Below, in pieces: positions 1 to 64,000 of a stretch of 64,000 nucleotides of DNA; the stretch's first letter is position 1; every line of letters starts with the position of its first letter. Source of the stretch: an archaeon GW2011_AR15 (GTDB lineage: Archaea > Nanobdellota > Nanobdellia > Woesearchaeales > GW2011-AR15); the NCBI GenBank assembly GCA_000830295.1, contig CP010425.1, forward strand, positions 608,001-672,000, read 5' to 3'. The notes below the pieces were generated by a model. It was given only the letters and a program-made list of their open reading frames with translations, had not been told where the DNA came from and did not search any database. Made by a program: the position numbers and the translations under genes.

Positions 1-1602
1 CCTTATTCCCTTGCCTCCCCTTCCCTGCTGCTTGTATTCATCAAGGCTCATCCTTTTTATGTATCCTGAATGGCTTATTGTCACAACAACATCTTCCTCG
101 TCAATAAGGTCCTCAATATCAAGATCATCTTCATAGGCTATTATTTTTGTCCTTCTCTCATCTCCGTAATTGTCAATAAGTTCCTGCAGCTCTTTCTTTA
201 TCAGCCCAAGCACTTTGCTCTTGTCTGCAAGTATGCCTTCAAGCTCTGCAATAAGGCTGACAAGCCCAGCATGCTCATCCTTTATTTTCTTCTGCTCAAG
301 TGCAGCCAGCCTCTGAAGCTTCAGATCAAGTATTGCTTTTGCCTGCTCCTCGCTTAGCTGGTAATCCCTCATCAGCATGTCTTTTGCCTCTGCTGCATCG
401 GCAGACTTCTTTATTTTCTCAACAACAGCATCAATATGCGCCAATGCTACAAGAAGCCCTTCAAGAATATGGGCCCTCTCCGTGGCTTTCCTTAAATCGT
501 ATTTTGTCCTTCTTGTTATTATATTGGTCCTGTGCTCTATGTGATATTCAATAAGATTCTTCAGGTTGAGTGTCTTCGGGATATTATTGACAAGGGCAAG
601 GAACCTTATACCATAGCTCGTCTGGAGCCTTGAATGCTTGTAAAGCTGGTTTATTACCACTTCCGGATTTGTATCCTTTTTCAGGGTTATCACGATTCTC
701 ATCCCTGTCCTGTCGCTCTCATCCCTCAGCTCTGATATCTCTGTTATTGTCTTCTTCCTTACAAGGTCGGCAATCTCCTCAAGAAGCAGGGATTTGTTTA
801 TCATGTAGGGGATTTCCTTTACAATAAGCGAGACTCTCCCTTTCTTTTCCTCAGTCTCTATCCTTGCCCTTACCTTGATATTTCCTTTTCCTGTTGCATA
901 TGCCTGCTTTGCCCCGGCATCCCCGCACAGCAGGCCGCCTGTCGGCAGATCAGGGCCTTTTACAACAGCAGCAAGCTCATTAACGGATATCTCGGGATTG
1001 TCAATATTCATTATTATTGCCCTGCACACATCCTTAAGATTATGCGGGGGTACATTGGTTGCCATTCCGACAGCAATGCCGGATGAGCCGTTCACAAGAA
1101 GATTTGGCACAACGCTCGGAAGTATTTTGGGCTCCTTCAGCGAGCCGTCGAAATTATCCTGCATATCAACTGTTTCCTTTTCAATATCTTTCAGGATCTC
1201 AGATGAAACCTTCTCAAGCCTCGCCTCAGTATACCTCATGGCAGCGGGATTGTCGCCGTCAATGCTTCCGAAGTTTCCCTGCCCGTTAACAAGGGGATAT
1301 CTCAGGGACCATGGCTGCGCCATCCTCACAAGCGCATCATAGACAGAGGAGTCTCCGTGCGGGTGGTATTTACCAAGCGTCTCTCCCACGATTCTTGCGG
1401 ATTTCTTGAAAGGCTTGCCATGCTCCAGGCCGAGCTCCATCATCGTAAACAGGATACGCCTGTGGACAGGCTTTAAGCCGTCCCTCACATCAGGCAGAGC
1501 CCTTGAGACTATGACAGACATAGCATAATCAAGAAAATCTGCCTTCAGCTCATTTTCAATGATTGCCGGAATAACCCTTTCCTGATTACTTTCTTCTGCC
1601 AT
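1..1602 (-). CDS. gyrA: DNA gyrase subunit A (3' end runs off the window; absent from ORF track)
   Basis: Manual minus-strand translation from ATG at 1602: [51 protein letters not shown]...[53 protein letters not shown], the canonical GyrA/ParC motifs including the catalytic Tyr. Confidence 0.95.
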
Positions 1603-1755
1603 TTTTTACACAAAATTCAGCCCAGAAAATGCATATTTTTTTGCAATTTTCTCCTCTATAAACCTGAATATTTCCGCATTTAAAAAGGTTTTGTATTTCT
1701 TGGCCGAAAACCTGGCCGGGTTAACTATAAATATTAGGAGGATATATGGGAGTAT

Positions 1756-2025
1756 ATGGCTACTTTTGAGCAGCTTGAAAAAGACATAAAAGAGATAAAA
1801 GAGAGGAACAAAAAAGTAGAGGCAGACAAGGCCTGGGAGACAAGCTGGGCAAGGAGGATACTGGTTGCAGTCCTGACTTATGCTATAATAGCATATTTCT
1901 TTTATCTTGTCGGACTGCCTAACCCGCTGGCAAATGCATTTGTGCCTATGATTGCATTTGTCCTTTCAACATTGACCCTGTCATTTGCAAAGAAGCTCTG
2001 GGTGGATAGGGTTTACAAAAAATAG
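1756..2025 (+). CDS. small membrane protein (coiled-coil N-terminus, 2 TM)
   Basis: ORF with GGGAG upstream and two hydrophobic segments. Confidence 0.75.
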   Translation: MATFEQLEKDIKEIKERNKKVEADKAWETSWARRILVAVLTYAIIAYFFYLVGLPNPLANAFVPMIAFVLSTLTLSFAKKLWVDRVYKK

Positions 2026-2076
2026 CACACTTCTTTCCCTAAAATTTATAAACATATAATAAGCCACCATAAGTAG

Positions 2077-2760
2077 ATGAGAAAAGAGCCTATAATCAAG
2101 CTTGTGAACGTGTGGAAAACCTACACAATGGGAGAAGTCCAGGTGCATGCCCTGCGGGGACTTGACCTTGAAGTGAAAGAAGGGGAATTCCTTGCAATTA
2201 AAGGTCCTTCCGGCTCAGGAAAAAGCACAGCCATGAACCTTGTCGGATGCCTTGATATACCGACAAAAGGCCATGTCTATCTTGAAGGGAAGGATATTTC
2301 AGCGATGGGGGAGTCTGAACTGGCCCAGGTAAGGGGCAGGAAAATAGGCTTCATATTCCAGCAGTTTAACCTCATAAATACACTGACCGCTTTGGAGAAT
2401 GTAATGCTTCCCATGATGTTCCAGGGATTTCCAGAGGAGCAGAGGAAAAAAAGAGCAGCAGAGCTGCTTACAAAAGTCGGGCTCGGAGACAGGCTTCATC
2501 ATAGGCCTACAGAGCTTTCAGGAGGCCAGCAGCAGCGAGTTGCAATAGCGCGCTCCCTTGCAGTTGACCCTGATGTAATACTTGCGGACGAGCCCACAGG
2601 AAACCTTGATTCCGCAACAGGAAAAACATTCATGGAATTCCTGAGGAAACTCCATAGGGAAGAGAGGAAAACAATAGTAATGGTCACGCATGATGATATG
2701 CTTGCAAAAGAGGCAAGCAGGATCGAGCATATTAAAGACGGACAGCTTGTAAGGAGGTAA
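2077..2760 (+). CDS. ABC transporter ATP-binding protein (LolD/MacB-like)
   Basis: Walker [10 protein letters not shown], signature LSGGQQQR, Walker B ILADEPT, VTHD. Confidence 0.95.
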
Positions 2761-2763
2761 AAA

Positions 2764-4050
2764 ATGAAACTTAAAACAGTACTAACAGTTCTTTTTATGA
2801 TGGTCATGTTTACAGCAATTGTAAGCGCGCAGGCAATAATTGCGCCGACACTCGAAATGACTTTGCTCAACCAGGACCCGGACCCTGTAACACCCGGACA
2901 GTATGTTGAGCTCAGGTTCAGGGTGCATAATGACCAGACCAATACACTGGCAAGGAATGTCCATGTCAGGGTCCTTCCGAGCTATCCGTTCTCAGCAGTT
3001 TCAGGAAGCCCTACAGAAGTAAGCCTTGGAGACCTCCCAGGCACAACACTGAGAAATGAGATGATTACTGTAAAATTCAAGCTGAAAGTTGACGAGAACG
3101 CTGTCGAAGGGGATATCCCCCTGAAGCTGGAATACTCATTCAACAACATTTCTGTGACCCAGGAATTTGATGTCAGGATACAGACTGTGGATGCAAATCT
3201 CGGCATAGTTTCAATATCCTCATCTCCTGAAGAGATACTCCCCGGAGAGATGACAAAGCTGAGCGTAAGATTCAGGAATTTTGCGGATTCCACAATGAGG
3301 GACATCAGCCTCAAGCTTGACTTCGGGTATTCACACCTCCTTGACGAATCAACAGCAATAACTCCGACAGAATCGATAAATGCATTCAACTCACTTCCGT
3401 TTGTCCCTGTAGGCAGCTCATCAGAGCAAAAGCTGAGTGTGCTGGAGCCGGGCGAGGAATACACCTTTACATACAATATAATGACCTATACAGATGCAGA
3501 ATCAAAGGTCTATAAAGTGCCGGTCCAGATAACCTATCATGATGAAGTAGGCACCAACTATACAAAGCAGGATATAGTCGGCCTTGTTGTGGGTGGTGAG
3601 CCGGAGATATACGGGATTGTTGATGATTCCACATTAGCCAGGGGCGGCAGGTCAGGAAACGTGGTGATAAGGTTTGTCAACAGGGGGGTTACAGACGCAA
3701 GATTCGTCAATGTAAAGCTCCTCGAGACAGATGATTATGAAGTTGTTTCAGCAGGCGAGGTCTATCTTGGAGATGTTGACAGCGACGACTATGAAACAGC
3801 AGAATTCGACATCTACTCAAAAAGATCCGCAAGGGAGCCAAGGGACCTGAAGTTTGAGATGGAATACAAGGGAGCTGACAATGTCCTCTACACAAAAGAG
3901 CTCAATGTAACGCTCACCCCTGTAGATGCAGGCAAGCTTGGACAGGGCAGGAGCCCAGCAGGCTTGATAATCGTGCTGATACTTCTGGGAGCAGGCGGCT
4001 ATATCTACTGGAGAAGGCAGCAGGCAAAGAAAAAGCACAGCAGGAAATGA
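2764..4050 (+). CDS. COG1361-like S-layer/Ig-like membrane-anchored protein
   Basis: Signal peptide, QDPDPVTPG motif, repeated Ig-like segments, C-terminal TM plus basic tail; typical partner of archaeal MacB-type ABC operons. Confidence 0.75.
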
Positions 4051-5267
4051 TAAAGGATTACATCAGGCTGTCGTTCCTTAGTCTCAGCCACAGGAAGCTA
4101 AGAAGCTGGCTGACAATGATAGGTATATTCATAGGAATAGCAGCCGTAATTTCCTTAATCGGCCTTGGAGAAGGCCTCAGGGTGGCTGTCAGAAACCAGT
4201 TTGGCTTTCTTGGAAATGATGTGCTGAGTGTGCAGGCATCAGGGCTTGATTATGCAGGCCCTCCGGGAACAGGCGCCGTTAATCCGCTTGAGGACACTCT
4301 TTATGAGAAGATACAGCGGCTTAACGGCGTAGAGACAGCATTCAACAGGTATATAGAGACAGGAAGGCTGGAATTCAATGATAAGCAGATAGTAGTGCCT
4401 GTAGGGTCTATCCCTATGGGCGAAGACAAAAAAATTCTGGAGAGGATGCTCAACATAGAGATGGCATCTGGCAGAGTATTGAGGGACAGCGACAGCAAAG
4501 GAGTCGTAGTGGGAAGCAGCATTGCTGATGAAAACTCATTTGGAAGGAAGCTTGAAGCAGGCAACAGGGTTGTGCTTAACGGAATTGAATTTGAAGTAAT
4601 AGGGATTCTTGAGCCAAAAGGCAGCTTCATACTTGACAACTCAGTAATGATTAACGAGGACTCCCTGCTTGATATATTCGGAGATGCCGGCACTACGGAC
4701 GTGATTGCTGTGAAGGTGAGAGATGAAAAAGAGATAGCGTCTGTGAAAACATCAATTGAAAACCTTCTGAGAAAGGAAAGAGATGTTAAAGAGGGGGAGG
4801 AGAATTTCAATGTCCAGTCTCCGCAGAATATTCTTGACACCCTGGACAGCACGTTGTTTGCAGTGCAGATTTTTATTTATGTCATAGCCACTATTTCACT
4901 GGTTGTGGGCGGCATAGGCATAATGAATACAATGTATACAGCAGTCCTTGAGAGGACAAAAGAGATAGGCATAATGAAGGCAATAGGGGCAAGGAACTCA
5001 ACCATATTCCTCCTGTTTTCAATGGAATCCGGATTCCTCGGGATGGTCGGAGGAATAATAGGCGTGCTCATTGGATTAGTGCTGGCATATGGCCTTTCAT
5101 TTATAGGACGACTTGTTTTGGGATCTGACCTGATACAGGCGAATATCAGCATCGCGCTTATAGTTTTCGCCCTTTTGTTTTCATTTCTGCTTGGAACAGT
5201 ATTTGGCGTATTGCCGGCGGTGCAGGCCTCAAAGATGCAGCCTGTGGAGGCGCTGAGGTCACAATGA
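4047..5267 (+). CDS. ABC transporter permease (MacB/FtsX family)
   Basis: RSWLTMIGIFIGIAAV N-terminal TM; GIMNTMYTAVLERTKEIGIMKAIGA; PVEALR. Confidence 0.93.
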   Translation: MIKDYIRLSFLSLSHRKLRSWLTMIGIFIGIAAVISLIGLGEGLRVAVRNQFGFLGNDVLSVQASGLDYAGPPGTGAVNPLEDTLYEKIQRLNGVETAFNRYIETGRLEFNDKQIVVPVGSIPMGEDKKILERMLNIEMASGRVLRDSDSKGVVVGSSIADENSFGRKLEAGNRVVLNGIEFEVIGILEPKGSFILDNSVMINEDSLLDIFGDAGTTDVIAVKVRDEKEIASVKTSIENLLRKERDVKEGEENFNVQSPQNILDTLDSTLFAVQIFIYVIATISLVVGGIGIMNTMYTAVLERTKEIGIMKAIGARNSTIFLLFSMESGFLGMVGGIIGVLIGLVLAYGLSFIGRLVLGSDLIQANISIALIVFALLFSFLLGTVFGVLPAVQASKMQPVEALRSQ

Positions 5268-6472
5268 GCAGCCTTCTCAAATATGCAATAGGGAACCTGC
5301 TGCACAGGAAAACAAGAAGCTGGCTTACTGTGCTTTCTATACTCATGGGCATAATGGCCGTATTTGCGCTTATGAGCTTCGGGTTGGGAATCCAGGCATA
5401 TGTTGAGGAAGTCGGGGAATCTACTGGAGCCGATAAGCTGTTCCTGCAGGGAAAAGGAATAGGTGCTCCAGGCACAGACACAAGCTTCTCAATCCCGAAA
5501 GAGGATGTTGATTTTCTCGGAAAAATAAGAGGGGTAAAGGATATAGCAGGGCTCTATTTCCAGGCTGCTGCAATCAAGTTCAATGACCAGATAAAGTATA
5601 ACTGGGCAATGGGAAATGAGCCCAGGGACTGGAGGTTTCTGGAGCAGTCTTTTGGCGGCGGGATAGAGACAGGCAGGGAGCTGAAGCAGGGGGACATAAG
5701 CAAAGTTGTGCTGGGATACAATTACCAGATTGAAGACAAGGTCTTCGGGAGAGCAGTTGCGCTTGGGGACAAAGTGGAGATAAATGACAGGGAATTTGAG
5801 GTTGTGGGATTCTACAGCGAGATAGGAAATCCGTCTGATGATGCGAATATCTACCTTACAGATGAGGCAATGGAGCTCATGTACCCTTCTATAAAAAATA
5901 AATACGGCTTCGTGATAATACAGGCAGACAGGGACGTTGATCCAACTGCCCTTGCAGAAAGGGTAGAAGAAGAATACAGGGAGCACAAGGGGCAGGAAGA
6001 AGGAAAGGAAGATTTCTATGTCCAGACATTCACCGACCTGCTGGAGACATTCGGCTCAATAATTACAGTCCTTAACAGTGTCCTGCTCCTCATCGCCCTG
6101 ATATCACTTATCGTGGCCTCAGTGAATATAATGAATACGATGTATACCTCAGTCCTTGAAAGGACAAAGGAAATAGGTGTGATGAAGGCAATAGGTGCAA
6201 GGAACACCAGCATCATGAAAATATTCATATACGAGTCAGGGATTCTCGGCCTTATAGGGGGCATCCTGGGAGTGGTACTTGGTTTCCTGGTGGCATCCGC
6301 AGCTGGAGGAGCAGCCGCAGCCGCAGGCTATTCTTCATTGCGGCCTATATTTCCTGTTTTCCTTGTACTTGGATGCCTCTTGTTTTCCTTTCTCATAGGG
6401 GCAGCGTCAGGCTTTTTCCCTGCATTAAAGGCTTCTAAATTAAAGCCTGCAAATGCGCTCAGATACGAATAA
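5264..6472 (+). CDS. ABC transporter permease (MacB/FtsX family), paralog
   Basis: NIMNTMYTSVLERTKEIGVMKAIGA; PANALRYE; ATGA overlap with the previous gene. Confidence 0.93.
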   Translation: MSSLLKYAIGNLLHRKTRSWLTVLSILMGIMAVFALMSFGLGIQAYVEEVGESTGADKLFLQGKGIGAPGTDTSFSIPKEDVDFLGKIRGVKDIAGLYFQAAAIKFNDQIKYNWAMGNEPRDWRFLEQSFGGGIETGRELKQGDISKVVLGYNYQIEDKVFGRAVALGDKVEINDREFEVVGFYSEIGNPSDDANIYLTDEAMELMYPSIKNKYGFVIIQADRDVDPTALAERVEEEYREHKGQEEGKEDFYVQTFTDLLETFGSIITVLNSVLLLIALISLIVASVNIMNTMYTSVLERTKEIGVMKAIGARNTSIMKIFIYESGILGLIGGILGVVLGFLVASAAGGAAAAAGYSSLRPIFPVFLVLGCLLFSFLIGAASGFFPALKASKLKPANALRYE

Positions 6473-6555
6473 CTTGACTTTTTTTTAGGAATCTTTTTAA
6501 ATGGAACCCCATTTAGCTATGATAAATACATATTTATTTACGGAGGTAAATCATT

Positions 6556-6699
6556 ATGGCAGACGGATATTGTGTTAAATGCAAAACAAAAAGACAGATG
6601 GCAGATGCCAAGGAAGTTACAATGAAAAACGGCAGGAAAGCCATGAAAGGCAAGTGTCCAAAGTGCGGCACAGGCATGTACAAGATCTTAGGGAAGTAA
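6556..6699 (+). CDS. 47-aa Zn-ribbon protein (DUF5679-like), absent from ORF track
   Basis: MADGYCVKCKTKRQMADAKEVTMKNGRKAMKGKCPKCGTGMYKILGK; two CxxC; strong RBS GGAGGT at 6542; T-rich tract after the stop. Confidence 0.85.
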   Translation: MADGYCVKCKTKRQMADAKEVTMKNGRKAMKGKCPKCGTGMYKILGK

Positions 6700-6766
6700 T
6701 CCCCTTATTTTTCTTTTAATTTTTTTACGATATATTTATATACTATATTTCCCTTAAACACTCCCT

Positions 6767-7639
6767 ATGGTAAAGGCAAATGTCGACAGGATTCTCGAGA
6801 TTCTCAGGCAGAAAAAATCTCTCAATATAAAGGATCTTGCATCACAGCTCGGGATAAAGAAAGAGGACGCTGAGAAATCTGCAGAATACCTGGAGCAGGA
6901 TGGCGTAGTAAGGATAGAGCACAGGTTCCCGAATACAATTGTCGCGCTTGTAGGTGATGCTTCATCTTTTGGAAATACTGACAGCAGCATGATGCCACCC
7001 CTTGACCTGCAAAAACAACAGGAGACAAAAGAGCAGCCAGCTGGGAAAAAGCCAATGCTCCCCAAGCTTAGCATACCGAAACTGAAGCAGGCAAAGCCTG
7101 AAGCAAAGCAGCCGAAACCAGAACCCGTAAACCAGTTCCCGCAGCCATCATGGCCAGGGCAGAAAGGCCAGAAAAAGGTTGAGTGGCCCGGACTGGAGAA
7201 TCAGAAGAAAGCTGAATGGCCGGAAGATATAAAGAAGACAGTAAAAACAGAAGAGAAAAAGCAGGATGTTCCAAAAACACCAAAAAAAGAAGAGCCCGTG
7301 ATACTTAAGGATGAAAACCCTCTTGAGCCCGAGACTCCGGGATTCTATATGGCTCCGCCTGATCCTGACGGGGAGCATGTCTACCACTTTGAAGCCTATT
7401 ATGACTTTCCTGAAGACATAAAGACGGATTCTGACAAAATCAGTTTTCTTCTCACTGAGATAAATAAAAAAATAGCATCCAGGAACTATGACGGCCTTAA
7501 CAAGATGTACAGGGTGCTTTATGACATATACAACAACACAGTAAGCATGAGTCCTAATGAGCTGTACCGGACTGCCGGAATAATCCAGGCGGTCTTTGAT
7601 AAGATTAAGAATTTATACATGAAACAGCAGGCAGTTTAA
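6767..7639 (+). CDS. hypothetical protein: N-terminal winged-HTH-like segment, Pro/Lys/Glu-rich linker, helical C-terminus
   Basis: ILEILRQKKSLNIKDLASQLGIKKEDAEKSAEYLEQDGVVRIE resembles wHTH. Confidence 0.65.
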   Translation: MVKANVDRILEILRQKKSLNIKDLASQLGIKKEDAEKSAEYLEQDGVVRIEHRFPNTIVALVGDASSFGNTDSSMMPPLDLQKQQETKEQPAGKKPMLPKLSIPKLKQAKPEAKQPKPEPVNQFPQPSWPGQKGQKKVEWPGLENQKKAEWPEDIKKTVKTEEKKQDVPKTPKKEEPVILKDENPLEPETPGFYMAPPDPDGEHVYHFEAYYDFPEDIKTDSDKISFLLTEINKKIASRNYDGLNKMYRVLYDIYNNTVSMSPNELYRTAGIIQAVFDKIKNLYMKQQAV

Positions 7640-7644
7640 TAAGA

Positions 7645-7653
7645 TTTTTAAAA
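7645..7653 (+). promoter_or_regulatory. TATA-box-like element upstream of the tRNA-Arg locus
   Basis: TTTTTAAAA about 26 nt before the first (partial) copy of the tRNA 5' end at 7679. Confidence 0.5.
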
Positions 7654-7675
7654 CACTGTTAATTCTTTCTCTATT

Positions 7676-7778
7676 CATGCGCCTTGTAGCTCACATGAAT
7701 CAACTGTCCTGTCGGTTGACACCGGTGTGCGGCGTGCGCTCATTAGTGAGCTTAGCCCCACTAATAAAGAAAAAACAT

Positions 7779-7792
<14 letters not shown>
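7676..7792 (+). repeat. direct duplication of tRNA-Arg 5' end flanking a two-hairpin insert
   Basis: CATGCGCCTTGTAGCTCA (7676) vs CATGCGCCTGTAGCTCA (7776); insert has TCAACTG/CGGTTGA and GTGCGGC..GCTCA/TGAGC..GCCCCAC stems and an A-rich end. Confidence 0.8.
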
Positions 7793-7853
<61 letters not shown>

Positions 7854-7867
7854 CTTTTCTTTTGCTC

Positions 7868-8260
7868 CTATACATATATGCCGACAGAATAAGATTTATA
7901 CAATTTTCCGGCTATATTGCCGCGGGTTCCAAGATTCATCAGCAGGAGATTTGAAAGCTCCTCTGACATTGGTTGTCCGTTCCTTTCAGGGGACCAGATT
8001 TTTTTCTCTGCTGAATAAACCAGGTGTGCCTGGGAAACAAAATCTTTCAGCAGGCTTCTCTGGAGAGGGCCGAAGTTAAATTTAGCCTCAATTCTTCCTA
8101 TCATCTCTTCAAGATAATAATCTGTGCCGGAAGGATTTGAATCATAGATAATTCTATAAGCTGCATAAGCATCAAGAACAAGCCTGAATTCACTCATCTC
8201 CAACTTTTCTTTACGTAATGCCTCAAGCAGCTTTTTTTCTTCCTTTGTATAGGTCGGCAT
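7868..8260 (-). CDS. hypothetical protein (probable start ATG 8260)
   Basis: ORF; TTTAAATAT box about 25 nt upstream of ATG 8260. Confidence 0.55.
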   Translation of the reverse strand: MPTYTKEEKKLLEALRKEKLEMSEFRLVLDAYAAYRIIYDSNPSGTDYYLEEMIGRIEAKFNFGPLQRSLLKDFVSQAHLVYSAEKKIWSPERNGQPMSEELSNLLLMNLGTRGNIAGKLYKSYSVGIYV

Positions 8261-8336
8261 ATTCAGTCGAAGAAGCATCTTATATTTAAAATTAGCCTGA
8301 TTAAATTTAAATATCGGGGTTTATTGCCCTTGAGCT

Positions 8337-9014
8337 ATGGACAGGGAGCAGCTTCTGGCAGTGTATAATGTGAGGAGAGACAGGATAAAGTCAAGGCTAG
8401 GTGAGTTTACGCGATTCTACAATGAGCCTGTCTCATGGTTTTATGAGGAGAAAAGCATGGTATTGAAGCCTGTTGACAGAGACCATAATGAAAGGATATT
8501 TGAGGAGCTCTGCTTCTGCCTTATGACTGCCAACACCTCAGCAGAGATGGGGCTGAAAGGCGTAGATGGCATAAGAAAGATACTTTTTACAGGCTCTCTG
8601 GAAGATATACAGCTGGCGCTTGCTGATGCAGGATACAGGTATCCCAACAAAAGGGCAGAGTATATTATCGAAGCGAGAGAAAGGTTTTCAGATGTAAGGG
8701 AGCTTGTTGAAAGCCATGAGGACAAAAAGAAGCTCAGGGAGCATCTTGCAGAGAATGTGAAGGGTTTGGGATACAAGGAAGCCAGCCATTTCCTTAGGAA
8801 TATAGGGGTTTTCGGGCTGGCAATACTTGACAAGCACATCCTCAGGACAATGCATGAGCATGGTGTGATTGAAGGGCTGCCAAAATCGCTGAACAGGAAA
8901 AATTATTTAGATATAGAAGAAAAATTTATTAAGTTTGCAGATGAGCTTGAGATAAACATGGACGAGCTCGACCTCCTGCTGTGGTCAATGAAGAACGGCA
9001 GGATTTTGAAATAG
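8337..9014 (+). CDS. ogg: 8-oxoguanine DNA glycosylase / AP lyase (archaeal Ogg)
   Basis: FEELCFCLMTANTSA, YRYPNKRAEYI, HhH VKGLGYKEASHFLRNIG, LAILDKHILR, LDLLLW. Confidence 0.92.
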   Translation: MDREQLLAVYNVRRDRIKSRLGEFTRFYNEPVSWFYEEKSMVLKPVDRDHNERIFEELCFCLMTANTSAEMGLKGVDGIRKILFTGSLEDIQLALADAGYRYPNKRAEYIIEARERFSDVRELVESHEDKKKLREHLAENVKGLGYKEASHFLRNIGVFGLAILDKHILRTMHEHGVIEGLPKSLNRKNYLDIEEKFIKFADELEINMDELDLLLWSMKNGRILK

Positions 9015-9015
9015 C

Positions 9016-9166
9016 ACGGTAGTGGTCTAACGGCATGACACGACCCTCCCAACCTTTTAAGAAAAGGTTGGCGAAAACAGGTGGGTTTCTTCACCTTGTT
9101 CGTCAAGCCCACATCAAAAAAAGGGAGAGTGAGGTCGATATCCGGGTTCAATTCCCGGCTACCGTA
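9016..9166 (+). tRNA. tRNA-Gly (CCC) with ~80-nt intron at 37/38 (9052-9131)
   Basis: Acceptor ACGGTAG/CTACCGT, anticodon stem CGACC/GGTCG, loop CTCCCA|A, T arm CCGGG-TTCAATT-CCCGG; intron 3' GGGAG pairs with CTCCC (BHB-like). Confidence 0.85.
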
Positions 9167-9220
9167 TTTTTTCTAATTCAATAGATTTTAATACTTAAAT
9201 TGTTTTAAAACTGCCCAGAG

Positions 9221-9724
9221 ATGGAAACAAAAGGGTTTTCACTGTGGCTTATGCCCGAAGGCGAGCAGTACAAAAGATTCAGCGGGATAATTTCTGATTT
9301 AGGTAAAAGATACAAAGGGCCAAGATTTGAACCGCATATAACTCTTTTAGGAGATATAGAAAGGGGTAAGGAAGATGTATTCAACAGGGCAAACCAGCTG
9401 GCGCAGGTTGTAAAGCCCTTTAATGTAAAGCTTGACAGGACAGAATACTCCAATGAATATTTTAAATGTGTTTTTGCCAGGGCAGAAGAAGAATACGAAT
9501 TCATGAAAGCAGGGGATATTGCCAGAAGGTTTTTCTATATGGAATCCCAGAAATTCATGCCTCACCTGAGCCTGCTGTACGGGAATTACAGCGAAGATAT
9601 AAAGAAAGAGATTGTCTCGAAACTGAAAATAAATGAGGAAGTGCCAGTGAATTGCCTGCATGTTGCCGAAACAAAGGGCGAGCCAGAAGAATGGAAGATA
9701 CTGAGGAAAATACCTTTCAGATAA
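9221..9724 (+). CDS. 2H phosphoesterase / cyclic phosphodiesterase-like protein
   Basis: FSLWLMP, FEPHITL and FMPHLSLLYG: two HxT/S motifs. Confidence 0.85.
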   Translation: METKGFSLWLMPEGEQYKRFSGIISDLGKRYKGPRFEPHITLLGDIERGKEDVFNRANQLAQVVKPFNVKLDRTEYSNEYFKCVFARAEEEYEFMKAGDIARRFFYMESQKFMPHLSLLYGNYSEDIKKEIVSKLKINEEVPVNCLHVAETKGEPEEWKILRKIPFR

Positions 9725-10269
9725 GCAGCCTGTTCAGGGATAAATATAAGCTGAGGCTTGTAATTATTACAGTCCTTACTTTAATGATACTCTCAGTTTT
9801 CATAAATATCTGGGCACTTGTATTCATCATCACTTTCTCATTCCTCAATTCCCTCCTGCTTTCCATAGAGAGGTATGTCAGCATAACCCATGATCTTGAG
9901 CTTTCTACATTCTCAGCGGTCATGATGAGCGTCTCTTTTGGGCTTGGATGGGGGATGACAGCGGCATTCTTCACGAAATTCATGGAGATAATGTATAACA
10001 AAAGCATGGAGATAGAGGACATACTTGCAATCACGTCATTCATGATTGCCGCGGTCCTTGGCTTTATTTTTAGGGATATGAATATAACCGAGGTCGGAAT
10101 AGTTGTTACCTTTGCCGTCAATGTATTCAACTTCATTACATCCAGCATGGTGGGATACTACACCAAGTATGAACTTATATTCCAGGTAATGACAAATATA
10201 GTGCTGAACCTTGTCCTTTTCGTGAGTGCAGCCCCGGTATTGCTTACACTTCTCACTCTTTTAAGATAA
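9691..10269 (+). CDS. multi-pass membrane protein (probable start ATG 9691)
   Basis: About 6 hydrophobic segments; overlaps the end of the previous gene. Confidence 0.7.
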   Translation: MEDTEENTFQISSLFRDKYKLRLVIITVLTLMILSVFINIWALVFIITFSFLNSLLLSIERYVSITHDLELSTFSAVMMSVSFGLGWGMTAAFFTKFMEIMYNKSMEIEDILAITSFMIAAVLGFIFRDMNITEVGIVVTFAVNVFNFITSSMVGYYTKYELIFQVMTNIVLNLVLFVSAAPVLLTLLTLLR

Positions 10270-10304
10270 GATTTAAAAGATAATGGCTTTTCTTTTGTTT
10301 ATAT

Positions 10305-10344
10305 GCGGAGGTGCGTTGAAACCGGAAACGGTTCACTGACCTCC
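10305..10344 (+). repeat. extra copy of tRNA-Leu 5' end (GCGGAGGT) closed into a GAAA-capped hairpin
   Basis: GGAGGT(10307)/ACCTCC(10339) enclosing TGAAACCG-GAAA-CGGTTCA; TTTAAAAG box at 10272. Confidence 0.6.
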
Positions 10345-10351
10345 TCAAAAC

Positions 10352-10478
10352 GCGGAGGTAGCGAAGTGGCCAAACGTGGCAGACTCAAGAATTTGAGTGA
10401 TGAGCCGAGAGGCGATGACATACTATTGGGCCATCTGCTCCCTTAGTGGGTTCGCAGGTTCGAATCCTGTCCTCCGCA
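10352..10478 (+). tRNA. tRNA-Leu (CAA) with ~43-nt intron at 37/38 (10390-10432)
   Basis: Acceptor GCGGAGG/CCTCCGC, anticodon stem GCAGA/TCTGC, loop CTCAAG|A, long variable arm CCC-TTAGT-GGG, T arm GCAGG-TTCGAAT-CCTGT. Confidence 0.9.
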
Positions 10479-10530
10479 TTTTTATTCTAAATTTGAAAAG
10501 AATTATAAATTAAAACAGATTAAGATATTT

Positions 10531-10983
10531 ATGGAGTTTGAAGATAAAAGATTTTCCCTCTTTTTTAACGCCATATTGATTCTTTTCGCATCCTTTTGCT
10601 TTGTCATAGGATACTTAGGAGAGTATATGGTAGTTATGTTTATAGTCTCTTTTACCATTATCCTATTTATCGTTAATGATAGAAATCATTTAATAAGGTT
10701 TGATGATAACTCGATTGAGATGAGTATTAGCCGGTGGAATCTAAAAGATAGAAAAAAGTTCAGATGGAATGAGATCAAAAGTATCTCTATTATCATATCG
10801 TTTATCTCTCTTCCAACTTTAATTATTGAAACCAAGGAAGGAAAAACTTATCTGACATACATTGTTAACGACAAAGGATTTGCCACTAAACTCTCAGAGT
10901 TGAAGAATAAGTCAAGAGCATTAAATCATATCAATGTAGCAGTGCCATTTTATTTTAAAACACATTTTAAAAAATCTAATTAA
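10531..10983 (+). CDS. hypothetical membrane protein (2 TM plus PH-like beta domain), AT-rich
   Basis: Two TM then IRFDDNSIE...FRWNEIKSI pattern; visibly lower GC than flanks; immediately downstream of tRNA-Leu. Confidence 0.6.
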   Translation: MEFEDKRFSLFFNAILILFASFCFVIGYLGEYMVVMFIVSFTIILFIVNDRNHLIRFDDNSIEMSISRWNLKDRKKFRWNEIKSISIIISFISLPTLIIETKEGKTYLTYIVNDKGFATKLSELKNKSRALNHINVAVPFYFKTHFKKSN

Positions 10984-11014
10984 GAGTATTATCTAGTTAT
11001 TTAGGTTTCTTGCT

Positions 11015-14000
11015 TTAGCTAGTTTCCCTCGTTATCGTGAAACTGTCCACAACATTGCCATTCAGGGTCTTGAATTCCCCTTTTGCCTTTGTTGTATCCC
11101 CGCCTACGTTAAATGTTATGAACAATGCTCCGTAGTTGAAGTTGCTTACAACATTTGTTGTGCAGGATTTGACCTGCTGGATGCCGTTGGTCATGTGGTA
11201 GTTGTTTGAGAATATGCTTGCCCACCATGTATCTGAGTCATGCAGTGCACAGCTGTAGTTTCCAAGGCTGTTCCCTCCAAGCCCTGAGACGACAGTGAAT
11301 GATTTTCCGTCTCCAAGTGTCAGCTGGCCAGGCTCGCCTGCTGTTACTATAGGCCCGTCATCAGGCAGGCTTGTGATTGTCCTTGTCCTGGCATAATTAC
11401 CATCGTATCCTGTAACTATTATAGCGCCTTCATCAAGGCATTTCTGGTAGTATTTTCTTCCCAGAGTGTCTGCATCGAGCTTGCTTCCTACCCTCAGGTC
11501 ATGGTTGCTCTTGTGGAATACGCAGATGTTCCATGGCTTGTCTGAGGCTGCGAGCTCTTCTGCTATGAATTCCTCGTGCCCGCTTTCTTCAAATGAAGTG
11601 CCTACTCCGGACATCACAAGCAGAATATCCTGGAATCTGCATGTTCCCTTGTTGCCGAATGCCCCTTCGCAGTCCATATCAACAATCCTGCTGTTCCTTG
11701 TATCTAAGATAACCCTGTAGTTTGCCCAGTCTGCAGCATCACTGGCCCCTACTACGCCGGCATATGCAAAGCCAGGGTCAAGGCTTGTGTTTATCATTGT
11801 CTCCCATTGTGCGGGAGTTGAGCCCATGCCGAGGTTTCCGGCATGCACTATCATCACAGCGCCTTCCTGCCTTGTGAAATTAAGCAGAGTCTTTGCATTG
11901 GCTCCTATCCCCTGATTGGCTATGAAGGCAACTTTTATCTCGGCAGGAGGCTCTTCCGGAGTAAATTCGCATTCTGTATCAAGATATTTTTCTCCTGCCT
12001 CGCACAACAATTCTTTGAACGCATTGCTGTATGCAAGCTGGTTTCTTACAGTCTTTATTGTCTCTGTTTCGCCGCCAAGCGCAAGCCATGGCGAGAATAT
12101 AATGCCGTCGAAATTATCCTGTCCGAGTACCCTTTCCCCAACACCAGTAACCCATTCCGCGTCCGGCATATCATGCGTTGCATCCTTGAATACTTTTACA
12201 ACAGGAATTACTTTTACTTCTGAGAACTTGTCCTTTATATCTGCTGCAAGCCCATCCTGGTTGTCAAAGAAATTATCATTTTCTTCATTTGGCAGCCTTT
12301 CATTGTCGATATTGAAAAGTGCTATATCGAAGAACTGCTTATCAGCAGCATTGACAAGCTGTTTTGCGCATGTCAGGTTGCCGAATCCCATTATAACTGG
12401 GGTTTCCTCATTCTTTTTCCTGAATTCATCATACAGCTTTGTAAGGTTGGCTGCATTTGCATCCCAGTTGCAGACGTCGTCTATTATCCAGTAGCCCAAT
12501 ATTGCATCATCTGCTATTGCATTCCCGAAATCAACTTTTGTGAAGTCAATCTTATTGTTTTTCCTGAACTTGGTATCATCTAGTTTAAAGAATAGGCCAA
12601 GGTCCCCTGCTTCATCAAGGGCAGCCTCAATCTGCCCCTTTGTCCTGTTATTAAGCCCGACAGCAAATGCGCCAAACCCTTCAATCAGCTCGAAATCGCT
12701 TGGCAGGGCATTGAATATTCCCACTATTGAACCGCTTTCAACAGGCTCCTCATTTTCAGGCACACATTTTTTGTTTACGCATATATCCCCTTCCTTGCAG
12801 TCGTCATCATCTTCACAGGTATTTTTCATATCCAGCAGATGCTCTATCTGGTTAAGCTTGAAGTACAGCTGGTTGTACCCGTCTATTTCCTGGCTCAGTG
12901 TTCCAAGCACATAGCAGCTTCCGTCATCTCTCTGTGCAAGTTTTGTAAATGTTATTGTACCAGATGATAAGTCTCCGAATGCATCGCACATCTGTGTGTC
13001 CCTTGTGTCAACTGTCCTGTCCAGTGTTGCTGTCTGCGGAAGGTTGACAGACACGCCATCGCATGAGTTCTTTAGTCCGCCGGTGTAGCATGGGATATTG
13101 CCCCCGCCACCGCCTCCTCCACCCCCATTGCTTCCGTTAGTGCCAGGGATAGGAACTGGTGGGTATGGAACACCACCCCCGCCACCCCCAATAGGTGGAA
13201 CAGGAGCGCACACATCAGGAGTAGAAGCACACTGATCAGCACAATACGTGCAGTCGCTTGGTGCATCGCAGGTATCAGGCTTTTCATCGCATAAAGCAAG
13301 AGCTTCTTCCCTGTTTTCATCAATTATAAGGCAGCTGTAAGCAACTGCAGCGGCACTATAACCTAGAGTAGTTTCTCCCTCAGTCTCTTCTTCCTCTGAA
13401 CTGGATGTAGCTAGGCAGGCTTGCTGATCATTAGACCAATATCCTCCGGCTCCAGTGCATTCAACACTGTTTTCGCATAAACTCAGGTGGGCAGCATCAC
13501 ACTCAAAAAATGTTGGTTGGTCGCATGAGGAACATCCACGCTCAAAGGCACCCCAGCTAGGGCAATCTCGCCAGCAGATTAAGCCGTCTACACATACATG
13601 TTGATTATTCTTTGGCCATCCCTCACACCACACTGCACCTTCTCCTGAACAGGTTTCACCATTCTTCATAAAAAACCCATCAGGACAAACACCTTGCTCA
13701 TCTACAACACATTGCCCACTTGACTGGTCACAAGTCTCTCCGTCTTTACTGCAGTCATACCCATACATCTGACCGTTGCTGCAATATGTTGAGGCTGCGC
13801 TACTTGAGCATGAGAAGGCATCATTATTAGTGCATGTTTGTCCTTGCAACAATTCATAATTTCTCCCATCTATTACTGGGTTTCCAGTGATATCAGTAAT
13901 TGTATTTCCAGTAACTGCAGTCACCCCCCCCGTTGGAGGTAAATTATTCAGTGGGTTGTTTTCTCCACAGAACTCATCACACTGGTCGCTCTCCTGCCAT

Positions 14001-16000
14001 TTGCCGTTGATACAAACCTCGCAACTCTCTCCCTCCTGCTTCAATACGCCTTCAAATGTGTATGGACATACTCCTTCACCAAGATCAAAGCATCTTTCAC
14101 TTGACGTCCATTCCAGTGCATATGGACTGTCTTCTTCAGCTCCATCATTTTTCATACACTCCATGCAGCTGCCCCTTATGAAGTCGAGTGCACCTTCATT
14201 ATCACAGTAATATTTTGCCTCTACAACACCAATTCCTTCTAAATCTACAACAGCATTTGCCTGCAGGCATGCCTCTGCATTCCCTTCAGCGTTCACTACT
14301 TCTATTCCGAAAGTTACTTTAGTATCAACAATTTCGATTTCAGAAACAGGAGTGGCCGATTTATCACTGGGGATTATATAACACTCATCTCCTTCAGTAC
14401 ATTTATATGGTGCTATAGTAGCAGTAATCTTGTCGGTCTTTGCTACGACTTTAGCAACACCCTCCGGTATCTCAACAGCCCTTTCAGTTACTGTTGCTAT
14501 GGACTCAGCACTGACACAAGAATTCCCGCCTTTCTTAAATTCTACAGTATATTTGCCTGTCCCCTCAAGCTGCTGATCATCACCAGGAACCCCCCACGAT
14601 GCAGGAAATGGTTCTTCTGGTGTGGTTATAGAGCTGTAATCCTGTGGCTTATATGTTTCATAAAGATAATAATAGGGGTTACAGAGACAGTCATATGTCC
14701 ATCCCTTGAGTACACCATTTTCTATAATTTCTCCGGTTCTGGAACAGCTATTTAATGTCCCGATTGGTTTACAGGCTGCCTCAGCATCATCTGCAATTGC
14801 TGGATCTACAGGTTTGACTTCGGGTGGAGGAAGAGTCTGTCCAGGCTCGGCGTCCAAAGTTACCTCAACAGTAAAATCCTCCTCAGAATAGCCTGCCCTT
14901 ATTAATGCAGGTATATCTTCTATTACAGCAGGTTCTGCATCAAAGCATTGTGGCACTGCTCCAATCCCAATCCCTGTCTCAATTTCCTGAACAGTCGTTG
15001 TATAGGGTCTTGATACTGCAGTTGGAGTCCCATACTTAAAATGATCAACCCATATATCCTGGCAGTTGGCACAGTCCTGCATCACGAGTGTAGGAGTTAT
15101 TATTGTTGCTGATGCTTCTGCATCATCGCAGTAGCTGACAGTAGCCAGCTGTGAGAAATGTGTTGTATAGGCAGTTATCCTGTTCTTTGCCCTGTCAACT
15201 TCTGTCGGAAGGCCGACCCAGACACCAATTTCATTATCAAAATATCCCAATCTCAGGGAATCCTCTGCAATAGTTATTGGAATGTCCCTGTCGTCATAAA
15301 CGAATGTAACTTTTACTGGCTTCGAGAATTCAGCCCCGTGAGGGACTCCTGAGAATGCAAGCATGCCTGCCAGTACGCTGTTGTCAAGCCCGTTGAATCC
15401 CCTGTCAAGCAATTTCAGCCCGACTTCATCAACCTGCTTTCCGTCAACAGTTACTCTTGTTCCTGCAGGGACTTCAAGCACCATTGAGCCGTCAGCAGAA
15501 ACAACTCGTGTCACGCTGCCGAAATTCAGCTCCTCTGTGACTTCCCTTGGGAAAGTGTATGTCTGCTCCTTGAAATTTATTACTGTGCTGTCTTTTGTAA
15601 ATGTAACAGGATAATCAATATCAGCTACAAGCGCATCCCTTGTTATCTCAACGCCCACAAACAAATTGCCTTCAGCAACATCAAATCCCTGCTGCCTGAA
15701 ATTCCTGAAGCCGTTGAAACAGACAGGAAGGCTGTTCTGCAGATAGCTCTTTATCAGGGGAGTTGAATAGACCATGTGCAGCCCGTATCTCTTTTCTCCC
15801 TCGATAACAGAGCTCTGCACACACGCTTTTATGAAAGCATCCAGAGAGGCCTGTGTTGCAGGAAGGTTTGCAAGGTCTTCTGATTCCCCTTCAAGTGCAC
15901 TCTCAACACTGGCGTTCTTGATGATAAAGAAACTGGCGATGATGATTACTATCAATAAACCGATAATTGCAAAAATAGATGCCTGCGACCTCTTCCCCAC
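11015..16000 (-). CDS. giant (1661 aa) class III signal peptide protein: pilin-like N-terminus, ZU5-like domain, Cys-rich region, Gly/Pro linker, glycoside-hydrolase-like barrel, degenerate metallophosphoesterase
   Basis: MGKRSQ-ASIFAIIG hydrophobic N-terminus; LEVPAGT...FSKPVKVTF...W...TTHFS; ILGYWIIDD; VAFIANQG/HAGNL. Confidence 0.8.
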   Translation of the reverse strand: MGKRSQASIFAIIGLLIVIIIASFFIIKNASVESALEGESEDLANLPATQASLDAFIKACVQSSVIEGEKRYGLHMVYSTPLIKSYLQNSLPVCFNGFRNFRQQGFDVAEGNLFVGVEITRDALVADIDYPVTFTKDSTVINFKEQTYTFPREVTEELNFGSVTRVVSADGSMVLEVPAGTRVTVDGKQVDEVGLKLLDRGFNGLDNSVLAGMLAFSGVPHGAEFSKPVKVTFVYDDRDIPITIAEDSLRLGYFDNEIGVWVGLPTEVDRAKNRITAYTTHFSQLATVSYCDDAEASATIITPTLVMQDCANCQDIWVDHFKYGTPTAVSRPYTTTVQEIETGIGIGAVPQCFDAEPAVIEDIPALIRAGYSEEDFTVEVTLDAEPGQTLPPPEVKPVDPAIADDAEAACKPIGTLNSCSRTGEIIENGVLKGWTYDCLCNPYYYLYETYKPQDYSSITTPEEPFPASWGVPGDDQQLEGTGKYTVEFKKGGNSCVSAESIATVTERAVEIPEGVAKVVAKTDKITATIAPYKCTEGDECYIIPSDKSATPVSEIEIVDTKVTFGIEVVNAEGNAEACLQANAVVDLEGIGVVEAKYYCDNEGALDFIRGSCMECMKNDGAEEDSPYALEWTSSERCFDLGEGVCPYTFEGVLKQEGESCEVCINGKWQESDQCDEFCGENNPLNNLPPTGGVTAVTGNTITDITGNPVIDGRNYELLQGQTCTNNDAFSCSSSAASTYCSNGQMYGYDCSKDGETCDQSSGQCVVDEQGVCPDGFFMKNGETCSGEGAVWCEGWPKNNQHVCVDGLICWRDCPSWGAFERGCSSCDQPTFFECDAAHLSLCENSVECTGAGGYWSNDQQACLATSSSEEEETEGETTLGYSAAAVAYSCLIIDENREEALALCDEKPDTCDAPSDCTYCADQCASTPDVCAPVPPIGGGGGGVPYPPVPIPGTNGSNGGGGGGGGGNIPCYTGGLKNSCDGVSVNLPQTATLDRTVDTRDTQMCDAFGDLSSGTITFTKLAQRDDGSCYVLGTLSQEIDGYNQLYFKLNQIEHLLDMKNTCEDDDDCKEGDICVNKKCVPENEEPVESGSIVGIFNALPSDFELIEGFGAFAVGLNNRTKGQIEAALDEAGDLGLFFKLDDTKFRKNNKIDFTKVDFGNAIADDAILGYWIIDDVCNWDANAANLTKLYDEFRKKNEETPVIMGFGNLTCAKQLVNAADKQFFDIALFNIDNERLPNEENDNFFDNQDGLAADIKDKFSEVKVIPVVKVFKDATHDMPDAEWVTGVGERVLGQDNFDGIIFSPWLALGGETETIKTVRNQLAYSNAFKELLCEAGEKYLDTECEFTPEEPPAEIKVAFIANQGIGANAKTLLNFTRQEGAVMIVHAGNLGMGSTPAQWETMINTSLDPGFAYAGVVGASDAADWANYRVILDTRNSRIVDMDCEGAFGNKGTCRFQDILLVMSGVGTSFEESGHEEFIAEELAASDKPWNICVFHKSNHDLRVGSKLDADTLGRKYYQKCLDEGAIIVTGYDGNYARTRTITSLPDDGPIVTAGEPGQLTLGDGKSFTVVSGLGGNSLGNYSCALHDSDTWWASIFSNNYHMTNGIQQVKSCTTNVVSNFNYGALFITFNVGGDTTKAKGEFKTLNGNVVDSFTITRETS

Positions 16001-16096
16001 TTTTTTTCCCTTTATCTAAATTTTTTAATGCAGGGTAGTATATATATTTTATCATCAATCAGAGAGCAAAACTTTATATATGATTATCAGGATTAA

Positions 16097-17434
16097 ATGG
16101 TGATGATTGAAATCACAGCAGTCGGCGGCTATTCTGAAGTAGGAAAAAACATGACAGCTGTGAAATACAAAGATGATGTTGTGATTCTGGACATGGGGCT
16201 TCACATGGAGACTTATATCAACCTTGAGGATGATGACGATGATGATTCTCACAGCCTGAGGGACCTGACGAACACAGGTGCAGTCCCTGATGATTCTGTT
16301 ATTGAAAATCTTAAGAAAAAAGTTGTTGCGATCGTGCCCAGCCACGGTCATCTGGATCACATAGGAGCAATACCCTTCCTGGCGCAGAATTACAACGCCC
16401 CGGTTATATGCACACCATATACAGCAGCAGTGCTCAGGGCAGTAGTAGCGGATAAAAAAATACCCTTCTCAAATGAGATAGTTGCAATGGAATTTGGGAG
16501 GAAGATGAAACTTTCTGATTCAATAACAATCGAATTTGTCAATGTCACGCACAGCATTCCCCATACAGCTATTGTTGTGATACATACCCCTGACGGCAAA
16601 GTAGTTTATGCAAATGACTTTAAGCTTGATGAAACCCCGACATTCGGAGAAAAGACAGACTACAAAAAGCTGAAAGAATTAAGCGGAAGGAATGTCAAGG
16701 TCCTGATACTTGATTCGCTGTATGCAGGTACTGACAGGAAAACTCCTTCTGAAAGCGTTGCAAGAGACATGCTGAAGGAGGTCATGCTGAACACCGACAC
16801 GAAAGGGAAAGCAGTGATAATATCAACTTTTTCATCCCACATAGCAAGACTGAAATCAATAGTCGAGTTTGGAAAAAAGATGAAAAGGAAGATAATATTC
16901 ATGGGCCGCAGCCTGGCCAAGTATGTGGCTGCTGCTGAAAGCATAGGCCTTGCCAAATTCTCGCCCTCTGTTGAGATCTGCGCCTATAAGAAGCAGATGA
17001 AGAAGCCGCTCATGAAAGTTGAGAAAGACGGAAGGGACAAATACCTTATAGTATGCACAGGCCATCAGGGAGAGCCCACGGCAGTGCTTACCAGGCTGGC
17101 AGATGATAAAATTGGGTTCAGCCTGCAGAGGAATGACCATGTGATTTTCTCGTGCACAGTAATTCCCACAGAAACCAACAGGAAAAACAGGGCATCCCTT
17201 GAAAAAAGGCTCTTGAGGTATGGTGTAATCATATTCAGGGATGTCCATGAGTCAGGCCATGCCAGCAGGCAGGACCATAAAGAGCTTATTGAACTGCTCC
17301 AGCCTGAGCACATAATACCGGCGCACGCAGGCCATGACAAGACAAAGCACATGATTTCACTGGCTGAAGAGCTCGGCTACAAAAGAAATAAGACAGTGCA
17401 TGAGATGAAGGACGGAAAGACAATTATGTTATAG
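16097..17434 (+). CDS. rnj: ribonuclease J (archaeal beta-CASP MBL)
   Basis: GGYSEVGKNMT, SHGHLDHIG, THSIP, NDFK, FSSHIAR, TGHQGEP, HESGHA, PAH. Confidence 0.93.
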   Translation: MVMIEITAVGGYSEVGKNMTAVKYKDDVVILDMGLHMETYINLEDDDDDDSHSLRDLTNTGAVPDDSVIENLKKKVVAIVPSHGHLDHIGAIPFLAQNYNAPVICTPYTAAVLRAVVADKKIPFSNEIVAMEFGRKMKLSDSITIEFVNVTHSIPHTAIVVIHTPDGKVVYANDFKLDETPTFGEKTDYKKLKELSGRNVKVLILDSLYAGTDRKTPSESVARDMLKEVMLNTDTKGKAVIISTFSSHIARLKSIVEFGKKMKRKIIFMGRSLAKYVAAAESIGLAKFSPSVEICAYKKQMKKPLMKVEKDGRDKYLIVCTGHQGEPTAVLTRLADDKIGFSLQRNDHVIFSCTVIPTETNRKNRASLEKRLLRYGVIIFRDVHESGHASRQDHKELIELLQPEHIIPAHAGHDKTKHMISLAEELGYKRNKTVHEMKDGKTIML

Positions 17435-18001
17435 TGCAGTTATAATTCCAGCTACCCCTTTCGCAATCATTTCTATTGCAACAGCAGTTACAAACAATCC
17501 CATTATCTTTGAGGCTATGCTGACAATCTTTATGTTGACTTTAGGGACTATCAATGAGAACAGGAAGAAAACTATGCCGACAAGCAGGAATCCTGCGACA
17601 ACATTCGATATAAGTGCAGTAGTCCCCATTTCATAGGATTTTATTGTGAGGAAAGAAATTGTTGCAGGCCCTGTAAGCAAAGGGGTTGCTATAATTGTTG
17701 TAATCCCGTCATTGCCTGTTTCTTCCTCTTCCTCTTCTCCCCGCCTTACCATATCTATTCCGAGAACAAACAGGACAACCCCGCCGGCAACCCTGAAAGA
17801 GTCAAGGGTTATGCCGAACAGGCTGAATAGGAAGGGCCCAATCAGGACCATTATAATGGCTATCACGAAAGCTGCAATTACTGATTTTACTGCAACCATC
17901 TTCACATCCAGCTTTTCCTTGTAAGCCTGAAGCAAAAAAGGGAAGGATGCAATAGGGTTGAGCAGTACAAACAGCTGCGTTATCAGCGTGAAATCGACCA
18001 T
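17429..18001 (-). CDS. marC: MarC family membrane protein
   Basis: LFVLLNPI, FGITLDSFRVAGG, PLLTGPATIS, KIMGL. Confidence 0.9.
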   Translation of the reverse strand: MVDFTLITQLFVLLNPIASFPFLLQAYKEKLDVKMVAVKSVIAAFVIAIIMVLIGPFLFSLFGITLDSFRVAGGVVLFVLGIDMVRRGEEEEEETGNDGITTIIATPLLTGPATISFLTIKSYEMGTTALISNVVAGFLLVGIVFFLFSLIVPKVNIKIVSIASKIMGLFVTAVAIEMIAKGVAGIITAL

Positions 18002-18108
18002 GGTTAAAATTATTCACGGGGTGTTTATAAGTTTATTGATTGCGCTTTCCTTATCGTAACCTTTATAAATTGTTTCCATATCCAGATGTCCAAGGGGGAT
18101 AGTTAAAA

Positions 18109-18852
18109 ATGAAATTAACACTTGCTGATTCAAGACTTCTAAAAGACAGTGTATCAATAATATCAGACCTTGTCACAGAGGCAAGGTTCACATTTGGCAA
18201 AGACTCCATTGACCTTGTTGCCATGGACCCTGCAAATGTCGCAATGGTAATATTCAAGCTTCTCAGCTCAGGGTTCACTGAATATGATTTGAAGAAAGAA
18301 GTCAAGGTTGCACTCAACCTTAACAACCTGAAGCAGGTCCTGAAAAGAGCCAACCCTGTAGATATAATCACACTTGAGCTTGAGGAAAACAAATTCAAGA
18401 TAACAATAAAGTCAGGCACAACAAGGACATTCTATCTTCCGATAATTGAGCTTGACGAAAAAGAGCAGAAGATTCCCTCTCTGAACTTCCCGCTTTCAAT
18501 AAAGACAAGCACAACGCTTCTCAATGAGGCAATTGAGGACGTCTCAATTGTTGCAGAGTCTGTCAAGTTCATTGCAGATGACAAGAAATTCACAGTATCT
18601 GCAGAAGGCGACCTGTCAAAGGCAAAAGTTGAAATCCCTGCAGATGATAATACTGTCATCACAAAGGAGGGCGAGGAAGTCCTCAAGGCAAAATACTCGA
18701 TTGAATACCTGAAGAAGATGATACAGGCCAGCAAGCTCTGCGCTGACGTGTACATAAGATTCAACACAGATTACCCTCTGAGGCTGGAGTACAAGGCAAC
18801 AGACAAGCTGATGCTTTCATTCATACTTGCGCCAAGAGTGGATAATGATTAG
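18109..18852 (+). CDS. pcna: DNA polymerase sliding clamp PCNA
   Basis: AMDPANVAMV, YSIEYLKKM, DYPLRLEY, FILAPRV. Confidence 0.96.
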   Translation: MKLTLADSRLLKDSVSIISDLVTEARFTFGKDSIDLVAMDPANVAMVIFKLLSSGFTEYDLKKEVKVALNLNNLKQVLKRANPVDIITLELEENKFKITIKSGTTRTFYLPIIELDEKEQKIPSLNFPLSIKTSTTLLNEAIEDVSIVAESVKFIADDKKFTVSAEGDLSKAKVEIPADDNTVITKEGEEVLKAKYSIEYLKKMIQASKLCADVYIRFNTDYPLRLEYKATDKLMLSFILAPRVDND

Positions 18853-18872
18853 CAAGGCAGACGGGAGTTATT

Positions 18873-19421
18873 CTATAATTTCATTCCAACTAAAGTAAAT
18901 TGTCCTGCTGCAGCAAATTCCATCATTACCTGGAAAAGTCTTGCCCCAAGATAAGGATTTCCGTTTGGATCCAAACAGACGACTTTAACCTTTCTCCCTT
19001 CGACACCATCATTAGGCTGCGCAGCCAGCAAACCAATATTTCCGGGCCGGGTAGTTCTGACAAGCCTTATCTCAACTATGCCATAGAGAAAATCCTCTTT
19101 ATGCCTTGTCTGGAAACTTTCAATAAAACATTTATATGACGCGATGTGATTTGGATTTCCTGTTCCAAGTACAGGGTCATTTTTTAATGCGAGGAAAAAT
19201 CGTACATGGTCTTTCGTCTTCAGAAGTTCCTGTTGCTCCCTTTGCAATTCAGTTTTCCATTCACTTTCAGTTTTACCTCTTAAAAAGACATTTTTATAGA
19301 ACTTAAATGCTCCGGACTCCGAGCCTATTATCTTCATGGGGAGCTTCATCCAGCTTGGAGGGGACCCTTCAGGCTTTCCGATGTTTGCTATCCTAAGGTT
19401 TGTCCAGATTCTTTCAGGCAT
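18873..19421 (-). CDS. hypothetical protein
   Basis: 182-aa ORF with AGGAG upstream; no recognised motif. Confidence 0.55.
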   Translation of the reverse strand: MPERIWTNLRIANIGKPEGSPPSWMKLPMKIIGSESGAFKFYKNVFLRGKTESEWKTELQREQQELLKTKDHVRFFLALKNDPVLGTGNPNHIASYKCFIESFQTRHKEDFLYGIVEIRLVRTTRPGNIGLLAAQPNDGVEGRKVKVVCLDPNGNPYLGARLFQVMMEFAAAGQFTLVGMKL

Positions 19422-19525
19422 ATAATCTCCTACTTATTTATTCAATGTATATATATCTTTTGTTTTAAATCTTGCTCCATAAATATCGCAAAAATTTTAT
19501 AAATAACGTATACAATTAACTGGCG

Positions 19526-20854
19526 ATGGGAGCCATAGACCTTAACTATGAAGAATATTCTCTTGATAATGGTCTCAGGGTGGCACTGCAGAGGACGCCT
19601 ACGGAAACAGTTCACGGAAGGCTAAGGGTTTTCCACGGCGCACTGCATGAGAAAAAAGGCGAACAAGGATTGGCAAATCTTACTGAACATGTTCTTGTAA
19701 GTGGCGGCTCTGAAAATATTTCTCCTGACAAAGCAACCTTTATCAGAACGAGTTTTCCATATTTCAATGCATTCACGTATCAGATTCAGACCAAATTTTT
19801 TGTAGATATACTGCCCCAGGATACAGAAACGTTTCTTTTTTTTATCTCTGACAGTGTCTTCCGGCCAATCCCAGATATCAAAATATTCGAGATAGAGAAA
19901 CAAAGAAGCCTTCGTGAAAATGCTGATGAAAGGGGGAGCCCGATTTTCAAGCATCATGAAACATACCGGGAAGCAGCATATGGCAAAAATTCACCATATC
20001 TTCATTCTACTATAGGAAAATATGAGGATATAGCCTCAGCAACAATAGAAAAAGCAATGAATTTTCATTCGCGTGGGTACAGTCCGAATAATGCAGACCT
20101 GATACTTATCGGAAACCTTCCAGAAGATACGGAGAAGATGATTGGAAGATATTTTGGAACAATACCAAGGGGAAATGGGGAAAGGCTGGTTATGCCGGGA
20201 AGCCCTTCTATAAAAGGTCCAAAAATGCTTCATTTCTATGCTCCCGACCTATATGATCACGGCAATCCTGAAGAGAGCAATGCAGGGATAAATATGATAT
20301 TTTCTGCTCCGCATGAAAAAGAAAAAGATAGTGTTGATGCTATGGTGCTTGCAGCCCTGCTTGTAGGGAACATGGATTCGAGATTGTTCAAAACCATAAG
20401 TCAAGAAAATGGATTGGCATATGACTTCAACGGAGGGTATGATGGATCACATAATGCCGGATTCATACATTTTGGTGGAAAAGTACATGCACCGAGGATA
20501 GATAGAGCAATAGAATTGATTTTTGAGGAGATGTCAAAATTGAAGAGCGAACTTGTCCCCAAAATATCTTTGTTGGGACTAAAGAGAAATATGATGTATA
20601 ATATCGCAAAAATTTTTGAGACAAACGAAGGTCGTTTGGGAGCAATAGAAAATTATTGGGACACAGATATGACTCCAGAAATAGCCCTGGCAAATATGGA
20701 TAAAATCACGCCCGAAAGCATAAGGGAGGCAGCAAACAAATACCTCCCGTCAGGCAGGGCTACAGGCAATTATGTCCTGATGATAAGGGACCCGCTTAAA
20801 GGCAGCACGGTGGAGCCGGAAATCAGCAAGGAATATATATCAGAGCATAGATAA
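19526..20854 (+). CDS. M16 (insulinase/pitrilysin) family peptidase-like protein with degenerate metal site
   Basis: LDNGLRV, GLANLTEH (HxxEH altered), FNAFT, YSPNNADLILIG, SRLFKTISQENGLAY. Confidence 0.85.
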   Translation: MGAIDLNYEEYSLDNGLRVALQRTPTETVHGRLRVFHGALHEKKGEQGLANLTEHVLVSGGSENISPDKATFIRTSFPYFNAFTYQIQTKFFVDILPQDTETFLFFISDSVFRPIPDIKIFEIEKQRSLRENADERGSPIFKHHETYREAAYGKNSPYLHSTIGKYEDIASATIEKAMNFHSRGYSPNNADLILIGNLPEDTEKMIGRYFGTIPRGNGERLVMPGSPSIKGPKMLHFYAPDLYDHGNPEESNAGINMIFSAPHEKEKDSVDAMVLAALLVGNMDSRLFKTISQENGLAYDFNGGYDGSHNAGFIHFGGKVHAPRIDRAIELIFEEMSKLKSELVPKISLLGLKRNMMYNIAKIFETNEGRLGAIENYWDTDMTPEIALANMDKITPESIREAANKYLPSGRATGNYVLMIRDPLKGSTVEPEISKEYISEHR

Positions 20855-20861
20855 ATATGCT

Positions 20862-21410
20862 ATGCAGAAATTTCTCAGATTTCCTACATTGAGCTATCCA
20901 AAGCTTACTCTTCTTGTGCTCAGCTACATTCTCACTTACCTCCTTTTCATCAATGGTAGTTTCTCAGCACTCAGCGGCATAATCCACCTCCTTGGGTATA
21001 TAGGGGTGTTTATAGCAGGCATATTCTATTCATATGGGCTCACATCAGGACTTATAACTCCTGTAATCTTCCTTATGGCAAAAAGCCTGAATATCTTTGT
21101 AGCAGGATTCATAGGGGGGCTTGGCTCTTTGGTTGGAGATCTTCTTATATTTGAATTCATAAAAGTTGGATTTAGCGACGAGATACAGAAGCTCGGCCAT
21201 GAAAAACTGCTGATGAAGATAAAGATGCCCGTGATAGTCAGAAGCTATCTTGCCATTATAGTGGGAGCAATAATAATAGCTTCGCCGCTTCCTGACGAGC
21301 TCGGTGTCAGCATAATGGCAATGTCACATATATCAATAAGAAATTTCATTTTCATGGACTATCTGCTCAACACCTCAGGCATACTCTTCATACTATTTCT
21401 TGGCCTTTGA
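20862..21410 (+). CDS. conserved-type membrane protein
   Basis: 5-6 TM; AGIFYSYGLT, GGLGSLVGDLLIF, IIASPLPDELG. Confidence 0.75.
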   Translation: MQKFLRFPTLSYPKLTLLVLSYILTYLLFINGSFSALSGIIHLLGYIGVFIAGIFYSYGLTSGLITPVIFLMAKSLNIFVAGFIGGLGSLVGDLLIFEFIKVGFSDEIQKLGHEKLLMKIKMPVIVRSYLAIIVGAIIIASPLPDELGVSIMAMSHISIRNFIFMDYLLNTSGILFILFLGL

Positions 21411-22016
21411 GGGCTTGCTGTATTTAAGAAATTCTCTGGTTGCGGCAGCCCTATTGATTTCTTCTGTGTATTTCTGGAACTGTTCTATGTTTTCATCTGT
21501 AATAACATCTTTCCTGAGCAGCAGTTCATACTGAAACCCAAACATTGTCTCATGGGGGAAAACGCTCCTTACAAGGCTCATTTTTTTACTTTCAGTATTC
21601 ATGACAGATAGAGTGATTGTGTATGCGTCATCGAAATCCAAACGGTTAGTGGGTCTTGGGCGATTAGTTTTATTCTTTGAGGCACGTACATCCAGCTGGT
21701 AGGTGCATATAACCAATTCTTCTTTTATAGGAAAACGCTCAAACTTTGCATCTTTTCTTATAATCCTCTCAAGAAGGGAATTCCTGTCCCTGGTTTCTTT
21801 AAATCCCTCATTGTCTACAGTTGAGCCGTCCGGAAATACAATCTTTCCTGCAATAGAATTAATATTATCCTCATCATAATTAGGGCTCATATACTCAGTG
21901 AATTTCTCAGACTCCAGGTACCTTCTTGCATTAAGCATAGCCAAAGCAGCCCTGCCGAAAGAATCAAATTGCACATCCCTAAGGTCAGGATAATGGCCCG
22001 TATATTTTTTGTCCAT
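21393..22016 (-). CDS. hypothetical protein
   Basis: 207-aa ORF. Confidence 0.55.
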   Translation of the reverse strand: MDKKYTGHYPDLRDVQFDSFGRAALAMLNARRYLESEKFTEYMSPNYDEDNINSIAGKIVFPDGSTVDNEGFKETRDRNSLLERIIRKDAKFERFPIKEELVICTYQLDVRASKNKTNRPRPTNRLDFDDAYTITLSVMNTESKKMSLVRSVFPHETMFGFQYELLLRKDVITDENIEQFQKYTEEINRAAATREFLKYSKPSKAKK

Positions 22017-22172
22017 TTTAATCGTCTATTTATTGAGGTGAACTGCAAGTTATTTATAAAATTAGTTTTAAAATAGAAATGAAGTAACTCCTTTATAGTA
22101 GTAAAAAATAGAAAGATTTATATACCCTGCAGCCATTATCCTCTTAAAATCAATTGAAAAAGAGGTAGAAAA

Positions 22173-22772
22173 ATGAGAAAACAGCCAGAACCTGCAAGCT
22201 TTGCAATAGTGCATGCGCCAGAACTTAACCCTTCCCTTGAAGAGCTTGTCCTCCACAGGGCAGGAGAATATATTGTTGTGGATGGAGACCAGGTAGCAGC
22301 CAAAGCATTCCGTGATCCTCTTAATCTTTTCAAAGAATCACCTTTTTCAGGATATCCCCACTTTTCAGTTTCTTCATATAATCAAAGGGATGCTGTGCAG
22401 ATTACTGTTGAGGAAGCGCTGAATCTCGGAGTGGAAACTCTTGGAAATGTTCCCCTTGAAAAAATTTACGAGACAACACTGGAGATACTTACAGGAATAG
22501 GGAAAAGGGTCATAGCCCCGGACCAGAGAAGAACGCTTTTGGAAATGATGGACAGGAGAGCATATCTGGTAAGCCTTCCTGAATATGCAGTGCCAAAGGC
22601 AGAAGAAACAAAACCTGCGCCAAAACAAAGCAGGCCATTTGAACTTTGTGATCCCAAAGAAATTGAGGCAATGCTCAGGAACAGCAAAGGCATGGGGGAG
22701 CATTACAATATGATAATGCCCAATTATAGCATGCCACCACCAAGGATTGCAATCAGCCCAACCAATAGATAA
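22173..22772 (+). CDS. hypothetical protein
   Basis: 199-aa ORF with GAGGT RBS. Confidence 0.6.
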   Translation: MRKQPEPASFAIVHAPELNPSLEELVLHRAGEYIVVDGDQVAAKAFRDPLNLFKESPFSGYPHFSVSSYNQRDAVQITVEEALNLGVETLGNVPLEKIYETTLEILTGIGKRVIAPDQRRTLLEMMDRRAYLVSLPEYAVPKAEETKPAPKQSRPFELCDPKEIEAMLRNSKGMGEHYNMIMPNYSMPPPRIAISPTNR

Positions 22773-22799
22773 TTTTTCTTATTTTATGAGACGAGAAAA

Positions 22800-24188
22800 A
22801 TGCCAATAACAAAAAAATCACAATTAGTGCCGGGAGGGATGTACAGAGCAATCTCTCCTGCAGAATTCTTCATTGAGGTATATGATAGTATATCTAACAG
22901 ACTGTCTGCAATTGTCAGCAACCTGTTTGACCAGTACAAAATTTTTATGAAAGGCAGTGAAAACCATAACGTAAGGGAGGAGATTATAGACCTTCTTTTC
23001 GTGGGGGATTATGAGGAAGCAAAAGAGCTGCTGAAAACAGAAATACAGGATAAGAGACTGGCAGAATACATGGGGCTGCCAAAGCTCAAAGAAATCTTTG
23101 ATAATAAATTGATGGAGACTGCCGTGCCAATGCTTATATCAGAAGGAGATGTGTCAACTCTTTATGATGAGTTCCGTAGAGATGAAGCAAGAAAACTTAT
23201 GGAAAAACTTACACCAAAGATTGCGCAGGAATATGGAGTTAGCCATGAGATTGCAATGAAAGCGCTGGAGATATCGCTGAATGTTGACGACGGAATTGGG
23301 GATTCTCATGGAAGAGCCACAGAATTCCTGTATCAGAACACAGAAAAAATGCCTGAAAATCCCTCTCTTTTGCCTCAGTTTCCGTATTCAGAGTACGATG
23401 CTGTAATCAAGTCCCGTATTCTTGACGAGCTTGAAAATTCTCTTGGAATAGATGAAGACGGCAATATAGGTGACGTGCCCCAATCTCAAAGAAAATTCAG
23501 CATAACCAGCGGCTATAACAGTTACGATAATCACAGTCCTCTTAAACGTGGAAAAATGTATGCTGCATATAGGCCGGAGCAGATTAATGATATTGGGCTG
23601 GAGACCAGAATAAATAATGGCAATGGCCACAACAGCGAGCCGAGGAAAGGGAGGATTGAAAGAGTCGAGGGAGATGTGCTTCTGATTCCATTAGTTTCAA
23701 GAGCAGAAAAATATTTCAGTCTTATATCTTCACCAGAAGAAAAAATAATAGCCGGCATGCCGTATGAGACAGCTAAGCAGTTTTATATGCTTGTTTGCGA
23801 AGGAAAGATCGAAGAAGCATATAATTTATTTGTGAGAGAAAGCAGCATACAAATTAAACCCGAACACGTACAGAGGGAATATGAGGATTACAAGAACTTT
23901 TTTAATGGAGAAAATCCACATGTTTCTGAGGCATTGCAGCTGCACGAAGAAGATGTGCCGCTATATTCAGCAATTGACCTCGGTATTGTTGAGATGTCGG
24001 TTCTCAGAATAGCCAGAGCAGAAGCCTCTGTCAACGGCTCTATAAAGCCAGTGAATATGGTTTCCAACCAAAAGGTGAAGATACATCTTGGGAAAATTGA
24101 AGCCGTCTACATTGTTCACCAAGGCCCTATAACAGAAGAATACAGCGCGAAGATAGCAGAATTCCTTGCACAACCTTCTTTAGTCTAG
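22800..24188 (+). CDS. hypothetical protein (acidic, helical)
   Basis: 462-aa ORF co-oriented with the previous gene. Confidence 0.65.
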   Translation: MPITKKSQLVPGGMYRAISPAEFFIEVYDSISNRLSAIVSNLFDQYKIFMKGSENHNVREEIIDLLFVGDYEEAKELLKTEIQDKRLAEYMGLPKLKEIFDNKLMETAVPMLISEGDVSTLYDEFRRDEARKLMEKLTPKIAQEYGVSHEIAMKALEISLNVDDGIGDSHGRATEFLYQNTEKMPENPSLLPQFPYSEYDAVIKSRILDELENSLGIDEDGNIGDVPQSQRKFSITSGYNSYDNHSPLKRGKMYAAYRPEQINDIGLETRINNGNGHNSEPRKGRIERVEGDVLLIPLVSRAEKYFSLISSPEEKIIAGMPYETAKQFYMLVCEGKIEEAYNLFVRESSIQIKPEHVQREYEDYKNFFNGENPHVSEALQLHEEDVPLYSAIDLGIVEMSVLRIARAEASVNGSIKPVNMVSNQKVKIHLGKIEAVYIVHQGPITEEYSAKIAEFLAQPSLV

Positions 24189-24248
24189 GGAAAAATTATT
24201 TAAACTCAGCAACTTCTAATTCTATAAAAAGTAGGTGAACCTGTCTTT

Positions 24249-26903
24249 ATGAAGAAATACGCATATATCGCAGTGCTAATACTTGTGTTTATACTTGCAT
24301 CTGTCTCTGTATATGCTGATGACACTGATTCTGACGGCCTTGATGACGGCTGGGAGATAGGGTATTTCGGCAACCTCCTGCAGACCAGCTCAGGCGATTT
24401 TGAGCCTGACGGCCTGACAAACCTTGAGGAATTCACGCTAACTACAAACCCGAAAGTAGCAGACACAGATGGCGATACTTATTCTGACTGGGAGGAAGCA
24501 GTCCAGGGAAGCAACCCCAATGATGCTAACAGCATCCCTGCAGGAAACATACTTAATATAACCCTGATTAAGCCTAAATTTGTAGTTTCGCCTGTAAAGA
24601 CTTTTGAGCTGCAGATATCCACTCAGAATTCCTCCCAGTGCAAGTACAGCGCCTCCCCCAATGTATTATATGATGATATAGACAACACAAACCAGTTCTT
24701 CACTGCAAGCAACGGAGGGAAAACACACACAATATCTGATTTCCGCCTTGATGCGCAGGATAATTTTGTAGTCCCGATTTATGTGAAATGCAGAATAGAC
24801 TCAAACGGGTTCATAAATGACAACTCGCCGTATGAGATTTCTCTAAGCGTTGATACAACCCCGCCGAAAATAAACTCATTGTATGCAAGCCCCAACCCGG
24901 TCATCGAAAACCTTGATGTCGACCTGATTGCAGTAACGGACGACCCGGCAATATGCAAATATTTTGCAAATAACATTACACTTGCAGATATACAAAGCGT
25001 TTCAGCAGGAGCAAAAATATCAGATTTCAACACTACAAGCACAAGGCATCTTTCAAAAGACACCACTCCGAAAATTGAAGACAAGAAAAGCTACCTTTTC
25101 CATGCAATATGCATGAACAGGGCAGAGCAGGCAACAACAGCAGACGTCAATTTTTCAGTCGACCTTTCAATAAGCAACAGGATAACCCAGAAAAGCCCAT
25201 CAGGCTACATAAATGTCAAAAACACCCAGCTGAAGCTTGTCACAAACAAGCTTGCGACATGCAAATACGGCCAGGGATTCATCAATAATTTCCCTCAGTC
25301 AAACACAAACAACCATTACATTGACCTTACAGAGCTGAATGAGACGTCATACAGCTTTCCCGTACTCTGTACCTTCAGCGATGCAGGCACCCTTTCTGAT
25401 ACAGTATCATTTACAGTTGACACAACACCCCCCTCATCACTGGTGATTAATTCACCAACCCAAAGCTGCTCCCAGGACAGGCTGAGCGTTTCAATGTCAG
25501 CATCAGACACAGCAGGCAATATATCTGGTTTTGATGTAAGGCTTGTTGATGCACTTGATGCAGTGCTGTTCCATATAAACACCGTCTCCACTAATGTGAA
25601 TGCCACGAATCTCTCCCTTGCAGTGGGAAGCACATATTCTTGGGAAGTATCTGCCTTTGACAGGGCAGGCAACAACCTGACTGAAAGGAGTTCAGGGACA
25701 ACAATATTCAGCAGCAATGACACAGTATGCCTCCAGAACCAGGGCCCCCGGATCACAGTTCTTTCCACGCTTACTGAAAACGGGATCTCTGTAAGGCTGG
25801 AATGCATCGATAATGACGGGGTATGCGCAAACATATCCTATCTTGTTTCAGATTCAGCATCATGCACAGGAGATTATCAGGAATATGATGTATTTTCAAA
25901 AATAATCGTATCAGAAGAGTCAACGCTATGCTATACTGCTGCAGACAACCAGGGCACTGAAGTTACAGGCTCAAGACTGGTGAAATACGAGGCGTGCACT
26001 TCAGAGTTCTGCTGCCTTGAACAGCAGGGATATGTGTGCGAAGACAGTGACTGCACTCTTGTTGAAGATGTGCAGTGCGTTCCTGAGAACAAGGACACTG
26101 ACCTTGACGGCATGCCTGATTTCTGGGAAGAGCAGTATGGATTCAATATAAACGTGGATGACTCCAGCCTGGACAAGGATGAGGACGGCCTTGCGAATGT
26201 CCAGGAATATACTTTCGGCTCAAATCCAACCCTCTCGGACACAGATGCAGACGGATATACTGACAAGGAGGAATTTGACGCAAATTCAGATGCAAATGAC
26301 AGTGCAGCCTGGCCGACAACAGGAGACCTTGACAATGACAGGATGACAGAAGGCCAGGAAAAATCCTGCGGAACAGACAGGACAAAAGCTGATGCTGACG
26401 AAGACTATGACCAGGACGGCCTTACAAATTATGATGAGTGCGTCATACACAGGACAAATGCCCTAAAGGCAGACACAGACGGGGACGGATTTGATGACAA
26501 GAAGGAAGTCGACGCAGGAACAGCTCCTGCAAACGGGAATGATTACCCCAACTCGCACTTATTCAGCATTATACTCCTGCTTCTTGGGCTTGGGCTTGTG
26601 GGATTTGGGGCAGTATCGCTTTCAAAAAAATCCGCTTCAAGGCCCAGCATGTCGCCAAATGTTGATTTCAGCAGCGCAAGGCAGCAGCTTTCCCAGCAGC
26701 AGCCGTCAGCACAGAAAAAAAGGCAAGGCATGAAAATTTCAGGAGAAGAGCTTGACAGGGAAATAAAAAAGAAAAGGGAACAGCTCAGGCTGAGGAAAAT
26801 GAGCTCTGTGTTTGATGAATTCGCAGAAAGCAGCCCCAGGCACGAGCAGAAAGAAGATGTCTTTGAAGAAATAGACAGGCTAAGGAAGAAAAAAGGTAAT
26901 TAA
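24249..26903 (+). CDS. surface-anchored protein with thrombospondin type-3-like Ca-binding repeats and Ig/Fn3-like domains
   Basis: Signal peptide; many DTDxDG/DxDGL repeats with TNP/SNP; VDTTPP Ig motifs; C-terminal TM and charged cytoplasmic tail. Confidence 0.85.
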   Translation: MKKYAYIAVLILVFILASVSVYADDTDSDGLDDGWEIGYFGNLLQTSSGDFEPDGLTNLEEFTLTTNPKVADTDGDTYSDWEEAVQGSNPNDANSIPAGNILNITLIKPKFVVSPVKTFELQISTQNSSQCKYSASPNVLYDDIDNTNQFFTASNGGKTHTISDFRLDAQDNFVVPIYVKCRIDSNGFINDNSPYEISLSVDTTPPKINSLYASPNPVIENLDVDLIAVTDDPAICKYFANNITLADIQSVSAGAKISDFNTTSTRHLSKDTTPKIEDKKSYLFHAICMNRAEQATTADVNFSVDLSISNRITQKSPSGYINVKNTQLKLVTNKLATCKYGQGFINNFPQSNTNNHYIDLTELNETSYSFPVLCTFSDAGTLSDTVSFTVDTTPPSSLVINSPTQSCSQDRLSVSMSASDTAGNISGFDVRLVDALDAVLFHINTVSTNVNATNLSLAVGSTYSWEVSAFDRAGNNLTERSSGTTIFSSNDTVCLQNQGPRITVLSTLTENGISVRLECIDNDGVCANISYLVSDSASCTGDYQEYDVFSKIIVSEESTLCYTAADNQGTEVTGSRLVKYEACTSEFCCLEQQGYVCEDSDCTLVEDVQCVPENKDTDLDGMPDFWEEQYGFNINVDDSSLDKDEDGLANVQEYTFGSNPTLSDTDADGYTDKEEFDANSDANDSAAWPTTGDLDNDRMTEGQEKSCGTDRTKADADEDYDQDGLTNYDECVIHRTNALKADTDGDGFDDKKEVDAGTAPANGNDYPNSHLFSIILLLLGLGLVGFGAVSLSKKSASRPSMSPNVDFSSARQQLSQQQPSAQKKRQGMKISGEELDREIKKKREQLRLRKMSSVFDEFAESSPRHEQKEDVFEEIDRLRKKKGN

Positions 26904-26904
26904 A

Positions 26905-27408
26905 ATCAAAAAAGCGCAGGTGTCCTCACAGGTTTTTGTATACATAATGGCTGCAATCATAGTGGCTGTTGTGCTTTTTGTCGGCTACAGGTCAGTCTCC
27001 ACAATATTGGCGGCGGCAGGAAAGGCTACAATAGATACTTTCAAATCAGACTTCAGCTATGCTGTTGAAGATGCTTCTGACAGCTACGGGAGCAGGCACA
27101 AATTTGAATTTACCCTGCCAAAAAAATTTGACAGGATATGTTTTGTCGACTCCATGAATAACGGGAGGTTCAGCATAAACCCCGACAGGATAGATAACTT
27201 TTACATAAGGCTGAGCGTCGAGGATGATGCGGAATATAACGTGTTCCTTCTCAAAGAGGAAAAGATAGAAGAAAGGTTCTATGTCCCTAGCCTTGATGTT
27301 CTTGCAGACTATATGTGCCTTGACAACCAGGGGCTTCTTGAAGTGTGGCTTGAAGGTGTGGGAGACAGGGCCTGCATGGTAAGTGCAACAGGGTCATGTT
27401 TAGGATAG
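26905..27408 (+). CDS. pilin-like protein (class III signal; apparent non-canonical ATC/ATT start)
   Basis: In-frame upstream of GTG 26920: ATT AAA ATC AAA AAA GCG CAG = IKIKKAQ-VSSQVFVYIMAAII. Confidence 0.75.
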   Translation: MKKAQVSSQVFVYIMAAIIVAVVLFVGYRSVSTILAAAGKATIDTFKSDFSYAVEDASDSYGSRHKFEFTLPKKFDRICFVDSMNNGRFSINPDRIDNFYIRLSVEDDAEYNVFLLKEEKIEERFYVPSLDVLADYMCLDNQGLLEVWLEGVGDRACMVSATGSCLG

Positions 27409-27420
27409 ATAGTATAGAAG

Positions 27421-27652
27421 ATGAAAAAAGCCCAGATAGAACAAGGTTTTAATAAAACCTTGAGCAAAACAAGTGCGGCATTCGCTTAAAGCTCAGCCCC
27501 ACAAAAAAATGAAAAAAGCCCAGATAGAAATGCAGTTCAACTATATCAGCTGGTTACGCCCGGCTGGCATGCAAAAGCAGGTTATATCTCGCCCTGCTCG
27601 ATATAACTTACTACCAAAATGAAAAAAGCCCAGATAGAAATGCAGTTCAACT
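27421..27652 (+). repeat. three direct copies of a pilin gene start separated by two hairpin-linker-hairpin inserts
   Basis: ATGAAAAAAGCCCAGATAGAA at 27421, 27509, 27619; copies 2 and 3 share 37 nt; inserts 27442-27508 and 27543-27615. Confidence 0.9.
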
Positions 27653-28599
27653 GGATATATGTTGCTGTAGTCGGAGTTGCGTTCCTGCTGCTGTTTCTGA
27701 GTGTCTCATCAGCAATTAAAAAGAGCTCAGAGGCAAAGATAGCATCAGGGGCAGTTGATTTTTTTGATGAGCTATTCGTAAACCTCCAGGCGTCAGATAA
27801 CACAGAAGACAGGGTATTGCTTCCCGGCATGACAGTTGAGGTAGCTGTTGATAGGGACAACTGCAATTTCTACACAATAGAAGGGACAGACCAGGAGGGG
27901 AGGTCGATAGAATTCACTCCATTTTTCAGCCCTGAGTTTATAGACAGGGAAGCGCTGGCATATACACTTGGATGGGATATCCCGTTCAGGGCATCTTATT
28001 TCCTCTATCTCACAAGCCCTGAGGTTGCCTATGTCTCGATAGGAGCACAAGCGGACCTGCCTGAGCACCTGACTTACTTTAATCTCGGCAGTGCAGGGGG
28101 GTTTGTAGACCAGAATTACAGGAAAATAAGGTTCTTTTCATCTTCATCAAACCCTGCATCATATTCCCTTGACAGTTCAGTTTCTATGATGCCTGACAGG
28201 GATGTAACCGCAGTTTTTATCCAGGGTAATACACTGAGATTCTATGAAAAAGAGGGCAGCAGATTTGTAGAAAAAGGAGAGACTTATTTTTCAGACAGGC
28301 CGACGCTGCTTGCTGCCATATATTCAGACAGCAAAGACAGCTATGAATGCAACATGATGAAATCCCTGAAGAGGCTAAATGCGCTTTCGGGAGTGATGAT
28401 AAAGAGGACGCAGGCGCTGAAGCAGCAGGCATCGTGCTCAGCAGCATATTATGACAGCGCAATTGCACACCTCCGGCAGCTTGAGGCGCAGACAGAAACA
28501 CCAGGCATAAGCTCGCTTCCGAATCTTGCAGCAATAGCAGAATCCCTTAATGGCGTGAATGAAGAGCTCAATAAAATGGCATGCCCCACAATATACTAG
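27619..28599 (+). CDS. pilin-like protein, class III signal peptide
   Basis: MKKAQ-IEMQFNWIYVAVVG hydrophobic helix. Confidence 0.85.
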   Translation: MKKAQIEMQFNWIYVAVVGVAFLLLFLSVSSAIKKSSEAKIASGAVDFFDELFVNLQASDNTEDRVLLPGMTVEVAVDRDNCNFYTIEGTDQEGRSIEFTPFFSPEFIDREALAYTLGWDIPFRASYFLYLTSPEVAYVSIGAQADLPEHLTYFNLGSAGGFVDQNYRKIRFFSSSSNPASYSLDSSVSMMPDRDVTAVFIQGNTLRFYEKEGSRFVEKGETYFSDRPTLLAAIYSDSKDSYECNMMKSLKRLNALSGVMIKRTQALKQQASCSAAYYDSAIAHLRQLEAQTETPGISSLPNLAAIAESLNGVNEELNKMACPTIY

Positions 28600-28614
28600 A
28601 GTGAGAAAAAGACA

Positions 28615-29106
28615 ATGCAGAAAAAAGCCCAGCTCCAGATAATGGAAAACATATTTGCGATAGTGATAATTGTCATAATACTTGCGATAGCGTTTGTCTT
28701 CATGGTGGCTGTTGACAGGCAGGAGCAGAGGAGCAGGGAGCAGGATATAGCAGCCTTGGATGTTGTGAAAAAATCCCAGGTCCTGAATTTCCTTCCTGAG
28801 CTGAAATGCTCAGATAACAACAACCTGGACCCTGACTGCTATGATATACTAAAGATAGAGGCATTCACGCAGCAGGTTTCAGAAGACAATTTTTACTATA
28901 GGACACTGCTCGGCAACATGAAGATCGAGATTGTAAGGTATGACCCGAGCCCCGAAGTCAACAGGGAAGTAAAAAGATGGGTTGTCTATGACAATCCAAA
29001 GGCAGAAGACAGCGGCTACACCCTTGTGCGGCTTCCTGTCCTGCTGAAAGACATTGCAGAAGACAGCGACTATTTCGGCATGATATATATGAGGGTGTAC
29101 AGATGA
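28615..29106 (+). CDS. pilin-like protein, class III signal peptide
   Basis: MQKKAQ-LQIMENIFAIVII. Confidence 0.85.
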   Translation: MQKKAQLQIMENIFAIVIIVIILAIAFVFMVAVDRQEQRSREQDIAALDVVKKSQVLNFLPELKCSDNNNLDPDCYDILKIEAFTQQVSEDNFYYRTLLGNMKIEIVRYDPSPEVNREVKRWVVYDNPKAEDSGYTLVRLPVLLKDIAEDSDYFGMIYMRVYR

Positions 29107-29573
29107 ACAGGAGAGCGCAGACAGAAGTCATTGGAATTGCGGTAATAGTGCTGATACTTGTAATTGCGGGAGGATTCATATTATCAAGAAACCTGAAAGA
29201 AAAATCTCCGGATACAGGCTCTTTCATTGACCCCAAAATCTCGCAGGGATTCCTCAATTCAGTAATGAAGACCAAGACAGAGAGGAATATTGTTGTTGCC
29301 GATGCGATAGCATACTGCCATGACCCCAAGAAAAGGGACCTTTGCGGAGGGGACTGCTGCAGCTATGCCCGCCAGACAATATCCAATGCGCTTGATGCCT
29401 CGCTGAAAGACTGGAAAAGGGAATATTACCTTACAATAAGGCAGGATAGTGCAACAATGATAAATGCAATCTCTTCGCAGGGGTGCGGGCTTTATTCTGA
29501 AAAGGAGCAGCCCGGATTTTATTACATACCTTCTGTTCCGCAGATAACAGTTTCTTTGTATCTGTGCAAATAG
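29103..29573 (+). CDS. pilin-like protein, class III signal peptide
   Basis: MNRRAQ-TEVIGIAVIVL; ATGA overlap. Confidence 0.85.
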   Translation: MNRRAQTEVIGIAVIVLILVIAGGFILSRNLKEKSPDTGSFIDPKISQGFLNSVMKTKTERNIVVADAIAYCHDPKKRDLCGGDCCSYARQTISNALDASLKDWKREYYLTIRQDSATMINAISSQGCGLYSEKEQPGFYYIPSVPQITVSLYLCK

Positions 29574-29635
29574 AGATTAAACCAAAACTTTTAAATACAT
29601 AACCGCTAATAATCCAGTAATATAAAGGTGGGAAA

Positions 29636-29911
29636 ATGAATAATAAAGCGCAGTCAATTTCTATAAACACGATTGTTGTTGCAGCAATAGCACTGACAGT
29701 CATGATTCTTGTGATTCTTATAACAACAGGCAGCCTGGGGAATTTCAGGAGGTCAGCTGACCAGTGCGAGGCAAACGGCGGGGTCTGCATCAGCGTGGAC
29801 GAGATAGATGAAAAATGCGGCGACCCTGACTATGATATTATAAGAGGGGATTATGTCTGCTATAGCGGCAGGGACCCAGATCCAAATAAAGTATGTTGCG
29901 TGAGCACTTAA
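29636..29911 (+). CDS. small Cys-rich pilin (candidate major pilin)
   Basis: MNNKAQ-SISINTIVVAAIAL; 6 Cys, ends VCCV; own TTTAAATA box and AGGTG RBS. Confidence 0.85.
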   Translation: MNNKAQSISINTIVVAAIALTVMILVILITTGSLGNFRRSADQCEANGGVCISVDEIDEKCGDPDYDIIRGDYVCYSGRDPDPNKVCCVST

Positions 29912-29912
29912 G

Positions 29913-30203
29913 ATGAGAAAGGCACAGTCAATTTCCATAAACACGATTGTTGTTGCAGCAATAGCTCTGATAGTTCTTGTAGTCCTGATTGCCATATTCG
30001 GCGGCAGGATAAGGAATTTCGGAGAGGATAGTCGAAGCTGCCAGAGCCAGGGCGGTGTTGGATGCTTTGAATCATGTGATTCAGATACGCTCGTAGCTGC
30101 AGGAAATCAGCCCGGAATCTATACAAACCTTCCTGGAACAGATTGTGAAGACCAGGGAGAGAATGATAAGTGCTGCGTTCTTGTAGTGCCTACAGGCGGA
30201 TAA
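29913..30203 (+). CDS. small Cys-rich pilin, tandem paralog
   Basis: MRKAQ-SISINTIVVAAIAL identical N-terminus; 6 Cys, ends KCCV. Confidence 0.85.
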   Translation: MRKAQSISINTIVVAAIALIVLVVLIAIFGGRIRNFGEDSRSCQSQGGVGCFESCDSDTLVAAGNQPGIYTNLPGTDCEDQGENDKCCVLVVPTGG

Positions 30204-30271
30204 GATATTTTCTGATTTTTTCTCTGCATTGTAACGAAAAGAATATAAACCTGAGTCCCGATTATAAGCAC

Positions 30272-30388
30272 ATGAACTCAAGAGGTGAAACTGGGGAGGG
30301 CGCCAGGCCAATAATTGTCATTATAGCAGTTGTGATATTGCTGTTGTCCCTGGTAGTGGCAGTCGTGAATATTTTTACACATATCTAA
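30272..30388 (+). CDS. 38-aa minimal pilin-like peptide (probable start ATG 30272)
   Basis: MNSRG-ETGEGARPIIVIIAVVILLLSLVVAVVNIFTHI. Confidence 0.55.
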   Translation: MNSRGETGEGARPIIVIIAVVILLLSLVVAVVNIFTHI

Positions 30389-30389
30389 A

Positions 30390-31271
30390 ATGAACAAGAA
30401 AGCTTTTAATACTATGATGATGAGTCTCATTCTTGGGATAGTACTTCTTGTATTCGCTATTGGTCTTGTGGACAAGATATTTAAGCCTCTTGATGAAGAG
30501 ATAATAAGCAAGAATTGCTGGGAATCCGTGCTCTTCAATGCAGAAAGGAGAGTGCCTGGAATAGAAGCCCAGACAGTTGCTGTGAAATGCCCGACAAAAT
30601 ACATAACAATACACATGCAGGGCTCGAAGCAGGAATATGAGGAGTCACCCTCAACAGAGAATGAGCCGTTCAAGCTCCCTGATATACAGTTCAAGGATGA
30701 AGATAAGAAAGCATGCGAAGATTCTGATGATGAGGACGCATGTATATTCAGGAATGTGAACAAGGTAATGGCCGATGAAATAGTAAGGTGCTGGAATAAT
30801 TTCCACAGGGGGCAGAAAAGGGTTTTCAGCCTCTATAAGCCTGACCAGACCCAGTGCGTTGTCTGCTCAGTCATCCTGTTCGACAGCGAGATGGTGGAAG
30901 AATATGGGGAAATCGGGCCAATAGGATTCCAGCAGCCGGAGGATGAGCATTACAGCCTTGACCTCTACATGAGGAACAACAACAACCTGAAGTATACAGG
31001 AGAAGAGAATTACTACAAATATTCCCTTGACCTCGTTGATGAGTATTTTGACCTGCCTTACTACGATTACAGCACCAACACGGAATATGCTGTTGTCTTT
31101 GCAGCATTAAACAAGGAAAGGATAAGCGGCATGACAGACAATGCATGGGAAATCATAAAAGCCGCATTCACAAATTATGTCCCGCCTGAGGAAGAGGAAG
31201 GGAATTTCATAAATACACTGCACTTTATACCAAACGAGGAGGTCCCGCTGACATGCGACACATGGGGATGA
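30390..31271 (+). CDS. pilin-like protein with Cys-containing acidic domain
   Basis: MNKKA-FNTMMMSLILG; ADEIVRCWNNF, CVVCS. Confidence 0.8.
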   Translation: MNKKAFNTMMMSLILGIVLLVFAIGLVDKIFKPLDEEIISKNCWESVLFNAERRVPGIEAQTVAVKCPTKYITIHMQGSKQEYEESPSTENEPFKLPDIQFKDEDKKACEDSDDEDACIFRNVNKVMADEIVRCWNNFHRGQKRVFSLYKPDQTQCVVCSVILFDSEMVEEYGEIGPIGFQQPEDEHYSLDLYMRNNNNLKYTGEENYYKYSLDLVDEYFDLPYYDYSTNTEYAVVFAALNKERISGMTDNAWEIIKAAFTNYVPPEEEEGNFINTLHFIPNEEVPLTCDTWG

Positions 31272-31405
31272 ACAGAAAGGGATTTGAATTCACAGTGGCG
31301 CTGTGGATAATATTCTTCCTCATAGTCCTTGTAATCCTGCTTTTATTTTCAAAAAGCATATTCGGCTGGATAGGGACGGCAGTTGACAAGATATTCGGGT
31401 TTTAG
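31268..31405 (+). CDS. 45-aa Flp-like minimal pilin, absent from ORF track
   Basis: MNRKG-FEFTVALWIIFFLIVLVILLLFSKSIFGWIGTAVDKIFGF; ATGA overlap with the upstream gene, stop 3 nt before the next ATG. Confidence 0.75.
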   Translation: MNRKGFEFTVALWIIFFLIVLVILLLFSKSIFGWIGTAVDKIFGF

Positions 31406-31408
31406 AAG

Positions 31409-34216
31409 ATGGCAGACATAACATTCGGGCCAATAGTAAAAGGCGTGGTGGGCATAGTCCTGGTTGTGGCATCAATAGCCATAGTAATAAGCCTTTTCAA
31501 TCCTCTGGCAGGCCAGATATTCGGTTTCTTCAAGGATGTGCTCAATTTTGACCCTATCCCTTTTACAGGAGACAGGGAGGAAATAACTACTGCAACTGCA
31601 TCCGTGCATGCTCTTTTGTGGTCTATAAACAAGGTCGCATGGTATGACACATATCAGAACAAGAGGGGTGATGAGGCGCTTTTTGAGAGGATAGCTTCTG
31701 AGAGGAAGGTTTTCATGGGCACGACAGCAGGCCCTATACTTGATTTTGGGGAGGAAATCCCGTTATCATCGGGCAGCGAGGTTGAGCAGCTGGTCATAGG
31801 CACAATAGACTGCTGGAAGATACTTCAGGCAGGAGAGAAAAATTCAGCATGCTTCATTTACGATTTTTCAGGCTCATCAGCAGAAATAACTGTGCAGCAG
31901 TTCCATGACTTCGGCGCCAAGTACCATAAAGACCATAACTGTGATAAGGAATGCCAGGAGATTTCCAAAAATGTGTTCGGTGGAGGTTTGTTCAACTGGG
32001 CTAACTATGATTTTCATGTTACAGGCGGAAAAATATCAAAGCAGAACCCTATAGTTGTCTGTGCGGACCTGGCAGGGTTCCTCGGAAGGGACAAGGTTCA
32101 GATTACAGACTCCGAGACTCTTGCATATGAAAGATGCGAGCCGCCGAGGGGAGGAGGCAAGTATTCAGTAAAAGTTTACAATTTTGAATTGCCGCAGCAG
32201 ATAAGCACCCCTACAAGCACAGGAGGAACAATAGGCAATATTGTAGAATGGGCAGAGAAATGGGTCAACACCTACGGAGACCCGGAATATGTGCTGTATT
32301 ATGAGGTTTTCCCGAAGGGCGAAGAGGCATACTGGGAGCCAAGCGCATATGTTGTTGATGTTGCAACAATACTTACAAGCGAGGCAGTATTCTTCTTTTT
32401 ATTTGACATGCTGATACCCGGGCTGGGCAGTGCAATAAAGAAAGGCGGTGGAGGGATATTAAAAAGCACGCTCTCCAATATAGGCGAGAATTTAGGGAAA
32501 GCAATAAAGCAGATTGATATAGGCGGCATTTGGCACAATACTAAAACCCTGTCCACCACAGTAAGAAATATACTCCGCGGATCGAGCAACGAAGCAGCGG
32601 AACGACTTGCGAGAGAAATAATTGAAAAAAGCAGCCAGGATGTTGTAGAAGAAACAGTAGAGGAGGTATTGGAGGAGTTTGCAGAACAGGGAATTTCCAG
32701 AGAAGTGCGTAGTGCACTGAAAACAGAATTCAGAGAACTATGGCAGGAGAGCGAGGGAAGAGAGGTATCTGCACTATTTAAAGAATCAGGAGAGCTTGAA
32801 GAGAGGGCAATAACCAGACTGAGAGGCTCCCTTGATGAACTGGAAGAACTGGATGACGCAGCGAAAAATGAGATTATGGATACAGTATCAGCAAGGCTTA
32901 CAAAAGACTCATTCGAATCAGCTTCAGCGCGCGCTATCGGCAATCTTAGACTGGCAAACAAAGTCAACAGCGAGCTTCTGGACAGGGCAGCAGTATGGAG
33001 GGATGCATACCTGCCGGGAGGGGACAGGGCCAAGATAATCGGAGAAATACAGGGAATGGCAGATAAGGCCGCATATTTCAAGGATCTTGATTCTCTAACT
33101 GTAAGAAGGATGACCTCGAATATGGATGATATACTTGAGCTGGCGACAACCGGACAGACAAAAGAGTCTTTCGCCAGAGGGATATTGGGAGAAACATATG
33201 ATGAGGTTGCAAAAGGAGGGGATGAGGCAGTAGAAAAAGCCCTTAATGAACAAATCAGCACATGGCTAAAGGAAGCAGACCCTCTCCAGTATACTGCAGG
33301 GAAACTGAATGCCTACCTGAGAACGCAGGCAGGAAAGCCAAGGCATATGGTTTCACTTCTGATTGCGCTGAATGTCCATCTTGAGAACAGCATGGCAGAG
33401 AAATTCAGGCCGGTTGGAACAAATGCAGTAGGGCTGAGGACACCGTTCTTAGCAACAACAATATATGATGACCTGTATACTGAAACATTTGATTATACAA
33501 AAGACAAAAATATGTACGAGCAATTTTTTGAGCATTACTACGGATATGAAGACGACACAAACGAAACCGATGAGACTTATTTGAGATACAGGGGGCTTCT
33601 GCCTGAAGTCGAGAGGTATTTCCTTACACTGCTCACAGATGCAGGAGAAATGAAAAGGTTCCATTTGGCCAGCCCATGCAAAGCAGATATCATAGTTACT
33701 GAGACGACCTGTGAATGCTGGGGCGGGGAAAGAAAAGAGAAGGAGGTAGGCATCCCCATCCTTTCAGGTTTGCTCAGCCATGGCGCCTTATATCAGACAG
33801 GAAAAACGTACTATGTGGACGGCGAGCCGCTTAGGCTGGATCATTTTGATGGAGAAAACCCGATGCTCTATGCAGTGCAGGAAGGACAAATAGTTAAAGA
33901 GTGCACTCCGAGAGGAGTTCAGAATGTATTTGAAGACATTGGGGAGCTCGGCGAATATCTTCCATGGGCTCAGCCTACGTATACCCCAAGCTGCATCCAG
34001 GCAACTGTTGTGATGGATGAGACAGAAGGCTACAATTATTGTTACCACGGAGAACAAGACCTTGGAATGACATTATCCTATCTGGGCCTTAACTTTGCGC
34101 TTCCTATCGCAGGCACATTATTCCTCGGGCCAATAGGGGGAGTTGTAGGGGGAGTAGTGGGAGGACTTGGATACGCATCAATGCAGGTCAACCACCAGTG
34201 GCCAAATCATAACTAA
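31409..34216 (+). CDS. large membrane protein with internal charged helical domain and C-terminal glycine-zipper TM
   Basis: N-terminal TM; internal hydrophobic segment; E/R/A-rich helical block; LFLGPIGGVVGGVVGGLG. Confidence 0.8.
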   Translation: MADITFGPIVKGVVGIVLVVASIAIVISLFNPLAGQIFGFFKDVLNFDPIPFTGDREEITTATASVHALLWSINKVAWYDTYQNKRGDEALFERIASERKVFMGTTAGPILDFGEEIPLSSGSEVEQLVIGTIDCWKILQAGEKNSACFIYDFSGSSAEITVQQFHDFGAKYHKDHNCDKECQEISKNVFGGGLFNWANYDFHVTGGKISKQNPIVVCADLAGFLGRDKVQITDSETLAYERCEPPRGGGKYSVKVYNFELPQQISTPTSTGGTIGNIVEWAEKWVNTYGDPEYVLYYEVFPKGEEAYWEPSAYVVDVATILTSEAVFFFLFDMLIPGLGSAIKKGGGGILKSTLSNIGENLGKAIKQIDIGGIWHNTKTLSTTVRNILRGSSNEAAERLAREIIEKSSQDVVEETVEEVLEEFAEQGISREVRSALKTEFRELWQESEGREVSALFKESGELEERAITRLRGSLDELEELDDAAKNEIMDTVSARLTKDSFESASARAIGNLRLANKVNSELLDRAAVWRDAYLPGGDRAKIIGEIQGMADKAAYFKDLDSLTVRRMTSNMDDILELATTGQTKESFARGILGETYDEVAKGGDEAVEKALNEQISTWLKEADPLQYTAGKLNAYLRTQAGKPRHMVSLLIALNVHLENSMAEKFRPVGTNAVGLRTPFLATTIYDDLYTETFDYTKDKNMYEQFFEHYYGYEDDTNETDETYLRYRGLLPEVERYFLTLLTDAGEMKRFHLASPCKADIIVTETTCECWGGERKEKEVGIPILSGLLSHGALYQTGKTYYVDGEPLRLDHFDGENPMLYAVQEGQIVKECTPRGVQNVFEDIGELGEYLPWAQPTYTPSCIQATVVMDETEGYNYCYHGEQDLGMTLSYLGLNFALPIAGTLFLGPIGGVVGGVVGGLGYASMQVNHQWPNHN

Positions 34217-34217
34217 A

Positions 34218-34892
34218 ATGGAAAACAAAAAAATAATCATTATAACAGGAATTGTTTTATTGATAGTGATAGCAGCGGCCCTGCTGTTAAGAAGCAGCCG
34301 GCAGCCGGCAGAATACGAGTATTATACAGAAGAGCCCGAGACATGGGTTGAAGGCCAGAGATTCACAGAGCCGCCAAATGATGTCAGGATAAATGTCTTT
34401 AAGGCAACAGGGGGGGAATCAACATTCTCCATAAACAAGCAGGATTTTCCAGGAGAGGACAAGGCATTCTTTGTCCAGGGGCTCTACAAAGGAAAATACT
34501 TCGGCACAGTCTACTATGACAATGAAACAAAGGAAAAAATAATCGAGATATCCCAGTCACTTGATCCCGACGATGGAGCAGCCGACATATTCATCCTTGC
34601 AAAAAGCGATGGCCCTGGTTTTGTGTTTTACATTTTTGTCGATGAGGACTGGAGGAATTCAGTCAGCTTTACCAACATAATATACGGCATGGACTTCAAC
34701 AACGACGCAACACTGATAGAGAGGGAATTCAATTTCACTGAACTAAGCACAGGAATATATATGGACAAGCTGGACGACTATAACGGATGGTATGACCAGA
34801 GCCCTGTTACAGGAGGGATAATGGTTGGAGAGATGAATATTGAAGACCTGAAAAAGACAAATGTCACTTCCACACTTGTATTATTGAGGTAA
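34218..34892 (+). CDS. membrane-anchored hypothetical protein (probable start ATG 34218)
   Basis: MENKKIIIITGIVLLIVIAAALLL anchor. Confidence 0.75.
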   Translation: MENKKIIIITGIVLLIVIAAALLLRSSRQPAEYEYYTEEPETWVEGQRFTEPPNDVRINVFKATGGESTFSINKQDFPGEDKAFFVQGLYKGKYFGTVYYDNETKEKIIEISQSLDPDDGAADIFILAKSDGPGFVFYIFVDEDWRNSVSFTNIIYGMDFNNDATLIEREFNFTELSTGIYMDKLDDYNGWYDQSPVTGGIMVGEMNIEDLKKTNVTSTLVLLR

Positions 34893-34894
34893 AA

Positions 34895-35173
34895 ATGAGA
34901 AAAGCAGAGATAACCTTTACAACGCTTGTATATGCAGCGCTTGCTGTGCTTGTCATACTTGTGCTGATTGCAGTATTCTTTGCGCTGACAAACCCGGCAG
35001 TTGGAAGCATCTTCGGCATAATCACTGAGACAGGAGAAAGCAGCCAGGGGGCCAGGGATGATATAGCTATCTCGCTTGGAAGCTGCGAGCCTGGAACCAG
35101 CAGATGCGTTGCAGGAATAGAATATGTCTGCGGCTCAAACAAAAGATGGGGGAAGACAGAAAATGAATGCTAA
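34895..35173 (+). CDS. small pilin-like protein
   Basis: MRKAE-ITFTTLVYAALAVLVIL; 4 Cys. Confidence 0.8.
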   Translation: MRKAEITFTTLVYAALAVLVILVLIAVFFALTNPAVGSIFGIITETGESSQGARDDIAISLGSCEPGTSRCVAGIEYVCGSNKRWGKTENEC

Positions 35174-35633
35174 GGGAGACCTTACAAGTGATAATGGAAT
35201 CCAGGCTATTTTGTTCGTTGTGCTGGCAGTGCTTGTAATGGTTTTTATAGTAAAATTCTATCTTGCCATGAAGCCGGTCCCGGAATGGTCAAGAGCCCTT
35301 GCAGCCACAGAGCAGGCAATAAACAGCCTTGACCCGGATAACACGGAACTGGTAAGAAAAGTCAATATAAAGCTTGTAGGATACCAGATAAAAGGCCTTT
35401 CCCAGGAGTCCTGCCCTGAAAATGAGGAGATGCCGTCCTGCATATGCGCCTGCACTGACCCCGGCTGCAGCAATGCAATGAAAGAAGAAAAAAAATTCTG
35501 CAGGAATGTAAAATACAACACAACCAACTTTGTGCTCAACCCCAGTTCAGATGATATAATCACTTACAGCATTGGGCTCAACGAGACTACAAAAGAGGTT
35601 ATAGAAAGAGTTAGCATTGGCGGAGCATCATGA
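35163..35633 (+). CDS. pilin-like protein (probable start ATG 35163)
   Basis: MNAKG-DLTSDNGIQAILFVVLAV; CICAC motif. Confidence 0.75.
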   Translation: MNAKGDLTSDNGIQAILFVVLAVLVMVFIVKFYLAMKPVPEWSRALAATEQAINSLDPDNTELVRKVNIKLVGYQIKGLSQESCPENEEMPSCICACTDPGCSNAMKEEKKFCRNVKYNTTNFVLNPSSDDIITYSIGLNETTKEVIERVSIGGAS

Positions 35634-35634
35634 A

Positions 35635-36060
35635 ATGTTCTCAAGAAAAGCCCAGACTGAGATTTCAGTATCAACATCAGTTGAGATAATAATTCTTGTA
35701 CTTGTCATCGGGCTGATGCTGGGCATAGCATACAGGGAGACAACATCCACAAGATATTCAATGCTCTTCCTCTCAAAAGACTCTGCGATGTTCATTGACG
35801 CGCTGCATGCATCTCCCAATAAGATAATAGTGAGATACCCCCAGAAGACAGAAGGATTCAATTTCAGGATTGCAGACAGCAAGGTTACGGTCTACGGCAA
35901 TGATACTGCTTCAGTAGGAGGGATTGTTGACCAGATTGTGGGCGAATCCTTCCCGTATACTTCAGAGAAGGACATAGTGTTCCAGCCGCTTCCGGCTGAC
36001 TATACAGGGGAATACGGGCTGATACTTACAAAAACAAATACAAAGCTGATACAGGACTAA
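35635..36060 (+). CDS. pilin-like protein (probable start ATG 35635)
   Basis: MFSRKAQ-TEISVSTSVEIIILVLV. Confidence 0.8.
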   Translation: MFSRKAQTEISVSTSVEIIILVLVIGLMLGIAYRETTSTRYSMLFLSKDSAMFIDALHASPNKIIVRYPQKTEGFNFRIADSKVTVYGNDTASVGGIVDQIVGESFPYTSEKDIVFQPLPADYTGEYGLILTKTNTKLIQD

Positions 36061-36061
36061 A

Positions 36062-36553
36062 ATGAAAAAAAAGGCACAGACATACACAATCCTGAACTGG
36101 GCGCTGTACAGGATGCCGGTTATAATATTTGTAGCAATATTTTTTGCAATAGCACTGAGGTCTTATTACGGCACAGGCCTGGACAGCCATGATGTTGAAA
36201 ATATGGTTATGATAAAGAGGATAATTTATTCTGACAATATCCTCGCATACAGGGATCCTGTGACAGGCAGGACATTCCCGGGAATAGTTGACATCAATAA
36301 ATTCTCGACAGAGCATATCGAGGAGAATCTCCTGAATAACAACAACAGGATTGCAGTGTATATGGAACTCCAGTTTCTCGACACAGGCGAGATTGAAAAA
36401 GCATACATAAATGAAGAAAGGGCAAGGGCATGGGACGACTATGAGTTTGTCGGCGGGTTTGATTCTTCAAGCCTTGTCAGGTATGTAAGGATATATGACA
36501 ACGGCAGGCTCCGCGACGGAAGGCTTGGCATAAAGCTGCTGGTGAGGGAATGA
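36062..36553 (+). CDS. pilin-like protein
   Basis: MKKKAQ-TYTILNWALYRMPVIIFVAIFF. Confidence 0.8.
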   Translation: MKKKAQTYTILNWALYRMPVIIFVAIFFAIALRSYYGTGLDSHDVENMVMIKRIIYSDNILAYRDPVTGRTFPGIVDINKFSTEHIEENLLNNNNRIAVYMELQFLDTGEIEKAYINEERARAWDDYEFVGGFDSSSLVRYVRIYDNGRLRDGRLGIKLLVRE

Positions 36554-37005
36554 ACAAAAAGGCGCAGTGGCAGGACCTTGCAGATTTGTTTTTGGGAGGC
36601 ACACTCATAATAATGGCAGTCCTCGGATTCATAATATGGGTATCCTTCAATGACGGGATCATAGAAGAAAGGGTTGAGAAAAGAGCTGAGGCGCTCAACA
36701 ATGATGATGTTCTTGTCTCATTCCTGAACACAGAGATTGACGACAGGACTCTCTCAGAGTGGATAATAAGAGCCCATATAGATAGAGAGAATAATTCAAC
36801 AGAGTTTGAAGAAGTGTTGGACACTTTCCTTGCAGATGTCTACCAGCACAGGACATGCTGGACACTCTACAGGCAGGATGAAGAATGGATAAAAAAAGAG
36901 CCATGCTCTGAAGAAGCAGACCTTCTGGATTCAGCAATAGACATTCCGCTTCCTGACAAGACGGCACTCAACATAAGGCTTAACATAAAGGGATACGCAG
37001 AATGA
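36550..37005 (+). CDS. pilin-like protein
   Basis: MNKKAQ-WQDLADLFLGGTLII. Confidence 0.8.
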   Translation: MNKKAQWQDLADLFLGGTLIIMAVLGFIIWVSFNDGIIEERVEKRAEALNNDDVLVSFLNTEIDDRTLSEWIIRAHIDRENNSTEFEEVLDTFLADVYQHRTCWTLYRQDEEWIKKEPCSEEADLLDSAIDIPLPDKTALNIRLNIKGYAE

Positions 37006-38078
37006 AAAAGATGATGGCTTCAAAGAGCGGCAAGGTGTTCTTTACAGTGCTCCTCGGCATATTTTTCATAATGGCGCTCCTGCCTCTTGCCATGAATATT
37101 TCCTTCATGAACCAGGGGAAGTTCGGCAAATCCATAGGGGAATCCCAGCTCATACTCCTGAGGACGTATGAGAAAGGCGAAAAGATCCTCTATTATATTG
37201 ACCAGTCAGCAGTCCACTCCCTGAGGCAGTCTTTATACAATGCCTCGCAGGCCGGGTTTTCATCAGGAGACTGCGGAACATATGACGGCCATAATCTATG
37301 GAACTCAGAAACAGAAGAATGCTATCCAAACCTAAAGGAAGCTGTCAAAGAAAGCTTTATGTCTGAATTTAAGGATTATCTCGGAAGCTATGCAGCCTTC
37401 CCGGACATTGAATATGAATTTTATTTTGCTGAAGGGGATGTCATCATAGGAAAGGCAGCCAGCGAGCTTGCTATGGATGTTGCGGACGGGAATGCGACAG
37501 GAATTGAAAGAGTTGAGCACGCTGAGCCGGAAAATGGGACCGCACAGCAAAGCACAGGAGGAGGTTCAGGGGGCGGAGCATGCACAGTAGGAAGCAGGTT
37601 CAGGGCAATCCCATTAAACCCATGGCCTAATTACATAATAAAGGCATTCGGAGTTCCCGCACCATATCAGAGCGGCGGGATCCACACGGGTATTGATATC
37701 AGGAACCCTCTCATGAATGGCCAGGAGCCACCGATATATGCAGTTGACTGCGGCCGCATTGTCTATGTAGGCCCGCTATTCCTCAGCGGACCGAATGTCG
37801 GCAGGGGAAGCAAGGCAATAATAATAGACCACGGCAATAATGTCTATAGCATATACAGCCATAACTCATATGTTGAGCCGAAGATAATGAATGACATGAA
37901 TTCAAAAGGCTACTCAGATGTTACAGCCGGACAGGTCATAGGAAGGCAGGGCAACGAGGGATACAGCTCAGGCTCCCACGTGCATTTTGAAGTCCATACA
38001 GGGGTAAAGTTTTCAGGCAACTGGGTTACGCCCTGGGTTGGAGGAAGATACGAGGATCCATTAGCATGGCTAACATGA
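37002..38078 (+). CDS. membrane/pilin-anchored M23 family peptidase
   Basis: SKSG-KVFFTVLLG N-terminus; Gly linker; HTGID, IYAVDCGRIV, IIIDHG, YSH, GQVIG, GYSSGSHVHFEV, DPLAWL. Confidence 0.9.
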   Translation: MKKMMASKSGKVFFTVLLGIFFIMALLPLAMNISFMNQGKFGKSIGESQLILLRTYEKGEKILYYIDQSAVHSLRQSLYNASQAGFSSGDCGTYDGHNLWNSETEECYPNLKEAVKESFMSEFKDYLGSYAAFPDIEYEFYFAEGDVIIGKAASELAMDVADGNATGIERVEHAEPENGTAQQSTGGGSGGGACTVGSRFRAIPLNPWPNYIIKAFGVPAPYQSGGIHTGIDIRNPLMNGQEPPIYAVDCGRIVYVGPLFLSGPNVGRGSKAIIIDHGNNVYSIYSHNSYVEPKIMNDMNSKGYSDVTAGQVIGRQGNEGYSSGSHVHFEVHTGVKFSGNWVTPWVGGRYEDPLAWLT

Positions 38079-40777
38079 AATTGATTTTGGCTCTGGTATG
38101 TTTCATTTTATTAGCGGCAGCAGCAAGCGCAGAGACATATCTTTACATGAAATTCAACTACACGCTTGAAAACCCTGATTACGGAAATGAACTTGAAAAT
38201 ATTGAAAACCTGAAAATAACAGAAATATTCACTATTGAAGATACTTACTGGAACAGCTATTATTTCTCCACAGCAGGAGATGCTCATGAATCATACCAGC
38301 TGAAGATATACGGAGGCAGCCAGCTTCTCTATGACGGGCCGGTATTCCCGCAGCTCGGAAGCGCAGCAATAAAATACAGCAGCGGATACAGCGGGCTTGT
38401 CATATATGACGGAAACAATGAAGTGCTTTCCAGAAATATAAATTTCTGCAACAATAATAATGCCTGCGAGCCATGCCTTGATGAAAACTGTACAAAGGCA
38501 GAGAGCGTTTTGACCTGTGGAGACTGCGCAACAGGAAGCGATGACAACTACTGTGACCTCTACAATGACGGGGTATGCGATGCAGACTGCTATGGCGCAG
38601 ACGGAGACTGCAGGCAGTGCGGGAGCTCATGCTATTACAGGGATGACGAAAATGTATACACAACCTGTTCAGGAATATATAACGGGAACATCTGCGAGCC
38701 AGGAGAGGGATGCACAGGCGCATGGGGATATGCAAATGATTCAGGATTCTCGTGCTGCATGCAGGGAACATGCGTCAAGCCCGAAGCAGGCGATTATGAA
38801 ATTGAAGGGAAAAGCTGCTCTGATTTTTCATGGACAGAATGCACAGCTGCAGAATCATGCAAGGGAGAAGAGATATACCTTGAGCACAACGGTGCCACAT
38901 GCTGCCAGGGAACATGCTCTGAAAAAAGCCAGCTGCTTCCGGATATTAACATTGACGCCGGAGAAAAAGGGCCGGTTCTCACGCTGATAGCTGCCGCAGT
39001 CCTTGCTGCAATACTCATCGTATTGTTTACCAGAAAAAAGAAGCCCCTGCCTCTTGCCATGCTCATTTTCCTCATGGCGCTGCCGTCAGCATTCCCTCTT
39101 GAGTCCCAGGCAGAGCAGATGCAGAAAATCTGCAATGTTGCAGAGGCATACAACATGCCCGCCACAACCCTCCTTGCAATAGCATACAAGGAAAGCGGAA
39201 TCCAGCATTACAATTCTGACGGAAGCATAAAGGTGAGTGCAGACGGCGGAGTTGGGATAATGCAGAGGCAGTGGGGAGGGGACCCTGCAAACCTCCCATC
39301 AGGCCCGCTGTATATCTGCCACGGGAACAGCGCCATAGACAGCAGGCAGCTGGACGCAAAAAAACTGGATGACAACATAGAATGCGGGGCCATTGAGCTG
39401 ATAAGAAAATGCGAGACATTCAACTGCATAGGCAACACAAAAGAATATTACTGCTCTAATTCCGGCAACCCTCTGCCTGAAAAAAGAGTGCTTTATTCAG
39501 GATGGGACATTGCACTGAGGGCATACAACGGCTGGGGATGCGAAGCGCCGTATTACAGGGATTTGTGGGGAGCAAACAGCCAGAAATACATAGACCTTCT
39601 TGGCAGGATCCAAAGCTATGTCGAGAGTTTCCATGAAACTGAAAAGCAGTTTACTTCTGTCTGTGACGGCACAACCCCAGGCGGGCCTGAAGAGCCTGCT
39701 CCAGGGGAAGATACCTCAGATATACCGCAGGAGATACTTGACGGCACAAAAATAGGGATATATTATATCAATCCTTCTTTCAGGACATATGCAAATGTCA
39801 ATTTTGAGGAAATATACAATGAGGTGGCATACAGCAGCCAGCTTATTGAAGAAGCCCTGGTCTATATTGGTGAAGGCAGCTCAACCTCTAAGGCAGTCGA
39901 AAGAGCACTTCAGGCTAAAGACAACTGGCAGATTAAGTCATGCTCTGGAAAGATGTGCAGCTTCATAGTTGATACAGGCTATTCTGTTTTTGTATACAGT
40001 GAAGGGGCATATGAGGAAAAGCCCATTGAGCTGAAATTCAGCCTGACAATAGATGAATCAGGAGTAAAGAACTTTACAGCTTTTGAATATGACGAGCTGC
40101 CTTATGAGCAGCAGCCAGTGGAGGAAGAGCCAGAGGAGCAGCCTCCAGTGGAACAGCCGCCAACAACAGGAGGGCACCTGGACGGCATAGATGTGTCGCA
40201 CTGGCAGGGGAACATAGACTGGCAGCAGGTAAAGTCAGACGGGAAGCAGTTTGCGTTCATAAAAGCGACAGAGTCAACAAATTTTATTGATAATAAGTTC
40301 TACTACAATATAAACGAGGCCACAAAAGCAGGTATAATGGCAGGTGCATATCATTTTGCCAGGCCGTCAGCAAACGATGCAAGGTCAGAAGCAAGGTTCT
40401 TTGCAGGCGTGGCAGGACAATATGTAGGCAGTGGCTATCTTAGGCCGGTGCTTGACCTTGAGAAAGGCTCAGAGCTGGGCAGCGCAAGGCTCTCAGCATG
40501 GGTGAATGAGTTCATGGAGGAATTCAGGGCAATTACAGGAGTTGAGCCGATAATATATGCAAATGCGAATTATGTAAGGAATTACCTCGACTCGTCAACA
40601 AACAGGTATGATTTATGGGTAGCGCATTATTATGTCCCGCAGCCCGGCATATCAAGACCATGGCAGTTCTGGCAGTACACAGACAGAGGAGTTGTAAAGG
40701 GCATAGGCGAGCTGGTTGACCTTAATTATTTCAGCGGCGACACTGCAGCACTGAATTCAAGGTTTGTGGTTGCCTAA
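38075..40777 (+). CDS. secreted multidomain muralytic protein: Cys-rich region, TM hairpin, lytic transglycosylase (SLT-like), GH25 muramidase
   Basis: LLAIAYKESG...GVGIMQ...ALRAYNG; GIDVSHWQG, FIKATE, GAYHF, VLDLE, LWVAHY, FWQYT, VDLN. Confidence 0.9.
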   Translation: MKLILALVCFILLAAAASAETYLYMKFNYTLENPDYGNELENIENLKITEIFTIEDTYWNSYYFSTAGDAHESYQLKIYGGSQLLYDGPVFPQLGSAAIKYSSGYSGLVIYDGNNEVLSRNINFCNNNNACEPCLDENCTKAESVLTCGDCATGSDDNYCDLYNDGVCDADCYGADGDCRQCGSSCYYRDDENVYTTCSGIYNGNICEPGEGCTGAWGYANDSGFSCCMQGTCVKPEAGDYEIEGKSCSDFSWTECTAAESCKGEEIYLEHNGATCCQGTCSEKSQLLPDINIDAGEKGPVLTLIAAAVLAAILIVLFTRKKKPLPLAMLIFLMALPSAFPLESQAEQMQKICNVAEAYNMPATTLLAIAYKESGIQHYNSDGSIKVSADGGVGIMQRQWGGDPANLPSGPLYICHGNSAIDSRQLDAKKLDDNIECGAIELIRKCETFNCIGNTKEYYCSNSGNPLPEKRVLYSGWDIALRAYNGWGCEAPYYRDLWGANSQKYIDLLGRIQSYVESFHETEKQFTSVCDGTTPGGPEEPAPGEDTSDIPQEILDGTKIGIYYINPSFRTYANVNFEEIYNEVAYSSQLIEEALVYIGEGSSTSKAVERALQAKDNWQIKSCSGKMCSFIVDTGYSVFVYSEGAYEEKPIELKFSLTIDESGVKNFTAFEYDELPYEQQPVEEEPEEQPPVEQPPTTGGHLDGIDVSHWQGNIDWQQVKSDGKQFAFIKATESTNFIDNKFYYNINEATKAGIMAGAYHFARPSANDARSEARFFAGVAGQYVGSGYLRPVLDLEKGSELGSARLSAWVNEFMEEFRAITGVEPIIYANANYVRNYLDSSTNRYDLWVAHYYVPQPGISRPWQFWQYTDRGVVKGIGELVDLNYFSGDTAALNSRFVVA

Positions 40778-41307
40778 TTATCCGAATCATTCAGAAAGTC
40801 AAGAAGCAGCTGGACAGAGCCCTTTTCTTTTTCAGAAAATATTTTTTCTATATACCTAGACAGCAGGAAACCGTAGAACATAGGAGGGTCCTGGGCACCA
40901 GGCCAGTCATAATCTACAGGATCATAAAAGCTTACCCCGTTTTCCTCCCTGATTAAATATGCCTGTGTGAACTCTACATCATCAATCTCGTCATTATATT
41001 CCTTAAGGACGTTGGTATATTCTCTGTTTGCGGCTTCCTTGTCAAATTCCCCTGCATCCACCACTCTGAACCATGGGCTGTGATGTTTTTTCCACAGCTT
41101 TTCAGGAGGCTCGCCGCCCTCATTAGCAATCCTGTACAGCTCATCAGCAAGCCTGTCAACAGACATCTCTGAGAAAAAAGTTCCATGGTTGTCATGCCTG
41201 AAGCCGGGGTCCTGTGCTATAATCTGCTTATAGAACTCTGCAGTGAGTATCCTCACTTCCCCCATTTCCCCGAGAGGGTGCGTGGTTATGGCAACATACT
41301 CATACAT
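40774..41307 (-). CDS. hypothetical protein
   Basis: 177-aa acidic ORF. Confidence 0.55.
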   Translation of the reverse strand: MYEYVAITTHPLGEMGEVRILTAEFYKQIIAQDPGFRHDNHGTFFSEMSVDRLADELYRIANEGGEPPEKLWKKHHSPWFRVVDAGEFDKEAANREYTNVLKEYNDEIDDVEFTQAYLIREENGVSFYDPVDYDWPGAQDPPMFYGFLLSRYIEKIFSEKEKGSVQLLLDFLNDSDN

Positions 41308-41395
41308 TATCCACGGTAATTATAATTTATTTAAATAGCTATTTCTGAAACCATAACATTTTAAATATATAGCGTGTTTCCAGAGTTTCAGGTGG

Positions 41396-42622
41396 GTGAT
41401 TGTTTTGATTAAGATTCCTAGGGAGTTTATAATAGAAAAAATAAAGGAGAAGACGAAGCTTTCAGATAAGGATATACAGTCCAGGATAAAGGACAAGCTG
41501 GACAAGCTTTCCGGCCTGATAAGCGAGGATGGCGCCCTGCATATAATAGCCAATGAACTGGGGGTCAAGCTTCTTGATGAGCCCGGGGAGCTCCAGGTTA
41601 AGAGTGTCATGGCAGGCATGAGGAGCGTCGGAATTACAGCCAAGGTCATCAAGATATATGAAGTCAGGGAATTCAGTAAGGAGAACAGGAAAGGCAGGGT
41701 CGGGAATTTCTTAGTCGGTGACGAAACCGGGGTGATAAGGGTCGTTGCATGGAATGACAAGGCAGACCTGCTGAAGAAGCTGAGTGAAGGGGCTGTTGTG
41801 AAAATTGAGAATGGCTATTCAAAAGAAAATATGGGAAAGCCTGAGATACATCTCGGTGAAAAGACAAAAGTAACAATTCTTGAAAATGCAGATATTGAAG
41901 TGAAGGAAAAGGCAGTGCAGAGAAAAACAATCTCAGAGCTTAATGATAGTGACTCAAATGTTGAGGTAATGGGCACAATCGTGCAGGTTTTTGACCCCAG
42001 GTTTTTCACAGTTGACCCTCAGTCCGGAAAAAAAGTTGTTGAGAAGAACGGCGGATTCTTTTTGGGAGACAAGCAGATTGACAATCCTGATTATTCATAT
42101 GTCACAAATGTTTTCCTGGACGACGGCACAGAGAACATAAGAGTTGTATTATGGAAAAGCCAGACACAAAGGCTGCTTGGAAAAAGCCATGAGGACATTC
42201 TTGCCGGAAGGGAGAATGGGTTTGAGGAAGAAAAGAACGAGCTTCTTGGGAAGATTGTGAAATTCACAGGAAGGACAAACAAGAACGAGATGTTTGACAG
42301 GGTTGAATTCATAGCCCAGCTTGTTGATACGCAGCCCAATCCTGAAGAGGAGATTAAGAGGCTGGATGGCGAGCTTGAGAAGCAGCATGAGACAGAAGAA
42401 GTTGCTGAAAAGCCAGAAGCTGCTGAAGAAGTTGAGGAGATTACAATAGAGACAGAAGAAGCTGAAGAGAAAGATGCTGTTGAAGAAGAGATAAAAGAAG
42501 CGGAAGAGCACAAAAAGACAGCTCCCAAGCCCGGAAAAAAGGAAGAATCAAAAAAACAAGAGCCAGATGACCTCGAAGAGATAGATGATATTGATGACTT
42601 GATGGATTTGGATTCTATTTAA
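41396..42622 (+). CDS. rpa: replication protein A / ssDNA-binding OB-fold protein with acidic tail
   Basis: GLISEDGALHIIANELGV; two OB folds (VGDETGVIRVVAW; LDDGTENIRVVLW); exact start uncertain. Confidence 0.88.
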   Translation: MIVLIKIPREFIIEKIKEKTKLSDKDIQSRIKDKLDKLSGLISEDGALHIIANELGVKLLDEPGELQVKSVMAGMRSVGITAKVIKIYEVREFSKENRKGRVGNFLVGDETGVIRVVAWNDKADLLKKLSEGAVVKIENGYSKENMGKPEIHLGEKTKVTILENADIEVKEKAVQRKTISELNDSDSNVEVMGTIVQVFDPRFFTVDPQSGKKVVEKNGGFFLGDKQIDNPDYSYVTNVFLDDGTENIRVVLWKSQTQRLLGKSHEDILAGRENGFEEEKNELLGKIVKFTGRTNKNEMFDRVEFIAQLVDTQPNPEEEIKRLDGELEKQHETEEVAEKPEAAEEVEEITIETEEAEEKDAVEEEIKEAEEHKKTAPKPGKKEESKKQEPDDLEEIDDIDDLMDLDSI

Positions 42623-42623
42623 T

Positions 42624-43043
42624 TTATTTTAATATCTGGTATTCTGTATGGTCGTCATAGCCAAGCATAAAATTAAGTATCCATGCGTCGCCCGGAAGAC
42701 TGTCAACCATAGACCAGACAACTATTTCAAGAGGACTTTGCTGGTAGAAACTCGTCATTCTCACTAAGTCGCCTGCTTCAATAGAAGGTACTTCTGACTG
42801 GTATTTTTCAAAATAATCGCTATTCTTGCTGTAATTAATATAGATATACCCTCTGTCTACCGGGAAGCCCATCTCCAGTCCTTGCTCATGCATTATCCTT
42901 GAATAATCCTCGAAATGCTCGATTTCCAGAACATTGACATCATACACCTCTTTTCTTGGTATCCAGGGAAGCAGGCTTCCAGCAACTGCTGTATAAATAC
43001 CCAGTGCTGCCATCATTCTTTTCTGCCCATTTGAAAGAGTCAT
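42624..43043 (-). CDS. hypothetical membrane-anchored protein
   Basis: N-terminal hydrophobic stretch; TTTAAATAT upstream. Confidence 0.5.
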   Translation of the reverse strand: MTLSNGQKRMMAALGIYTAVAGSLLPWIPRKEVYDVNVLEIEHFEDYSRIMHEQGLEMGFPVDRGYIYINYSKNSDYFEKYQSEVPSIEAGDLVRMTSFYQQSPLEIVVWSMVDSLPGDAWILNFMLGYDDHTEYQILK

Positions 43044-43078
43044 GAGTACAGAGAAATATTAGTTATATTTAAAGATAA

Positions 43079-43507
43079 ATGAAGAGGGAGAAAGCAGATA
43101 GCTTTTTATTTAACATGTCATTCTGGCCTCTGATGAAAGATTTATACGATATAATAACAGACCCAGAGCACAGCATGGTTTTTGAACTGGATGGCAATTA
43201 TGTAAGAGCCTATAAACTCACCGAAAACAAGATAGAGAAAGCATGGCATATTGAGGCAAAAGAGGCATACGCAATCCTGCTAGGCAGGGACAGCCTGTAT
43301 ATAGGTTCATGGGGAGGGATATCAAGAATATCAGCGGAGGACGGCAGCCTGCTTGCAAAAACAGAAAAGAATATCTACGTAAGGCCCGGCCAAATCATGA
43401 ATCTGATAGGGGATAAACTGGTTGTGATGAACAGCATGGGCGGCCAGGCGCTTTATGATGCAGACACACTAAAAGAAGTATATGTCAAAACAGACAGCTA
43501 TCGTTAG
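43079..43507 (+). CDS. hypothetical protein (beta-propeller-fragment-like)
   Basis: LYIGSWGG, ISAEDGSLL, LYDADTLKEV. Confidence 0.5.
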   Translation: MKREKADSFLFNMSFWPLMKDLYDIITDPEHSMVFELDGNYVRAYKLTENKIEKAWHIEAKEAYAILLGRDSLYIGSWGGISRISAEDGSLLAKTEKNIYVRPGQIMNLIGDKLVVMNSMGGQALYDADTLKEVYVKTDSYR

Positions 43508-43520
43508 CTATCTTCACTGG

Positions 43521-44012
43521 CTATCCAACATACTCTATCTCAAAAGAATTCTTCTTAGGATCCGGCCTGTACATTTCAAAAATATCAGTAACTGCGTGTT
43601 CTATGCCTGAAAGCTGCCCTACAGGAAACTCTTCATCTTTTTTCAGCCTTTTCATGTAGAAGCTTCCTGTGTGTTTCTGCTCTTTTCCCGATTGCCATTT
43701 TCCTGAAATATTAAGCAGCCATTCATTTCCTTCATAGACTGCTTCATATGAAATGGATCTCGTTACAATACTGTCTTTCCCTTTTTCTTGACAATACATG
43801 CGCGCATTAGAATTGCCAAACTCCACGCCGGCTTCCTTTAAGAAATCTACTAATGCACTCTCAAACTTGCTTATTGGCGGCTTGTTAAATTTTGACTGGC
43901 CGCGAACTCTCGGCGTCCTGAATCCCGGATACATAGATCCCTGTATAATCTTATCCACTTCAGAATTGTTCAGCTCTCCCCTGATTTGCAGAGACTGGTA
44001 GCCTTTGGTCAT
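43521..44012 (-). CDS. hypothetical protein
   Basis: 163-aa ORF; TTTAAATAT about 25 nt upstream. Confidence 0.55.
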   Translation of the reverse strand: MTKGYQSLQIRGELNNSEVDKIIQGSMYPGFRTPRVRGQSKFNKPPISKFESALVDFLKEAGVEFGNSNARMYCQEKGKDSIVTRSISYEAVYEGNEWLLNISGKWQSGKEQKHTGSFYMKRLKKDEEFPVGQLSGIEHAVTDIFEMYRPDPKKNSFEIEYVG

Positions 44013-44105
44013 GTAAGGGAGTACTGGAAAGTTATATTTAAAGCTATTCTACGACCTGAAGATGCAGAAAAACAGATTGAGGACAATATCAAAGAATAAT
44101 ATTAT

Positions 44106-44160
44106 TACTTATAAGTAGTTACAAATTGGAAAGGTTTAAATAATAGCAATTTTTACTACT
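44106..44160 (+). promoter_or_regulatory. putative operator/promoter of the RHH operon
   Basis: Perfect palindrome TACTTATAAGTA (44106-44117), TTTAAATA box, and AGTAG...CTACT inverted pair around it. Confidence 0.45.
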
Positions 44161-44167
44161 TTTTGCT

Positions 44168-44314
44168 ATGAAAATCAAAGTATCTGTCTCTATGGAGGAA
44201 TCCACCCTGAAAAAAGTAGAGGAGAAGCTTAAGAAAAGCATTTTCAGGAATAAGAGCCATTTTATAGAGTATGCCACAGAGAAGCTGCTGGAGGAGGCTG
44301 CAAATGAGCAGTAG
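44168..44314 (+). CDS. 48-aa ribbon-helix-helix (CopG/MetJ-like) regulator, absent from ORF track
   Basis: MKIKVSVSMEESTLKKVEEKLKKSIFRNKSHFIEYATEKLLEEAANEQ: alternating beta strand plus N(K/R)SxxI helix. Confidence 0.85.
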   Translation: MKIKVSVSMEESTLKKVEEKLKKSIFRNKSHFIEYATEKLLEEAANEQ

Positions 44315-45905
44315 AAATTACACTATAGAGACTTCCCTCACGCTCGACTACAGGAAATCGGCATGGGGCATAGAAAGGATAGTTCTAGACAGCATCTCAA
44401 ATCATCTGCCTGGAGACAGCAAAGGCACAATAACTTCTGTCAGGCTGAAGCAGGAAGGAGAATATGTTGAACTGAAGCAGGCGGACAAATCAAAGCCTGT
44501 TGAGGAGATTGTTTTTGAAGACAACGGCTCCGGATATGATGCAGGCCTGCTTTCAGTTTTGTTCTCACCAAAGGTAAATTATAGTTTTGCTGTCGGGCAG
44601 TTCGGTGAAGGCCTGAAAATGATTGCCGCAGCAACTATGAGAGAAAAAGTAGCTGTAGAATACAGGTCAAGGAACTGGATAGCAAGGCCATTTACAAAAA
44701 AAGAGAAAATTGACGGATATGATATTGAAAGGCTCTGCTTTGACGTTACAGAAAACGGCGATATGCTTGAAGGCTCAAGGACAGTTTTCCAGAATCCTTC
44801 TGAACAGCTTGTCGCTGAAATATTCAAGCTTCCTGAGAATGTGCTTGCTTTCAATGAATCATATGACGTTTTATCCCTTAAAGATGCTTTCGGAGATTCA
44901 AGATCAAATATAATTGATTTGAAAAAAGGAGCGACATCACTCTTTGTAAGGGGAGTCAGAATTTAGGGGATGCAGTCAATATTCAGCTATGACCTGCACT
45001 CAAATATAGTCTCGCCTGACAGAAGATATGTCGAGAGAGAAAAATACCTGCCAATAATAAAAAACCTCCTTGAAAATCATGCTAATACTAAAGCCATCGA
45101 AAGAGCCCTGCGCGAGGCGCATGAGCATCCGCACAGCGGATATGCGGAGTTTGAGGCATTCAGGCCAGAAGAAAAGAAGAAGGAAAAAATGGAGCTTTTT
45201 ATCAAATTAAACTCCGAGAAAAATTATAAAGAATTAGACTTTCATATCTATAAAGACATAATACTGAGTTACCTAAACAAGTCGCCGGAGAGCAGGTGGG
45301 TTCAGGCTTTCAAAAGGATATTCGGGGAAGACGCAGTCATAGCATCCAAGGACCGGAATATAAACACAGATGCAGAGCTTATGGGACACAGGCCGGTTGA
45401 ATTAAATCAGGATATAGCGGACTATCTTGTCAGCAAGGGACTTCTCAGCGCAGATAATATTAAGAGCACAATGGAATACAGATGGATACCGGATGAAGAG
45501 CTTACTGAATACGAAAGGCAGGTAGTTGCTCTTGTCCCGCATATAGTTCAAGAGCTTACAGGAGGAAAAAAAGAAGTAGAAACAAGAGTTTACGCAGGAT
45601 TATTCAACCAGGCAGGAAGAGAGATAGGCGGCTCAGAAGGTGTCCAGACATTCGATCTTCTTAACGGCAAAAAATTTATAGGTGTAAAAAGGAGCATACT
45701 TTCAGAACCGTATGAATTTGTCAAAACAAGCATCCATGAATTTGGCCATTATGAGACAGGGACCAGGGACTACAGCAGGGAATTCACTGATTTCTTTGTC
45801 AAGATACTGGGAGGAAAAGTTTTTACCAGCCTGCAATCTTCAAACCTTATACCTGTGCAGCAAAGTGCGCAGGAAGGTATGATAAGAGACTGCAATCATA
45901 GTTAA
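44304..45905 (+). pseudogene. GHKL ATPase fused to HExxH domain, interrupted by one in-frame TAG (44964-44966)
   Basis: FEDNGSGYD and GQFGEGLK in part 1; SIHEFGH in part 2; both ORFs in the same frame: LFVRGVRI*GMQSIFSYDL. Confidence 0.65.
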
Positions 45906-45913
45906 AGAACCTG

Positions 45914-46324
45914 TTAATGCAGCCTGTCAGAAAGCTCCATTACTCTTTTCTGCCAGCCATTCATACGGTTCATCACCACTATTTCATAATGCTTAGGTTC
46001 ATCATAAACAAGCTGCCTTGGAAAGTCAGAGCTCGGCTTCACTATTGCCCGCCCGTAGAACAGAAGGCTGCCTTTATAGCGCACTTCAACATATTTTTCA
46101 ACAGAAGAGCTGTGCTCATGATCAATGGGGTTGTTTGATATGCTTACCAGCTCTATATCTCTGAAAAGATAAGTGCCGTCTGAATATTCTTTCCCAAACT
46201 CGTTATCAGAAAACTCTGTATCGCCGACATGACTTGAGCTCAGCTTCTGGACATGCGTGCCATGCTTCTCTGCAATCAGCCTTACTCTGTTGGCCAGATC
46301 CTGGTCCGGATCCAAAATATTCAT
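45914..46324 (-). CDS. hypothetical protein
   Basis: 136-aa ORF; TTTAAATA upstream. Confidence 0.55.
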   Translation of the reverse strand: MNILDPDQDLANRVRLIAEKHGTHVQKLSSSHVGDTEFSDNEFGKEYSDGTYLFRDIELVSISNNPIDHEHSSSVEKYVEVRYKGSLLFYGRAIVKPSSDFPRQLVYDEPKHYEIVVMNRMNGWQKRVMELSDRLH

Positions 46325-46387
46325 ATATTTATACAGAAGAAATTAGTATTTAAATTTTTTCATCTCTCAAAAATTATCCTTAACCCG

Positions 46388-46693
46388 CTATTTCCTATAT
46401 GGTCTTTCTTTTTCTAAATCCTTAATAAATTCCAGCGTAGACTCATACTTCAGCAGGGGAGTGTCAGGCGAGCCGTTGAGTGACATGAAGGCAGATTCTA
46501 CAGGAGTATATCCATTCTCTACAAACATTTTATACCTGATAACAGCATCAGGATGAAACCCGCTGACAGACATGATTGCGGCAGGCAGTTTTGGCACACC
46601 CAGCTGTACCGTCATTCTGTAAGCTGACAGAGAAGCATCGGGACTGGTGCTCCCTGAGAGAATGGCTGCTATTAGTTCAAGTGATTCATCCAT
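46388..46693 (-). CDS. hypothetical protein (probable start ATG 46693)
   Basis: ORF; TTTAAATAT about 25 nt upstream of ATG 46693. Confidence 0.5.
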   Translation of the reverse strand: MDESLELIAAILSGSTSPDASLSAYRMTVQLGVPKLPAAIMSVSGFHPDAVIRYKMFVENGYTPVESAFMSLNGSPDTPLLKYESTLEFIKDLEKERPYRK

Positions 46694-46910
46694 ATAAGGC
46701 CGGAGATGAAAGATATATTTAAAGTTATATACTGCCTCACTGGACACTAAACTGCACTGGACATCCTATTGTGAGCTATATAAATCATCTATTCCTTCTT
46801 ACTGTTTAGCCTGTGCAAAACAGGCCCTCCCATCCCTGGAGCACGGCAAGCCGGAGCTCATAATGAAGGGGATGATGAAATAAGATCCGAAAGGAAAAGG
46901 AGGCAAAAAA

Positions 46911-47186
46911 ATGAATGCAAAAAATAAATTCGGTGGGAACCTGCCGGAAAAAAAATTCAGAATAGGTTCAATATCAGCGACTGTCTGGAAAAACCAGTCA
47001 GAGAAGGATGGAAAAATCCTCGAATACAGAACTGTTTCTTTTGAGAGAAACTACCAGGACAACAAGGGGGAATGGAATACAACCAACTCCTTAAGAGTTA
47101 ATGACCTGCCTAAGGCAGCACTGGTTCTTCAGAAAGCCTACGAATACATTTCATTCAGGAACTCTGAAGATGAAGCAACAGCTTAA
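46911..47186 (+). CDS. small putative nucleic-acid-binding protein (PC4/SpoVG-like fold suspected)
   Basis: [17 protein letters not shown]...[23 protein letters not shown]; AGGAGG RBS; directly upstream of radA. Confidence 0.75.
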
Positions 47187-47248
47187 GCCCATTTATTTTT
47201 TGGGCTTCCGGAAAAAATTCCAAAAACAATTTAAAACAGGTGATATTC

Positions 47249-48235
47249 ATGAGTAAACAGGAGCTAGTGCTTGAAACAAAAATGAAAGAAAAAGAAATTG
47301 ATGAACAACCGACAGTCATGGACCTGCCGGGGGTTGGCCCTGCAACAGCAGAGAAGCTTTCCTCAGCAGGCTATGAGACAATGATGGCGATAGCAGTTGC
47401 ATCTCCAGGAGAGCTTGTTGAGGCAGCAGGAATGACTGAAGCCGCAGCAAGAAAAGTTATCCAGGCTGCAAGAAGCGTAATGGAGATGGGCTTTGAATCA
47501 GGGACAGACATACTGATAAAAAGGCAGAATGTCCTCAAGATTCCTACAGGCTCAGAGAACCTTAACCAGCTTTTGGGAGGAGGCTTTGAGACAGGAGCAA
47601 TTGTTGAGTGCTTTGGGGAATTCGGCTCAGGGAAGACGCAGATTGCGCATATGCTTGCTGTGCAGTGCCAGAAGCAGGATGAGACAGCAATGGCGGTATT
47701 CATAGATACTGAGAACACATTCAGGCCTGAGAGGATAATTGAACTTGCAAAAGGAGCAGGACTTGATCCTGACAAGGTGCTTGGCAACATCAAGGTTGCA
47801 AGGGCTTTTAATTCAGACCACCAGATGCTGCTTGCTGAGAAAGTCTCAGACCTAATTACAAAACAGAAGCTCAATGTTAAGGTTGTAATTGTCGATTCCC
47901 TGACTGCCCACTTCAGGGCTGAATTCATAGGAAGGGGAACACTGGCAGAGAGGCAGCAGAAACTCAACAAGCATATGCATGAGCTTCTCAGACTGGCTGA
48001 TTCCCATAACCTGCTTGTATATGTTACAAACCAGGTAATGGCACGCCCGGATGTTTTCTTCGGCGATCCGACAGCTGCAATAGGCGGCCACGTTGTCGCA
48101 CACGCATCAACATTCAGGATTTACCTGAGAAAAGGCAAAAAGGGAAGCAGGGTCGCAAAGCTTGTTGACAGCCCAAACCTTCCGGATGGCGAAGTAGCAT
48201 TCGTCGTTGAAACATCAGGCCTTAAGGACATATAA
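47249..48235 (+). CDS. radA: DNA repair and recombination protein RadA
   Basis: [58 protein letters not shown]. Confidence 0.96.
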
Positions 48236-48326
48236 TTTCTTTATTTTTTCCTCTTTTCTACACATAAATTTATAAAGCATCAGGATTTCATACCCTTAAA
48301 TAAAAATAGGTAAGGTGTTATAAAAA

Positions 48327-48662
48327 ATGTACGGAAATAATACAGCGCCAGTTAAAGAAGGCGAGGAACTAGACGTTAAGATAGAAGCAATCGGTGACAA
48401 AGGAGACGGAATAGCAAAGAAGGAAGGTTTTGTCCTTGTTGTTCCCGGAACACAGCTTAATGACCAGGTTAGGGTCAAGATTACAAAAGTCCTAAGGAAA
48501 GTGGGCTTTGCAGAAGTTGTGGGAAAATCATCAGGCAAAGAAGATGCTGAAGAAGCAGCAGAAGCTCCGGAAGAGCCAGCTGAAGAAGCAGCAGAAGCGC
48601 CAGAAGAGACTCCTGAAGACAGCGAAGACTTCGGCGAAGAAACAGAAGAAAGCGAAGAATAG
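48327..48662 (+). CDS. TRAM-domain RNA-binding protein with acidic tail
   Basis: APVKEGEELDVKIEAIGDKGDGIAKKEGFVLVVPG...KVGFAEV. Confidence 0.9.
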   Translation: MYGNNTAPVKEGEELDVKIEAIGDKGDGIAKKEGFVLVVPGTQLNDQVRVKITKVLRKVGFAEVVGKSSGKEDAEEAAEAPEEPAEEAAEAPEETPEDSEDFGEETEESEE

Positions 48663-48707
48663 ATTTCTTCCAAACTTTTATTATATTAACTATTTTCTTT
48701 ATTCTAT

Positions 48708-49229
48708 ATGAGGCTGTTCATAGCAGTTGATGTTCCTGAAGATATCTGCAGCTATCTTCTTAAAATACAATCAGGGCTTGATCCGGCTGTCAAGAAAACC
48801 GGCTCTTTCCACATGACACTAAAATTCCTTGGAGATGCTGGAGAGCAGACAAAAGATAGGGTAACTGAAAGCCTGGAAAAAATAAAAGCAGAACAATTCG
48901 AGCTTGAGCTTTCTGAGCTCGGGGCATTCCCCGGCAGGGATTATATCAGGGTAATATGGATCGGCACAAAAGAAAATCCCATATTGATGAAACTACAGAA
49001 AGATATTGAAAATGCCCTTGAGAGCTTCGGCTTCAAAAAAGAGCTTGATTTTCATCCCCACCTGACTCTTGCCAGGGTCCAGACAAAGATGGATTTCCCA
49101 GATATCAAAATTGAAAACAAGAAATTCAAAGTTGACAGGTTTATTCTCTACCAGAGCATATTAAAGCCGGGCGGCCCGGAATACATTAAACTAAAGGAGA
49201 TCAGATTATGGCCAGCAGCTCATAAGTAA
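48708..49229 (+). CDS. thpR: RNA 2',3'-cyclic phosphodiesterase (2'-5' RNA ligase)
   Basis: MRLFIAV, FHMTLKFLG, FHPHLTLARV, LYQSILKPGGPEY. Confidence 0.92.
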   Translation: MRLFIAVDVPEDICSYLLKIQSGLDPAVKKTGSFHMTLKFLGDAGEQTKDRVTESLEKIKAEQFELELSELGAFPGRDYIRVIWIGTKENPILMKLQKDIENALESFGFKKELDFHPHLTLARVQTKMDFPDIKIENKKFKVDRFILYQSILKPGGPEYIKLKEIRLWPAAHK

Positions 49230-49848
49230 GCTTTTCAGATGCTTTCAGCATCTCAACAGGATCTGTGCCTTCTACTATCACGCAATTTTGCTCATTATAG
49301 ACTCTTGTTGAATTGCCGAGCTTTAGGTATACGATACCGGTCGTCGCAGTATTGTTTGCGCATGTCACTATTGCGGACTGTGACCTGTTATCAGGCCTTA
49401 TTGTAGCAGAGCTGGTATTTATGCCATATATCTGGCCGAGCACTTTTGCAACCTCGACTCCCGAAAGGACAACGCTTGCAGGATAATCAGGGTCTGTAGT
49501 GATATATATCTTCCTGAGAGGAAGTATAAGGTTCCTTGAAGCTGCCCTGTTCCCGCCGCTCGTCATTGACTCAACAGTTTCGACTTCATAGGGATTATAA
49601 TGAAAGAACATCTCATAATTTTTTGTCCAGTTTTCTGCTGAATTTCCGATTACGAAATTTGTCTTCCAGGTATTCCCGGCTTTTTCAAATACAAACCCCC
49701 TATATACAATAGTAGTGGGAGCTTCAGTCCTGTCCCTTGTAGCTGCCCAATACAGCAGAGCGGCAAAAAGAAGCACAATTATGCCGATGCTTATTATCAG
49801 CATCCTGTCATTGTGCTTTTGTTTTTTTTCTTTGGTCAAATCATTCAC
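49201..49848 (-). CDS. membrane-anchored hypothetical protein
   Basis: N-terminal TM; IVTCANNT...NCVIVEG. Confidence 0.7.
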   Translation of the reverse strand: MNDLTKEKKQKHNDRMLIISIGIIVLLFAALLYWAATRDRTEAPTTIVYRGFVFEKAGNTWKTNFVIGNSAENWTKNYEMFFHYNPYEVETVESMTSGGNRAASRNLILPLRKIYITTDPDYPASVVLSGVEVAKVLGQIYGINTSSATIRPDNRSQSAIVTCANNTATTGIVYLKLGNSTRVYNEQNCVIVEGTDPVEMLKASEKLTYELLAII

Positions 49849-50459
49849 CCGATTTCAACGCCGTTAAGTATGTACACAAGGGCGTCTCTTACTCCAAGGG
49901 CGGCGCTTGTGCTGAAATCGGCATTTATACAATAATCATTGTCCATTCTTATGCTTGTGACATTGCTTATCCCAAAAATTATTACAGGAGTTTCTGCTGT
50001 GGCATTGGCGCAGGTTACCACAGGCAGCTGGTACAATGAAGTTTCTTTCGTGACAGCACCCATTGATACCTTTCCGTCCGGCAGGTTGTAATCTATGTCG
50101 TATCTCAGATAATCTATAACATTAAGGCTGGGCTGCTCAGGGTCAAAGCTTATGTAAAATGCTGCTGAATCCCTCAGCAGGCTCTTTGTATCCTCGCTGA
50201 CATCAAGAAGGATCTGGGAAGGCGGATAATATGATATAAACTCGTCTCTCCCTGAGCTGACTTTGTAATACTGGTTGCCTGAGTTGTCAGTTTCAAGCTT
50301 AAACCTGAAATTCTTTCCTGAAGATGAGATGGTGAAGCTGTCCGAGCCCGAGCCGCCATAGTATACCACGACACCGCCTATAGTTGACAGCACGAAAATA
50401 ATAAGTATGAACCACACAAGTATCTTCTTGTTTTTCTCTGCCCTGTCTTTCTTCTTCAT
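49845..50459 (-). CDS. membrane-anchored hypothetical protein, paralog of neighbour
   Basis: N-terminal TM; VVTCANAT..PVI...YCIN; ATGA overlap. Confidence 0.7.
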   Translation of the reverse strand: MKKKDRAEKNKKILVWFILIIFVLSTIGGVVVYYGGSGSDSFTISSSGKNFRFKLETDNSGNQYYKVSSGRDEFISYYPPSQILLDVSEDTKSLLRDSAAFYISFDPEQPSLNVIDYLRYDIDYNLPDGKVSMGAVTKETSLYQLPVVTCANATAETPVIIFGISNVTSIRMDNDYCINADFSTSAALGVRDALVYILNGVEIG

Positions 50460-50544
50460 TATGCTTGAAAATCCAGCCGGCTATAAAAAGGTTTTGCAGC
50501 TATCATGGAATAATTTTATATATAAACTCCTATAGCCTCTGGTT

Positions 50545-51168
50545 ATGGGCGGCAAAGATATTGTAGCGCTTGCTGAGGAATACTGTAGGTTCTATCATGA
50601 AGGGCAGAGAAGAAAAGGCGGGAACCAGGCGCCGTACGCAGTCCATCCTTTTGAAGTAAGAGACCTTCTTGTCAGGTATGGCTACGACGACCCTGAGACG
50701 CAGGCTATAGCGCTCCTGCATGACACTGTTGAGGATACCAGGCTGAAAAAAAATAAAAAAGAGATTGAGAAGGTATTCGGCACTTTAGTATATAACGGAG
50801 TGTATGTCCTGTCATATAACACTCTTGGGAAATACTCTGAAGAGGTAGCATCTTTGTTTGAGCTTGAAGGTGTGCATCTGATAGATCCAAAAAGAGAAGA
50901 CAGGATAACCGAGCAGGCATACAGGCTCAGGCTCCTGTTCAACAGGGATAGCTATAAGAGAATAAAGGTCGCAGATGTAGCCCGCAACACTATCTCGCTT
51001 CCCGACTTAAGCAAATCAGCCATTGAAAGAAAAATCGAGGATGCAGAAACATTCTACATACCGCTTGGAAAAGCAGTTGCCCCTCTTATGGTGAATGAGC
51101 TTATAGCAAATATAGAAAACTACAGGCGGTCAGCGCATTACAACCAGCTTTTCTTGGGTAATTCTTAA
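50545..51168 (+). CDS. HD-domain protein of the RelA/SpoT hydrolase (Mesh1/SAH-like) type
   Basis: HEGQRRKG..PYAVHP, ALLHDTVEDT, IKVAD..N. Confidence 0.85.
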   Translation: MGGKDIVALAEEYCRFYHEGQRRKGGNQAPYAVHPFEVRDLLVRYGYDDPETQAIALLHDTVEDTRLKKNKKEIEKVFGTLVYNGVYVLSYNTLGKYSEEVASLFELEGVHLIDPKREDRITEQAYRLRLLFNRDSYKRIKVADVARNTISLPDLSKSAIERKIEDAETFYIPLGKAVAPLMVNELIANIENYRRSAHYNQLFLGNS

Positions 51169-51187
51169 ATATCGGAAGTGATTTTCC

Positions 51188-52483
51188 ATGGCCATGGATT
51201 ATATAACCGTCGAAGAGGCTCTGAAAAAGGGTGCAGGAAAAGTAAATCTGAGAGGATGGGTCTACAGGATAAGGATGTCCAACAAGTTTGTATTCATTGT
51301 TATGAGGGACCACACAGACATAATCCAGTGCGTTGTCAAAGCTGAAGACAAAAAATTATTCGAGGAAGCGTCAAAGCTGACAATGGAGTCTTCCCTTAAG
51401 GTTTCAGGAGAGCTGAAAAAAGATGAAAGGGCTCCGACAGGATACGAGCTTGGAGTTTCAGAACTCGAGGTCGTCCAGATAGCAGAACCCTTCCCTATAA
51501 CAAAAGATTTCTCTCCGGAATTCCTCCTTGACAACAGGCATCTGTGGATAAGGTCAAGGAAAATCAACGCAGTGCTGAAAATAAGGCACACTGTTACAGG
51601 AGCCATACATGGGTTTTTCAGGAGCAGGGGTTACTATGAATTTGACGCCCCGATATTCCAGCCGAACATGAGCGAAGGCGGCTCTACCCTGTTTGAAGTC
51701 AAGTATTTCAAGGACAAGGTCTACCTGAGCCAGTCATGGCAGCTCTATGCAGAGGCAGGGATTTTCTCGCTCGGAAAGATTTACAACATGAGCCCGACAT
51801 TCAGGTCAGAGAAATCCAAGACAAGCAGGCACCTTGCAGAGTTCTGGATGGCTGAGATGGAAGCTGCATGGATGAAGCTGGATGAGGTCACGGAAGTTGC
51901 AAAAGATGAGATAAGGTTCATCCTGAAAAAAGTCCTTGAAAACAACAGGAAAGAGCTGGAAATACTTGAGAGGGATGTAAGCCTTATAGAGAAATATGCA
52001 AAAGAGAAATACCCCACAATAAAATACGCAGAGGCCCTTGGCCTGCTGAACAAGACATATAAAATGGATGTTCCGTTTGGAAAAGACTTAAGGACAATTG
52101 AGGAAGCAAAAATAGCAGAGCATTTCAAGCTGCCTGTTGTTGTTACCCACTATCCGACTGAGATAATGGGCTTCTACAAGCCGCCAAACAGGGAAAATCC
52201 AAAAGAGGCGCTGTGCTTTGACATGCTTGCTCCTGAAGGATACTGCGAGATTATCGGCGGCTCTGAGAGGAACCTTGACATAAAGGATATGGAAAACAGG
52301 CTCAGGAAAGAAGGGGAAGACCCAAAGACATATGACTGGTATCTGGACTTAAGGAGATATGGCTCAGCCCCGCACTCAGGCTATGGGCTGGGTGTTGAAA
52401 GGGTTGTTGCATGGATATGCGGCCTAGACAACATCAAGGACGCCATACCTTTTCCGAGAACAATGTTGAGGAAAACACCCTAA
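51188..52483 (+). CDS. asnS: asparagine--tRNA ligase
   Basis: OB fold LRGWV; RHLWIRS; LSQSWQLY; FRSEKSKTSRHLAEFWMAE; EIIGGSER; PHSGYGLGVERVVAWICG..IPFPR. Confidence 0.9.
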   Translation: MAMDYITVEEALKKGAGKVNLRGWVYRIRMSNKFVFIVMRDHTDIIQCVVKAEDKKLFEEASKLTMESSLKVSGELKKDERAPTGYELGVSELEVVQIAEPFPITKDFSPEFLLDNRHLWIRSRKINAVLKIRHTVTGAIHGFFRSRGYYEFDAPIFQPNMSEGGSTLFEVKYFKDKVYLSQSWQLYAEAGIFSLGKIYNMSPTFRSEKSKTSRHLAEFWMAEMEAAWMKLDEVTEVAKDEIRFILKKVLENNRKELEILERDVSLIEKYAKEKYPTIKYAEALGLLNKTYKMDVPFGKDLRTIEEAKIAEHFKLPVVVTHYPTEIMGFYKPPNRENPKEALCFDMLAPEGYCEIIGGSERNLDIKDMENRLRKEGEDPKTYDWYLDLRRYGSAPHSGYGLGVERVVAWICGLDNIKDAIPFPRTMLRKTP

Positions 52484-52614
52484 CCCTCGAACCACTTAAC
52501 GAAGTTAATGTGGTTCTTAGTCTGTTTCCTTCAACGCTTTCTTAAAGGGTTGATACCTTTCCCGAGAACAATGTTGAGGAAAACACCCTAATGCAGCACC
52601 GGAAAACACCGTAA
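52445..52614 (+). repeat. 39-nt duplication of asnS 3' end flanking a two-hairpin insert, plus a third partial copy
   Basis: ATACCTTTYCCGAGAACAATGTTGAGGAAAACACCCTAA at 52445 and 52553 (1 mismatch); GGAAAACACCGTAA at 52601. Confidence 0.9.
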
Positions 52615-52647
52615 CACATATATACCTCATTTGACACAAAAAAACTG

Positions 52648-54057
52648 ATGAGAAGAAAGTCACAGGTCGCAGTGTTTGTAATTGTCGGCCTTCTTATTGT
52701 TGTCTTTGTCTCAATATTAATTTCTGTGAAGAATATTTCACTTGGCAGGGAGAGTGCAGATGCCAAGCTGTTTTCAGCCAACAGGGACAGGCTTCAGAGA
52801 TTCCTTGACGAATGCACAGAGAATGCAGCAGTAAGGTCCAATGTAGCATATGGCATGAATAAGCAGAGCAGGCAGGAGTATGAATCGTATTTTGAGAATG
52901 AGCTGCACACATGCATGCAGAACCTTGTTTCAACATTTGAAGAGCAGGCGCTGGTTATAGGGCTTGGCGCTCCGTCAGCAGAGACGCAGATTAATGAAGA
53001 TAATATTGTTTTCAGCATAAATTATCCTATAAGCCTGTCAAATAAAGAGCTTAGCTATGAAATTGCGGACTACACATATATTTTTGACAAGACGCACACT
53101 GTTGCCATTGAGAAAGAAAAGCCGATGCTGTCTTCAGATGAGCTTGTAAATATCTATGCAGACGAAGATACAAAGCTGGCGGATATAAAAAACAGCCGGG
53201 CATCAGAAATCACAATAAAGGTCTTTGACAAAAGAGAGCTTCCCGAGAACGCCAATCTCCTTGGAAACCTTGGGTATGGCATCAGCCCGGGCAATTATTT
53301 TGCCAATGATACAATAGAGCTTTCTTTTTTTGCTGAAGAGCTTGGGTTTGAAAGCACAGAAGGCCTGTACATAGCATGGTGGTCCCATCATGGCCAGGAA
53401 TGGGGTCTGCTGCCGACCACAATTGATAACGGGATAATGAAAGCAAGGACAAGATACCTTACTTATTACGGAGTCATGAGGTGGATTCAGGCGCCGGAGA
53501 TTGAAGAAGAGGAAGAGGCCCCCCAGTCAGCCATCACAGTCCCGCCTGACCCGCCACATAACGACATCATAGTGTACGGGGGAGATGTGCTCAGCATATT
53601 CAACAGTATAAGACAGGATATGGGCGGGACATATGGGCTCAGCCTTAACCCGAAATGCGTGGAGCCGCCTTTCATATCCACGAATGCAATATGCAGGACA
53701 GGCTATTCGCCGCAGTGCGGACTGACAGCAGTCCACTGCAAAGTCAACAGGCTGGGCTCGACAGACATCAATATTTTATTCAGGCACGAGATAGTCCATA
53801 ACCTCCAGCAGCTCAACGGGGGGTGCGGCAATTCAGTAAGGACAGAATGGGGGGCTGAGTATATCTCTGGCAGCACGTATTATACATTCAAATTAAACAA
53901 CCAGCCGGTAACAGCCCAGCAGATTGCCGGCCTAATGGAAGAAAGGAACTGCACAGGGCAGGAATTGAGAGACGCTGCTTTATGCAGGCCAGGCTCCTAT
54001 GAACGGCTTGCAGCAAAAGGCTGCCTGCTTGCAGGCAATGACGTAGCAACGTGGTAA
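52648..54057 (+). CDS. class III signal peptide protein with ZU5-like domain and C-terminal HExxH (zincin-like) domain
   Basis: MRRKSQ-VAVFVIVG; N-half parallels the 1661-aa protein; FRHEIVHNLQQ...EWGAE. Confidence 0.8.
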   Translation: MRRKSQVAVFVIVGLLIVVFVSILISVKNISLGRESADAKLFSANRDRLQRFLDECTENAAVRSNVAYGMNKQSRQEYESYFENELHTCMQNLVSTFEEQALVIGLGAPSAETQINEDNIVFSINYPISLSNKELSYEIADYTYIFDKTHTVAIEKEKPMLSSDELVNIYADEDTKLADIKNSRASEITIKVFDKRELPENANLLGNLGYGISPGNYFANDTIELSFFAEELGFESTEGLYIAWWSHHGQEWGLLPTTIDNGIMKARTRYLTYYGVMRWIQAPEIEEEEEAPQSAITVPPDPPHNDIIVYGGDVLSIFNSIRQDMGGTYGLSLNPKCVEPPFISTNAICRTGYSPQCGLTAVHCKVNRLGSTDINILFRHEIVHNLQQLNGGCGNSVRTEWGAEYISGSTYYTFKLNNQPVTAQQIAGLMEERNCTGQELRDAALCRPGSYERLAAKGCLLAGNDVATW

Positions 54058-55365
54058 TCAGTATAAGAACATATCCGGAGTCAGCCTTTCGTTTATCTCT
54101 CCCCTGAGATTTTTTGTCAGCAGCTCTTTAGTTTCTTTTTTGCTGTAATTTGAGAGCAGCCATGCGAGCTTTATGAACGTTGTTTCAGGGGTCATGTCAG
54201 AATAGTTTCCCAGGACCCCGACTGTCTGAAGCTGCCTTGCAGGCGCATAGACATTCATCTGTAGCTTCCCGTATATGGTCTGCGGTGACATTGCGACAAC
54301 TGTGCCGTCATCAACAAGCTTCTTTATTGCCTTGAATATCTTGGTGTGCTCTTTTGTGTATTCATCAATCTCTGAGACAGGCATCTGGCCAAGCCCCGTG
54401 CCCTCCAGGACAAGCCCGTCAAATCCTGAATAGAATTCAATTTCTTCTGCATACATATTCGGATGGGCTTTCAATATCCCGACTTTTATATCAGGCTTCA
54501 TAAGCCTGACTTTAAGATCCCCGTAGCCCCTTATCTTATAATCCTTTTTCAGGAATTCAATCCTGTCTCCCCCATAATAGACCCTGGCTATCACGCTGGC
54601 ATTAACAGGCTTGAATGCATCCCTTCTTGAAGTGTGCAGCTTCCTTGATTTTGCTGCAGGCAGTATGTTACAGAAATCATCGCTTATTGAGCCGTGCATG
54701 CATATTGCAACCCCGCTGAAATCACTCTTTAATATGAACCTTGCGGCGCATATAAGGTTCATGCCCGCATCTGTGCTCCCCCTGTCAGAAGACCTCTGCG
54801 CTCCAACCAGGATGACCGGAATCCCGAGGTCTTCCAGCATAAATGCAAGTGCAGCAGATGAATAATGGAGGGTGTCTGTGCCATGGGTTATTATCACTCC
54901 TGAAACGCCTTTTTTCACTTCTTTCTCAACGTCTTTTGCCATGAGATTATAGTGCGCAAACCTCATATCCTCAGACCACATGTTCCTCATCAGCCTGCTG
55001 TTTATGTTTGCCATTTCCCCCAGCTCCGGGAACTGTGCCAGGATTTCCTCAGGTGTAAATCTTGAAATCACTCCGCCAGTCTGGTAATCAACCTTGGAGG
55101 CTATTGTCCCCCCGGTATGGAGTATGGATATTACAGGCAGGCCTTTTTTGCTCTCTTTTTTCTTCTTTTTGCCCTTTGCAGGGGTATGTTTCTTCAATAC
55201 CTTCACTTTCTCTATTTTTTTCTTTGCTATCCCCATATTATAGCCATTAGCGAGCTTCAGAATAAGGGAATCTGTTTTTGACAGTTCAGGCGAGGGCATC
55301 ACCACTCCGGTGAATATCTCGTTCTTTGTCGTGACTTCAACCCTGTCACCTGGCTTATAGCTCAT
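54058..55365 (-). CDS. gatD: Glu-tRNA(Gln) amidotransferase subunit D
   Basis: LKLANGYNMG, HTGGTIASKVDY, HGTDT, GAQRSSDR, KLHTSRRDAF, DMTPE; start MSYKPGD at 55365. Confidence 0.95.
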   Translation of the reverse strand: MSYKPGDRVEVTTKNEIFTGVVMPSPELSKTDSLILKLANGYNMGIAKKKIEKVKVLKKHTPAKGKKKKKESKKGLPVISILHTGGTIASKVDYQTGGVISRFTPEEILAQFPELGEMANINSRLMRNMWSEDMRFAHYNLMAKDVEKEVKKGVSGVIITHGTDTLHYSSAALAFMLEDLGIPVILVGAQRSSDRGSTDAGMNLICAARFILKSDFSGVAICMHGSISDDFCNILPAAKSRKLHTSRRDAFKPVNASVIARVYYGGDRIEFLKKDYKIRGYGDLKVRLMKPDIKVGILKAHPNMYAEEIEFYSGFDGLVLEGTGLGQMPVSEIDEYTKEHTKIFKAIKKLVDDGTVVAMSPQTIYGKLQMNVYAPARQLQTVGVLGNYSDMTPETTFIKLAWLLSNYSKKETKELLTKNLRGEINERLTPDMFLY

Positions 55366-55482
55366 GCAAATCACTAGGAGCCTGCACTTAATAAATTTTA
55401 TCAAAAAACAGGGAAATAGAGAGGACAAAGGGGGTTTTTTACCAAAAACTATATAAAACGAATTCCCGCCATCCATTATACT

Positions 55483-56001
55483 ATGAAAAAGAGGGGACAG
55501 GTTGCTGTAGAGTATATAATGATAGTCGCAATCTCCCTGTTCATAATTCTGCCTGGAATCTATTTTTTCAGGAACTTTGCATTTGAATCAAATGACCGGG
55601 TCCTGCAGTCAAGGGTAGCCGACATATCCGGCCAGCTACTTTCTCTTGGGAAGGAGATGTATTACTATGGTCCTCCTTCAAAATCAGTCAAGATCCTTGA
55701 GATGCCAGATCAGGTCAACAGGATGTATGTGCTGACATCTGCGGACAATACAGAATACTACCTTGTTTTTGAAATCCTGACAACATCCGGGCCAGAAAGC
55801 GTGCTTTTTGAGGCAGATTATCCTATAGAGCCGCTGGAGACAGCGGCAGCATGCGACGTGGCATGCCAGGGAATCTGCGATTGCTTTCCAGAGAGATACT
55901 ATTCAAGGGGGCCCAAGAATTTTGCAGTTGAGGCATCAAGCAGCTGCGATACAGCAGATCTCTGCGTCCTCATAGGTGAAGTGTCTCCGGAGCTGGGCTG
56001 A
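55483..56001 (+). CDS. pilin-like protein, class III signal peptide
   Basis: MKKRGQ-VAVEYIMIVAI (canonical G/Q, E+5). Confidence 0.88.
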   Translation: MKKRGQVAVEYIMIVAISLFIILPGIYFFRNFAFESNDRVLQSRVADISGQLLSLGKEMYYYGPPSKSVKILEMPDQVNRMYVLTSADNTEYYLVFEILTTSGPESVLFEADYPIEPLETAAACDVACQGICDCFPERYYSRGPKNFAVEASSSCDTADLCVLIGEVSPELG

Positions 56002-56594
56002 TGCAGAAGAAATCCCAGGTTATAAGCATGGATTTTATAATGACCTTCGTGATGTACCTTTTTGCCATCTCAATATTTTTTTTCGCTCTGAAAGATGCTC
56101 TTGCAGGAGAGCCTAAGCTGAGTGTAAAGCCAGAGACGGTATTCAGCAAATTCACAGGCTCAGAACTGCTGTTCAACAAGCTAAGCAACGTATATGATGA
56201 GGATTACGGCTTCCTGGAATCATCCAGGATAAGCAGTAATTTCAATACGCTTATGACGAAATATGAGCCCATGGTCGGATATGAGCTTTATTTCAAGGAC
56301 TTCGACAATCCAGCCTTCCTCAAGATTGACTACTGCATCTTCCTTGAGGAAATTAGCGGGCAGAATAAGAAAGTGCTCAGGAATTTTGCAGCATGGGAAG
56401 ATACCAGCCACGAATACTCCGCCCAGATAATGCAAGGAGTAGAGTGCGGAACTGATTATGATATGCAGTACACAAATGCAAAACCCTCCTGCAGTTCAAG
56501 AGATACAGATTCGCTGCTGCTTGCAAAGCCGGTGCTCTACAGCGGAAAGATTGTCCACCTTAAGGTGCTGATGTGTGCTGAAAAGCGCGGATAG
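56001..56594 (+). CDS. pilin-like protein
   Basis: MQKKSQ-VISMDFIMTFVM. Confidence 0.82.
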   Translation: MQKKSQVISMDFIMTFVMYLFAISIFFFALKDALAGEPKLSVKPETVFSKFTGSELLFNKLSNVYDEDYGFLESSRISSNFNTLMTKYEPMVGYELYFKDFDNPAFLKIDYCIFLEEISGQNKKVLRNFAAWEDTSHEYSAQIMQGVECGTDYDMQYTNAKPSCSSRDTDSLLLAKPVLYSGKIVHLKVLMCAEKRG

Positions 56595-56597
56595 AAA

Positions 56598-57128
56598 ATG
56601 GGAAAAAAAGCATATATATTCATGATAGACGGGATATTCGCGCTTGTCATTCTTATAATAGGGTTCATGGTGATATCATCAAAAGCCGCTCCCGACCTCT
56701 CAGAGACCACCCTGCTGCTGACAGCTGAGAATGTGGTTGATGTGCTCTCTACAGTCAAGGTAGATGAGCTCTGCTCAGGATGCAGCTGCCAGCAGTATCC
56801 CCTGCTGTCAGGCTACTGCTCTGGCGGGGATGTCAAGAACAGTGACCAGACATTATACGATTATTTTGGCGAGCTTTACTACAGGGGAAAAATAACTGAT
56901 GCAGGCAATCTATTTTCAAATATTACAGGAAGCTTCTACAGGAAAGAACTGTTCGGAGTGCAGCTTGTCATAGATCGCCAGAATATCTATAGCGACCAGG
57001 GAAAAGCCGAGAGCGAGGAACTAATATCAAGAAAAAAAGTCATTTTCGGCTTCTATGAGGAAAAAAGTACAGGTGTTGTCAGATTCTGGGGGCCGTATGT
57101 CCTTGAGGTGAATGTATGGTCAAGATGA
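56598..57128 (+). CDS. pilin-like protein
   Basis: MGKKA-YIFMIDGIFALVIL. Confidence 0.82.
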   Translation: MGKKAYIFMIDGIFALVILIIGFMVISSKAAPDLSETTLLLTAENVVDVLSTVKVDELCSGCSCQQYPLLSGYCSGGDVKNSDQTLYDYFGELYYRGKITDAGNLFSNITGSFYRKELFGVQLVIDRQNIYSDQGKAESEELISRKKVIFGFYEEKSTGVVRFWGPYVLEVNVWSR

Positions 57129-57901
57129 AAAAATCAGTATTTTTCTCCATAATGAGCGTTTTCATAGTCATACTGTTCGTAGCATTTGTAGAGCTTTCAA
57201 ATATTTATGTTGCCCAGGAAACAGAGCTGGAGCTGACCAGAAGGAGGGTCAATATCATAAATTCAGTCATTTCAGACATGGAGGATACATATTTTGAGAA
57301 GATAATATATGCATCAGCCAAAAGCTCCCTTATAGGGCTTTCAGATTATTATGCGGATGGCGGATTCTCTGAAAACAGGATAAAAAAGCGTCTTGATTCT
57401 GCTCTTGAAGATGTAATCTACAACGGTACTCTGAAGGATACAGACGGAAACACTGTGGCCAACCTTGTATCGGCAGGGTATATTGGTGCGAATTATACTC
57501 TACAGTCCCTTTCCGGAAATGTGGAAGAGGTATTTAATGACCTTGGGCTTGAGGTAAACCAGTTTGAGATAGAGCTAAACAGGGAGAGCCTGAGACAAAA
57601 AGACCCATGGACAATGGAGCTGCAGGCAGATATAACATATGATCTGAGGGACAGGACAGGGCTTGCATCGTGGAAAGGCAGGACAACAAAGACAGTTGAC
57701 ATTACAGTTTACGGATTGTATGCATTTGACTATGAAAACGGGCAGAAATCAAACACAGGCGTCATAAAAAATACATGGAAAGTGGATAATTCACCCTACA
57801 CTGAGCCTTCTATCCTCAGCAAGCTTAGCGGCCAGTCAGTGCCGAACAGCGGACTGGGGATATGCTCACCGGGTTTCAATTGCGAGCAGGCGGGTATCTA
57901 A
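57116..57901 (+). CDS. pilin-like protein
   Basis: MKKS-VFFSIMSVFIVIL. Confidence 0.8.
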   Translation: MVKMKKSVFFSIMSVFIVILFVAFVELSNIYVAQETELELTRRRVNIINSVISDMEDTYFEKIIYASAKSSLIGLSDYYADGGFSENRIKKRLDSALEDVIYNGTLKDTDGNTVANLVSAGYIGANYTLQSLSGNVEEVFNDLGLEVNQFEIELNRESLRQKDPWTMELQADITYDLRDRTGLASWKGRTTKTVDITVYGLYAFDYENGQKSNTGVIKNTWKVDNSPYTEPSILSKLSGQSVPNSGLGICSPGFNCEQAGI

Positions 57902-58816
57902 ATGAGAAAAAAATCAAGAAAAGCCCAGATATCGTTTGAATTCATAATGATATTCAGCCTCATATTCATTATGCTCACCGGCTTCATCTATATCATCAAC
58001 CAGAGGCTTACGGAGCTTGGTGGGCAGAGGGAGCAGGCAACCATGAAAAACCTGGTTGACAACATAATAAATGAGATAGTGCTGGCATCCTCTGTCAACA
58101 ACAACTACATAAGAAGATTTGACCTTCCTGTGAAGCTTGACGGAAGGGATTACAGGCTCTCCCTGGACAGCAGCGAAATAACAGTGGAGGTGCTTGAGAA
58201 CGGGAATGTGGTTTCTGATTATTTTGCAGTTTCCCCTGTTGACGTCAAGGGAGGGTTTATAGAGGATATAGAGGTAAATACAGTCTCCCACTGCATAACA
58301 AAAAGCAACCTGGACGGGGTGAGGATATCAAGGAATCAGGCCAGCATTGATACCAATATTACAGAGCTGGGACAGGGAGAGATGTTTGATGTCTTTGTCA
58401 GCATAAACTGCGTTGAGGATGTGAAAAGCGCCAGCTTTACTGTAAGGTATGACCCTGCCAAGTTAATATTGCAGGCAGCAGAGCCTATAATCGCAGCAGA
58501 CCCGGAATATAAATCCCTTAATCCTCTTTTTGAAAGCTATACAGTCATATACAATTATGAGGGCACAGACGCAATAAATGAGGCCATAGGACGGTTCACT
58601 TACGGGTATATAGGCACTGAATGCGTAACCGGCTCCGGAAACCTGGCGAAGCTGAGCTTTGAGGTCAAGGATAATGCAGAATTGGGCGAAACATATATTG
58701 AGTTTGACCCGACATACGAGGAGAACATAAGGCTGCTGGACTGCAATACTGACAAATTCACAGAGGAAGACCTGCCGGATTCCAGGAATAATGCCGAGAT
58801 TGAGATAACAAATTAA
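57902..58816 (+). CDS. pilin-like protein with C-terminal cohesin-like domain
   Basis: RKAQ-ISFEFIMIF; GEMFDVFVSIN..DVKSASFTVRYDPAKL...GSGNLAKLSFEVK..GETYIEF. Confidence 0.82.
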   Translation: MRKKSRKAQISFEFIMIFSLIFIMLTGFIYIINQRLTELGGQREQATMKNLVDNIINEIVLASSVNNNYIRRFDLPVKLDGRDYRLSLDSSEITVEVLENGNVVSDYFAVSPVDVKGGFIEDIEVNTVSHCITKSNLDGVRISRNQASIDTNITELGQGEMFDVFVSINCVEDVKSASFTVRYDPAKLILQAAEPIIAADPEYKSLNPLFESYTVIYNYEGTDAINEAIGRFTYGYIGTECVTGSGNLAKLSFEVKDNAELGETYIEFDPTYEENIRLLDCNTDKFTEEDLPDSRNNAEIEITN

Positions 58817-58849
58817 AAAAATTTATATACCTACGGGGTTGAATTAAAT

Positions 58850-61800
58850 ATGTCAAATATGGGAGAGAGGGTTTATAGAGGTGAATTAAAGGTTGTTCTC
58901 TTATTTCTTATATTTATATTTATGTTCCTTCAGACACCAGAATTTAGTTATTCTTTGACCTGTGGTGGAATAAATGATGGTTCAGAATGCTGGTCTGATC
59001 TGCAGTGCAGCGGTGGGGAAAAGTGTGTGCCCGCAGGAGGAGGACTCTGTAAATGTGCAAAAGACGATAGTGGCGGAGGAAATCCGCCCCCGCCACCACC
59101 GCCGCCACCTGTCTGCGGGGACGGCTCTGTAAACCAGGGATGGGAAGAGTGTGATGGCGGCACCAGCCCGTGCGGAGTTTTTGCATCAGGATGCTCGTCA
59201 TGCATATGCAGCTATTATAATGCTTCTCTAAAGAATCTTGCTGCAACAACCCCATGTGTAAGCAATGAGGCAAGCTCAAAGCAGTTTACTGTATCAGGAA
59301 GGAGCCAGTACTGCGGAAACATAAACATAACAGTCAATTACCAGGGGCAGAAGCAGTCCTTCGTGGTAACCGGCAGCACATATTCAGATTACACATTTAG
59401 CCATGTTTTTACAATCCCCGGCTCAGTTGCACTTCCCCCTTCCCAGCAGATAACAGTTGATATAAACGGCAACAGGAACCAGATAAAGAATGCAAAAGAC
59501 GGGGTGACCTATGACTGCTCTGAAACACTAGACCTTGATTTAACATATATGAACTTCTTTTATTGTCCGGACCCGGAAGAGAGCATCAATCAGAATATCT
59601 TTGACTTTTATGACGGAAGCAATTACTACACTTTCTACGGCGGGAACACAGAATACCAGTGGGATGAATGCGTAAGCAACCAGGCAACCACAGCATGCGC
59701 ATCCCAGCCAACATACTGTGTCATGACCAACGGAGGCCAGCGTGCTCCAAATACTGCAGTAAACGGGGATGGAGAGCCAGAGGTAGAAGTGTGCTATTCA
59801 ACAGCAGGGATACAGGGAGGATGGCTTGATGCTGATGTCAATGGGGCAACATGCAATCTTATCTCAGGCTCAAAATGGTTCAGCTGCTCAAACCCAAGCC
59901 AGTGCGAAAATGCAGTGGATGATTTCGACAGCAGCCCGGCAACAGGATTATGCTGCGGCGATGATGCAGTGGAGAATGTAAGGGAGACAAAATCAAAAAT
60001 AAACGGCCAGTATGTAAAAAATAATAACGGAACAGACAAGGTTTACTCAGCATGCTGCCTTGGCGGCCAGACATGCGTAGATGAATTCGGCACATGCAGG
60101 GGAGAAGGAGAGGATTACTGCACCTCAACAGGAGGCGTACGGGCCACCTGCACAGCAGGAGAATGGCAATTAACCCTGGATGACTCATGCCAGAGCGGCT
60201 GCGAGGTCTGCGATATAAACCAGGACGGGGAAGTGGATGAGATTGATATAACAGCTATAGACAACAACAAGGCACCTGCCCCATATGACCCTGTATATGA
60301 TGTCACGCAGGACGGGGAAGTGGATAATTCAGATGTTAATCTCTGCAGCAGCCTGAACCAGCTTGTGTGCTATACCTGCGGAGATAATATATTGCAATCA
60401 GAAGAGGCATGCGAAGAGGTCAACGGCAACCTGCAGTTCAACTGCGCTCAATATGTCCACAGCACAGACCCCAATAATTATACAGTATATCCAAGAATTG
60501 ACACCTGCACTACAGGGTTCTGCTCCTGCCAGTACGAGACAGAGCCTACATGCGACCTTGATGTATACTCAGGCCCTGGAGCATGCGAAACAGACAATGA
60601 CTGTTCAGGAAACCAGGTCTGCAACCCGGGCAGCTGCGGCTGTGTTGATTACATTCCGGGAGAAGAGCTTTCAGTGCATGTATATGATACAGACTGCTCA
60701 TACAGGTTCTGTGTGAGCGGGGACTCAACCAGCAGCCACAGTGTAGAGGGATATATAGAAACTGACACAAACTTTACCACATTTTCAACACAGTATTTTG
60801 ACAGCAACGACAATGTCGCAATTACTTCAGGAGATTCAAGGCTTGAGTTTGAAATCAATGTAGAAGGCGGAGAATCCTGCATTGTTTTTGACACAGACGG
60901 AAAAGTTGAGACAGACTTCACATATGACGGAAATGACCCGTCACTGGCAACAGTCTATTTTGAGCCTTCAGAAACCCATCCAGCAGCATTGCCATTTGAA
61001 TTCAGCACTTCTCCTACAAACACATGCAGGCTGTGCATACCAACCCAGGACACAGAAACTATTCTGGATGACGGCCTGGACAATGACTGCGACGGCATGT
61101 TTGACGAGCCTGAATTTGATGGATATGGGGCCTATTTATGGGAAGCAAACTGTGATTACTTCATGTGCGTATATGGTGATGATACACAGGATTACACAAC
61201 GTCAGGAGACGTGTCAGGGGAAGGCACATTTACAAGGCTAAGGGGCACAAGCTGGGAAGCTGAAGATTCATACAGCCTTAGCACAGGAAACCAGAGCCTT
61301 TCATTCAACTCAGAGCTTTCTTCAGGGGTTGACTGCCTGATATACAATTATGACGAGCTTGCTTCATACAATCTGGAACTTGAAGGCACAGGCGACAGGG
61401 AGAAGATATATCTTGACCAGAAAAAACAGAATCCATTTACAGAGCCGTTCCAGTATGCTGCTCCACAGTGCGCAATGTCCTGCGCACTTCCTGAAGAATG
61501 CGGAGACCCTTCAGTAATAGGCAATATTAACTGTGGCTATGAGATGTGTATATTTGACTGTGGAGGATACTGGGTTGATGAAACTTCAGTCTGGGACCTG
61601 ATGTTCGGAAACCAGAATCCAGGGGATTACTGCGAGACATGCGTACAGAACACCCAGTGCTCAGATTATACAAATGAAGAATCATGCTATTATGACTCAT
61701 GCAGTGCAGCATCAACATACTTCGGATGCAGCTGGAATGAGACATCACAGACCTGCGGGGATGCATTTAATGAATGCGCTCCTGGAGAGACACTGTGCAG

Positions 61801-63193
61801 CGACGGGACATGCAGCACTGATTGCGAGGAAATTGCAGGATGCATAGGTTCAGCAGACGGAGTCTGTGAGTCTGGAGAAGGCTGCGCCTGCTCTGACTGC
61901 CTCAATCAGACAGCAAGCTGCACAGCAGGAGCTGTCTGCGGTGAAGATGAGTTCTGCGGCTGCCCAATAGGAACTGCTTTATGCAGCGACGGGACATGCA
62001 GTGCAGAATGTGAAGAAAAAGCAACATGCATAGGAACTCCGGATGGAATCTGCCAGACTGGAGAAGGCTGCGCCTGCTCTGACTGCTATGTCACCCAGGA
62101 CAGCTGTGTCGAGGGAGCAATATGCAGCGGCATCACAGAATTATGCAGGGATATGGCAATAGGAGAATGCCAGCCGGGAACAACATTATGCAATGATTTT
62201 ACATGCGATCCAACATGTGAAGAGAATGGAGGCAAGAGAGGCTGCACAGGAGAGCCAAATAATATCTGCGAATTTGGAGAAGGCTGCGCCTGCTCAGACT
62301 GCAGCAGCCAGAAAGACAGCTGTGCCATTGGCTCAATCTGCAACACTGACACTCAATTATGTGAACCGTCTCCGGAAAACTGCATAGACAGCGATGGAGA
62401 CGGCTATTTCAGCCCTATTGAATGTTCAACAGGCAATGACTGCAATGATAATTCTGCAGCAGTGCATCCTGGAGTTGCAGAAACATGTGAAGATGGGGTG
62501 GATAATGACTGCAGCGGCCAAATAGATGATACATGTGTTTCCGGAGTAGAGATCAGTATCCAGGATCAGGACCCAATAAGAGTATTTGACTTAGTTGAGA
62601 TGAGATTATTAGTAAAAAATAATCTTAATGAAGATATAGATGCCTCAGTTACAACCGGCCTGCCGGCTGATGAAGTTGATAGGCAAAGCGCTTCTCTATC
62701 ACTGTCAGCAGGTGAGACAGAAGAAGTAACTTTCAATATATTTGTGAAAGATGTTGATGTAATCCCAACAGTGACACTAACAATTCCTGAGAAATCAGCA
62801 GAAGCATCCCAGGAGATAGCTTATGAAATAGAGATTCCAAGGTTTATTGTTGCGCCTGACCCAGAACACCTATATGGAGAAGAAGGATGTAAAGACTTCT
62901 ATTATGTGATTTATGAACCAGGGGAATTCGATATAGAAGTTAATATTATTAATCCGGAAGGGCTCTTAAGCAAGACACTATTTGTGGATTATATCAGCGG
63001 GGTAAATGTTGATAATATCTTCTTGGGGAAGATAAATGTACCTTACTGCCTTGGGGATAGGGACTTTGAAATCAGAGGGTATTTATACAAATCAACACCT
63101 GGTATAGTTGTGGATACAGTTACCTCAAGTATAACCCACGTTAACGACTTCAAAAAAGAAATAACAGTATCGGTGGATGTCAATAAAGTTTAA
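58850..63193 (+). CDS. giant (1447 aa) secreted Cys-rich protein with dockerin-like EF pair, MopE-like and myxobacterial-type Cys repeats, and poly-Pro linker
   Basis: Signal peptide; CGDGSVNQGWEECDGG; DINQDGEVDEID..DVTQDGEVDNSD; DGLDNDCDG; three GEGCACSDC repeats; DCNDNSAAVHPGVAETCEDGVDNDCSG. Confidence 0.85.
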   Translation: MSNMGERVYRGELKVVLLFLIFIFMFLQTPEFSYSLTCGGINDGSECWSDLQCSGGEKCVPAGGGLCKCAKDDSGGGNPPPPPPPPPVCGDGSVNQGWEECDGGTSPCGVFASGCSSCICSYYNASLKNLAATTPCVSNEASSKQFTVSGRSQYCGNINITVNYQGQKQSFVVTGSTYSDYTFSHVFTIPGSVALPPSQQITVDINGNRNQIKNAKDGVTYDCSETLDLDLTYMNFFYCPDPEESINQNIFDFYDGSNYYTFYGGNTEYQWDECVSNQATTACASQPTYCVMTNGGQRAPNTAVNGDGEPEVEVCYSTAGIQGGWLDADVNGATCNLISGSKWFSCSNPSQCENAVDDFDSSPATGLCCGDDAVENVRETKSKINGQYVKNNNGTDKVYSACCLGGQTCVDEFGTCRGEGEDYCTSTGGVRATCTAGEWQLTLDDSCQSGCEVCDINQDGEVDEIDITAIDNNKAPAPYDPVYDVTQDGEVDNSDVNLCSSLNQLVCYTCGDNILQSEEACEEVNGNLQFNCAQYVHSTDPNNYTVYPRIDTCTTGFCSCQYETEPTCDLDVYSGPGACETDNDCSGNQVCNPGSCGCVDYIPGEELSVHVYDTDCSYRFCVSGDSTSSHSVEGYIETDTNFTTFSTQYFDSNDNVAITSGDSRLEFEINVEGGESCIVFDTDGKVETDFTYDGNDPSLATVYFEPSETHPAALPFEFSTSPTNTCRLCIPTQDTETILDDGLDNDCDGMFDEPEFDGYGAYLWEANCDYFMCVYGDDTQDYTTSGDVSGEGTFTRLRGTSWEAEDSYSLSTGNQSLSFNSELSSGVDCLIYNYDELASYNLELEGTGDREKIYLDQKKQNPFTEPFQYAAPQCAMSCALPEECGDPSVIGNINCGYEMCIFDCGGYWVDETSVWDLMFGNQNPGDYCETCVQNTQCSDYTNEESCYYDSCSAASTYFGCSWNETSQTCGDAFNECAPGETLCSDGTCSTDCEEIAGCIGSADGVCESGEGCACSDCLNQTASCTAGAVCGEDEFCGCPIGTALCSDGTCSAECEEKATCIGTPDGICQTGEGCACSDCYVTQDSCVEGAICSGITELCRDMAIGECQPGTTLCNDFTCDPTCEENGGKRGCTGEPNNICEFGEGCACSDCSSQKDSCAIGSICNTDTQLCEPSPENCIDSDGDGYFSPIECSTGNDCNDNSAAVHPGVAETCEDGVDNDCSGQIDDTCVSGVEISIQDQDPIRVFDLVEMRLLVKNNLNEDIDASVTTGLPADEVDRQSASLSLSAGETEEVTFNIFVKDVDVIPTVTLTIPEKSAEASQEIAYEIEIPRFIVAPDPEHLYGEEGCKDFYYVIYEPGEFDIEVNIINPEGLLSKTLFVDYISGVNVDNIFLGKINVPYCLGDRDFEIRGYLYKSTPGIVVDTVTSSITHVNDFKKEITVSVDVNKV

Positions 63194-63233
63194 ATAGGGA
63201 CTCAATATTATTTAAAAGAAGAGGTGAAAGGAG

Positions 63234-63977
63234 TTGATTATTTTTGGGATTAATGTTCCACTGCCGGAGATACTGGCACTGCTTATAATAATGTTTGCCG
63301 TATTTCTCTATATTATATTAAGGAATATCCAGAGAGTCAGCACAATGTCCCTCCAGAGCAGGAATGAGCTTATGGAGCTTGCCAGGATGACTGAAGAAGA
63401 GAGGGAGGAGATTGATAAGATAAGCGGATATGAGAAAGAGACAGCTGAGAATATATCCAAGTTTGAAAAAGAGATACTGAACCTTGAGCAGGAGACAGAT
63501 ACATTATATATCCAGAAGCTCGCCCCTGACCTCTATAAGATACAGAATTATACCCTTTGGGCGCTTAAGAAGGGCCTGAGCCCTGAACAGATAAGGCAGA
63601 ACCTTAAGAATAAAGGATGGAAGGACAATGAGATTATCCAGATGATAATAAATGACACCCTGAAATACACAAGCTATTACCAGACAAGGAAGGGCAAAGT
63701 TGAAATACCTTCAATAAAGATTGAGGAGACAACCAGGATAATAAAGCCCGTGAAAATAGTAAACGTCAGAGATTCTGCCAAGAAAGAAGAAGTAAAGAAA
63801 GCAGTTCCAAAGCCACAGCCTGTAAAGAAAGAGATAGCAGTCAGGAAAGAGCCTGCAGAGAAAACAACCAAGGCACAGAAAAAGCCGTCCAGGAAAAAAT
63901 CAAAAGACTCATTAGGCGACGTTGAAAAGAAGCTGAAAAGGCTTGAGAAGGATATGAGTTCTGAGAAAAAAAAATAA
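63234..63977 (+). CDS. membrane-anchored coiled-coil protein with Lys-rich tail
   Basis: TTG start after GAGGTGA/AGGAG; N-terminal TM; ALKKGLSPEQIRQNLKNKGW. Confidence 0.7.
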   Translation: MIIFGINVPLPEILALLIIMFAVFLYIILRNIQRVSTMSLQSRNELMELARMTEEEREEIDKISGYEKETAENISKFEKEILNLEQETDTLYIQKLAPDLYKIQNYTLWALKKGLSPEQIRQNLKNKGWKDNEIIQMIINDTLKYTSYYQTRKGKVEIPSIKIEETTRIIKPVKIVNVRDSAKKEEVKKAVPKPQPVKKEIAVRKEPAEKTTKAQKKPSRKKSKDSLGDVEKKLKRLEKDMSSEKKK

Positions 63978-64000
63978 TCACGCAATTACATTAAATTTCT

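What the first reader, a model, noticed from the sequence alone, without database searches (positions are those of the whole stretch)
24249..40777. Archaeal pilin-like locus ending in three peptidoglycan-hydrolase domains: candidate bacterium-targeting apparatus
Seen: about 19 co-oriented, mostly tightly coupled genes, around 14 with class III-like signal peptides (KKAQ/RKG/KAE plus hydrophobic helix). They are preceded by a Ca-binding surface adhesin and closed by an M23 peptidase (HTGID...HVHF, 37680-37990) and a protein with SLT-like (AYKESG/GIMQ/AYNG, ~39130-39530) and GH25 (GIDVSHWQG/DLE, 40184-40777) domains. Catalytic motifs look intact. Established: M23, SLT and GH25 cut bacterial peptidoglycan, and DPANN archaea do not make it. 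Inference: a pilus or pseudopilus presents wall-degrading enzymes to a bacterial host or prey, which would point to a cross-domain episymbiotic or predatory lifestyle.
Basis: partly seen in the sequence, partly recalled or inferred. Interest (0 to 1): 0.92.

Follow-up and report, generated by a model that had tools for sequence, protein, structure and literature searches.

The report
Archaeal pilin operon tipped with wall-cutters
A tiny groundwater archaeon, which builds no bacterial-type cell wall itself, carries a conserved cluster of pilus-like surface genes that ends in enzymes specialised for cutting bacterial cell walls, and its relatives keep the same cluster but swap the cutting enzyme, which suggests that this whole group of archaea attacks or attaches to bacteria.

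Summary
Window 24249-40777 is a co-oriented, tightly packed 18-19 gene cluster on a complete 1.16-Mb archaeal chromosome. It encodes a Ca-binding adhesin, about 14-16 proteins with class III (pilin-type) N-termini, an M23 peptidase (intact HxxxD/HxH) and a 903-aa protein with a divergent SLT domain plus GH25 (intact D...DxE).

New here:
- The operon is conserved across the order, whose records are titled Woesearchaeota/Nanoarchaeota. A core pilin-like gene occurs in 256 of 301 sampled genomes.
- The operon's last pilin-like protein is a conserved ~170-aa N-terminal carrier module, found in 263 of 301 genomes and in 1954 clusters worldwide.
- This carrier is fused to interchangeable murein hydrolases: SLT, M23, VanY/M15, Amidase_2/3, GH73, NlpC/P60, M74, 3D and VgrG3-like. 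67-72 of 97 further examples carry one.
- The window's genome lacks PBP, FtsW/RodA and GT51, and these hydrolase families occur nowhere else in it.

Most likely this is a type-IV-filament-like surface apparatus that digests bacterial peptidoglycan at contact. That the enzymes sit on a pilus remains inferred, because structure prediction was off and the complex prediction gave only weak support.

Large lytic transglycosylases in Woesearchaeota were already published. The pilin operon and the modular carrier were not found in the papers searched. I rate it a new variant of a known kind, of high interest.

The parts
24249..26903 (+). 884-aa surface adhesin-like protein: Sec-type signal peptide, TSP3 Ca-binding repeats, PA-type Ca-binding domain, C-terminal TM anchor (residues 771-789). 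It is the first gene of the operon.
   Evidence: Pfam TSP3_bac 1.3e-8 and Binary_toxB 3.4e-6. Topology. Homologues head the operon in relatives.
26899..27408 (+). Pilin-like protein 1 (KKAQ followed by a hydrophobic helix). There is no ATG/GTG/TTG before the KKAQ motif. An ATT at 26899 that overlaps the adhesin's stop codon is the likely start; the ORF listing starts it at GTG 26920.
   Evidence: Orthologues begin M..K[AG]Q.
27619..28599 (+). Pilin-like protein 2 (326 aa, MKKAQ...QFNWIY). This is the best conserved core gene of the locus.
   Evidence: 40-48% identical in family relatives. Its profile is found in 256 of 301 genomes of the order.
28615..29106 (+). Pilin-like protein 3 (163 aa, MQKKAQ).
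29103..29573 (+). Pilin-like protein 4 (156 aa, MNRRAQ). Its start overlaps the previous stop.
29636..30203 (+). Two small Cys-rich pilins (91 and 96 aa, KAQSISINTIVVAAIAL). They are paralogues and candidate filament subunits.
   Evidence: They are conserved in relatives, often in 1-3 copies.
30272..30388 (+). 38-aa micro-pilin-like ORF (MNSRGE... followed by a hydrophobic helix only).
   Evidence: ORFs of 46-56 aa with class III-like N-termini occupy the same position in relatives.
30390..31271 (+). Pilin-like protein (293 aa, MNKKAF, 8 Cys).
   Evidence: Homologues.
31409..34216 (+). 935-aa protein of unknown family: class III-like N-terminus (KG followed by a helix) and a C-terminal glycine-rich hydrophobic segment.
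   Evidence: No Pfam family above cut-off. The Atlas gave no hit of 0.9 or more. Homologues of 975-2049 aa occupy the same position.
34218..34892 (+). 224-aa N-terminally anchored protein (MENKK followed by a helix).
   Evidence: Homologues.
34895..36060 (+). Three small pilin-like proteins: 34895-35173 (MRKAE), 35163-35633 (MNAKG) and 35635-36060 (MFSRKAQ).
36062..37005 (+). Two pilin-like proteins (163 aa MKKKAQ; 151 aa MNKKAQ). They are translationally coupled to each other and to the M23 gene.
   Evidence: Overlaps of 4 nt. Positional orthologues are aligned as A8 and A9. Weak predicted association with the carrier module.
37002..38078 (+). 358-aa carrier-plus-enzyme protein: class III-like N-terminus and a conserved ~170-aa N-module (37002-37526), a Gly/Ser linker, and an M23 metallopeptidase (about 37680-38000).
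   Evidence: Pfam M23 4.1e-16. Motifs. N-module family.
38066..40777 (+). 903-aa enzyme: signal peptide, Cys-rich module (about residues 23-300), two hydrophobic helices (304-322 and 327-345), a divergent SLT-like lytic transglycosylase (about 39083-39600), a middle region, and a GH25 muramidase (40184-40705).
   Evidence: Homologues in 18 of 19 family genomes.

Best explanation
The locus encodes the structural and effector parts of a type-IV-filament-like surface apparatus of a Woesearchaeota-type DPANN archaeon. The motor (ATPase, platform protein) and the prepilin peptidase are encoded elsewhere in the genome.

Proposed components:
- Four conserved mid-sized pilin-like proteins and several small ones would form a filament or short pseudopilus with a minor-pilin complex.
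- The Ca-binding adhesin would bind the target.
- The last pilin-like protein is a carrier: a class III signal, a hydrophobic helix and a conserved ~170-aa module, which displays a murein hydrolase through a flexible linker. Here that hydrolase is an M23 endopeptidase.
- The translationally coupled 903-aa protein adds a lytic transglycosylase and a GH25 muramidase, held at the membrane by a helical hairpin.

Together these enzymes would cut both the peptide cross-links and the glycan strands of bacterial peptidoglycan where the archaeon touches a bacterium. That would open the wall for attachment, penetration or uptake of cell contents.

Shown here: the gene content, the intact catalytic motifs, order-wide synteny, repeated replacement of the catalytic domain by other murein hydrolases, and the absence of murein polymerases in the genome.

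Inferred: cleavage by the prepilin peptidase, incorporation into a filament, enzymatic activity, and the identity and fate of the bacterial partner.
For: 1. Archaeal, complete and not chimeric.

2. Class III-like N-termini are enriched in the locus: 12 of 19 ORFs against 57 of 1342 elsewhere, p=4e-12. The genome has one A24 peptidase, three T2SSE ATPases and four T2SSF domains, all elsewhere.

3. Whole-operon synteny:
- in 8 family relatives;
- in 20 loci sampled across the order;
- the core pilin profile is in 256 of 301 genomes and the carrier N-module in 263 of 301;
- where both lie on one contig (51 genomes, collated by hand), 47 are 6.4-16.3 kb apart on the same strand.

4. The carrier keeps [KR][GAS] directly before the helix in 77 of 84 scorable proteins, against 32 of 173 other N-terminally hydrophobic ORFs of the genome.

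5. Domain swapping at one operon position:
- Within the family: M23 (window), Peptidase_C39_2 (5), NlpC/P60+SLT fusions (2), none detected (3).
- In 13 carriers from other families, above the Pfam cut-off: SLT 3, M23 1, GH73 glucosaminidase 1, Amidase_2 1.
- In 97 further carriers, Pfam tallies at E<=1e-3: SLT 25, M23 20, VanY 7, M15 5, Amidase_2 6, Amidase_3 1, Glucosaminidase 4, 3D 3, NlpC/P60 3, M74 3, Lysozyme_like 5, Phage_lysozyme2 2, VgrG3-like_C 1. Non-wall families: fn3 5, TPM 2, Metallophos 2, Ig 1.
- The union is 67-72 of 97.

6. The own genome has no PBP transpeptidase, FtsW/RodA or GT51. M23 above cut-off, GH25 and the SLT profile occur only in this locus.

7. Established biochemistry (from my own knowledge): SLT, GH25, GH73 and Amidase_2/3 act on MurNAc-containing glycan, and VanY/M15 act on D-Ala-D-Ala. 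Pseudomurein and S-layers have neither.

8. The nearest named short GH25 relatives are bacterial.

9. Complex prediction of the carrier module with the two coupled upstream pilin-like proteins gave weak support: score 0.44, best control 0.22.
- The mark was reached by 58 of 80 solved complexes and 2 of 110 mismatched pairs.
- At 0.60 or under, it was reached by only 7 of those 80 and by both mismatches.
- The runs agree in at least 63% of contacts, and the partner's pLDDT is at least 49.
Against: - No motor gene lies in or beside the locus. The nearest ATPase/platform pair is about 160 kb away.
- A recent survey states that type 4 filaments are widespread in archaea except Asgard and DPANN (passages of PMC13705601).
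- The pilin fold of any of these proteins could not be checked, because structure prediction was off. Pfam finds no pilin family in them.
- Profile comparison of the carrier with its neighbours aligns only the signal and the helix.
- The 903-aa enzyme has a Sec-type signal and two internal hydrophobic helices. The fused G007/G012 proteins carry a hydrophobic stretch in mid-chain. This fits a membrane-tethered ectoenzyme better than a fibre subunit.
- The window's SLT copy is below the Pfam cut-off.
- 25-30 of 97 carriers have no recognised hydrolase.
- Carriers in sister orders of the class are only 233-295 aa long.
- In several genomes the locus is split or the SLT gene is unlinked.
- There is no expression or activity data.
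Confidence: 0.6

Rival explanations
1. The hydrolases are membrane-anchored ectoenzymes that are merely co-transcribed with surface-structure genes. On this view the [KR][GAS]-plus-helix N-terminus acts as a signal anchor, not as a pilin. The enzymes would serve antibacterial competition (bacteriolysin-like killing) or scavenging of murein and dead bacterial cells for nutrients. No dedicated host is needed and no filament displays them.
For: - The 903-aa protein has a Sec-type signal and a helical hairpin.
- No pilin fold has been shown, and there is no motor in the locus.
- Archaeal peptidoglycan hydrolases that kill bacteria are published (passages of PMC12352652).
- The complex prediction gave only weak support.
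Against: - The enzyme-bearing protein shares its N-terminal design with about 14 neighbours.
- It keeps a fixed terminal position in a 16-kb operon across the order.
- It is translationally coupled to pilin-like genes.
- The [KR][GAS] motif occurs in 77 of 84 carriers against 32 of 173 other anchored ORFs.
Confidence: 0.27
2. The enzymes act on the envelope of an archaeal host (pseudomurein or another polymer) or on the archaeon's own wall, to let the filament pass. This would resemble the bacterial flagellar, type IV secretion and pilus systems that use dedicated lytic transglycosylases.
For: - All cultivated DPANN have archaeal hosts (abstract of 10.1101/2023.02.24.529834 in the listing).
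- Bacterial trans-envelope machines often carry their own SLT, M23 or GH73 enzymes (from my own knowledge).
Against: - The own genome lacks PBP, FtsW/RodA and GT51. The single Mur_ligase_M hit also rings in the Methanocaldococcus and Haloferax control genomes.
- The set of swapped families (amidases, VanY/M15, M74, GH25, GH73) is specific for MurNAc and D-amino-acid chemistry, which pseudomurein lacks (from my own knowledge).
- Only 2 of the archaeal hydrolase homologues in the published survey come from pseudomurein makers (passage of PMC12352652).
Confidence: 0.06
3. The hydrolase genes are bacterial contamination, a mis-assembly, or decaying horizontally acquired genes without function.
For: The GH25 domain is most similar to bacterial lysozymes.
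Against: - The genome is a single complete contig with even composition across the locus.
- The reading frames and catalytic motifs are intact.
- The genes are fused to an archaeal-type N-module.
- The arrangement is conserved in hundreds of independently assembled genomes.
Confidence: 0.02

Closest known systems
[quoted passage not shown] 2015/2021, fam00969; Vigneron et al. 2022, GH23)
   Same: The taxon, the enzyme class and the inference are the same: these archaea may bind and degrade bacterial walls and might be episymbionts or predators of bacteria (passages read).
   Different: - Those papers treat single proteins. The words pili and pilin do not occur in them.
- Here the enzyme genes are the end of an order-wide pilin-like operon.
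- A conserved class III carrier module bears a dozen alternative murein hydrolase families, not only lytic transglycosylases.
- Castelle's module 98 of 51 co-occurring families may overlap this operon, but its table is a supplement that I could not open.
Bacterial modular type IV pilins (Streptococcus sanguinis PilB/PilC; Raynaud et al. 2021, PMC8179133)
   Same: A class III signal and a small carrier module are joined by a short linker to a bulky effector module, which is thought to be tip-exposed. Many alternative modules sit on one carrier (passages).
   Different: - That concept was defined in bacteria through the bacterial prepilin motif IPR012902, and its modules are mostly adhesive. One peptidase module is mentioned and no murein hydrolases.
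- Here the signal is of the archaeal KK[GA] type and the modules are lytic enzymes.
- A pilin fold for the carrier is unproven.
Minor-pilin plus PilY1/PilC operons of bacterial type IVa pili and GspH-K of type II secretion
   Same: There is a run of four or more co-transcribed minor-pilin-like genes next to a large Ca-binding adhesin, and it is separate from the motor genes. (The resemblance is from my own knowledge; PMC7541494 was seen only in the listing.)
   Different: No sequence homology was detected. The adhesin here is a TSP3/PA-type Ca-binding protein with a membrane anchor, not a beta-propeller.
Phage virion-associated lysins and Gram-positive conjugation hydrolases (for example PrgK with LytM, SLT and CHAP domains)
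   Same: A structural carrier is combined with shuffled murein hydrolase domains (M23, SLT, NlpC/P60/CHAP, amidase, GH25, GH73) that open a wall locally at a contact point (from my own knowledge).
   Different: Those belong to phages and bacteria and, in conjugation, act on the producer's own wall. Here the producer is an archaeon without murein, and the carrier is pilin-like.
Type IV pili of episymbiotic Saccharibacteria (CPR)
   Same: An ultrasmall episymbiont uses type IV pili for host binding (abstract of PMC11623550).
   Different: That system is bacterial, and the abstract mentions no lytic modules on pilins. This is only an analogy of lifestyle.

Membership tests
Type IV filament (T4F) system | Subunits with a class III signal peptide (short basic leader, G/A/S at -1, then about 20 hydrophobic residues) | tested here: met
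   Tested by a motif heuristic only. 12 of 19 locus ORFs against 57 of 1342 elsewhere; 77 of 84 carriers. FlaFind was not available.
Type IV filament (T4F) system | A prepilin (A24) peptidase, an assembly ATPase and a platform protein in the genome | tested here: met
   PF01478 gives 1 hit, PF00437 gives 3 hits and PF00482 gives 4 domains in 2 loci.
Type IV filament (T4F) system | Co-localisation of pilins with the ATPase and platform genes | tested here: not met
   The machinery lies at genome positions 345-354 kb, 804-807 kb and 891 kb. The locus lies at 632-649 kb.
Type IV filament (T4F) system | Pilin fold (a long N-terminal helix on a beta-sheet head) and assembly into a filament | not testable with these tools
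There is no imaging or proteomics.
Peptidase M23 | Pfam score above the gathering cut-off, and the HxxxD and HxH zinc ligands | tested here: met
   59.4 bits against 28.7. HTGID and HVHF align to solved M23 enzymes.
Glycoside hydrolase family 25 | Pfam score above the cut-off, and the catalytic Asp and DxE | tested here: met
   166.5 bits against 27. The alignment to 1jfx shows GIDVSHWQG and LDLE conserved. The residue roles are from my own knowledge.
SLT / GH23 lytic transglycosylase | Pfam score above the cut-off | tested here: not met
   The window copy scores 13.8 bits against 21.3. The PDB profile search found 0 hits.
SLT / GH23 lytic transglycosylase | Catalytic Glu-Ser, G-x-M-Q and A-Y-N-x-G motifs, and homology through orthologues | tested here: met
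   E37, G56, G58, Q61 and Y148-N149-G150-W151 are invariant in 8 orthologues. 7 of 8 hit SLT, best 1.8e-6. G007 and G012 pass the cut-off. The naming of the motifs is from my own knowledge.
Modular pilin (carrier plus effector) | An N-terminal class III signal and small conserved module, a linker, and a C-terminal functional domain that varies between orthologues | tested here: met
   Alignments A3 and A4. The module always lies at residues 1 to about 170. The variable domains are shown.
Modular pilin (carrier plus effector) | The carrier module has the pilin fold and is incorporated in the filament | not testable with these tools
   (tool off). Only weak predicted association with neighbouring pilin-like proteins.
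Castelle fam00969 (large murein-like LT proteins of Woese/Pacearchaeota) | Sequence membership in that protein family | not tested
   The family's sequences are in supplements that were closed. The 903-aa protein fits the description.

The most novel reading that the evidence does not exclude
Most members of this archaeal order carry a dedicated 'wall-drilling' pilus. It would be a type-IV-filament derivative whose tip pilin bears an exchangeable murein-lytic warhead, swapped even within a genus as phage tail lysins are. That would mean Woesearchaeota as a group live on bacteria as hosts or prey, a cross-domain episymbiosis with its own conserved molecular machine. The warhead type would then predict the wall chemistry of the partner.
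Probability: 0.4. Interest if true: 0.92.

Novelty: new variant of a known kind. Interest (0 to 1): 0.8.

Why it matters
The hosts of Woesearchaeota, one of the most widespread uncultured archaeal groups, are unknown, and every cultivated DPANN archaeon so far lives on another archaeon.

This locus gives a conserved, recognisable genetic marker that ties a surface-filament gene set to enzymes that are only useful against bacterial walls:
- a carrier module with about 2000 sequence clusters worldwide;
- a core pilin-like gene present in about 85% of sampled genomes of the order.

It turns 'do these archaea live on bacteria?' into concrete experiments: enzyme assays on sacculi, a prepilin-peptidase cleavage test, cryo-ET of contacts, and matching the warhead type to co-occurring bacteria.

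It also extends the modular-pilin idea to archaea and to lytic enzymes, and it offers a large natural library of membrane-displayed murein hydrolases.

Tried and rejected
- Bacterial sigma-70 promoter and terminator scan of the locus. It is not meaningful for an archaeon, so I did not use it.
- PDB search with the SLT-region profile: 0 hits at E<=1.
- ESM Atlas on the 935-aa protein: the best feature score was 0.84 and the structural TM was 0.21 or less, so it names no family.
- Profile-profile comparison of the carrier module with the two upstream pilin-like families. Only the signal and helix align (probabilities 24% and 57%), so there is no evidence that the globular parts are paralogous.
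- My own iterated HMMs seeded with NlpC/P60, C39_2 and GH25 found no member among the 97 C-terminal parts, although Pfam finds 3 NlpC/P60 there. My HMMs therefore under-call some families, and I give the union as a range.
- Sequencing runs: no RNA holder was listed.
- Own-wall remodelling was rejected because PBP, FtsW/RodA and GT51 are absent.
- Contamination was rejected.
- I did not test catabolism of muropeptides (MurQ, NagZ), so the scavenging rival stays open.
- Literature: no paper linking Woesearchaeota/DPANN murein hydrolases to pilin genes turned up in searches or in the passages read. Supplements were closed. Castelle's Supplementary Table 3 and S10 Fig of PMC13705601 may bear on this.
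- Selection made before the 97-protein tally. From the 150 best matches I dropped:
  - genomes already analysed;
  - the four genomes flagged unpublished in that list (G223, G227, G380, G130);
  - open frames under 300 aa (about 15, for example G149 at 194 aa and G121 at 168 aa);
  - three cut by contig ends, and the last few of the list.
  Of the 100 regions fetched, 3 gave no module in my search (L107, L137, L142).
- Unpublished genomes are counted inside the tallies: G200, G227, G139, G223, G130, G225, G261; G223, G227, G380, G130, G320, G318; G227, G488. No sequence from them was fetched, and no other claim rests on them. Removing them changes the counts by at most 7, 6 and 2.

Full report
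WHAT IS THERE

The window is bases 608001-672000 of a single 1,157,790-base contig rated 96.8% complete and 0.7% contaminated.

It is archaeal:
- Two of the three tRNA matches are 127 and 151 bases long, i.e. they carry introns. ARAGORN sees only the uninterrupted one.
- The flanks encode RNase J, PCNA, RPA, RadA, GatD and AspRS.
- GC content is even (0.44-0.47) across the locus.

Between 24249 and 40777 lie 18 ORFs plus one 38-aa ORF, all on the + strand. The gaps are -13 to +15 nt, except four of 62-210 nt.

CHECK OF THE OBSERVATION

- First gene (884 aa): TSP3 Ca-binding repeats (1.3e-8) and the Ca-binding domain named after binary toxin B/PA (3.4e-6). It also has a Sec-type signal and a C-terminal membrane anchor.
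- Pilin-type N-termini: a simple class III test ([KR][GAS], then 16 uncharged, mostly hydrophobic residues) flags 12 of the 19 ORFs my caller finds here, against 57 of 1342 elsewhere (p=4e-12). Four more fit by eye. Ten read [KR]AQ.
- M23 and GH25: clear Pfam matches with catalytic motifs aligned to solved enzymes.
- SLT: the assignment is weaker. The window copy is under the Pfam cut-off (13.8 against 21.3 bits) and a PDB profile search found nothing. But 7 of 8 orthologous regions hit SLT (best 1.8e-6), two fused orthologues pass the cut-off, and the Glu of AYKESG, G-x-G-x-x-Q and YNGW are invariant.

SURROUNDINGS IN THE GENOME

- The motor is elsewhere: T2SSE ATPases at 345, 352 and 806 kb, T2SSF platform domains at 353-354 and 804-805 kb, and one A24 prepilin peptidase at 891 kb.
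- The genome shows no PBP transpeptidase, FtsW/RodA or GT51 transglycosylase, while the bacterial controls ring.
- It has a single Mur_ligase_M hit, a family that also rings in the Methanocaldococcus and Haloferax controls.
- M23 above cut-off, GH25 and the SLT profile occur only in this locus.

RELATIVES

Full-length homologues of the 903-aa enzyme occur in 18 of 19 other genomes of the same family, and in 5 of 21 single representatives of other families.

Regions of 20 kb from 12 relatives show the same gene order:
1. adhesin,
2. four mid-sized pilin-like genes,
3. small Cys-rich pilins,
4. a 293-aa protein,
5. a giant protein,
6. an anchored protein,
7. several small pilin-like genes,
8. 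a homologue of the M23 protein,
9. a homologue of the 903-aa protein.

Only the first ~165 residues of the M23 protein are conserved. Behind them sit other domains:
- Peptidase_C39_2 in G001, G013, G004, G019 and G031;
- NlpC/P60 followed by SLT in one 1178- or 1226-aa chain in G007 and G012;
- nothing recognisable in G003, G005 and G002.

The last gene likewise varies: GH25+NAGPA in G001, and a GDSL/SGNH hydrolase in G003.

THE ORDER

A profile of the 326-aa pilin-like protein finds a match in 256 of 301 genomes sampled from the order, and in 197 of 223 high-quality ones. Records holding it are titled Candidatus Woesearchaeota, Nanoarchaeota or Nanoarchaeia archaeon, beside placeholder titles.

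Twenty loci from other families keep the architecture and usually end next to the RPA gene, as in the window.

Thirteen terminal proteins that share the N-terminal module were scanned:
- Above the Pfam cut-off: SLT 3, M23 1, GH73 glucosaminidase 1, Amidase_2 1.
- Three have sub-threshold hits (M23, SLT, 3D).
- Four have none, one of them being only 274 aa long.

A profile of the module (17 sequences) gives these results:
- It matches 263 of 301 genomes of the order.
- In a phylum-wide sample it matches 197 of 251. In sister orders of the class the open frames are only 233-295 aa, too short for an enzyme.
- In a library of 1.84 billion representatives it has 1954 matches at E<=1e-3. The module is always at residues 1 to about 170, and lengths run from 127 to 1332 aa.

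Where the core pilin gene and the module lie on one contig (51 genomes, collated by hand):
- 47 are 6.4-16.3 kb apart on one strand;
- 1 is 16 kb apart on opposite strands;
- 3 are 65-220 kb apart.
In 27 further genomes the two lie on different contigs.

TALLY OF WARHEADS

I fetched 100 more terminal genes; the selection rules are given under Tried and rejected. I found the module in 97 and scanned the parts behind it.

Pfam hits at E<=1e-3 are almost all murein hydrolases:
- SLT 25
- M23 20
- VanY 7
- Peptidase_M15 5
- M15_4 1
- Amidase_2 6
- Amidase_3 1
- Glucosaminidase 4
- 3D 3
- NlpC/P60 3
- Peptidase_M74 3
- Lysozyme_like 5
- Phage_lysozyme2 2
- SLT_2 2
- SLT_4 1
- VgrG3-like_C 1

The other families are fn3 5, TPM 2, Metallophos 2, Metallophos_2 1 and Ig 1.

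These tallies overlap, so I also assigned proteins individually:
- My iterated HMMs assigned 52 of 97: SLT 28, M23 21, Amidase_2 6, 3D 3, glucosaminidase 1.
- Among the remaining 45, Pfam finds VanY 7, M15 5, M74 3, NlpC/P60 2, VgrG3-like 1, Amidase_3 1 and glucosaminidase 1.
- The total is therefore 67-72 of 97.

The carriers keep [KR][GAS] just before the helix in 77 of 84 scorable cases, against 32 of 173 other N-terminally hydrophobic ORFs of the genome.

HOW IT MOST LIKELY WORKS

One operon position, one conserved class III carrier module, and at least a dozen unrelated folds whose only shared property is that they cut murein: this argues that selection acts on murein cleavage by this apparatus.

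The producer has no murein polymerases. The enzyme set (MurNAc glycosidases and amidases, D-Ala-D-Ala peptidases) does not fit pseudomurein or S-layers (from my own knowledge). The target is therefore bacterial.

The layout resembles bacterial minor-pilin/PilY1 operons and the modular pilins described in bacteria (passages of PMC8179133). It comprises four conserved mid-sized pilin-like proteins, small candidate fibre subunits, a Ca-binding adhesin, and a terminal carrier translationally coupled to two pilin-like genes.

I therefore read the carrier as a modular minor pilin that displays a lytic module, and the 903-aa protein as a membrane-tethered partner.

A complex prediction of the carrier module with the two upstream proteins gave weak support:
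- score 0.44, best control 0.22;
- the mark was reached by 58 of 80 solved complexes and 2 of 110 mismatched pairs, but at 0.60 or under by only 7 of the 80 and by both mismatches;
- contacts agree in at least 63%, and the partner's pLDDT is at least 49.
The N-terminal helices were included, and they may drive the score.

AGAINST THIS READING, AND OPEN POINTS

- There is no motor in the locus.
- No pilin fold could be tested.
- Neighbours share only the signal and helix.
- The 903-aa enzyme and the fused forms have internal hydrophobic helices that fit a tethered ectoenzyme.
- A quarter to a third of the carriers have no recognised enzyme.
- Some loci are split.
- There are no expression data.
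- A 2026 survey states that type 4 filaments are widespread in archaea except in Asgard and DPANN, and it does not contain the words peptidoglycan or hydrolase.

WHAT IS KNOWN AND WHAT IS NEW

Already published:
- Large murein-like lytic transglycosylases in Woesearchaeota and Pacearchaeota, and the idea of bacterial hosts or prey (passages of PMC8204110, PMC9723730 and PMC10936187).
- Archaeal peptidoglycan hydrolases that kill bacteria, prominent in Nanoarchaeota (PMC12352652).
None of these texts contains pili or pilin.

Six literature searches found no description of the operon, the carrier module or the domain swapping. Supplements could not be read.

I therefore rate it a new variant of a known kind.

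- The search of earlier findings
- Structure prediction
- The look-up of encoding contigs (not called)
- paper supplements

Noticed in passing
window 26896-26925: The second gene of the operon has the pilin-type KKAQ motif upstream of its first ATG/GTG/TTG (GTG 26920). The only plausible start is ATT at 26899, which overlaps the TAA stop of the adhesin gene (reading ATT AAA ATC AAA AAA GCG CAG). This would be either a non-canonical start or a lost ATG.
   Followed up: partly
window 30272-30388: A 38-aa ORF consists only of a class III-like leader and a hydrophobic helix. ORFs of 46-56 aa of the same kind sit at the same position in relatives (for example L021:10010-10156 and L036:11317-11475). 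It could be an Flp-like minimal pilin.
   Followed up: partly
window 52648-63193: A second cluster of class III-type genes (MRRKSQVA, MKKRGQVA, MQKKSQVI, KSRKAQIS) includes a cohesin-domain protein (57902-58816, 1.7e-10) and a 1447-aa protein with a MopE metal-binding motif. It contains no hydrolase.
   Followed up: partly
window 11015-16000 (- strand): A 1661-aa protein with a class III-like N-terminus (GKRSQASIFAIIGLLIV) has no Pfam family at E<=0.001.
   Followed up: no
window 9016-9166 and 10352-10478: Two tRNA matches of 151 and 127 bases were found by Rfam but not by ARAGORN. They are presumably intron-bearing archaeal tRNAs.
   Followed up: no
window 38135-38965 (residues ~23-300 of the 903-aa protein): The Cys-rich N-terminal module recurs as separate 160-430-aa proteins, several per genome, in relatives (G031, G011, G010, G014 and others). 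Its function is unknown; it may be a binding module.
   Followed up: no
G000:C1:384162-384416 (outside the window): A sub-threshold M23-like match (20.7 bits) lies in a 394-aa frame. It is the only other hint of a murein hydrolase in the genome.
   Followed up: no
L040:3038-3874 (G035): A secreted Laminin_G_3/concanavalin-like lectin protein (3.7e-23) sits between the terminal M23 carrier and RPA in one complete relative. It may be an added binding component.
   Followed up: no
L025:5497-9006 (G001) and L010:1411-4152 (G003): The orthologues of the 903-aa enzyme end in GH25 plus a NAGPA phosphodiester glycosidase (9.5e-27) in G001, and in a GDSL/SGNH hydrolase (5.8e-18) in G003. This hints at activities on wall teichoic acid linkages or on O-acetyl groups or lipids.
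   Followed up: no
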